This document shows positions 1-45,949 of a stretch of DNA of 45,949 bases, in pieces. The stretch is from the NCBI GenBank assembly GCA_000934665.2, contig KZ538825.1:1-45949 (forward strand). The letters run 5' to 3'. Positions within the stretch are counted from its first letter, which is position 1; every line of letters starts with the position of its first letter. A model generated the notes under the pieces. It saw only the letters and a program-made list of their open reading frames with translations, was not told the origin of the DNA and did no database searches. The stretch comes from Catajapyx aquilonaris. Lineage: Eukaryota. The translations under genes were made by a program, and so were the position numbers.

Positions 1-822
1 TGACTTCAACGAACAGGTGTAAAATATTTTGTTTTCAATAAAATGATTTTTCCGGAGAACTATTTATTATTCGCCACAAAATGGGCCTCCCCGCCCCGGG
101 AGACACCGGCGCGGCGCCGTCGTGTGCCTCGACTCTGGCGGGACGGAGCGTTACTTGGAGGGCATCTCCTTTTCCGCCAATCTTTCAGGCGGGGCCAATC
201 GTGAGGGGCTTGGAGTGGGGGCTGGGGGAATCGGGCGGATGGGCCACGGCCCTCCTGTCTCCCCCCTCAGGCAAACAGGGACCCATCGGTGTACAACTAT
301 CCGTGTCCACCGGGCTCATGTATGGGGGGACCAATTGCAAAATCTCATCCCGACATCGTTGCCAATGGGGGAAAAGGCAGCCACGACCGTGCCCAGCAGG
401 GGCGGGAGGCACAGGCCCCCCACGCTGTCCCTCAACGAGCGCCTAGTCTCCCACGCAAGCCTCTGCCGGTATCCCCCACGCATATCTCCGCGCCAAATAA
501 AATGCATTGGGAGTATGGCTCCACGCGGTATCATTTTTCTGCTCGCAGGGGAAGTTCCCCATCTCGGCCGCGCTACCCTCCGAAAGGCCAACTCGTCGCC
601 CCCGCTATTACTTGTGAGCCCGGGTGTTATGGGGCAGGCTCCAACATGTTAATGCAAACAGGCCTGGTGAGGTCCGTGCGAGGGGCGGTTTAGCACCTAT
701 AGGCAGATGCGTGCCGCTGGCGCTTGACTTCAACGAAGAAGAACATGTGTAAAGTATTTTGTTTTCAATAAAATGATTTTTCCGGAGAACTATTTATTAT
801 TCGCAACAAAATGAGCCTCCCC
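1..822 (+). repeat. Two copies of a ~95-bp AT-rich direct repeat (1-92 and 725-822) separated by GC-rich sequence
   Basis: Shared tgacttcaacgaa...tattttgttttcaataaaatgatttttccggagaactatttattattcgc(c/a)acaaaatg(g/a)gcctcccc with few differences. Confidence 0.85.
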
Positions 823-1169
823 CTTTGCGACTCGTGGAGGTGCGGCCCATGTGATGAGCGTATTTGGGCAACTCCGGCCGAACTGTACACCTCCCGATCT
901 GGCCGGCAGGGAGGACCAAGCCCCCGGAACCCGATGCAGAAGCGAGGCCGGAGCTGCTTCTATTTAATACAGCAGGGCCAAATATGTTTGCATCATGCTC
1001 GCATTTTATTTTGTTTATTTCAATCGCCGCCATTGACAAAGGGCCCGTGTAAAGGTATTGCATAACGAGGAGTCTATGTGTGCCGCCAGCTGCGCGCACC
1101 TCCCACCATCTGTCAGCCGGATGGGGTGTTCGCCACGATGCGATGGCCGTGGGGGGATGGACGCACTTG

Positions 1170-1311
1170 CGCGTATTTATTCGCGAGGGAGAGAAATGCC
1201 ACTTTTTAAGAGTATCGCGCCAGCGAGAGGGGCGGGTTGGTTAGGTTAGGTTAGGTTAGGTTAGGATACTCTTAAAAAGTGGCATTTCTCTCCCTCGCGA
1301 ATAAATACGCG
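1170..1311. repeat. 47-bp perfect inverted repeat enclosing a (TTAGG)5 tract (MITE-like hairpin)
   Basis: 1170-1216 cgcgtatttattcgcgagggagagaaatgccactttttaagagtatc is the exact reverse complement of 1265-1311; TTAGG x5 at 1241-1265. Confidence 0.9.
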
Positions 1312-2569
1312 AATAAAGCGTGCGGCGTGCGCGGGCTGCATATAGGGCGCCTCCCAGCACCTCTCTTACAAGCCTTCGGGTTTTGGTCGTGATCCTTTGA
1401 TGCCCGCCTCCGAATCGGGAGGCCGTGGGTTCCAGCCCGGCTCGGCGCTGCAGGGGATTTTTCATTTCGCCACCGAGAGCGACGGTGCTGCCACTGCCGC
1501 GGGGGCCGCCGCTGCTTTTCAAAGCGTAGCTCCTCGGCGAGCCTCCTGATTGGCTGGAGACTCCGCCCACGCATATTTACTAGTTACAGAAACCGCCGCA
1601 GTAGCGCTTTGCCATGTTAACTCGCATAGACGGTGGCGACGCTTGTGGCATTTTATATGTGTCTCAGGAAGCCGCTCAATCTAACTACTAACTGGAACTG
1701 GTCAATCTTTTTGATTATCGCCACCACTATAATATATGAATGGGGAGAAAAAAGGCCAATTTGGGCCCGCTCCTGTTGCGGACCTAGTGGTCCAAATTTC
1801 ACGACAATTTATTTGTATGGTACCCGGGTGTGCCCCATCGCCGTATTAAAATTTCAAACTTGCAGCATTTTCCTGTGCCGAACTAGAAAATTCCGAAGTG
1901 TAGAGTACGAGTTGGCTCCAGTAAAGATACACGGCAGCGCGAGACGTAAGAGTAAAGGAGAGAAGGGGGGCTATAGTACGGGTCAGTGGCGGTGGAAGTG
2001 GCTGAGACTTGGCGGATGCACTGCCGTGCATCTTGATCCGAACAAAATCGGAGTGTCATCAGGCCTCCGGATAATCGAGGTTCACTCCCGAATTATCCGT
2101 GTTTTGCTACCTGAAAGTTGTGGCAGTCGCAGGAAATTGTTGAAGAAAGTGGGCAACAACCAGTATGTTTAAAATCAAGTAATTATTAATCTAAAGCATT
2201 AAAAAATACAGATATGTTTAAACAGTTTCAAACTCCGCAGTTACATCAACAATGTGCGCTTCCGTAGCCCTTTCCTTACTACTCTTGCTTGATTTGTCCG
2301 TGACGGAAAGCACGCCGTCTGAGTAGGAATGGCCCCGAGAAGTGACTATGCGGTCCTCTGGTTGTTCCGGAATTGGACTTCCTTCTGTCGGTCTTCCTCC
2401 AGGACTTCCTTCCGGTAGACCCTCATCGTCATGGTTTTCCTGATGAAGATCAGGACGCCAACCGTACGCACCAAAAGTTTGTGTGTAGGTACGACACTTA
2501 CACGCGAACACGCACTTGGGAGGACATAATTATATTGTTATCCCCTAATTAACACTTCCGGTCGGGATG

Positions 2570-3385
2570 CTTAAACGCACCCAGCCCAAGTGCACCCGGG
2601 ACGAAACTCCCCCGGCCCAAACGCACCCTGGAATGAATGCACTCGGCCCCTACCGCATTCAGCCCAAGTGCACCTCCTGTCCCAATGTCCTCCAGCCCAA
2701 AGTCTCCCAGCCTAGCCGCACTTCGGCCCGGCCGCATATGAGCTTTGCTTCACCCGGCCTAATCGCACTCGGACTTTGCCGCACCCAGCCCAGGAGCATC
2801 TGATCCAAGGTCCCCCAACCCAAAGTCTCCCAGCCTAGCCGCACTTTGGCCCGGCCGCACAGGAGTTTTGCTTCACCCGGCAATCCCAGCGATTTCGTCG
2901 TCTTTTCTTACGTGAAGATAGGGCTGTATCCGCTGACGATAGGCCTGTATCCGCTGAAGATAGGGCTGTATACGCTGAGGATAGGGCTGTATCGGGTGGG
3001 GTGCCTATCCACACACAGCCCAAGCGCAAACGAGACATAATACACCTGGCCCAAATGCACAGGGAATTAAGACACCCGGCCCAACGTCTATCGAGACCTA
3101 CCACACCTACACTAATTGCACATGAGAACTAATTCACCGAGCTTTGCTGCCCACAGGCCTAAACGCATTCAGCTCAAAAGCGCGCGGTAACAAACGCTCC
3201 AGGACTTTGCACCATTCGGACCAAGCGCATCTGTCCTAGCATCAAACTGTCTCAAACGCATTCGTGCTTTGCCACGACCGGACCAAGCGCACAAGGCCCG
3301 AAGTTTTTCCAGCCCATGCGCCTACGGGACATAACGCATACAGCCCAAACGCATCCAGCCCAATAGAGTCTGGGAACAAACGCAC
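2570..3385 (+). repeat. GC-rich modular repeat element built of gcacccagcccaa-like subunits, with an internal 21-bp tandem array
   Basis: Recurrent (c/g)gcacccagcccaa(a/g)(c/t)gca modules; near-duplicate blocks at ~2692-2758 and ~2815-2881; gaagatagggctgtatccgct x~3.8 at 2914-2993; colinear with the reverse complement of 11450-12230. Confidence 0.75.
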
Positions 3386-5996
3386 ACTGTTTGTTTTCCC
3401 TCTCAGCCTGCCACTTATTTCTCGCCCTGTTCCTGCCCTGTTCTCGACCAGTTACTGCTTCTTCTGCCTGACGCTAGAGGTCATGAGGTTTTCCGTAGCC
3501 GTAGTATGATACTGTCATTGTACAGTACAAGCAGTAGTTCCCAACCGGGTGACGAGTCCTGGACAAATCGCCCAAAAATATACCGCAAGGTCCACCCGAC
3601 ATCTGTTTCTTTCCTATGTCAATGGGTATCTCGAAATAGCAGGGTGAAAAATGCCGTCATAATAGTGGCAAAAACCGCGACATTGGAAACAGGAAAAGTT
3701 GAGATGTTAAAAATAGGCCAACTAACTTTTGCAAGGTCAATATTTTGACCTTTGACCGTTCTGGCGCGATAACTGATTTATGTTGATAAGCAATATACGG
3801 TAATTTATTCAGAAGGCTCTGGTTATTATAGTATACTATTCCTCAATTTATAAACCTAGCAAAATGCATTTGTTCGAGAAAAAGATTATCAATCCAGGGA
3901 TACCCAGAATATGGCTCCATGAATCGTATTTCCCCGAAATGTCGGACAATCCGGTGAATCTCGCACGTTTGAAGGATGAATCCCGCGTGAATATGGGGGA
4001 TCCTAGGTGAAACGACTGAAACCTTTAGCGTTTTTCGAGCATTAAGTCATGTTTGTAGCTATAAAAGGATAACTGAAAATGTGACTATTTGAACAATTTC
4101 AACGAATCGATTTTGAGTTCATTAGCTATTATGAAAAGGCTAAAACTCCTAAAAGATACTCATCCAGACTCAGAAAATTGCCCATCCTATTGGTTAATAT
4201 TACTAGCCAGTATTTTCTGCTACTAGCTTAATTTCGGACTGAATAGTAATGATGTGACTACACTTGCAATATATTGTATATGTAGTCTACGTAAAATCAG
4301 AAAAGTCATCTCAAAAAAAAATCTCGCTGTTCCCCAATGATGTCCCCCTTCCATTTCTGCCCCCTGGACCATCAACCCCACGGCCAGGATCAACCATACG
4401 ACACTCGCTGACCGCTCCCCGCAGGGGACATAGATTCCTTTCCCCTTCTTCACGGTATCACCCACAAAATACCTTTTCCCGCTTTTTCCAAAACAAGAAG
4501 TGTGCACTAAGGAATCCGTGGTCGCTTATTGCGATTGCGATTTAAATTATAATAAGCACTTCATTATGAGGTTCACTAGTGTTAATACTATAATATACTA
4601 TAATAATTAAATATCCAATTTTCTGTGCCAGCTTTTGTTGAATATGTGACAACAGTGCATCCCTTCCATTGAAAAGACGAATGAGTGCCCCCATCCCTAT
4701 AGAAAGGTCGGAGGACTCCGAACCACTTCTTCTGATTATCTACGGTCAGCACTGAGGGAGTGAGGGGAACGGGAAAAAGGGTGTGGGCATAACGGCATAA
4801 TATAAACTGGTAGCAATATCTGAAAAGGTGTCTCCTTCTGATGGTTAGAAGCAAAATCGGAAACAAGTTGCTAACAAGCCTTTTTAGACTAATTCGACCA
4901 CGCTCATTTCGAAAATCGCTGTTAGCACTCTGAATTTTGGGTCCTTGTTCCCCCAAAACAAGATGGCGTCCAAGATTACGACATTTCCCAAAATTACAAC
5001 GTTTTGGCGTGTTTTACCCTATATATAATAAATATCTCAAGCGAGGTATGGTTTTAGGGGTTTTCTGGGTCGCTAAGATCAGCCATGGGTGACCCAAGGC
5101 CCTATATGACGTCATTAGAGTCCGTAAATTTGAAACTACGGGTACTCTTGCGAATTTTAAAGGTCTTGCTTATAACACACACATAAGGCTGTCACAGAAT
5201 ACGTTTTGACTAGCAATATTTTAATTTATTATGACAAATGCATAGTCGAAGGATTGTAACCATCGCACAAGTCCAATAATTACTAGCGCGGCAAGCATTG
5301 TGTACCTGTGTATCTTTTGTATATGTGTACCTGTACGTACAGGGTGCGGAAACTTGGCGTGCATTCGCTTTTCGGAATGGTAGAGGGGTTCTATGCGATC
5401 ATTTTAAGTGTAGGTAATCGTGGGTCTCCGAAGTATAGTTACCGAAATAATTAGCATTAAATAAAAAGTGCGTTATAGCATATCTTCTATGCCTCGGATA
5501 CAGATTACGACGCTTCCATCGCCTAGGCCCTTGCCTGCTACACCTAATGGGATCGTAACTTAAAATTATACTATACATGGTAATACTTCACGATTAAAAT
5601 ATTTAACCTATCCTTCAATCAACTGATTCGATCCTAAGTTACTAAAGGCTGATTCAGAAACTCTGGGTGTCAGTTGTGATTAGAATGTGAGTAAATTGCG
5701 AGTCCTCCCCGACATGTTTATATGCATATGGATAGTCAGTATTGTCTGGATGGCTCCTATTTTCCCAGGTAACTTGGTTTTGATGCAACCATAATCTTTA
5801 AGCTAGCCTGATTATGCATCCATATGCATCATCCATTATGCAATCATACAATTTCAACATTTTTTTCGTTGTAAATAGGCCGATGTTTAAAATTGGACAT
5901 CTCGGGAACGAAGGGATTTAGCATGGACTATCCAAGCTGCTGGTAACTCATTTTTTGACATTTTCGAAGAGCCTAGTTTTGATAATGACCTACCGT

Positions 5997-6028
5997 NNNN
6001 NNNNNNNNNNNNNNNNNNNNNNNNNNNN
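5997..6028. other. Assembly gap (others at 8124-8153, 8555-8561, 28521-28523)
   Basis: N runs; the last three lie within poly-C tracts. Confidence 0.95.
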
Positions 6029-6184
6029 CGAGGGGCCAACAAATCAAAAAATAGTATGTTACAGCCGAAGTGATGTGAAAATAAGTCTGTTATATCAGGA
6101 ATAAAAACACACAGGGGCTTATGGAAGAATGCCAGGACCAGCCTTTCGAGTTGTAGCCGATGCTGTTATATCCGGAGTCAACTG
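6029..6184. mobile_element. pogo/Tigger-like MITE remnant (one end; other end in or beyond the N gap)
   Basis: Ends gctgttatatccggagtcaactg|ta; the ctgttata motifs are shared with the element at 19146-19340. Confidence 0.45.
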
Positions 6185-6984
6185 TATTATGTCCCCTAAA
6201 ACGAGGTTTTATTTAAACCGATATGGGACAATTCAATATTTAAACCCACTTTAAAAATAATCTCACTTTGCCAACTGATCCCTCTACATTTTTCAGCTTT
6301 CCTTACCATTTAGGCTAGGCTATGTGGTCTTTTAAAATCACATTGAAATAAAATTAACCATAGGTTCAAGTTCATGAAATCGTACGGATTCATCAAATTC
6401 GTCTCGTACTGTTTTCAAGGTAAACATTCCATAATAATATTTTAACGTATTTCATAATTAAATTAGCCTCACAGTTGCCCGGTACTTTACTTCAATTTCG
6501 AGTTTTACGGCAATATTCTACACGAGGAAAATAATTGTTTCCAGCACAATGTGCAGATTTCAGATCATGATCGCGTAAGTATGGTATGGCCGTTATTTTA
6601 TAAAATACCGTGCCCTTATCTTCAGAGTACGTGTAAGCGATGTGATGGCTGTATCAGGGTGTTTGTCACTAGTCCAGCCAACAGCCGTTGGCGTATTTCT
6701 TGGGCCAAAACAAGTCGAAAATGTAGTGAGGAGAAAAATGTCGAGGGACCAACTGTTATTAACGAGGTAGACGACCAGAAACATTAGGTGGTGGTTGCCC
6801 AAGTTGCAGGATATGAGCGGTGGTAATCACTTCTGTGAAAAAGGTGACATTGCAAATACAACCGACAACCATTGACCAATGTTTCTGGTCAAGAATCAGA
6901 AAAGTCGCATCTAAAAAAAATCGGCTCACTGTTCCTCAAATTCTTGCTTAATTGCTGACAGCATGATGTGCCCGAGTCCCCCTA

Positions 6985-7317
6985 CCGGAATAGAAGAATG
7001 TAGGTTGTCAGTGAATTTGGAAAAACCTCTTGAAGATTGTTCTTCACAATGAAATTGGCTACGTCAATTGGAAGAGAGTTGTTCACTAGAATTCGTATCA
7101 ACAGAAGTAGTTCTGAGAACAACTCTTCATCAATGTCATCAGAATAGCATTGCACTAATTATTTCTCAGCTGCTTTTACTACATCTTCCATGCGCAATTC
7201 GATGAGCCTTCTTGGGTAGAGGCACGCGAAAAGATGAGCAACTTCACGTAATCCAGTGAATCATTCTTGAAGACTTTGTTGAACAGAGTCCATCATGCAG
7301 TTGTACCAAGCTCTTGG
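6985..7317 (-). pseudogene. Decayed hAT-superfamily transposase fragment (ZMYM1/Tip100-like C-terminal region just before the dimerisation domain)
   Basis: Manual minus-strand translation, absent from the ORF track: WYNCMMDSVQQSLQE*FTGLREVAHLFACLYPRRLIELRMEDVVKAAEK*LVQCYSDDIDEELFSELLLLIRILVNNSLPIDVANFIVKNNLQEVFPNSLTTYILLF. Matches the hAT pattern D..SL..RF..L....F..L.P...A..L...Y..DI...L..E.....L..VFPN. In-frame stops at 7261-7263 and 7159-7161. Confidence 0.75.
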
Positions 7318-8627
7318 TTGTACACATTAAGGTTGCGATTCAGCTGAAGCCCCAGTGATGCAATATTTAAAATCAACCGTTCCATTTACATATTTAATTA
7401 TTGCAGATAACGTTAATATCACTTCTTCAAAGGGTTGCGTAAGGGGTGTCGTTTCAAAATTAATATACCGTATTTAACATGATTAAACCTGCCGCAAAGA
7501 AAGCTTTGAAATAAATTTTGGCGCCATATTAATGCTGAACAATTTATGAGAAAAAAAGTCACGATAGTTTCGTTGCGTAAAGAAATTTGTTCTTAAGGTT
7601 TCGTAAGGTATATTGTAACATGTATCATGTTATTATAATAATTTAACAATGAAAACCAATTTCCTAGCCAATTAAGATGGAATGTTTTTCTACAATTAAG
7701 TTGAATACTGGAATTAATTTTCCAAAAAATATATATAAGAAGCCACGAAAGATGGAACAATATTATATTTATTTTATTTAATATATGTCTAGTACAAGAT
7801 TGTTAAACTACATAATGTCGTCAGATAATTCTGCATGGATTTAGCTCTGCGTGTACAGATTATTGAACGAAATTTTCCCATGTTTTGTGGAAATCCACTA
7901 TCTTTCTGGTGCACCATCAAAAAATTATGAATAAAGAGTATTAAAGTCATAGTAATTTTTTAACGCTTTTACGGAAATGTTTGGTCAGCCCGACAGACAC
8001 TCCCGTCTGATGGTGTTGTCCCCTTTTACTCTCCCCTCCTTCCACATCGTGCCTCCTTCCCACTTTACCCTTTTAGTGTGCTTGCTAATAACACCTTGGG
8101 GCTAGTCCTTCCCCCCCCCCCCCNNNNNNNNNNNNNNNNNNNNNNNNNNNNNNCCCCCCCCCCCCCCCTTCCCCTTTATGACTGCCAGCAGTCCAGCGCA
8201 AGGCAACCCTTCAATTCAAAGTTTAGACCAGTTTTGAGGAATATATATCTGATTCCTTCTCCACTACCCTTTCTTGCTCTAAGTCAGTGCTATCCAATTT
8301 ATTTCGTTGCCGACCCCCAAAAAAACGTCTCGTAAAATTTGCGACCCCCTATATGCGCACATTTCGACCCGTCGACATGAAAAGACAGGTAAACAGTAAA
8401 ACCTACCTTATGGTCATAATTTTCCAGAAATTTAGCATCCTATGAATAAAAGACTATGTAGAAGGTGCTCATTTGAAGACATAAATGCAAGAGTAATGAG
8501 GAATCCAAACATAACAAGTGGTATCATGATGGGGGTCTTCCCCCCCCCCCCCCCNNNNNNNNCCCCCCCCCCCCCACAGATGCACCCCACAGTGATTACA
8601 CTGATCTGTATTTTGTGACTTTTTTTC

Positions 8628-9576
8628 TGTTGTTTTGAAATAAACAGGTGAATCCGAACGGAATTTCTCTGCAGATTACGAAAATGATATTGAAAAATCC
8701 GTGCCACGTCTAGTTTTCGAGTTACAGGGTGTATCATGAATTCACATGGGTATGTCCACTTGTCCAGCGCGTGACGTGGATGGAGTTGACCTACAGTAAC
8801 GTCCTTACACCACATTGTTGTGACACTCATCCTTGTTACGACCACCAAGAGTCATTCCGATTGCATCATTCCACTGGGATTTATGCACCTCAGAAGGTGT
8901 AAAAGTGTGGGTCGGAGGTGGATATCGTTGAACTTGCGGGCATCAAATAAAATCATCATTATGTAATTAATCGAGATAACATTAATTGTGATATTGTACG
9001 AAGAGTAGGTGGCGTATGATAGAGCATGATACCCCCCACCCATGGACAAAATGTGTAGTGTTGCATATACTTTGCGCCTTACCGATAAATTGCCTTTTGT
9101 GCATGGGTGGGGGGGGTCTCTTCCAAACGCTCCTGATCCATCTTGAATTGTCGGGCACTTTATTTGATGGTGGCGTATGATAGAGCATCGCCACTTACTC
9201 TTCGTACAATATCACAATTAATGTTATCTCGATTAATTACATAATGATGATTTTATTTGATGCCCGCAAGTTCAACGACATCCACCTCCGACCTACACTT
9301 TTACACCTTCTGAGGTGCATAACTCCCAGTGGAATGATGCAATCGGAATGACTCTTGGTGGTCGTAACAAGGATGAGCGTCACAACAATGTGGTGTAAGG
9401 ACGTTACTGTAGGTCAACTCCATCAACGTCACAAGCTGGACATGAGGATATACCTACGTGAATTTATGACACACCCTGTAACTCGAAAACTAGACGTGGT
9501 ACGGATTTTTCAATGCCCATTCTCGTAATATGCAGAAAAAATCCGTTCAGATAGACATTTCCATTTCAAAACAACA
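8628..9576. repeat. Long inverted repeat (arms ~8628-9014 and ~9189-9576, ~175-bp spacer); foldback-like
   Basis: The arms are reverse complements, nearly identical in the inner ~250 bp and more diverged outward; each arm contains a tacagggtgt Tc1/mariner-like end. Confidence 0.9.
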
Positions 9577-10708
9577 AAACCTTGCGTTTTAGTGTTATAG
9601 ATTTTTTTTGAGGAGCCTGATTTGTTTTTCAATTTTCAAAGACATACAGACAGGCAAAGATACGAGGGCTGTAAATAATATAGTGGTACTGTACCTATTT
9701 ATAATTACTTGGGACTGGAAATACATGGCAGCTTCAAACTTTCAGAGTCCTTCAATGTATAGTCACCAGCATTATTGCGTAACATCCGTCATTAGCGATG
9801 TGGAAGTCGAAGGATGCCATTGGCAGCCCTGGTATGGTTGTTGTTTCGTATAGAGCGGTCTAAAGCGCGAAGAAGGTCTGGGATAATTATAGTAGTCCAG
9901 TGCATTTAGTCGATTTTTACCCAAAACCTAGACATTTAGAGAACTAAACGAAACTTGGGATATAATGTTCAATATTGGTCCCCTGAACGATATCTGAAAG
10001 TTCCCAAGTGATCCCGCATGGGATTATCCTGGAATCATGCGAAAACTGTAACATACCTGCAGTTTTTCTTGAACCCTGATAGGAAGCGAACGCATGAACT
10101 TGGACACTCATTTCTTTTTACAAATTACGTGTTTTGACGTGTGTTGTCATTTAGAAAAAAATACCAACTATTTTGATTTAAACTTAATTATGTTACCCTG
10201 CAAAACCTATTCATTACATTAAATTTTTCTTGAACGCACTCAGGAAGGTAGTCTTATGCCGAATTTATTTTTTCATAGTGCCCCTTGTTTTGATTGTATC
10301 CCTTCACTTAGAGTCAGTGGCGATGGTTTGAGTGCCTGGATATCCTGCAGATTACCTGTAAAGCTCTTTGAACTCCGTCCAAACGGGCACACATTGTTGT
10401 ACGTATAAGCAGCAGTATAAACCCGGCCAACTACTCGGCTGATTTAATTATAAAATACGTTAAGATCGTATATATGTAATAACAACCTTGAGAACAGTGC
10501 CATGACAATCTGCTGAAATCGACGTACTCGCTCATTGTCCGGAGTGCAATGTACTGTAGGGCCTACTCGTATGAATTTACTGACACTTCATTGCAAATAC
10601 TGCGCAGCATGTGTGAAGAAAGAGTAAAGTATGATAATTATCGATAAGTTTGCAAATGTCAAAGCTCGAATCAGCCCACGGACACTACCCTATCTTCTGG
10701 GCTTATCA

Positions 10709-11001
10709 CCTGCCGAGGGGTTTTGCAGCGGGCGGTGCTCACCTGAGACCGCCATGAGACATTTCCCGGAGCAATCATGTGGCGACCCTACCGGACTAGG
10801 CTGAACTTTGTAGGTACGAAAGGGAAGCGCTACACGCTGGCCCAACATGGCCGCCGGCGGCCATGTTGGGTCCCCCAATGTAGCCCTCCCCTTTCGTACC
10901 TACAAAGTTCAGCCTAGTCCGGTAGGGTCGCCACATGATTGCTCCGGGAAATGTCTCATGGCGGTCTCAGGTGAGCACCCGCTGCAAAACCCCTCGGCAG
11001 G
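10709..11001. repeat. ~293-bp near-perfect palindrome with no central loop
   Basis: cctgccgaggggttttgcagcggg...cccaacatggccgcc|ggcggccatgttggg...cccgctgcaaaacccctcggcagg; symmetry axis 10855/10856. Confidence 0.92.
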
Positions 11002-11449
11002 GGGTGGGTGGGGAGTGACCTAACCTGAGTCTTCTATAACCATGGCTCGAATACTGCATTTGACGGCATATATAAGACACAGGGGCATTAAAAAATGATT
11101 TGCAGGTGTAATTAGCCAAAGAGGCCTTCACCTGTGGGCAACAAACCAACAAAGTCCGGCCCCCAGACCCAAACAGTCTGGTGTCGGGGCATGCGAAACA
11201 TTCCATTGATTCCAATCTATATTGTCTCAGGAGGAACCGGAGCCGACGCCCCAGGCCCCCGGAACCAGCATCAACCCAAGCCCCCCTGGGCCGGCACCCA
11301 GGGGGACCAACACGGGCATATAAGACGGACCCCCATTTTAGCAGATTATATTCAAGAAAAGCCGCAAGAGGCATCTCTCGGCGGAGCGAGTATTTACTCC
11401 CACTCCGTCCATGGGTTGGAAACAGAGAAATCCACTCAACTTCTCTGGG

Positions 11450-12230
11450 TGTGTTTGGGCCGGATGCACTTGGGCTGGTTGCGCATGGGACAGGAAGTGA
11501 CAAAGTCAGTATGCGTTTGTGTCTCTATGCGCTTGAGCTGGGTCAGGAAAAGCCCGAATTCGCTTGTTGCGGAATGCGATTGGGACGAATACGCTTGGTC
11601 CGAGTGCAGCAAAGCTCATGGGCATTTGTTACCGGGTGGCGCTTGGCTGTGTGCGTTTAGGCCGTGTGCGACAAGTCCGTTCGCGTTCGTTCCCATTCGA
11701 ATTTAGGCTCTGTGAGCTTGGGCTGAATGAGGTTGGTCTTGTTGCGTTTGTTAGCGTATGCGCTTAGGCTGATGCGCTTGGGCCGTGTGTGTTATTTCTC
11801 ATGTGCGCTTCGGCTGTGTGCGGTTATTCTATCAACCCGGCTGTATCCGCAACGAGTGAAGGTTAGGTTAGGTTGGGTTAGTACATCGTACTAAGCATAC
11901 TAAGCATACTAAGCAAAGCTTCGGTGCGGCTGGGCCGAAGTGCTGCTGGGCTGGGAGAATTTGGGCTGGGGGATCTTGGGGCAGGTGCGTTTGGGCTGGG
12001 TGCGGCAAAGACCGGTCGTGTTTGTTACCGAGTGACGCTTAGCCTGGGTGCGTTTAGGCTGGGTGTATTTGGGCCGAGTGCGGCCAAGACCGGGTGTATT
12101 TGTTCCCACATGCTCCTGGGCTGAGTGCGATTAGGGCTGGTGCGATCGTTACGGGGTGTGCTTGCGCTGGTGCGCTTGGGCCAGGTGTTTTATTTCTCAG
12201 GTGCGCTTGGGCTGGGTGCGGTTAGGCCTA
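11450..12230 (-). repeat. Second, diverged and inverted copy of the GC-rich modular element, with a TTAGG-like tract and short tandem in its spacer
   Basis: Reverse complement of 11911-12010 aligns with ~2775-2873 (ctttgccgcacccagccca...ctcccagcc...gcactt.ggccc.gccgcac...gctt); ggttaggttaggttgggtta at 11861-11880; tactaagca x3 at ~11889-11915. Confidence 0.75.
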
Positions 12231-13959
12231 CGGTCCAACACTTCCATAACAATGTTCACGATTTGCGTTACAGTGCTAAACTTGTTGTCGAATCACCACT
12301 GAACAACCGAAATTCAACATCGCATTGTTCCGGAACAAACTTCCAAATTACGAACGAAAACAATGCCGCAAACTCGCATGATAATTACAATTATGTACGC
12401 GTAATTATGAACAATTCCGACCAATTGCCCCAACCAACCCCGCGCCCGGGGCTGGGCACCCTGACTAACTTGTAAGCGAAAGTTACATCTTATTTCTCAA
12501 AAGATCTCACAGTTAAAATTTATAAGCAGCCACCCCACGTCTCTCTCTTCTTCAGAGGCCACCTCCCTTCTCTCCTCGGGGCTTCTCTTTCCCCCGGTCT
12601 CGCTCAAGCTTCGGAGTGCCCAGAATAAAATCAGATAAAATCATTTATTAAATACAGAAATTAACCTGGTTGGCCACTGGTGACCGCATATTGAGCGACA
12701 CAGAGAGAAGCAAAAAGAGAAGTTAGGCCTACTCGACAGCACGTGGACCCGCCATAGTAGATACAAGGGTCTACATTCCACTCTCTCTCAATCTGCACAA
12801 AATACCTTACGTAGGCAGGAGGAAGGAACTAAATATTTATTGGAGGGTTAATACGGATTACCATGGGCAAACTATATTCAACAGGTCATGACCCAGGTCA
12901 TCACAGGAGGAATAGTTTTGCTTTTATAGCCAATCCCACGGCGAGTGTCACTTATGTAGGCTACTTCTTGCGCCGAAAAAAAAACATAACGCCGGTATAT
13001 AGGAGCCCTTATAGGACTTTTACTATATGTTGTTCAGCAGACATCACAGAACATTTCCTCCAATTTTAATATTAACATTATTTTTTACCGGGTCAAACCC
13101 TAAAATGCCTGGGCTAAATAGTTTCGTGTGTTCAGCAGAAGTGCTCAAAATGTTTTGACTGCTATCAAGAGTAATTCTTGCTGCTACATAATTATGGATC
13201 CTCCCCATCTACCCTATAGTTCATTTCAACTCATTTAACATGAAATAATGAAGCAAGACGCAACTACTTTGGTCAATAACAATATTTATTGCGCTTATTT
13301 ATGTAATGATACAAGTACAACAGTAAACACCTAGGAGTAAACACAATACAGATTGCAGGTACATCCGGAGGTACGGCGTTGACCAGCGGCTTGATAAGTT
13401 TTATGTGATATTTATTATTCAAGTATGAGTGCATACAACAATAATCAAGTTACATGGATTGTGCCAATATAATCGTATAGTCCCTTCACCACTTGTGTTT
13501 TTATGAGAATATATTTATTGGGATACTTCTCGAACGGTTATCGAATTCCATCACACTGGGCCAAATCATAATAATGGCCTCCATTTCCGTATATCAGGTG
13601 ATCTTACACTTCCTTACGACATTCCAAGACAAAATATTTAGTGAATTTCCATGATTTTGATCGCAGCAAGGAGAAAATCGCATCACTGTGCAATTCAGGG
13701 ATCCCCACAGCGCAAATCCCAACCATGTCCCAACCGTTAGGCAACCCAAGTACAGAGAGGTAATAATAACATTGTGAGAATGACTATTTTTTAATGTGAG
13801 AAAATGACAAGCAATATTACTTATGGCGAAACAAGAATAATTTATAAACGGCTAGGGTTTTTAAAAACTTTTGGAATCTATAGGCACACCCGTTTACTGG
13901 AAAATAATAATAATCACCACAAGTGAATATGGCACTGATTGTTGCTTCCAACGGCAACG

Positions 13960-14172
13960 TAACGTCAAATTGGGTGAAGGTGGCCGGCCGAGGTGAACTT
14001 GCTTGGCCACACATCCAAAAATATCATTCATGATTTTGATTTTGATTTTTACTTACCCCATTGGGTAAGTAAAATAAAAAATAAGAAAGCAATAATCATT
14101 AATGACACTTTAGGAATGGTGGTCAAATTCAACCCGCCGGCGCCGCGGCCAAGTTCACCTCATTTGGCGTTA
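13960..14172. repeat. Degenerate palindromic MITE-like element
   Basis: gaggtgaacttg (13990) pairs with caagttcacctc (14150); central ttttacttaccc/gggtaagtaaaa hairpin at ~14047-14074. Confidence 0.5.
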
Positions 14173-14993
14173 CCTGACATGTAATTAAGAAATAGCAATT
14201 TTCCAACTATATCATTAAGGCTGAAATTCCGGCCCCCAAAATAATTATGTCAGTCCAACATTATTTACAATACCGATAGGTAAACGGGAATAATGAATGC
14301 AGACGTTGCAGGGATAACTTCAGAGTTCACATGAGCATATAATACAGTAGCATAGTAATATGATTTTGGCATACTAAATTAAATGGTATCTCTTATAATC
14401 TCCGCTCAATATTGCGATGATTGTATGAGCTTCATTACGCACAGTCTTGTTGTCTCATTATTTTTGCATGACGTTTTCGAATTCGCTATTATTATTGACT
14501 CTAACAATCAATCAAGGCAGTGGCATTCATATACTACGTATATAGAGTGAATTCCAAGTATTGGGTTCTTTTCAATTATCGGGGAAATTTCGGCCAAAGT
14601 TGTTATTTTTGTTTAATTTATTTTTCATCCCCGATTGAAGCATAACTTAAAGAGATAGGTCGATCGTTGGAAAACATCTTACTATACATTAACTATCAAA
14701 AAGTGTTTCGAAAAAACCTACGTCGAACTAGTTATTTACCATCAACTATGAAGTGTTTACATTTTCTGTATCACACCAATTACTCAGCTCTTAGAACATA
14801 ATATTGGTGGGTATTTTCACGCCAAATGCTAATTGAACCCTAGATTTAGAAAACTCCAAACTCATTGCATTCCGCAATGATGTCATGGTGCATAATAGAT
14901 CACTAATCTTATTACCTGAGCAGCTATCCCTGTAGTTGTTCGTACCATTGAATATGTAGAAACTGTACAGTATACTGCACTTATTTATTGATA

Positions 14994-14994
<1 letters not shown>

Positions 14995-15050
<56 letters not shown>

Positions 15051-15333
15051 GTGGTACACCGTGCAAGGGCCGTAGGCCCTCTTAGGGGGTGGGGTGGGTA
15101 GAATACTACCATTTTTTGGAACCATATAATATTTATATGATTTAATTGTTACAAGGGTAGGTAGGAGGGGATGTGCAAAGTGCAAGTGCAATGTCGTTTC
15201 TTGATCATTTTGTGAACTCCCCCGGGTGGATTAGTCTAGCGGAAATTTCCACCCGAGACGAAGACAGAGATGGTTCAACTCTGCACGAGATGAAGGGGGA
15301 ACCCCGGGTTGGGCTCGATCCCGGGACTCCCTA
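14995..15333 (-). mobile_element. 5'-truncated tRNA-derived SINE (family A) with (AAT)n tail and 12-bp TSD
   Basis: Reverse complement matches the SINE at 27581-27923 from the B-box onward; (ATT)n at ~14995-15050; TSD atttattgatat at 14983-14994 and 15334-15345. Confidence 0.9.
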
Positions 15334-15433
15334 ATTTATTGATATGTATTAATAGTTTGGATAATTCAGTAGGGCGAGGGTGAGTTTGTAACATTATTTT
15401 GTCAGACGATATTACATATTCCGATTGAATAGC

Positions 15434-17383
15434 TCAATTTAAACATGGATAAGGCAGGCTGTTGGTGTAGCGAGACAGTAAATTTTGAACTAAAGTTTCT
15501 TTGACAAAAGCAGCGAGAGAAGCTGCGCTACCAAAGACTAGGATATAGAATGCACCCCCGACGCTTTCCAAAGTGATGGCCACAGTGCCTTCCTCCACTA
15601 GAGCTACGCCATCCTCTCGCCTCTTCCTAAACTTCTGCAGCATATGCATGTGATTTATAAATGGGGTTTTCATCGTCTCAAGACCCGAGCTGTGATATAT
15701 TCCCATCCAGTAATCGAAGTTGTCCTGGTAAACTTTGCCTTTGGCAAGAAGAGCAGCGTTGTGCAGTAAGCCGAAACTGTCGGTGGATATGAATGTGTTG
15801 TCCCGGCCGTACACGTCGATGTCGTGAGATATGTTCTGCAAGAGAAAGTCAGCTCCCAGGCAGACTCTGTCATAGAGCATAAAGTTGGGAACACAACCAG
15901 ATAAAGCGTGTACTTGAATTAATTTTTTGATCAGTGGTTTGTAATGCTGTCGCAAGGTCACATCCTGCATAACGTTTTCATAAACAAATGCCTCTATGTA
16001 TATATCAAACTTGGAATCCTCCAGTTCCTGGATATTGGCTGGGACCTCCTCCTTCGGAGGGAAAGCTATGAAGCAATATAGCTTGCTCACGTATCCGGTC
16101 ATTACAATTAGTACAAAAAATATCCACATCGATACAAATGCCCTTGAAGACGACAACTCGCGAGAAAGGTCGTTGGAGATTTGTGCAATGATATGGCGTG
16201 CAAGATATTTCGAGGTATACAATGCGGAGCGAAAAGGAGACTGTGATCCTATCACTTCAAACTGCAACTTTGCGAAGGTACAAAGGAACAAGCCAGACAG
16301 AAAAAAGCCGATGGCAAACGCACACCAACATACCGTGTCATAGGGATACACTATGATTAGCGGAGTTTGCAAATCTCGTGGGGTCCTGGCGAGAAAAGAC
16401 ATATGAAACGGAAGGTGTTTGGGTGCGACGTGAAGCAAGGAGTATACAAGCTCAATCAACGGGCCGATTGGCAAAAATGAGAGTTTTCCTCTCCTGAAAT
16501 CATCGAACACCAGAGCAGCGTGGCTCATATTTTTCATAAGTAGAACGATGTCGATGCTGTCGACATGCCATTTGAAGTTCAGGGCTTCAGCAATAAAACA
16601 AATGTCAGCGAAATGAAAATATGGATCGCACATAGTGTCGTCCATTTCACGGAGATACAATCCTTCAAGTTTCAAACCACCCAGATCGTTTGCTGTGTTT
16701 CGAAACAGATATTTGTCAAATGTAACGTTTGTGGTCACATTGAACATGACATGGTCGAAGGTAGGTCCATCGCAGAAAAGGCATACTGAATTGACCTGAA
16801 TACTATTGTCATCTCCAGCAGTGAGGGACACCTTCAACTTGATGTTGGATGCAGGTTTTTCAGCCAGGAATTCGTTGCCATCCGAATCCCTGATCCAAAA
16901 GACGAAGGGGTCGCGAGTGGTTTTTGCCACTATCAGGGCCACATCTGGATCCAAATGCGCCTCCATGACATCCTCGTAGTTGTCAGCACACGTTATGACC
17001 AGGTGTACTGAGCACTTGGCTTGCTTCGATGCAGATTCCACATCCATCCCCCCATATACTTCTCCTTCATCTACTGAGTCATCGCAGGTCCAGGTGCTTT
17101 TTGATTCTGAACTGGAGATGACCACTGGTCTCCCCACTCTGGACATGTTGGCCAGAAGCGTCTGGACACTTGCAGGAAGGGCCTTTCCCACGTCGTGACT
17201 CACCACCAAAGGACATTCCAGCTCCACAACCCTCTCATTGTTTAATGCTCTCCACACGAACTGAGACTCGGCATGTCCGTTCACCGTCTGGTCGGTCATA
17301 GAAACGCTGGCAGATGTCACTCTGAATGCGAGAAATACTAGCCAAGTACTAATATGAATCTTCATAATTGTACTCATACCCAT
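15434..17383 (-). CDS. Divergent ionotropic receptor (IR, variant iGluR chemoreceptor), single exon, 649 aa
   Basis: Signal-peptide-like N-terminus; pre-M1 PYDTVCW plus M1; SSSRAFVSMWIFFVLIVMTGYVSKLYCFIAFP (M3, SYTANLAAF-equivalent); PANIQEL at the start of S2; SSGL; final TM ITLESVGGAFYILVFGSAASLAAFVKE. Intronless structure is typical of divergent IRs. Confidence 0.88.
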   Translation of the reverse strand: MGMSTIMKIHISTWLVFLAFRVTSASVSMTDQTVNGHAESQFVWRALNNERVVELECPLVVSHDVGKALPASVQTLLANMSRVGRPVVISSSESKSTWTCDDSVDEGEVYGGMDVESASKQAKCSVHLVITCADNYEDVMEAHLDPDVALIVAKTTRDPFVFWIRDSDGNEFLAEKPASNIKLKVSLTAGDDNSIQVNSVCLFCDGPTFDHVMFNVTTNVTFDKYLFRNTANDLGGLKLEGLYLREMDDTMCDPYFHFADICFIAEALNFKWHVDSIDIVLLMKNMSHAALVFDDFRRGKLSFLPIGPLIELVYSLLHVAPKHLPFHMSFLARTPRDLQTPLIIVYPYDTVCWCAFAIGFFLSGLFLCTFAKLQFEVIGSQSPFRSALYTSKYLARHIIAQISNDLSRELSSSRAFVSMWIFFVLIVMTGYVSKLYCFIAFPPKEEVPANIQELEDSKFDIYIEAFVYENVMQDVTLRQHYKPLIKKLIQVHALSGCVPNFMLYDRVCLGADFLLQNISHDIDVYGRDNTFISTDSFGLLHNAALLAKGKVYQDNFDYWMGIYHSSGLETMKTPFINHMHMLQKFRKRREDGVALVEEGTVAITLESVGGAFYILVFGSAASLAAFVKETLVQNLLSRYTNSLPYPCLN

Positions 17384-19145
17384 TGCTATGTCGACTTGGC
17401 ACTGCTCTAATGTCCAGACTGCTTTCCGACAGTCCGTTACGCCAACTCATTATGAGTGCGGAAACATGCATCATATATGAAAATAAGACAGAAGTGCTTT
17501 TGAATTCACGCATTTCATACGTTGCCACAGTGAAAATGTCGATATCTATGTACAGACTTGTAATTGAACTTGTCAATACTCAGCAACCTTGTACAAGCTC
17601 ACGTATTTCCTCCTTGCTTATTGCATGGGATGACCTTTTGTGTTATGTTATGTCCTGTAGGGATTATGTGCCGATATTCATAAGCAAGTTTCTAACTTTG
17701 GCAGGTAAGCATTCCTTTTTGTATGGCTGATGTGTGTTAAAAAGAAAATGGCAGATAACAATATTTAAACATTTCTTCAACAGATTACGGGGCTATTCCA
17801 ACAGCATGCAATATCACGGAATAATCGTGTGGTTAATTCAACATCGGAACTCTGTAAAACATGCATCATAATTTTATTGTAAATAGAAGTAAGTTTATAG
17901 CACTTTACAGTTTTTAGTGAAATCCAATCGTATTAGTACATGGCTTTAAAAATGTTTATGCCTCATTATCCGTCAAAATTGCCTTCTGATGTATATCAGA
18001 AATCTCATAAAATAAAATAACCCCCCCCCCCCCTTTCAAGCATTAGCATTAATTTGGAGCCTGGAATAGGGTAACATGGGGAAATTCCAATATGGAGCAA
18101 TGCCAACTACGAAACATCTGTAGACCTGTATCTTGTCTGGGCGTAGTTGAACATCATAGTAACGTGAACATCCACTTTTCTGGGTATGACTCCGGAAGTG
18201 ACATCCAAAAAGGGGGGTGACAATTTTTTTATACATTCGATATCTATTCAAACCCTCATAGTCTCGTTTAGCTTAGGCATCAGTAGACGTAATCTGGATG
18301 TCAGGAGTTAAATGATTTTGTGATCTACTCTTTTCTGACTGCTTATACATATCATCAAAGATATCATAGACATTTTTAAACCAACCGAAACCATTACGGG
18401 GGTTCTGGAGCATTTGGATGGGTCTCTGAAATAAGTGTGAACAGAGCAGACCATACACAGGAATTCTCCATAAACTTAATCTCTGTTACAACGCAATTAA
18501 CAACGTAGAAATTAACTATCATGTGATGAGACAATAAATGTTTGCAGTCCACAACTTGAACGAACACCCGAAAAATGATCATATACACGCATCGACCAGG
18601 GTAAGGACAAGTACTTAAAACAAGGAACTATGATTTTACAACTCTCTGAATCCGGTCATATGCCCAATATCACGAGACCACCTGAGACAATCGCTTAGGC
18701 ATAGATTTTTGAGCAGTTTTGCTATGCCTAGTGAAAAAGATTTTTATTATTCAAGCATCTAATTGTTTCATCCTGTCAATTTTAATATGAGCATCCAAAT
18801 ATGGCAAAAAAATTATTAAGGATTAATATGATTTTTGGCTGACTGGATTAAATGTTTTTCTCAGAAGGTTCAATATAGCAATGGTTGTGTAGCAGTCATC
18901 ACGTCTCATTACTTTTGCATTGCCTTATAATTTGAGGCACACGGGTCATATTTTAGTGAATCCGCTGATGCACACAAGTAGGACTATTTAGATATTACAG
19001 GCCTGTAGAATATCTTATGCTCTTTAAAAGTACGATTTTGTAATTAACTTTAAATAATTTCATTAATCCTGAACCCTATTTAACTTGTATTTTGTAAAAG
19101 AGTTTTGCTCAAATTACACCTACTAAAAACTAAATGTAGTAGCTA

Positions 19146-19340
19146 CAGTTGAAGCAGGATATATTTAACAGACTTCAAGGGATAGGGGAAATCAGTCTGT
19201 TATAATTATAACCGAGATCTGTTATATAAGCCGAATACAAAAGCCATAATTATATGGAAATATGCCTGGACCGGTTTTTAGAGTCTCTTATAACCGAAAG
19301 TATATGTTATAGACGAGGCTGTTATATCAGGATTCATCTG
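19146..19340. mobile_element. pogo/Tigger-like MITE
   Basis: ta|cagttgaagcaggatata ... tatatcaggattcatctg|ta: imperfect TIRs with TA duplication. Confidence 0.6.
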
Positions 19341-20892
19341 TAGTACTTACACGTGTACACCTATTATGTGTATGGAGTAACCATTTACACAAATAAATGC
19401 TACAATATACGTAAAATACACATGTAATACGTACTCTGTCACATACGTGATAGCTAGTTTTAAATATTTTGGAAGTACGACTTTAAATGTATAAGTGTAA
19501 AAAAAAAATCTTTTTCATAACTGTAGATTTTCTTTCAACTACACCTAAAAAATTCCATCTTGACATCATTATAAATTCGCAGAAATAAATTTTCAGTGTT
19601 ACATTTGATTTGCACTTCCAAGTGGCCGTACTTTTAGTTGCTCTCCGACGTGTCTGAAAATTTTTGTATGAGTACAAGAATGCACTGCATAAAATAAAAA
19701 AATTAAGTCCATCAAAATGTTTAGTTTTGCTACATAATATTTAAATACGATTTCAGGGGGAAAACGCGTACAAATGTCATATAGCCTACTCGTAAAAGGT
19801 ACGAGGTACCAGTAAAACAAAATCATCGTGTACTCTAAACTCAGAAATACCAAACTCTCCGAATACCGGTACCTCGTTTACATACAGCTTCTTCACAATT
19901 AAAGACTACAGTTATTGGGAAAAAAGCCAATATCCGAGATACTTTTAAGATGTAAGTTGTTATGCACTTTACCTTTTCATTATTATAAATATACAAATAA
20001 GTAAGTGCGAGTAAGTGCGCATTTAACCATCATCATCATGAGGTCTACTGCAACCTGCAGACAACGGTCGCCATAACAATAACAATGACGACACTGATGT
20101 TACAGTACACCAGTACATTCTTTTCCGGGAATCTCAATCCAGGCGTAGCACGTGCCTTCCGAATTCCCAAACGTGTTTGATCCCAATAGTGTCTCGGATA
20201 TAGGAAATTGAACCTGCACCTGTCTTATTGACTGTAGTTTCCCAATACTTGCCTATTCGCCTGTATATGAAATGACTATCTGGATGATTATGCCATCAAA
20301 TATTCATAAATGTCATGCCCTTGACTTGTGAATGTCAATAAGGTCAATTTCGAGTCAATACCACTTGCGAAAATAATGAGCCAACATTACTGATACACGT
20401 GCCTAACTGTTGCACAAACATCGCTTTATTGAACATTTCTAGGAAGTATCATTTATTTATTTAGCCCATATCAGGTTGATCCGTAATTTTTTTTTGTAAT
20501 ACAGTATAACTGAAGGCCACAATATACCCATATAGTAAAAGTATAGCACCTTTTCTGAAACGACAAAAAAAAATCATCAAAAATTTCTGGGATCCGCAAA
20601 CATGATTAGCTCCTCTGAATCATGTGACTGACAGGTAATGCCACTGTCAAATTATTAAAAAATTATATTTCATTCAGCCATAAATAAAAAACAAATTTTA
20701 TTATTTTCCGGCTCAAAATCTTATTGACAATTGAGTTATTTGGTTTAAAAATATCACGCCGCAACATGCAAATACGATCTCATATTTAATTGATCAAAAA
20801 TACAGTAATTTCAAATATCTATCTGATCCCATTCCTACCACTGTATTTTGAGCGCTGTTCAGAGGGTCGTGGATGGGAATGCACCCGATTCC

Positions 20893-20901
20893 AAGATGGC
20901 G
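20893..20901 (+). promoter_or_regulatory. YY1/Pho-type AAGATGGCG motif upstream of ZF paralogue 1 (also 24265-24273 for paralogue 2; AAAATGGCG at 31054-31062 for paralogue 3)
   Basis: Same motif and orientation 50-100 bp before the ATG of three paralogues; cacccg precedes it in paralogues 1 and 2. Confidence 0.5.
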
Positions 20902-20951
20902 ATCACTTGTCCTCATCTCATTGTTTGAGTTTGCCCTTTTCTTGTTGAGAG

Positions 20952-23669
20952 ATGGAAGGAGGGCATGAAACACTTCTGCTTCGGATGTGCCGCCTGCTGG
21001 AGAGGCGGGTGGTCCAGGCGGACACGCTGGAGAGGAAGGTGGAGGAGATATGCGGGAGGGTAGCCAGGATTGAGGGCTTGCTGAGGAAGGAAAGAGCTGG
21101 AGAAATGAGTGTGTGTGAGTTGCTCAGAGGCTTATTCAAAAGGGTACAGCATACCTTTGCACGGATTTTGGTTTATCCAACTTATTCGGATAATAGAGAA
21201 ATGATTCATGGATGTATATTTTTTTTTTGGTTAATTGAAACAAAATTAGATGCAGCTCATCAGTTACGAATGTATGTTGAGGAATTGATTCTTTTTCAGA
21301 CTCTGAGCATCATCCACCAAGTTATTGCCAAATGGAGGACAGTCTTCAAATCCACTCCAATCAACACGGTACATTGGATGGTAGTTCATGTGCAGGTGGT
21401 GGAGATTTTACCCAGGAAATAGAGGTTACCAATAATGTGGATGTTTTGGTGAGGCTCTCCGCATGTGATAAATAGCTACAATTTTTTATTATTATTACCG
21501 GTATTATTTTTTAAATTTATTTGTTGTACCCTGTGATACGGGTTGTATAGGGGTGATTTCTTCAGAAACTTAGGGCCATTTTCTCGAACAGTGGTTCAAA
21601 TGTAAACCCGGTTCAAAGCCGGTTTAAACCCTTGACAACAGCCTAACAACAATCAAATCAGGGATTAAACTGGCTTTGAATCCGGTTTACATTTGAACCA
21701 CTGCACTGTTCGAGAAAACGGCCCTAATGGAAATGGTATTCTATTCGTCTCATTTTTATGGTGCCTCTAAATAATGCTCTCATAATAACACATGCATTTG
21801 GTTGCTGAGCACTCCAGGCCCATATGAAACTAAGTTTTGTAGTAGTCATCTAGTATGATCCAGTAACAAGTGTATACTAATTGCATGTTTTAACTTCAGG
21901 ATTGCGGAAAGCAACAAGCAGAGAAGAGTGCGAGTACTCAGCATCATGGAATATTTAGGAAGAGAGTTAGCAGTCCTTTTGGGGGTAATGACAAGAAAGC
22001 AGCGAGGGATGCGGGTGGCCACCTTGAGTGCACAGTTGCCTCAAGAGGGAGAGGGAGTGATAGAATGGATAACCTACAGCTGGAGAATGGAACTGATTCT
22101 AGTTCAGTAGTGGATCAAAAGTCGAGGGCATTAGACAGAGTGGGCTTATGGTGTGTGGTGTGTGGACAGAAGTTTCGGAGCACCAATAATCTCCAAAACC
22201 ATATGAAACAGTGGCATGAAGCAGGAGAGGTGATGATCAAATGTGAACCTGGAGAAACCGAATCAATCGATCTTGTACCAAGTGGTGACTTGTGTATCAA
22301 CGATGACATGTGGATTAATTGTATGGAAGTAAGCAATCCCGCAGAGACTGAGGTGAGTGTTACATTTCTTATTATTTTTCAATGCAATCGTAAGAATTGT
22401 GATGTACCAACATGAGTATAAGCATACAAACTAAATAATATCCTAAAAGCAATGCCTGAAAATATGAGTGTAAATTATGACAAGTATAATGGAAGTTTAC
22501 AGAAGCCCATTAACTCCCATCAGCAAATGGATTTTTCCGTTAATTAATTAATTTCACTGAAGTTCATGCATCTACTCTTCAGGAATCTTGGAGGCGGGAG
22601 ATGAGAGACACTGCATCAAACCATGATGCTGCTGCATGTAGAAACTCACCGCCTACGATGCAAAACAACCAACAGGTCAGCATAAATAAACCTGTAGAGC
22701 CACACAACTCAAAAAGTCTGCATCAGGCAATATCTGATATCACTGATTGTCAGTATCAAAGAGTGTCTGATGGTGACCTAAAATCACATTGATTAAATTC
22801 ACGTTGTACAGAGTGAATCTAACCAGAAATAACACTTGTTGACAAAAACTTACGTACTTAACTGTTTGCCATTAAGCAGAAAATAATTGGTTACAATGAA
22901 GTTGTTAGAATTAATTGGTGAACTTGTGGCACTTCACACTGGCTATCTGTCTGAATCACGAATATTTTACAAGTCACGACAGCTACAACCTTCAAGAAAT
23001 TTTATGCCAACTTCTCACATACACTATAATATTCACAATATGTTGAAAACGATATTTAATTTTAGGATCTTTTTATTACAGTTATAATCAAAAGTGGAAA
23101 ATATCTTGAGCCCTTTTTTCCAGTGTGGGGTCAGCGGCACAACACTTTCCTCGCCGACTTCTCTTGCGGCTTCCTTCAGTTCTCAGGAGAATCTGAGAGC
23201 TTGGAGGAGCAAGGATATAAAACTGGGTTCCAGGGAAAAAATGCCTATTGCCAGCTGGACTGCCTCATATGGAGGGAGCCATGAGAGTGAACCTATTTTA
23301 CCTGTTAGGGGTAGACCTCCAAAAATTATGTGTAATAAGAATAGAGCACGGCCTGGCATAAAATGTTTAGAGTGTTCATACATTGCGAAGGATAAGTTCA
23401 CTTTTAATGTCCACATGAGAGTTCACACTGGGGAAAAGCCTTTTAAGTGTGAAGTGTGTGAAAAATGTTTTTCACAAAGTAGTTCTCTCAACTTGCATCT
23501 GAAGACTGTTCACATGGAAAGTAAACCTCATGTTTGTGTTGTTTGTGGCGCTAGGTATGCCCAATATGTAAAGATGAAAGAACACATGTCTTGCCATGTA
23601 GTTAACATTGACAGTCGCAACACTTTAAGGTCACCTGTGGAAAGTGTTACAGGGAATGAACTGATATGA
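20952..23669 (+). CDS. Coiled-coil/C2H2 zinc-finger protein, paralogue 1 (~459 aa, 1+3 fingers)
   Basis: Predicted exons 20952-21114, 21300-21424, 21900-22352, 22583-22675, 23124-23669; all GT-AG and frame-consistent (phases 1,0,0,0; the exon-2 donor gttacc is weak). Exon 1 LLER...RVARIEG; finger CVVC..HMKQWH in exon 3; three fingers with an HTGEKP linker in the last exon. Confidence 0.8.
21573..21724. mobile_element. PIF/Harbinger-like MITE in intron 2 of paralogue 1
   Basis: TIRs gggccattttctcgaacagtg / cactgttcgagaaaacggccc flanked by tta/taa; internally palindromic. Confidence 0.75.
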
Positions 23670-24372
23670 GGATTCTTGAGTCACATTATATCTCCACCCA
23701 CAGCTTGGATAGCGATTCGTATGTGAGAGTGTGTTCAGGTGTGTTAAAGACTGATCATATTTTGGGGAAGCACGCCAGGAAAATTGTAATCTCAATGTAT
23801 TTAATGTTTACAATATTGTTTTTTAGAAGTTATTTTAATTCAAATGTTATTACAGTGGCAGTATTCAAATTTGAAATCCATCTTCACCTTAGTTATAAAT
23901 GAAGCCAATACTGTGAAAGGCTGTGCAGGACCATTACAGGGTATCTGCGATCATCGTTATTATTTTAAGTGTCATTTAGCTTAAGATATCAGCTACAACA
24001 TGGCATTAATGATGCTGTAAGACGTAAATTAAAAAAGTTAAAGTATAATTTTGTTGTTTCCCCAGTGCAACATCATTGGTATTTAAAAATTACAGCATCG
24101 TTTAATTTTCCTCATGGACCATTTTAAAGTCGACAACAAAATTTTGAAATTCGCGAATTTTCATACCGTTTAGTTACATGTTCCGTTTATTAATTCTGAC
24201 GTCACTGCATTAATGAACGCTGCAGATCAAGCCTCGACAACAGGAGTAGGAACACACCCGTTCAAAGATGGCGTCTCATTAGCAACTTGCCTGGAACCAA
24301 GGTGGCCTGGAACCGTGCCTGGAACCTTTTGGTCTTTTTAGAAGCTCCTTTTCTTGGGAATCGGGCGCTCAC

Positions 24373-27300
24373 ATGATGGAAAACGGAAGAGGGGTGGAGG
24401 TGATGGTGCTTAGAATATGTCGCATGCTTGAAAGGTTGGAGAAGAAGATGGATCGGGTTGGGCTGAACGTGGAGGAGATAAAGAGAAGGGTGGCAACTAT
24501 AGAGGGTATCATTCAGGGAGAGGAACTGGGGAGGACAATTGGTGAGCTAGTACGACTCTGCCAGGCGATGCTGTAGAATGAAAAGCTTTTCTCCACAGGT
24601 GGTCAGTTCCAAGTGGATACTGCAGCTCAAACTTCAAGTTACGATGACTTTGTATCACAACCCATCCAAATTGCACCTGAGGTTATCCCAGAAGGAATGG
24701 GGGTTCAGGTCATGGAATGCAGTAGCAACATGCTGACTGGGGTAGGGTGTTATACTCTTATACTATGTATGAGATTGCATCATGTGAGAGAGGATTAATT
24801 AATATTCAATAGTATGCTATTTGCCACTAATATCTGATGCAACATTCCAAAGCCACTTTCCATTAGTTCCGTTAACATGTATTACTTTAAAGTGTAAATT
24901 TACATTAACATACTGTAAGTGGTTCACGCTGCCAAATCCTAGGCAGACATTAATAATTTCAGTAATGGAAATAAAGTGGGCTCTACGCAGGTGATCCGAC
25001 TCTGACATTGGATCCGACACGGAATGCCATTTACACTGAAGGTCTGATGGTCGAATCCGGTCGGAGTCGGACTGACTGCGTAGAGCCCACTTAAGGCCCC
25101 TAATTTAATGACCATATTGAATTGATAGTGTGTTGTTAATAGAAATTTGCATTTTTCATCCATACAGGTGATTATAAAGTGTATGCCTGTTGTTATCCAT
25201 ACGGGCTTAAGTATTGACAATAACATACCAAAATTTATGTTCTTGTAGTTGACGCTTACTAGTAGTAATTTTGCTTGTTATTGTCTTTAACATGGAGCCA
25301 TTTCATCCTTAGCCATTGAAACAAGAGCTGGTAGACTTGGGAGAAGAAAGTGACCATGCAAGTGAAAATATGAATCCTACCAGTGAGGACCAGAGGGAAG
25401 GCGTAATTAGTGTTCATCCCAAGATGAAGTCTGGGGCATCAAACAAAGAGGTGAGAAGAGTTAAAGCAGGTTTTGACAAAGCAATGACTTTGTTAGTGGG
25501 TGGGGCATGCAGCTTCCTCCCAAGTTCAAAATATCTTTGACACCAATGTCCAAATGCAGGTCGCATGCAGCACTGCTACCACTACCTTGCAATGAATTTG
25601 GGGCACGGAGTTTGATGGGTGACCTAACCTAATCTGAGGACACTGATTGCAGATCTGCATTCCATGTCTTCCTATCATGTATGGTTTTCTTGTGAATGAG
25701 ATTAGAAGTCACCCATCGCATTCTATTCTGCAGAAATTTTTTAAAATTTCGCCAGGTAGCATAATCTACAGTGCACTAATGAGTTGCGCCATGCTTGATA
25801 CATGATACATCGGTAAGATTCTTGTGTGCTTCTGAAAAGAAAACACTGTTATGTTCAGACTTTAGAGCATAATATCTTGAGTTATTGCACAATGACAATA
25901 ATTATTACCACATACACTTCAACAAGCTGCAATTTATTGTGTGTCATGCATAAATTGTGGATAATGATTGCCATTTTCACTTTCTCTCAGCAGAGAAAGA
26001 GGTCCGGCTCTGTAGCACAGGATGGTGAATGTGATAGTCAAGTTATGACAAGTAGTCGTCAAGTCAGCTCACAAACAGGGAATTTGACCAAGACCACGGG
26101 TTTCCAAAAAAATAACATAACATCTTGCACCAGGGTTTATGAGAAGAAGAACTTTGTGAGGTCTGATATGGAATTGGAACAGTACTACAGTTGTGTTATG
26201 TGCGGGAGAAAATTTGCTTCCATGACTGATCTGACAAGCCACATGAAGTTTTGGCATACAAGGAAGAAGCAACAAGCTACGAGCATGCCTGATGAAAATC
26301 TGGAGAGTCAATCAACATTACAAACACTGCCAAATGAAACTCCAGTTATGAATGAGACAGTGTGGGTACAAGAAACAGTACTGAGTGGCACTATGGATAT
26401 TGAGGTAATGAATGCAACGTTTAGTTATTACAGTAAAATATGTGTCACAGAATCTGGATTTAGTATAAACAAGTGTGTGACGTAATTTTTGTTTGGTCCC
26501 AGCCAGTCCCAGCAGAGGATTTTCAATGTATATTTCGCTGCACATTATCGACAGATTATGACATACACTGGGGAAGCCATTTAGAGTAAAGGGAGAAATT
26601 TAAGAGTCTCTTTGCACTTCAGGAATCTTGGCAGCCGGAGATTGTAGATGTGACATCAAACAACAGCGCAGGCACTGAAAACTCTTCAGAAGAACATCCC
26701 ATCAACATTCCTGAAGAGGGATTTTCTGGAGGGCAAGTAAAATTAGTTCCAGCAGAAAAGGTGGGTTCATGTTCTGCAAAGTGATGCTTGTGCTTATGAT
26801 GGGATTCAATTAGTTCTTCAGATGTCAAGGGGAAAAAAAGGACTGATAATGACTTGTCTGCTGCACTAATCCAACCAGTAACCATTTTGTCTAAAATATT
26901 TTCTGAAAGGTCCCGTACACCAAATTTGATCAATGGGTTGGTGAAACTTTTTGAAGCGTTAATGTTTGTTCCTTGACCATGTCCACGTACGGCTTGCTGC
27001 CTCTTGTCTTATTCTTATTCTCACCAACATAGGATCCTGTGGCACATTTGCAGTTTGATATGAAGACCAGAACTCAGAGGAGGAAGAAAAGGCAATTGGG
27101 AAGTGAGGAGGTAGATGTCATATTTTCAGTCTCATCAGATGGAGGTCACGAGACATGGAATTCAAACCAGACCACAGCAAGTGGAATAGGTGTGCCTAAA
27201 AGAGGGAAACCTTTTACTAGGAAACGGCATCTAATTTGTCCAGTGTGTTACTACATTGCCAAGGACAGATTCACTTTGACGAATCATATGAGGATTCACA

Positions 27301-27500
27301 CAGGGGAGAGACCTTTTCAATGTGAAGAGTGCAAGAAGTGCTTTAATCAAAAGAGTGCTATGACACAACACTTCAGGACTATTCACTTAGGGATCAAGAA
27401 ATATGAATGTCATGTATGTGGCTCTAAGTATGGGTTCTCTTCATCACTCAAAGATCACATGAAACGCCATCATGTTACGATAACTTATACCTGTAGCTGA
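24373..27500 (+). CDS. Coiled-coil/C2H2 zinc-finger protein, paralogue 2 (~489 aa, 1+3 fingers)
   Basis: Predicted exons 24373-24541, 24599-24741, 25313-25450, 25991-26404, 26623-26760, 27033-27500; GT-AG, phases 1,0,0,0,0. Exon 1 MLER...RVATIEG; finger CVMC..HMKFWH; last-exon fingers homologous to paralogue 1 (YIAKD.FT...HMR.HTGE.PF.CE.C). Confidence 0.8.
24975..25091. mobile_element. PIF/Harbinger-like MITE in intron 2 of paralogue 2
   Basis: taa|agtgggctctacgcag ... ctgcgtagagcccact|taa: perfect 16-bp TIR with TAA duplication. Confidence 0.8.
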
Positions 27501-27580
27501 GAGACTTCAGGCCTAGGAAAGGCCGTTTCTATTGGCATAATCACAAAGAGCAGAATAAGATGCCATTCATAGGTATGTTG

Positions 27581-27923
27581 GGGGAGGCGGAGTGGTGCTG
27601 CGGTAACGCACGCGCCCACGGATGTTAAGGTCCCGGGTTCGATCCCAGCCCGGGGTTCCCCCCTTCATCTCGTGCAGAGTTGGGCCATCTCTGGCTTCGT
27701 CTCGGGTGGAAATTTCCGCTAGACTAATCCACCCGGGGGAGTTCACAAAATGACCAATATACGATATTGCACTTGCACTTTGCACATCCCCTCCTACTTA
27801 CCCTTGGAACAATTAAAACATACACATTATGTATGGCTCCAAACATGGTTGTGTCCCACTCCCCTAACAAGGGCCAGGGCCTGATAATGGGGTACAGTAA
27901 AAAAATAAAATTAAAAAAAAAAA
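27581..27923 (+). mobile_element. Full-length tRNA-derived SINE (family A) with A-rich tail
   Basis: A-box tggtgctgcgg, B-box ggttcgatccc (27636-27646); body shared with 14995-15333; A-rich tail 27898-27923; imperfect TSD ag(g/c)tatgttg at 27571-27580 and 27925-27934. Confidence 0.9.
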
Positions 27924-29117
27924 CAGCTATGTTGAGAGATAAACAAGTCATAGTTTCATAAAAGTGCTCTGTAAATATGTCTCCTTGGTCATTTTGTTAG
28001 GCAATGGATAGAAGTTTAATGATAATTACGTAAGTCAAAGTTAAACTTCCAATTGCATATTACCAAAAATAAATCTACATATTCCTGTAGCAAGAACCAT
28101 GTTCAAAATTTAACGTTGTTGCATAAGGAAACTAGCAGCAGAACCGTTCTTCACATGGCCTGTTACCATAATCTCCCTAAATTTACTGCAAAAAAAAAAA
28201 CTGGTTACAATAATTGCAGACCAATCTGTTCAGATATGACTGATTTCATGATTTTGTGTCTTACCAATCCAGTTTGTGTTCTCTAGTAGTGGCCAAAAAA
28301 TATTCACAAAAATGTGAATTACAGGGCGATTAGTTTCCTGCAGAAGGCTGTTTTTTAATGTAGCTGGAGAGTTTGAACATTGAAAATATATGTATATCGG
28401 ATGATGCTTTACTTCATGAGAAGTAATCTGCAAACGATATGTTGAAAATGTCTGCCACCAGTTTCCAGGAATATTTTGTGATGCTACCAAAGAGCTGGAT
28501 GCTACATACCCCCACCCCCCNNNNCCCCCCCCCCCCCCCAAAAAAAAATACTGCCATCTCACATTTTTCTTGTTGTCTCTTTCATCTGTTCAGATGTCCC
28601 AGATCAGTTCTTGTGGATTTTTAGCAAGAAGTTGAATGGCTAGTAATTATAGTGCAACCTCCAGCAATTTTCATCAAAGCATAATTTATTTTCCTATCTA
28701 ATTTATCTCATTCATGTAGGACTGCCATTTCCTGATGTGGCGTTACAGTATTTTCAGTGGATGACCCCCCTTACTATTGCAGGAATGGAACCCAGCAGAG
28801 TATTCTACAGAAAATGTTTTTTTACAAGTGTCATTTGCGAGTATGACTACTGGAGAAGGGGTACAGTTGCACTTTAATGTAAGCCACGTGGAAGTATTAT
28901 GGATTACCGAGTAAACATTCTCACGCCCTCCTTTCTTCCAGCCAGTCAGGTAATGTAGGGTATGAAACGGTATCCAGCCACCGTAACTTTAAAACATATG
29001 AGTTTTGGAACATAAAAATGTCATTTATTTCCACTTAAATGCTTCCGACAAAATCCACAACTGCATAAAATTTGTTCCAAATAAATGAGCAGGTACTTTA
29101 GCTGCACTAAAACTTTC

Positions 29118-30661
29118 TTAAGTATTTTCAGGGCCTTCAACCCTGATGACAATGTCAATCCTGTTCTTCTGAAGAACATCAGCATTCTTATCATACCTGC
29201 AATCTAAGTCATGCTTTCGTTGATGCATTTTTGCTGATACATGCTTGAGTTCCTGGACCACCCCGGCTAGACTCTGCTGATGGCGTCTGATTCGCTCTTC
29301 CTCACCTTTAAGCATTGGGTTTGGTTGTCCTTTGCAAGCCCATGTTATCTGAGCTTCCCGTTCTTCCAGGATCAGCTGCATTAAGCACGATTCCTGTTGC
29401 AGCTTATGAATCCATTCCCGCACATACTCTATATGCACCTCCATGATGCCCCCCTGGAATTTCTTCTCTTCATGTAGGATGTTCCACTGGAGGTCTAGAA
29501 GTAGGTGAATTTCAGTCAGATCCTTGGGCTGTGGAGATGATGACTTCACCTCATCAGCAATGGCTGCCATAAGATGACTCTTCATTTGTTCAGCTCTCTC
29601 TTTCTCTTTCTGCAACCAAAAAGGTTCGTGAATATCTTGCCCATAATTGCCCATGGAATGTTGTCAGTCTCATTTCTCTTTGCCAGGTAACCCAAGGAAA
29701 ATAATTTCTAATGCACGTAGACTTGACCTTGGAGGATAGCGTGAACTCTTGCGATTTAGGCCCTAATACATGTCCAGACAGCCATATGAGAACAAGTCTA
29801 AAGGTGTGTTTACATGTACAGGATATTTGACGAGCGAAATCTTCGTCGAGGCTGAAATCAACAATCGATTTTCGCCTCAAACAATATTGGTTACTTGGGT
29901 TACTCAGTCTCAGCGAAGACTTCGCTCGTCAAATCGCTCACATGTAAACGCACCTTAAAAATTCTAAATGAAATGTAGTAGAACCCTGTTTATCCGACCG
30001 TCCCACTCCAGCAATGTTTGCTCATCAAATACTGTACTGCCGGCCTACTAATAATTTGTTTAGTATTCCCTTAGTTACATTCTAAACAGCAGCGCATGTA
30101 TGTAAAAGATTAATACGTCACTATTTCTTAGAAAAGCGCAAAATTGTGCATTATTTCATGGTTTTTAAATGCTTTTCTTTGTGTTTTCCTTTGGTCCTCG
30201 GATAATCCGACCTTTTCTGTTATCCGCCAATGCCCCAGTCCCATGGGTGACGGATAATCGGGGTTCTACTGTCAAATAAAGGTAACCAGACCAAATACTT
30301 CAAATAAAACATGCTCAACCTGCAGATACGTCAGCGAGTTCTGACATCCATCCGCCGCATTCTGCAGCTTGACCACTAGGAATTCCTCCCGCTTTTTCAA
30401 CTGCTTATCATTGAAGACAGCCCGCTGCCAGATTGCCTGCTGCTCAGGAGTGAAATACTTCTGGGCCGCCTTAAGTTTCTCCATCTGTTTGAAATGCTGC
30501 GACTGCATCTCTCTGTGCCTCATCAGGACCCCTTCCAAACCATTATTCTCCTGCTTGCAAACCTTCTTCACCATATCTTCATGCTTCAGTATGACTTGTA
30601 CGTACTGGAGGTACAGTTGTTCCACTCTCTCAGCCAGATCTGCCAGATGTTCATTGCTCAT
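29118..30661 (-). CDS. Two-coding-exon, all-helical/coiled-coil protein of unknown function (~277 aa), antisense within the ZF cluster
   Basis: Exon A 30661-30320 (caaacaaaATG; ends TYLQ|gttgag) and exon B 29609-29118 (tttttggttgcag|KEKERAEQ) join in phase 0; minus-strand AATAAA at 29024-29029; E/Q/K/L-rich heptad composition throughout. Confidence 0.7.
29802..29955. mobile_element. PIF/Harbinger-like MITE (related partial copy at ~36795-36964)
   Basis: taa|aggtgtgtttacatgt ... acatgtaaacgcacct|taa; aacaatattggttac and gacttcgct.gtcaaatcgctcacatgtaaacg recur at 36.9 kb. Confidence 0.8.
29976..30271. mobile_element. pogo/Tigger-like MITE in the intron of the antisense gene
   Basis: agtagaaccctgtttatccg ... 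cggataatcggggttctactg terminal inverted repeats. Confidence 0.7.
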
Positions 30662-31126
30662 TTTGTTTGGGGTGGGGTTTTTGTTGACTATGGTTGACAG
30701 GTGCTATTGCAGATGATGGAATGTCCTACAGTGTTTGCCTGTAAAGTGTTTCAATAAGTCATACAATATGTTCACCTGCTGCAAGAAACTTGTACAAACC
30801 GGCAAGTTGTTTCAATCCTTCTCTTATCAAGTAAAAAAAGTGAAAAGTTGAGGCGGCCATGTTGGATGTAATTAGCTGCAAAGCTGTGTACTAAGTTTAA
30901 TTGCAGAAAATCAGTACGCATAACCCCCAAAAATAGTGCAGAAAAATATTGCAAATTTTTAAAAAATTTATATGCGTATGAAAAAAACTTTGCCAGCCGC
31001 ATGAACGCACCTTTTACATCAGTTCAAGATACAGCGGTCAGAATGTGGTTTACAAAATGGCGTCTTTCTAGTTAGGAAAAGGTTGAGTGATTTGTTGCCA
31101 CGATTTTTCATTTTTGAGGGGGTAAG

Positions 31127-33341
31127 ATGGCTGTACCGTGGGCGCAGGTGCTTCGGCTGCTGGAGAGGAGTCTGGCCAAGTCGGATATAATAGAGAAGAA
31201 GGTGGATCTGGTCGTTTTGAAGGTGGATGAGGTTGTGAAGAGGGTTGAGGATGTTGAGAGGAGGGTTGGAGCGATTGAGGATCTCATTAGGATAAGAGGT
31301 TAGGATGCTGTGATGGCTGATCGATGCAGCACCACAATATTCATGGTCATTTAAGCATCGTTATGATATGGTTATGCCTTTACAGATACACAGCATGTGC
31401 GAGCCGCTGAAGGACGTATTGATGAAGAGTGTAAACAGATGATGCAACTGCAAGAAGCGCAAGTGTCAAATGATGACAGATCTGATTTTCATGATGGAGC
31501 ATTTTTCAATGAAGCGGAGCTACACAATCAGGACTTTGAACAGGTGAAGGTCGAGGCAGGGGGTGGGGTTCCCCGTCCCCCTCCTTATGCTGACAGGTGG
31601 AAACTTATGAGAAAGCTTATTGAATAATTTGGGTTGTAGACAAAGGCTTAGCAGAAGAATGAAAAACCAACTCCATATTTGTATTTAAAAATAACTAAAC
31701 ATCCCTATGATATACTAGATTCTACATGTCACTTCAAAAAGATTTGTACAAATTAGTGTTGTCCGATTGACACTGCACTGGCTACACTCGGTGTAGGGAG
31801 GTGACGTCACAGTGCAGCGAGTGTGACCCAGCACTGGGGCCTCGAATCGGACACCAGCATGATATGATACATAAGCCGCCATCTTGCCAGCCCGTCTTCG
31901 CGCCTTACACCGCCTGCCCCACCTTCTCCACTGGTGCAGCGAGTGCAGCCCCCCGCTTGCACTGGTGCAGTTACACTGGCGAATCGGACACGCTGCTCCC
32001 GGTGAATCGGACGCTTTTTCCTGCACGAGTGTACACTGGCTACACCAGTGCAATCAATCGGACAACACTATAGATCACATGTAAGTTTTTTGAAAGTCGT
32101 TTGTGCGGGCTAGCAAAGTATGTCTTTGATTCCTTACTACTACCCCGCCTTGTGATGATATGCTAATATGCTAACATGGTGATTTAATATCATGCAGTTT
32201 ACTGGTAGTCTGTAGGTTTTTATTTTACAGCTATGCAATAACGGCTAGGCACGTTTTTTTCTCCATTAATTTTCTGTAGGAGGACTGGAAGCCTGATATT
32301 AACAGGACAAGAGATTGTGAATCAAATGAAGTGGATAATGTGCTGGAGGGTCCCATTGCACGTGAGCATGCAGCACTTCATGCAAATGCAGGTGAAAGTG
32401 TAAGTGTGGCGCAAAATTATATATTTTTTCTGGTTTACTACTGTTGTATACTGCATAGGAACTTGTCCATTATGGAAATTTTACAGTGTTTGCAGTATGT
32501 ACCGATTTCAACCTCTGTTATGCAGAATTCTGCAATGTTGAGAAATACATCCGTTAGCATTGTAATTTCTGAAAGGCAACCCTGTCGTGCAACACAGCAG
32601 CATATCAAATCATGCCAATGACAAGCAGGGTCAGTAATAACATGCCATAATGTGTCTCAATATCTAACCTTACAGGTTAATCAGCAACAGCTTAATCACA
32701 GGGCAGACCAGGACGTGCTTCAATTTGCTACAATGCGCCGTCTAGATACATGTGAGCCAATGATTGACACAAATGGAAGTGGCTTGGTGGTCAGCAGCTC
32801 TGAAGCAGAGGAGCAAACCATTAGAATAGTCAAGAAGAGCAACCAACCAGCTGAGAGTGCTTTTGATGGTTCTGGGACTTCAGGGACGTCGCACTGGATA
32901 ACACTCGTGAAGTACAACTGTGATCAGTGTTCATTCGTTACTTCTGAGAGGAACGACATGAAAGCTCACAAGTTGGTCCACGCAGGGGAGGATTTTATAT
33001 GTCGTGTTTGTAACAAGAAGTTTTCTGACAAGGGTCCTTTAAGTGTTCACATGAAGGCTGTGCATCTTGGAATCAAGCCCTTTTCTTGCACTGTTTGCGG
33101 AAAAGCCTTTAGCAGAAAGACTACCTTGCTTAATCACATGCTGTCACATTCAGGTGAGAAGCCATTTTCTTGTGTTGTATGCAAAAAAAAGTTTCGCCAG
33201 AGGATTCACTTGACGACACATATGCGTGGTCACACTGGGGAAAAGCCATATTCTTGCAGCTTGTGCAACCAAAAATTTAGCCATAAGGGTACCTTGAAAT
33301 ACCACATTGTGCAAAAGCACTCTGAAGGGCTGCCATTGTAA
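31127..33341 (+). CDS. Coiled-coil/C2H2 zinc-finger protein, paralogue 3 (~371-375 aa, 5 fingers)
   Basis: Exon 1 (31127-31298) is below the ORF-track cutoff: MAVPWAQVLRLLERSLAKSDIIEKKVDLVVLKVDEVVKRVEDVERRVGAIEDLIRIR. Then 31386-31543 (or 31555 with a GC donor), 32280-32399, 32676-33341; phases 1,0,0; five C2H2 fingers with SGEKP/TGEKP linkers. Confidence 0.82.
31754..32070. mobile_element. MITE with 17-bp TIRs in intron 2 of paralogue 3
   Basis: tagtgttgtccgattga / tcaatcggacaacacta; internal gaatcggac and tgcactgg subrepeats. Confidence 0.75.
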
Positions 33342-33928
33342 AGATTGTGTCCTTCGTAGACGCTAGCACAGCACAAAGATTTTGGCAATGTTCTCAAAAG
33401 GTTTGAATTGTCATCATTTGGGTCACTTACATTACCTCCAATATTATGTATGGTTCCTGTAGTTGACAATTTATTGGCAGGTTTGCCCAGTGGACAAAAT
33501 ATGTCAAAAAAAGTAGTTGACAATATTAGTTTGTAGTATATTATATTGGATGTGCAGTATTGCGTTGCCCACTGTTGTATCAGAGGCCAATGTATGATAA
33601 TTGTATAATTAAAACTTATTGGGTCATGTACTGTACTGTACGGTATATACCTGAACCGTGATTAGAATTGTTGCCACTAGAGGCGCTGTGTCTGCTGGTT
33701 TTTTTCAACCAGTTTTGGGATGTTCGATGGTGCTGCCACTCTGCGGTGGATATCCCTCGTTCGTCTAACACAAGCAGAACAGTGAACACACCACACCAGC
33801 TGCTGAGTCTTCCTGTTCCAAAGGTACAAAAGGTTTGTTCCGACTTCTTCATTTCTCCTAGTGTTTTTAACGCTTCTTTGGCCGTTTCTGCAGAGGCCGA
33901 ACCTTCCCCCGACCACTGCTGAGGAGAC

Positions 33929-36169
33929 ATGGCCACCCAACAACCAACCTGGTTGCCCCACATTGTGTCCCTCCTGGAACGAAGCCTTGCGCAGACCGAC
34001 AGGATTGAGAGGACCATTGAAGAGATGGACAGGAGGATGGCCAGGATAGAAGGGTTCATCCTGAAGGAACAGGAAGGGAAGAGGAGGACTGATGCAGGTT
34101 GGGTGTACTTCTAGAGCTAGATTTTGGATTATGTTGCAACACAAACCGAGGCCACCATGGCAGCACCACCAGGTCTTTGCATTGTTGCAATTGGAGCCTT
34201 TCACATGGCGGTAGTCGCTTCCTTGGCAGCGCTGCCCACTCGCCGCCAGAAATGCTGGTGGCAGGCAGCGTGATTTTCGGCACTGCCAGCTGCTGTCAAG
34301 TGGCCATGCTGTCACGTGTTTGCATTGAATCATATGAAGGTGCGACTTTTTGCGCCGCAAGACATGCATTTTGAGGCTATAGCTCAGCTGGTAGCACATC
34401 CGTGGTGGTGAACAAATTTGTAACATGCCGCCTAATTTATGCCATGGTAGCCTGGTATGAAATAGGCGTAAGAGTTCCTGTTGTTTAAGAAATACCGGTA
34501 TGTAAAAAATGGTGTATTTTTTACAGAATCACATCTTGAGAGAGGCCCTGATGCTACTATTGAAGATTATGTGCCAGAGCAGCATCCATATGAAGTGGCT
34601 TCGAGATCTAATAGTCCTGGAAGAAATCTGGTACAAGCAACAGTTAACAGAAGTGTCAAAGTAGAGGTAACGTAGATTTTCACTTATGTGTTGAACTTAG
34701 ATTTATAGCAGGCCCCTATGAACTCGATGTTTAAGTTTATCATGTAATCGCTTGCTCATGGAAAGCCTGTACATGTTATGTCCAGAGCGGCATGTAAGTA
34801 ACCTCCAAGCATGAAGGTATGACAATCGAACCAAGTGAAAAATGATTTCCCTGAGATCTTTTAGCAATATTGAAATCTGCCATATGAAATGATGCATGAC
34901 ACCTTGATGACACACAATGCTAGTTGTCATTGAGGGTGACATGATTTTATTTGCTCAGGATTGGAGGCAGGAAATGACTGAGTTACAGCTGCAACAAAAT
35001 GAAGGAAGAGAGCCTGATAATTCTTGCTCTGCAACTGAAGATTGCTCTTGGAATGAGGCTGATAATGAGAACAACTTCAAAACTGAAGAAGAGGTACTGC
35101 TTGCGCCTCATCATGAATATGTGAGTAATGATCTTTAATTAAGTGTGGAAAGCAATGTGTCCTTTAGAGTTTAGACCAGGCCTTTAGACAACTCCTTAAT
35201 GTATGCCACAGTGTCCAGTAATTAACCCTTTGTTTCCCACGGCCATGTTGGTTGTATGATCATATGACCAAACAAAATAATAATAAAAAAAATCATTGGT
35301 ATAACCCCGACGGAAATTCCTTTCACCATAGCGAAAATTCCACTCGTAGTGTAGAGAATAGACTGTTATAAATTATAATTTTCACTCCCCTATTTTTACC
35401 AAATTTAAAAAAAAAAGTTTTTGAATCACTTTTGGAGAATGATGATGTACATTACTTATAGAGCCAGCTGCCCTCCAATGACCTTTTCCAATGTGGCATC
35501 TGCAATCAGACTTTCAACGATCCGTCTTCTCTGGAATTGTGTGTCACGTCTCATGCTGTTGTGGTTGAAGAGCAGCAGGACTTGCTGCGGGAAACTCAGC
35601 CAGAACAACTCAGCACTTTTGTTTCACAAGAAGAGACTCCTGGAAGACATGCTACTCCAAAGTGTCTACAGTCAAGTGAAAGTAACGTGACCAATTCAAG
35701 ACAAAAAGGGAAGAAAAATGTGAAGAAAGGACCTGCAACAGGTATTACTCAGCAGTTGGTCCAGTCAGCACATGGTCAGGTTCATCTAGGAGCAAGTATT
35801 TCGAAATTTTTCTGTAAATTGTGTGGTACCAACTTCACCAGTAAAAAATCTCGAGATGGTCATTTGAAAGCTATTCACCTTGGGTTAAAACCTCACTGGT
35901 GTGAGGTATGTGGAATGGCTTTCAGCCAGTCTCAGCATCTGAAGCGTCACAGATTGATCCACACAGGTGAGAGACCATTTGATTGCCCTGTGTGCCATAA
36001 ATGTTTTGCAAGAAAAGGTACCTTGAATGTGCATTTGAAAGTGCATTCAGGAGAAAAGCCATATTCTTGCAAATTTTGCAATATGAAGTTCCGCCATAGG
36101 GCTACCAAGAATACACATGTACAAAGATGTCATCTAGGAATGGCTACCCAAATTCTTTCTGGAAAATAA
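33929..36169 (+). CDS. Coiled-coil/C2H2 zinc-finger protein, paralogue 4 (~392 aa, 1 atypical + 4 fingers)
   Basis: Predicted exons 33929-34097, 34527-34666, 34959-35120, 35462-36169; GT-AG, phases 1,0,0. Exon 1 LLERSLAQTDRIERTIEEMDRRMARIEG. Confidence 0.82.
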
Positions 36170-36467
36170 CGTAGGGGAAGATTCATGACATGCATAGTTT
36201 TTGAGGGTTTCAGTATGATGTATGGAGAAAAATATCATGCAGCCTTTGTATTGAGTTAATTAGTGTATATGAACTGTGGATGTGAAATTGTGGCAACATA
36301 TTTCTTCAAGAGTCCATGATTTATTGCTAAGGGAATTTGCTCTACCTGCACCTTTTTATGTTCACAAGCTTTGGTCACACTTGTGGAAAGAGCTGGATAC
36401 CATCATTAATCAATCACTTTAATCAATGTGACATGTTCCTTGTTGTGCCTTGTAATAATTATGTTGA

Positions 36468-36690
36468 TACTAGAAAAACCCTTGCTTCACTCTCATTTTT
36501 CTATGGTGTAGGCCTAGAAAGCCACTCGCTTCGCTAATTTTTTCTAGGCCTGTGGCGGTGTATCCCGTATTGTTAATTGCTTCAGGCATAGCCAGTGATG
36601 ATGCCCATCCAACAACCATCCGCAAACTCCCTTCCCTCCGTTTTAAGGGTGCTCAGTTGTAAAAATATGGTACTGATGATGGCTCTGATG
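36468..36690. mobile_element. Dispersed repeat, possibly non-autonomous Helitron/Helentron-like (second copy ~39548-39773)
   Basis: Both copies start actagaaa(a/g)accc and share catttttctatgg..aggcctagaaagc and gatgatgccca..tccaacaaccatccg. A CTAG-type end and ctcgcttcgct suggest a rolling-circle class (inference). Confidence 0.5.
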
Positions 36691-37116
36691 CAAGAAGGCC
36701 AAGTAATTCTATGGAATGATTGTGCAACAATAGAAGGCAATTATTGTTGGCCCTCCTTTGTCATGACACCTTCCCCCCACCTCTCCACCTCCCTGAGCAA
36801 TTTGATCACGCGATGTCATTGCAGAGTGATAACATCGCTGAGTAACCCGAGTAACCAGTATTGTTTAAGGCGAAAATCGATTGTTACTTTCACCTCAAAC
36901 AATATTGGTTACGTCACTCGATGACGACTTCGCTTGTCAAATCGCTCACATGTAAACGCCACTTAAGGCTCGAGCGGGAGGGAGGGAAGGTGTGACTGGC
37001 CTTGCTATAGGTTTGCTTTTACTGTACAGTCGTCATCGTCATTGATGGTAGTGTTAATTTAATACAGCGTGTTCCTCATTTCATACAATACATAATGCAT
37101 AATTTCAGGCAGCAAT

Positions 37117-38292
37117 ATGCCACGGAAAGATTTGACATTGGCAGAGAAAATAGCCGTGCTTGACAAAATCAAAAGCCACCCTCCCAAGACCACTCGACGC
37201 CAGCTGGAGGAGATAACTGGAGTGCCGAAAACTACAATTGCACGTCTGCTACTGCAAGAAAAGAAACTGCGAGATGAATTGGCATTAAGCAATGGGCAAC
37301 AGGCATCATCAAAAAGAAGAAAACGTTCTGGCAAGGACCCTGACATAGAAAATGCCCTGAATGACTGGTTTGTGGTCATTACTGGCCGTGGTGTGCGTGC
37401 ACGTGATGCTATGCTGAAACATAAGGCAGTGGAGTTAGCCGAAAAGCTTGGCCGTCAAGATTTCAAAGCTACAAATGGTTGGTTGCACCGATGGAAGATG
37501 AGGTACGGAATTAAATCCAAGAAAGCACATGAAGAGAAGGGCAGTGCTGATGCCGCAAGTGCAAAAAGCTGAAGGTCTGAACGTGCGCTGACCTTGGTGC
37601 AGGAATACAGTGAAAATGACATCTACAATGCGGATGAAACAGGCCTGTTTTATCGAGCCACACTGGATGGTTCCCCTGACCTACTTGTGGGATCAAAAAA
37701 GCAATGGATTGCATGACTGTCTTATGTTGTGCAAGCATGTCAGGGACAGGTAAACGGAAGCTGTTGGTTATTGGGAAAAGCGTTAGCGGAGTGAGCACTA
37801 AAATTAATGTACAGTACTGTACTTTGCATTTCCATGACACTTGCATGACACTGACTTTTATACATCGATTTTTCCTTGTTGCGCAGTCATTGAGGGCGAC
37901 ACGGTGGCCGAGCGGTTAGCGCCGCAGCCTTCCACCTCTAAGGTCCCGAGTTCGATCCCCGGGTCGGACGGAGAATACTTATGTGGATAGAGTTTCGATG
38001 GGTTCTCTCCGTGTTCGCGTGGGTTTTCTCGGGGTTCTCTCGTTTCCTCCCACTATCAAAATCCATCACATTACAGGCAAATGATTAAAATCGGTTATTC
38101 AAAAGATGATCCCCTAAGAGTCCCAAGGGGCCTATCACGGGGTATCCATTATTATTGTTGCGCAGTCATTTTTTAGTATTAAAGCTGGTAGTGCAGTCTA
38201 ATTTTTTGTGTTGTTTCACATGAACTCCGGCTAATCAAACCCCCCGCTTTATTCCTTGGACCCGATGTGGTCCAAATAAGCAGGTCCCACTG
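37117..38292 (+). pseudogene. Tigger/pogo (CENP-B-like) transposon remnant with disrupted transposase
   Basis: HTH_psq plus CENP-B HTH (RKDLTLAEK...FKATNGWLHRWKMRYGI); TGA at 37570 where W is expected; then DIYNADETGLFY; frameshift in an A-run near 37695-37700; MTVLCCASMSGTGKRKLLVIGKS; the rest of the DDE domain is deleted; right end ...ggtcccactg|ta at 38292. Confidence 0.9.
37892..38154 (+). mobile_element. tRNA-derived SINE (family B) with V/Meta-like central domain, inserted in the Tigger remnant
   Basis: A-box tggccgagcgg, B-box gagttcgatccc; gcgtgggttttctcggggttctctcgtttcctccca core; short (ATT) tail; perfect 16-bp TSD ttgttgcgcagtcatt at 37876-37891 and 38155-38170. Confidence 0.9.
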
Positions 38293-38451
38293 TATTTCTA
38301 CACTGGTGCATATGACAATTATTTCGATACCTAGTGACCAAATCTGGGGAACTGGTGTGGACGGAACAAGGGGAAGGGTTGAGTTGACAGGAGAGATGAC
38401 CTGTGTTGTTAACTCATCGGCTGACAACTGAGGGATTCCTCCCTCCATTGG

Positions 38452-38546
38452 GCATGCGCTGAACGGGGGCCAATTGGAGGTGTCATGGTAACAATAGACA
38501 GGAGCCAATAGGAAGCGGCAGCAGCAACAATAAGCAGCGGGCCAAT
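38452..38546 (+). promoter_or_regulatory. Three CCAAT boxes plus an X-box-like site upstream of paralogue 5
   Basis: gccaat at 38470, 38505 and 38542 (35-37 bp spacing); gtcatggtaac at 38482; gcatgcgc at 38452. Confidence 0.4.
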
Positions 38547-38875
38547 CAGAGGGTATAACCAAAGGTACAAAGGTTTTTCTGAACTTTTCTTTTCCCTCCA
38601 GTTCCCTGGTCTGAAACCATGATTCGGATTGTTGCCACTCGAGGCGCTGCGTCTGCTTGTTTTGGAAAAGTTTTGAAATTGCTTTGAATGTGCGACGGTG
38701 CTGCCACTCGGCGGTGTATCAGTCGTTCGAAAAATGCTATCAAGCTGACATTTGTTCCAAAGAACAAAGGTTTGTTCCATCATCATCTCTTCTCCAAGTC
38801 TTTTTAACGGCCATTCTCCAGTTGCTGCAGAGGCCGAACCTTTCCCCACGACCAGACTGTAACTGCTGAGGAGAC

Positions 38876-41800
38876 ATGGACACCGAACCACCAACCTCAT
38901 CGTTGTCCCACATTGTGTTCCTCCTGGAACGAAGCCTGGCGCAGAATGACAGGATTGAGAAGACCATCGCAGAGATGGACAGGAGGACAGCAGAAATGGA
39001 CAAGAAGATGACTGAGATGGACCAGAGGATGGCCAGGATAGAAGGGTTCATCCTGAAGGAACAGGAAGGGAGGAGGACCGATGATGCAGGTTGGGTATAA
39101 GGCCGAGCGTAAATCATGCAATGTCGGTGCGATGATGATCGGGGCGACGTCTCACCTTCATTGCATGATTTGCATTTGGCCTAAGTCGCGTTGCGCTGCA
39201 GGGAACTTAAGCGGGTGAAAAGGGGGCTGTTTGCGCAGACTAGACGTAGGGGGTGGATTGCGAAGACGGAGTTTAAACCGCGGTTCCGCTTGCAAAGATG
39301 GCGTTTAGCCCAATGGTTAGCCTGGATGGAGGTTTAAACCCCGGTCAATTAGATTGCGGTTTAAACAGGCCACGACTTCGCAATCCACCCAGGGGGACTA
39401 GCATAGGTAAGAGTCTGCATGTGCATATTATGTCCACTGCCACAGGCATCCCAACCAGACATGCTCCCACACACTTGGCACCATACACGGTAAGCATCCT
39501 CTGATAGATTTTCACGGGTATATTGCCTTGGCCATCAAAAATCAAATCACTAGAAAGACCCTCATGTTGCTCGCATTTTTCTATGGGACAGGCCTAGAAA
39601 GCTGCTTGCTTTTTTCTAGTCCTTTGGCCTGCGGTGGTGTGGGCAATGTTGTTAGTCGCTTTGGACTTAGCCAATGATGATGCCCATGGATCCAACAACC
39701 ATCCGTATACTCCCCTCCTCCCTACCTCCCTCCGTGTGAAGTACGAGTATAAATACAGTGCCGATGATGGCTCTTATGTGGTGGACCCATTATAGAAGAC
39801 TCTTAATATCACGTGGCATGTGCAACACGCAGGATTCCATCTTGGAATGGCTGTGGAGGCATGTGTAGTATGTGCCCTTTGCATTTAGGACATATTGATA
39901 CTCTCATGCAGTGGTAGAAGTTTCAAGGCCCTGTGTTCAGCTACTTCAACAATATCTGTTCTAGATTCCAGGAAGAGGTTTCATTGATTCCCCTTTGTAC
40001 GATACTGTGCCCAGTGCTGCAAACTTCATATTTGAAATGTTTAAAACTGTCTGTACTTATTTTTGCAGAGCCACAACCTGAGAGAGACCCTGGTGCTACA
40101 ATTGAAGATTATGAGCCAGAGCAGCATCCACATCAAGTGACTCCTTCAAGTTCTAATATGCCTGGAAATAATCTTGTGCCGGCAAAAGTTGTCAGAACCA
40201 TCATGGTAGAGGTAACCTAAATTTTCATTTACATATGAACTTAGATTTAAGCCCCTATGAACTCTTGTGTTTAAGTTTATCATGGAATCACAATCTCAGA
40301 AAGCATGCACATGTAATTTCCAGAGGTGCATGTAAATAACTGTCAAACATGAAGGTGTGACAATGTGGTGCAATGTACATTTTTTCATGGATTGTAAAGA
40401 GTAGACATTTTGTACGTCAAAGTGCTCCTCATCATCGCATGTCTACCTGTGCCCCCTAATCATTTGCAAATTTTTTGCCAGAAAAGACGGAGGTTACCAT
40501 GATTGATCTTGATCTTTCATCCGCAGGTTATTGTCATAAAACATGTTTCCTTTTTCTCAAATCTGAAACTATGTAAAATGTGCAATATGAAATCCAATGA
40601 CATGTCATTCACTTCAGTACCGGTATGGGTTATATGAGGGCAGATCAATAAGTAATCCGAGAAATTTAATTTAGGCAAAAGTTCAATAGATGGACAAAAC
40701 TTAAGATGTACATAGCGACCTTCCAATCCTTTGGACACCCTCATGCAGATGTGTACTGTACAGACCTGGCCGTAAACTGAGCAACTTTTGTGTATTTGCC
40801 CCCTTGAAAAAAAATCCTTATGGCAAAAAACTGAGCTCTATAAACATGGCACCGTTACCGATGTACTGTACCACAGTGGGACAAATGCATCAACAGAAAC
40901 GGTTCATATGTTGAAAAATAGCCAAAAATTTGAAGGTCGCTATGTATGTCTGAAGTTTTGTCTATCTATTAAACTTTTGCCTAAATTGATTTTCTTGCAT
41001 TACTTTTTGATCCACCTCGTAGTTAGAAAACGGATTTCTAGGTTTTTACCTACTTTTTATTTTGTACTCAGAACACGGAACTAAAATATCTATCAGTTTC
41101 ATAACAGAAGGACCTCAAAAATCAAAGTTTTATAGAACATAAAATTGCCTATTTCGGGCGTTGGAATATAAATGGCTTATTAGCTGCCTATTTTCACCTA
41201 TTTCCAATTTTTTGACGCCATTGTGTAAGGTTTTTGAGAGTTTTTGTGGGTTTTCCATTCAAGGCATCCTTCCCGCTTCGACTTGCGAAGGGCAATGAAG
41301 CTGTAGGCATGTTGGATGAACTTGCAGTAGAAGACATTTCATTTTTCTAATATGATCCAGTTGCTTTGTGTGACTTCAAAAAGTCATTTTCAGCATATAC
41401 AGGGTGTAGGCTGTAATTCGGGACAGACTGCTAGGATGTGTAGGGGGTGCCTAAGCAATTTGAGATGGGACACACATCGTCGGAAAGCAATCCCAACAGC
41501 GCTCCAGGCCCATTACCATTCCATTATTGTAACACCCTGATATTGTTGTATAGGGGACTCTGCCTAATTTGACTGTGACGTCATTGTTTTCTTTACCAAT
41601 TCCTAGTCAACAGAAATCTGCTGAACGCACTGCTGGAACCTCCCAATGGAAATGTCATCATATAACAAAAGACTTACGGTACACATCAACAATAACAGGA
41701 CAGTGTTTTATACCGGTACTCCTATTGTTGTGTGAAGCCATTTCCATGGAAATTAGGAAATGTGGCATGTTCCACAGGTGCATTCAGCAGATTTCTGTTG

Positions 41801-43243
41801 ACCAGGAGTCGTAGGTCGCCAGGTAGACGGATAGTACTCGTAAAACTAATATATGGATATGCAATTGGTTTTGGGCTCTGTTGTGTAGTTAATGCGTATG
41901 GCACCATCAAAGTTTCGTGACGTCACATCCGTTCCGCCAGCTTCTATGAAGCAAAAGTCAGTTCGAGGGCCTCTGGTCCCTTGCCTTGGTCCCCTAACAC
42001 ATCGTTCATGTGCAAAAGGTGATCAAATCCCGTCAGAGTAAGAATCCGGATACGACGCCCCTGCACTTTGTTGTTTTTGCCTCATATTCCACCATCCTGC
42101 CCTCTACATTTTAAGGGCACCATAAGCATTGACTACGCAACAGGACCAAAAACTAATTGCACATCCCTATATTAGTTTTGCGAGAACTATAAGTCTACCT
42201 GGTGATTGTAAGCGAGTTTCCCTTCACCATGTATAATAAACATATGGGGTGGAATTATTTTCATCCCTCTGCCAGCATTCTGCTAGCCACTGTCAACCAA
42301 GGAGTTCTGCTACACTTGATAACGAAGGTAACCTATGTAGAAACTATGGGAGAATCCTGACTAGCAGTAGCAGGTTGCTAGCACTTAGCAGTATGTTAGC
42401 AATAGGGCAAAAATTCCACCCACGGTAACTGTAGACCATTTTATTACTGGCCTATTTTTACAAAATACAAAAGAGATTTTCAAGTATATCTGGGGAACTA
42501 TGAGTAAGTTACTTTACTTTCAGAGGAATCCACATACAAAAAGCCGGACACCCTTCAAATACCTTTTTCAATGTGGCATCTGCAACGTAGCTTTCAACAG
42601 TTCATCCTCTATGGAAGAATGCATCAAGTCTCATGCAGTGGTGGTTGAAGAACAGCAGGACGTGATACAGGAATCTCATACAGAACAACTGTGCACTTCC
42701 GACCCAAAGAGAAAGTCACATGAAAGACTTGCTCAGCAGAAGAATATCCAGACAAGTGAGACTAGAATGACCAATGCAAGTCGAAAAAAGCAGAAAAGTG
42801 TGGAGAAAGGTTCTCCAACAAATAATTCTCGGCAGTTGGGCCGTTCAGCGCATGGTAAGGTCAATCCAAGAGGGAATAAGTCACAATTTTGCTGCAAATT
42901 GTGTGGTGTCCGCCTCCTCAGTAAAAAAACTCTAGATGATCATATGAAAGCTGTTCATCTTCGGTTAAAACCTTATCAGTGTGATCTATGTGAGAAGGCT
43001 TTCAGTCAGGGTCATACTCTGAAGGCTCACAGATTGATCCACACAGGTGAGAAGCCATTGAGTTGTCCTGTGTGCCATAAACGTTTTAGGGTAAAAGATT
43101 GCTTGAAAGAGCATTTGAACATACATACAGGACAAAAACCATATTCTTGCAAAATTTGCGATGTGAAGTTCCGCCAAAGGGCTGGCCTATATAAACATGA
43201 GCGAAGCTGTCACCTAGAAAATGCTAGCCAAGCTCATTCCTGA
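38876..43243 (+). CDS. Coiled-coil/C2H2 zinc-finger protein, paralogue 5 (~358 aa, 1 atypical + 4 fingers)
   Basis: Predicted exons 38876-39089, 40069-40211, 42524-43243; phases 1,0; clear duplicate of paralogue 4 in 5' region, exon 2, last exon and 3' UTR. No homologue of paralogue-4 exon 3 was seen. Confidence 0.75.
39101..39390. mobile_element. Two adjacent small hairpin MITEs in intron 1 of paralogue 5
   Basis: ggccgagcgtaaatcatgcaatg / cattgcatgatttgcatttggcc flanked by TAA (39101-39181); gggtggattgcgaag / cttcgcaatccaccc (39251-39390). Confidence 0.65.
40640..41010. mobile_element. Inverted-repeat element in intron 2 of paralogue 5
   Basis: aatttaggcaaaagttcaatagatggacaaaacttaagatgtacatagcgaccttc (~40667-40722) pairs with gaaggtcgctatgtatgtctgaagttttgtctatctattaaacttttgcctaaatt (~40932-40987). 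Confidence 0.65.
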
Positions 43244-43718
43244 AATGTAGGGGAAGATTCATGACATACAGTTTTTGAGGGTTTCAGAGTGATGCATGGA
43301 GGAAAATCATGCCTTTGTATTGAGAGAAGTACAACTGTACGTGGTGGACTGGGCAATAAACAGTGCCAACACACTTCTACATTCGTCCAGGATTTGTTGT
43401 CAAGAAAATTAGCTTTACCTGTCCGTTCCCATGTTCACAACATTTGGCCACGCCTGTGGAGAGATCAGGAAACCATAATTAATTATTATTGACAATCATA
43501 ATAATCAATATGATGTCATGTTCCTTGTTGTGCCCTATAACGATCATGTTGATGAGTGAACAAACCCAGGGATTACTTAACAAGTTAACTTCTAAAGTAA
43601 TCCCTGCCCAACCTAACCCAAAGGCACTGATTTCAGATCTCTCTCCATTTTTCTCTACCAGGTGTGGTTTTCTTGCAATAATGATTTGATAATTTGATTG
43701 TATACTACAGTACAAGTA

Positions 43719-44575
43719 CGATGGTCGTTTCATAAATCATGGCGCGTATTTTTTAGTATTCAAAAACGGTAACACAAACAGAGATGACCTTTGCTGAGTT
43801 TTGAAGCTCCGACGATTACAATTTTATCTGGCATATACAGGGTGGACCAACTTCAAGTGTCGTTTTATAACGGCGATTAATAGCAGTGATTTTGCGATGA
43901 CGCAGCAGCGACGTGTAAAACGGCCCACTTCAGCGCCATCGAAAATATTAGCTGCCAATAGCAGCACACATGTAATCAACCCTGCTGCTGGGGAAAAAAG
44001 TAGGTGCACACATGACCTGAGATGCGCCTGGCTGAAATGGGTGACGCCCAAGGCACCAAATGGACCTGTAATGCAAGGGGGAAGCCTGCAAACGAAACAC
44101 TGCTAATATTTTTGATGGAGCCGAAGTGGGCATTTTTCACATCGCTGCTACGTCAATCGTTAAGCGCTTCTATTAATAGCCGTTATAAAACGACACTTGA
44201 ATGGACCACCCTGTAGATGTCGGCCATATTGCAGGGGAGAAAGGGAAACAAAAGGCGATCACGATCCCCCCGCCGCACCATTGGTCTAAGACGGCTCCAG
44301 CCTGACGTCCTTGGAGCTGTTGGACACTGCATGCTGGACACTCGGTGATGGACAACAAGAGAGCTTGATTTCTAGTGTCAGACAAGTCCAAGCACTAGGC
44401 TTAGGACTCTGAAAGACTAAAAGTTCTCAGGAAGTTGGCATCCTCACTAGTTCCTCACCATCTCGCGATCAAATTGTAATCACCGGATCTTCAAAATTCA
44501 GCAAAGGACATCTCTGTATGTGTTACCGTTTTTGAATTTAAAAAATACACGCCATGACTTATGAAACAACCCTCG
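43719..44575. mobile_element. Non-autonomous mariner-like element with ~105-bp TIRs
   Basis: ta|cgatggtcgtttcataaatcatggcgcgtatttttt... and ...aaaaaatacacgccatgacttatgaaacaaccctcg|ta; TA duplication. Confidence 0.8.
43838..44213. mobile_element. Tc1/mariner-type MITE nested inside the previous element
   Basis: ta|cagggtggaccaacttcaagtgtcgttttataacggc ... gccgttataaaacgacacttgaatggaccaccctg|ta. Confidence 0.85.
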
Positions 44576-44789
44576 TATATTGCATGTTATGAAATTACTG
44601 AAAAATAAATGAAATGAACCTCAGAGACCTAATCTAATTGATACCGATACCAAAAGTGTTGAGAAAACAAAAAAACATGTTCTCGGTGCATAATTAATGT
44701 TTTTCAGATAAATAATCAAAGCTAACAAAGGAAACTCTGTGGCTACAGCCCCCTTCTCACACCCCTGCCACTACCTATAAAACGGTTAA

Positions 44790-45149
44790 TTATTTTACGT
44801 AACTGCTCAACGAACTTGTACATATATGGTTACAAATTTCCGTTAAATAATGACAATAATTGCTCCTTGTGTAACATCCCCAATAACATTTTCTTTCATT
44901 TGATGTACGGCTGTTCTTTTGGGTATGCTGCAAGGAAGAAATATTTGTTTCAATTTCCGAAACCCCCTCCAGACTGGTTTTATTTTGTCTTGATTACAAA
45001 CCTTCCGTTTTTTTTGCAACTAAACCCCGTATTTTTTCGTTCGTGCACTGGCAAGATTACTCAAATTTTGCAATATTCTTCTGTGAGACTTTCCCCCTCC
45101 CCCTCCTTTTCTTGATGTAAAATGCCTTTCAGGGTGGTCGCTAATAAAC

Positions 45150-45208
<59 letters not shown>
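44790..45208 (+). mobile_element. 5'-truncated non-LTR retrotransposon 3' end with CCHC knuckle and (ATT)n tail
   Basis: ORF 44816-45115 contains CSLCNIPNNIFFHLMYGC (Cx2Cx8Hx4C, typical of a LINE ORF2 C-terminus), then AATAAA at ~45144 and (TTA/ATT)n at 45150-45208. Confidence 0.65.
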
Positions 45209-45522
45209 GGCCCAGTGTGACCTGAACTCCTTTTCTTTTCCCTCCAGTTCCCTGGTCTGAATCCGTGATTCGGATTGTTGCCACTCGAGGCGCTGCGTCT
45301 GATTGTTTTGGAATGGTTTGGGGAATTACTTTGAATGTGCGACGGTGCTGCCACTCGGCGGTGTATCAGTCGTTCGAAAAATGCTATCAAGCTGACATTT
45401 GTTCCAAAGAACAAAGGTTTGTTCCATCATCATCTCTTCTCCAAGTCTTTTTAACGGCCATTCTCCAGTTGCTGCAGAGGCCGAACCTTTCCCCACGACC
45501 AGACTGTAACTGCTGAGGAGAC

Positions 45523-45736
45523 ATGGACACCGAACCACCAACCTCATCGTTGTCCCACATTGTGTTCCTCCTAGAACGAAGCCTGGCACAATATGACAGG
45601 ATTGAGAAGACCATTGCGGAGGTGGACAGGAGGACAGCAGAAATGGACAAGAAGATGACTGAGATGGACCAGAGGATGGCCAGGATAGAATGGTTCATCC
45701 TGAAGGAACAGGAAGGGAGGAGGACTAATGATGCAG
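45523..45736 (+). CDS. Coiled-coil/C2H2 family paralogue 6, exon 1 only (rest outside the window or absent)
   Basis: Near-identical to paralogue-5 exon 1 (MDTEPPTSSLSHIVFLLERSLAQYD...RMARIEWFI); same phase-1 donor g|gttggg; part of duplicated block ~45222-45858 vs ~38580-39210. Confidence 0.7.
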
Positions 45737-45949
45737 GTTGGGTATAAGCCCGAGCGTAAATCATGCAATGTCGGTGCGATGATGATCGGGGCGACGTCTC
45801 ACCTTCATTGCATGAGTTGCATTTGGCCTAAGTCGCATTGCGCTGCAGGGAACTTAAGGTGGAAATGAAGCGACTTGCTAATCAAATGAGAGTCTAGAAT
45901 TGGAATGTTAATAAGAAGGGCTAAAATCAGGGAAACATACGCAACCGAT

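Follow-up and report, generated by a model that had tools for sequence, protein, structure and literature searches.

A tandem cluster of C2H2 zinc-finger genes sharing a predicted N-terminal coiled coil on the first coding exon

Does a tandem cluster of zinc-finger (ZNF) genes from a probable arthropod carry an N-terminal module of its own and, if so, what might this module do? The question is raised by the locus analyzed here, a stretch of 45,949 nucleotides (hereafter, the window). Such modules (KRAB, SCAN, ZAD, BTB and FiNZ) define the large zinc-finger families of animals, and each of them led to research into gene silencing, the architecture of genomes or transposon arms races. To our knowledge, most expanded ZNF sets outside insects and vertebrates have no known module. 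For an amphipod, 699 C2H2 genes are reported, and simply counted, in the relevant passage of PMC5111886.

Six first coding exons and the genes they open

At least six neighboring paralogous C2H2 genes are clustered in tandem in the window, all on the + strand. Each first coding exon listed below starts at an ATG that is preceded by an in-frame stop with no ATG in between (6/6), and is followed by a GT donor in phase 1. The five complete genes (genes 1-5) all have an open frame and a canonical GT/AG model, while gene 6 is truncated by the window end and its remaining exons lie beyond it. The features are as follows, in window coordinates:

20952..21114, +: gene 1 exon 1, predicted coiled-coil domain (54 codons + 1 base); donor TGT/GTGAGT, phase 1; profile E 2e-26
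21300-21448; 21900-22352; 22583-22675; 23124-23669, +: gene 1 remaining exons; 467-aa open model, canonical AG/GT throughout; one isolated finger in 21900-22352, an ESW motif opening 22583-22675, and 3 fingers and the stop in 23124-23669, above the Pfam zf-C2H2 and zf-H2C2_2 cut-offs
24373..24541, +: gene 2 exon 1, predicted coiled-coil domain (56 codons + 1 base); donor TTG/GTGAGC, phase 1; profile E 5e-24
24599-24708; 25313-25450; 25991-26404; 26623-26760; 27033-27500, +: gene 2 remaining exons; 478-aa open model, canonical sites; first intron of just 57 nt; exons 2 and 3 predicted from sequence alone; an isolated finger in 25991-26404, an ESW motif in 26623-26760, and 3 fingers and the stop in 27033-27500
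31127..31298, +: gene 3 exon 1, predicted coiled-coil domain (57 codons + 1 base) with a 14-residue (two-heptad) insert; donor GAG/GTTAGG, phase 1; profile E 1e-19
31386-31543; 32280-32399 (EDW motif); 32676-33341 (5 fingers, stop), +: gene 3 remaining exons; 371-aa open model; finger exon at 75.9 bits for Pfam zf-C2H2
33824..33893, +: gene 4 intron of 70 nt in the 5' untranslated region; contig joint 33821 to 33892, cut +2; the sequence has GT and AG at its ends
33929..34097, +: gene 4 exon 1, predicted coiled-coil domain (56 codons + 1 base); donor CAG/GTTGGG, phase 1
34527-34666; 34959-35120 (DW motif); 35462-36169, +: gene 4 remaining exons; 392-aa open model; one C2-CH-like finger, then 4 fingers and the stop in 35462-36169
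38876..39089, +: gene 5 exon 1, predicted coiled-coil domain (71 codons + 1 base) with three tandem 7-residue units; donor in phase 1
40069-40211; 42524-43243, +: gene 5 remaining exons; 358-aa open model, a DW exon was not found; exon 2 is predicted to join the last exon across a second intron of 2.3 kb that contains repeats; one C2-CH-like finger, then 4 fingers and the stop in 42524-43243
45523..45736, +: gene 6 exon 1 (71 codons + 1 base); donor in phase 1; protein 94% identical to gene 5 exon 1

As the intron at 33824..33893 lies in the 5' untranslated region of gene 4, "first exon" is used here for the first coding exon and not for the first of the transcript. Gene 6 exon 1 sits in a 300-nt duplicate that is 97% identical and includes the upstream region, and recently duplicated upstream DNA is common to genes 4, 5 and 6.

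The homology of the six first exons was examined with profiles. When a profile of the six peptides was run against the 1,534 six-frame ORFs of at least 20 aa in the window, exactly the six first exons were recovered, with E-values from 7e-33 to 1e-19, all of them at gene starts and on one strand; the best ORF after them had an E-value of 0.62. Profiles trained on one subgroup (genes 4-6, genes 1-2, gene 3, or gene 1) ranked the left-out first exons directly under the sequences used for training, with E-values between 1e-12 and 0.013 and scores of 12-44 bits across subgroups, with noise starting at E 1.8. Because left-out copies are recovered by these cross-trained profiles, the homology result is not circular. 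Between subgroups, protein identity amounts to 30-44% in exon 1 and 37-50% in the finger arrays, and to 16-32% in the linkers, which is the noise level for global alignment. Substitution counts within exon 1 are small: dN/dS is 0.16 for gene 5 vs gene 6 (6 synonymous and 4 non-synonymous substitutions) and 1.06 for gene 4 vs gene 5 (3.5 and 13.5, respectively), the first value speaking for constraint on the domain and the second against it; dS between genes 1 and 2 is saturated.

In contigs of one public run (X1), exons 1 and 2 of genes 4 and 5 (2/5) are joined exactly at the predicted splice sites. In gene 4, the contig joint 34094 to 34524 with cut +3 corresponds to a junction of 34097 with 34527, and in gene 5 the joint 39084 to 40064 with cut +5 corresponds to a junction of 39089 with 40069, both flanked by GT..AG. 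A gene 4 contig of 1,234 nt covers 35462-36351, and its length is exactly the sum of 42 nt of exon 1, exon 2 (140), exon 3 (162) and 890 nt of the finger exon. Further pieces fall in gene 2 (25990-26231) and gene 3 (32891-33280), and the X1 contigs show no exon-1 joint for genes 1, 2 and 3; stretches of genes 1 and 2 left uncovered were not counted as evidence. We read the joints of this run as probable cDNA because of the GT..AG at predicted sites and the patchy cover of the locus.

These results bear out the original prediction of the cluster, which had placed at these six starts, on one strand, homologous first exons of 54-71 codons with a common motif (invariant M1, L-E-R, D, R and I-E in our alignment), each ending at a phase-1 intron (6/6 GT donors). 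It had further described poorly conserved linkers leading to a last exon with 3-5 fingers, as is found in 5/5 complete genes, and a KRAB/ZAD-like architecture with the domain on its own exon, which the gene models and the exon 1-2 splice in two of the five genes support.

Predicted helix and heptad pattern of exon 1

The same prediction had proposed a coiled coil, and the structural modeling agrees with it. AlphaFold2, run on the six-sequence alignment, returned a single continuous alpha-helix over residues 7-70, with a mean pLDDT of 89.7 and blocks of 95-98. The predicted helix is about 45-64 residues long, and its heptad repeat is uninterrupted. In all six peptides, hydrophobicity varies with a period of 3.40-3.45, and the power at 3.5 was matched by 0.2-3.4% of shuffles (2,000 trials). 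With the register fitted to every peptide independently, the invariant Leu fell on position a in 6/6, and positions a and d are almost entirely occupied by L, I, V or M. The sole large indel measures 14 residues, exactly two heptads, and genes 5 and 6 carry three tandem 7-residue units. A continuous helix, a periodicity of 3.5 and hydrophobic a/d positions are the structural criteria of the coiled-coil class, and the exon-1 domain as modeled shows all three, although a long helix in a monomer model is in itself no proof of a coiled coil.

Two further features concern the way in which such helices could associate. An invariant Arg occupies position g and an invariant Glu position e, five residues further, which is the classical spacing of a g-e' inter-helix salt bridge. 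Besides, position d is dominated by beta-branched Ile, a residue that at this position, by coiled-coil design rules, speaks against a simple parallel dimer. The domain resembles leucine-zipper coils (bZIP/GCN4-like coils and the tetramerizing coil of KCNQ1) in its heptad repeat, hydrophobic a/d core and charged e/g positions, but differs from them in the Ile at d and in having no adjoining basic region, the C2H2 fingers for DNA binding being located about 200-300 residues downstream. A PDB profile search gave no significant match, with nothing under E 0.016; the top, non-significant matches (KCNQ1 at E 0.016, haemoglobin linker L2 and a GCN4 fusion) are oligomerizing coils.

Probable pairing, possible partner recruitment and divergence of the fingers

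Since the pattern is that of a plain heptad coiled coil, oligomerization is the role of first choice for the exon-1 domain. ZAD, SCAN and BTB are pairing or multimerizing modules in other zinc-finger families. We consider it probable that the cluster belongs to a lineage-restricted tandem C2H2 family, likely of an arthropod, in which the N-terminal coiled coil drives pairing or multimerization while the DNA-contact residues diverge. Oligomerization, partner specificity, DNA binding and regulatory output are what we infer. The exon-1 helix would pair or multimerize the proteins with themselves and perhaps with close paralogues; in oligomeric form, the short arrays (3-5 fingers) would then contact DNA at target sites that are longer or bipartite, or would bridge sites; and the head would stay constant, with the diversification of the family taking place at the DNA-contact residues of the fingers.

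The finger arrays themselves are well defined. All five last exons score above the curated Pfam cut-offs (e.g. 46.8-80.5 bits for zf-H2C2_2, against a cut-off of 40), with tandem arrays of 3, 3, 5, 4 and 4 fingers of the pattern C-x2-C-x12-H-x3-5-H at the end of genes 1-5, and the domain is present in 5/5 complete finger genes. The 21 canonical fingers found in the window all belong to genes 1-5, and the other 5 of the 27 finger-pattern rows are single matches, located in introns or on the opposite strand. Between genes 4 and 5, only 4/16 residues are identical at the contact positions -1, 2, 3 and 6, vs 34/52 at the other finger positions (hand count; Fisher p 0.008), and the dN/dS of the finger array is 1.30, on small substitution counts.

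The invariant E, R and D of exon 1 occupy heptad positions b, c and b, which face outward in a coiled coil, so that self-association alone does not explain them and a bound partner is hinted at. They argue for a different reading, in our view an unlikely one, in which the helix is mainly an effector that docks onto a co-repressor or chromatin protein through these solvent-facing residues, the family serving to silence transposons. The tandem cluster and the domain-per-exon layout, reminiscent of the KRAB and FiNZ families, the fast divergence of the contact residues between genes 4 and 5, and the transposon remnants found within the cluster, such as a Tc5/pogo HTH at 37096-37572, would all fit such a role. 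Nevertheless, 3-5 fingers are short for element-specific recognition, and it is the regular hydrophobic heptad core that dominates the domain, with self-association as its simplest account. An effector role and oligomerization are compatible, and both could be true.

Building on oligomerization, it is tempting to speculate, as a possible but doubtful extension, that exon 1 represents an undescribed "zinc-finger-associated coiled coil" heading a large, fast-expanding and lineage-specific ZNF family, the counterpart of ZAD or KRAB in one non-insect arthropod lineage. Changes in heptads and at e/g would set the pairing, with two-heptad insertions and e/g charge changes deciding which paralogues pair; the E-R...D face would recruit a common cofactor, and the fingers would adapt to transposons or to other targets that change rapidly. 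As a pairing device, a coiled coil is very simple and tunable. If it defined a whole family, it would provide a tractable system for the co-evolution of pairing and DNA specificity and supply gene annotators with the first exon that many fragmentary ZNF models lack; a family of only these six genes would be a minor local curiosity.

Position among known zinc-finger families

The layout of these genes is like that of the KRAB, ZAD and SCAN zinc-finger families, and the head is different and simpler. With ZAD-C2H2 proteins (PF07776) they have in common an N-terminal module of similar size, a fairly short C-terminal finger array, tandem clusters and a probable lineage-specific expansion, as well as arthropod hosts, the host here being probably an arthropod too. 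ZAD has a role in homodimerization according to passages of PMC7913770 and PMC5009728, and is described in part of PMC5081699 as a fold in which four Cys coordinate a single zinc. In contrast, the exon-1 peptides of genes 1-6 contain 2, 1, 0, 0, 0 and 0 Cys, form one predicted helix and do not match PF07776 at E 10.

SCAN-ZNF proteins of vertebrates (PF02023) also place an all-helical module, a dimerization one, before C2H2 arrays. SCAN, known only from vertebrates, is a multi-helix domain-swapped fold of about 84 residues, unlike the one continuous heptad helix found here, which has no Pfam match. The KRAB-ZNF proteins of tetrapods (PF01352) are similar in several respects: the N-terminal module has an exon to itself, a spacer follows, the last exon encodes the finger array, the genes form tandem clusters that evolve fast, and the contact residues diverge. 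KRAB, which binds TRIM28 at the coiled coil of the latter, is itself no coiled coil, and KRAB finger arrays are much longer on average. The recruitment of TRIM28/KAP-1 by KRAB is stated in a passage of PMC5509000. The head described here, in contrast, is a predicted coiled coil and matches nothing in Pfam. Finally, the FiNZ-ZNF proteins of cyprinid fish are likewise defined by a short Glu-rich N-terminal sequence unlike known domains, which the part of PMC10547256 concerned gives as 28 aa, confined to fish and present in about 700 copies in zebrafish; the helix of 45-64 residues with a heptad core sets our domain apart from FiNZ by description only.

Database searches agree with this placement. 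None of the six exon-1 peptides reached any Pfam cut-off, and none matched KRAB (PF01352), ZAD (PF07776), SCAN (PF02023) or BTB (PF00651) even at E 10; with regard to BTB, the exon-1 model is moreover a single helix. No KRAB was found in the seven other exon peptides scanned (Pfam, E <= 1). A profile search of 1.84 billion protein representatives gave no convincing relative and nothing at 1e-10 or better. It returned 7 matches at E 5e-7 to 7e-4, all of them finger-less proteins with repeats or coiled coils, of which one comes from a chytrid fungus and several are apparently bacterial; the most similar in appearance, P0007, an uncharacterized chytrid protein with 52% identity over 31 C-terminal residues, was rejected as convergence of heptad sequences. 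In a word-indexed search of longer proteins with the six-peptide alignment, which is weak evidence, 0/8,000 scored candidates reached E 0.01. For gene 5 exon 1, the best ESM Atlas score was 0.88, to unnamed short bacterial proteins and under the lead level of 0.9. A search of metagenome contigs with a single peptide confirmed 2 loci of 361 pattern matches, one an unrelated ORF and the other an aminotransferase-like ORF with a few residues in common, and both were attributed to chance. Likewise, the literature examined (full-text search, and passages on ZNF families) names no such domain. The expectation that the domain would be unrecognized, lacking the four Cys of ZAD and unlike BTB, SCAN and KRAB, thus stands within the collections searched.

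It is improbable, against this background, that the domain has already been described elsewhere, in InterPro member databases beyond Pfam or in a taxon-specific paper, and that our finding is a re-discovery. The possibility draws on the scope of the searches for exon-1 relatives, which covered Pfam-A, PDB sequences, the ESM Atlas and two large protein collections, and from which the proteome of the species itself is evidently absent, the best match of the gene 4 finger exon being a generic ZNF with none above 50% identity. Moreover, as scores across the subgroups of the cluster are just 12-44 bits, equally distant relatives could miss the approximately 35 bits that a search of 1.84 billion proteins requires. 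Against it stand the absence of Pfam matches at cut-off, the finger-less nature of the 7 matches at E <= 0.001, and the literature passages mentioned above.

That exon 1 is instead a non-functional duplicated promoter-proximal segment or repeat, or that the true coding strand is the antisense one, is scarcely credible: long antisense ORFs do overlap exon 1 of genes 4, 5 and 6 (e.g. 33677-34528, 283 aa), and the upstream DNA of these genes was recently duplicated, but three old subgroups at 30-44% identity retain frame, ATG, phase-1 donor and heptad register, the contig joints show GT..AG on the + strand, and the 283-aa ORF has no Pfam match and probably represents the usual reverse strand of a GAG/AAG-rich frame.

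As for the remainder of the window, Rfam and tRNA scans gave no matches. A neighboring receptor-like gene, with zero sequence matches at E 1e-5, had arthropod ionotropic-receptor clusters as its language-model neighbors (0.98).

First coding exons and gene models

The DNA is eukaryotic, with a G+C content of about 40-45% around the zinc-finger cluster. From 20.9 to 45.9 kb, the + strand has stop-to-stop ORFs that include six short Met-starting frames with a common helical-looking peptide and five long C2H2-finger frames. Each of the six ATGs (20952, 24373, 31127, 33929, 38876 and 45523) is the first after an in-frame stop, and phase 1 GT donors close exon 1 after 21114, 24541, 31298, 34097, 39089 and 45736 (genes 1-6), giving 54, 56, 57, 56, 71 and 71 whole codons, in agreement with the 54-71 originally proposed. 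Met1, Leu-Glu-Arg, Asp, Arg and Ile-Glu are invariant in A2, the alignment of the six exact exon-1 peptides. A profile of the six peptides, run against every six-frame ORF of 20 aa or longer in the window (1,534 ORFs), recovered the six first exons at E 7e-33 to 1e-19, the next ORF lying at E 0.62. As a circularity control, profiles were trained on four subsets (genes 4-6; genes 1-2; only gene 3; only gene 1); in 4/4 tests the left-out first exons stood directly beneath the training sequences (E 1e-12 to 0.013), with noise from E 1.8. Since full and subset profiles both recover them above noise, the six exons are homologous, and the original prediction of six paralogous same-strand first exons is borne out by positions, phase 1 donors and profile tests. 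They fall into three subgroups (genes 1 and 2; gene 3; genes 4, 5 and 6), within which genes 5 and 6 share a recent duplicate, 97% identical across 300 nt including upstream DNA.

With canonical AG/GT sites, each of the five complete genes has an open model, intron 1 being phase 1 throughout and the later introns all phase 0.

Models of the five complete zinc-finger genes
Gene 1: 20952-21114, 21300-21448, 21900-22352, 22583-22675, 23124-23669; + strand; 467 aa
Gene 2: 24373-24541, 24599-24708, 25313-25450, 25991-26404, 26623-26760, 27033-27500; + strand; 478 aa
Gene 3: 31127-31298, 31386-31543, 32280-32399, 32676-33341; + strand; 371 aa
Gene 4: 33929-34097, 34527-34666, 34959-35120, 35462-36169; + strand; 392 aa
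Gene 5: 38876-39089, 40069-40211, 42524-43243; + strand; 358 aa

The proposed architecture of domain exon, linker exons and terminal C2H2 array is thus real in 5/5 complete genes, whose last exons carry 3, 3, 5, 4 and 4 tandem fingers above Pfam cut-offs, within the range of 3-5 claimed. A C2H2 pattern scan of all six frames returned 27 rows: 22, for 21 distinct fingers, fall inside the five genes, and five are isolated matches, intronic or on the opposite strand; with all 21 distinct fingers within these genes, every finger gene of the window starts with the domain. Some fingers of the five genes stand apart from the tandem arrays:

22152-22217, + strand: isolated finger in a middle exon of gene 1, well upstream of the tandem array
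26192-26257, + strand: the same in gene 2, again one per gene
about 35490-35560, + strand: isolated C2-CH-like finger where the last exon of gene 4 begins (found by eye)
about 42580-42650, + strand: the same in gene 5 (found by eye)

Isolated fingers can serve as protein-protein modules (PMC12774644). A second conserved element, [ED][SD]W-x-x-[ED]-[MI], stands at the head of the penultimate exon in genes 1-4 (22583, 26623, 32280 and 34956; + strand) and may be a short interaction motif common to the family; its degenerate pattern has no other match in the window's three + strand frames, and gene 5 lacks both the element and its exon.

Splicing of the coiled-coil exon

Contigs of X1, a public sequencing run whose library kind is not on record and which contains 35% of the words sampled from 31100-36200, were aligned to 20900-40899. 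X1 fits cDNA rather than genomic DNA, because its cover is patchy and a CT..AC joint, 29609->30320, falls on a neighbouring minus-strand gene. The predicted splicing of exon 1 to downstream exons was recovered in genes 4 and 5, where GT..AG joints at 34094->34524 (cut +3, 34097/34527) and 39084->40064 (cut +5, 39089/40069) are exactly the predicted exon 1-exon 2 junctions; no exon-1 joint of genes 1, 2 or 3 was present among the joints listed, and their models are drawn from sequence alone. In gene 4, a 70-nt GT..AG intron (33824-33893; X1, sites confirmed in the sequence) lies just upstream of the ATG, so that the coiled-coil exon comes first among the coding exons but not in the transcript.

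Contig record 7 (1,234 nt, depth 6.34) places 890 letters on 35462-36351. The gene 4 exon 1-exon 2 joint has equal depth, comes from a single contig and has a short side of 39+3 letters; with the better exon 3 donor, TAT/GTGAGT at 35120, 890+162+140+42 is exactly 1,234. The simplest reading of these lengths is that record 7 spans gene 4 from exon 1 to the finger exon, with exons 2 and 3 included. Another contig (depth 5.1) matches, in pieces, the second exons of genes 5 and 4 and gene 4 exon 3 (34641-34997, 40176), with 37 unlike letters between the pieces, as a further expressed paralogue would give, be it gene 6 or one that lies beyond the window.

Structure, constraint and identity of the domain

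The AlphaFold2 model on A2 shows residues 7-70 of the gene 5 peptide as a single unbroken helix (mean pLDDT 89.7, 10-residue blocks up to 95-98). The strongest hydrophobicity period is 3.40-3.45 residues in 6/6 peptides, and the hydrophobic power at 3.5 is matched by only 0.2-3.4% of shuffles (2,000 per peptide). With the heptad register optimised peptide by peptide, it is continuous, the invariant Leu occupies position a in 6/6 and the a/d positions are nearly all L, I, V or M. The sole large indel is of 14 residues, i.e. two heptads, and therefore keeps the register; in genes 5 and 6 this stretch consists of three tandem 7-residue units. An invariant Arg lies at g and an invariant Glu at e, five residues on, the spacing of the classical inter-helix g-e' salt bridge, while invariant Glu (b), Arg (c) and Asp (b) face outwards. 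Position d is mostly Ile, which under coiled-coil design rules disfavours a simple parallel dimer, and this argues for a trimer, tetramer or antiparallel arrangement.

Between subgroups, identity is 30-44% in exon 1, 37-50% in the finger arrays and 16-32%, the noise level for global alignment, in the linkers, which are as poorly conserved as had been claimed; outside the fingers, then, conservation across the family is confined to exon 1. For genes 4 and 5, identity is 79% in exon 1, 50% in the linker and 58% in the array. The Nei-Gojobori dN/dS estimates, each with few changes behind it, are 0.16 for exon 1 of gene 5 vs gene 6 (6 synonymous, 4 non-synonymous changes), 1.06 for exon 1 of gene 4 vs gene 5 (3.5 and 13.5) and 1.30 for the finger array of gene 4 vs gene 5; gene 1 vs gene 2 gave no usable value, synonymous sites being saturated. 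In genes 4 and 5, only 4/16 DNA-contact positions (-1, 2, 3, 6) are identical vs 34/52 other finger positions (Fisher p 0.008, hand count), a divergence that fits a DNA specificity diversifying behind a constant head.

None of the six peptides matched Pfam at the curated cut-off, the best sub-threshold match being a bacterial osmosensor coiled coil (20.1 bits vs a cut-off of 24), and the supposed lack of KRAB, ZAD, SCAN or BTB held even at E 10 in the Pfam search. A PDB profile search returned only non-significant oligomerising coils (best KCNQ1, E 0.016), and the ESM Atlas neighbours, at 0.88, are unnamed bacterial short helical proteins. Among 1.84 billion protein representatives there were seven profile matches (E 5e-7 to 7e-4), all repeat or coiled-coil proteins and none with fingers; as cross-subgroup scores are 12-44 bits, relatives that are just as remote could score below the cut-off of so large a search. 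A word-indexed search of longer proteins found no relative. One of the seven profile matches, a chytrid protein with a C-terminal helix 52% identical over 31 residues, was taken as convergence rather than kinship, and both matches of a metagenome scan were judged to be chance. In the protein collections, the gene 4 finger exon matches only generic zinc-finger proteins, none more than 50% identical, which indicates that the species' own proteins are absent from them.

The C2H2-associated modules named in the literature consulted are KRAB, SCAN, ZAD, BTB, FiNZ, the CTCF N-terminal domain and dimerising single fingers (PMC10547256, PMC5509000, PMC5111886, PMC3282834, PMC12774644), and the portions covered of the literature on zinc-finger families nowhere describe an expanded C2H2 family headed by a coiled coil. 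The domain, a simple fold encountered in six genes within one window, is best regarded as a new zinc-finger-associated coiled coil. By analogy, it would rather probably act like ZAD, SCAN or BTB, i.e. in oligomerisation, although every membership test placed it outside these families.

Other features of the window

15434-17446, - strand: intronless 670-aa ORF with a ligand-gated ion channel domain (Pfam Lig_chan, E 1.2e-7)
29041-29609 and 30320-30737, - strand: spliced gene between zinc-finger genes 2 and 3, with a further joint 30737->30799
27570-28236, 36241-36907 and 37575-38241: high-depth segments in X1
37096-37572, + strand: Tc5/pogo-type transposase DNA-binding remnant between genes 4 and 5 (HTH_Tnp_Tc5, E 2.4e-15; CENP-B_N match under its cut-off)
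1235-1265: interstitial (GGTTA)6.4 run
14994-15050 (TAT) and 45150-45208 (TTA): perfect trinucleotide microsatellites of 19-20 copies

Among 7,002 candidates none was a sequence relative of the 670-aa ORF at E 1e-5, and in the ESM Atlas it lies closest to clusters of arthropod ionotropic receptors (0.97-0.98); the ORF probably encodes a divergent chemosensory ionotropic receptor (IR). The exons of the minus-strand gene are linked, with CT..AC ends, by X1 contig record 4 (1,041 nt), and its ORFs (143 and 181 aa) are helical and charged in look, with no Pfam match. Summed X1 contig depth reaches about 1,987, 123 and 241 in the three high-depth segments, respectively, vs about 1-10 in the genes. 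These segments, which have many variant X1 contigs and no match in tRNA and Rfam scans, are abundant interspersed repeats, probably transcribed. The (GGTTA)6.4 run repeats a rotated form of TTAGG, the telomere unit of arthropods; this run and the receptor-like 670-aa ORF make an arthropod host probable. The TTA microsatellite lies just upstream of gene 6.
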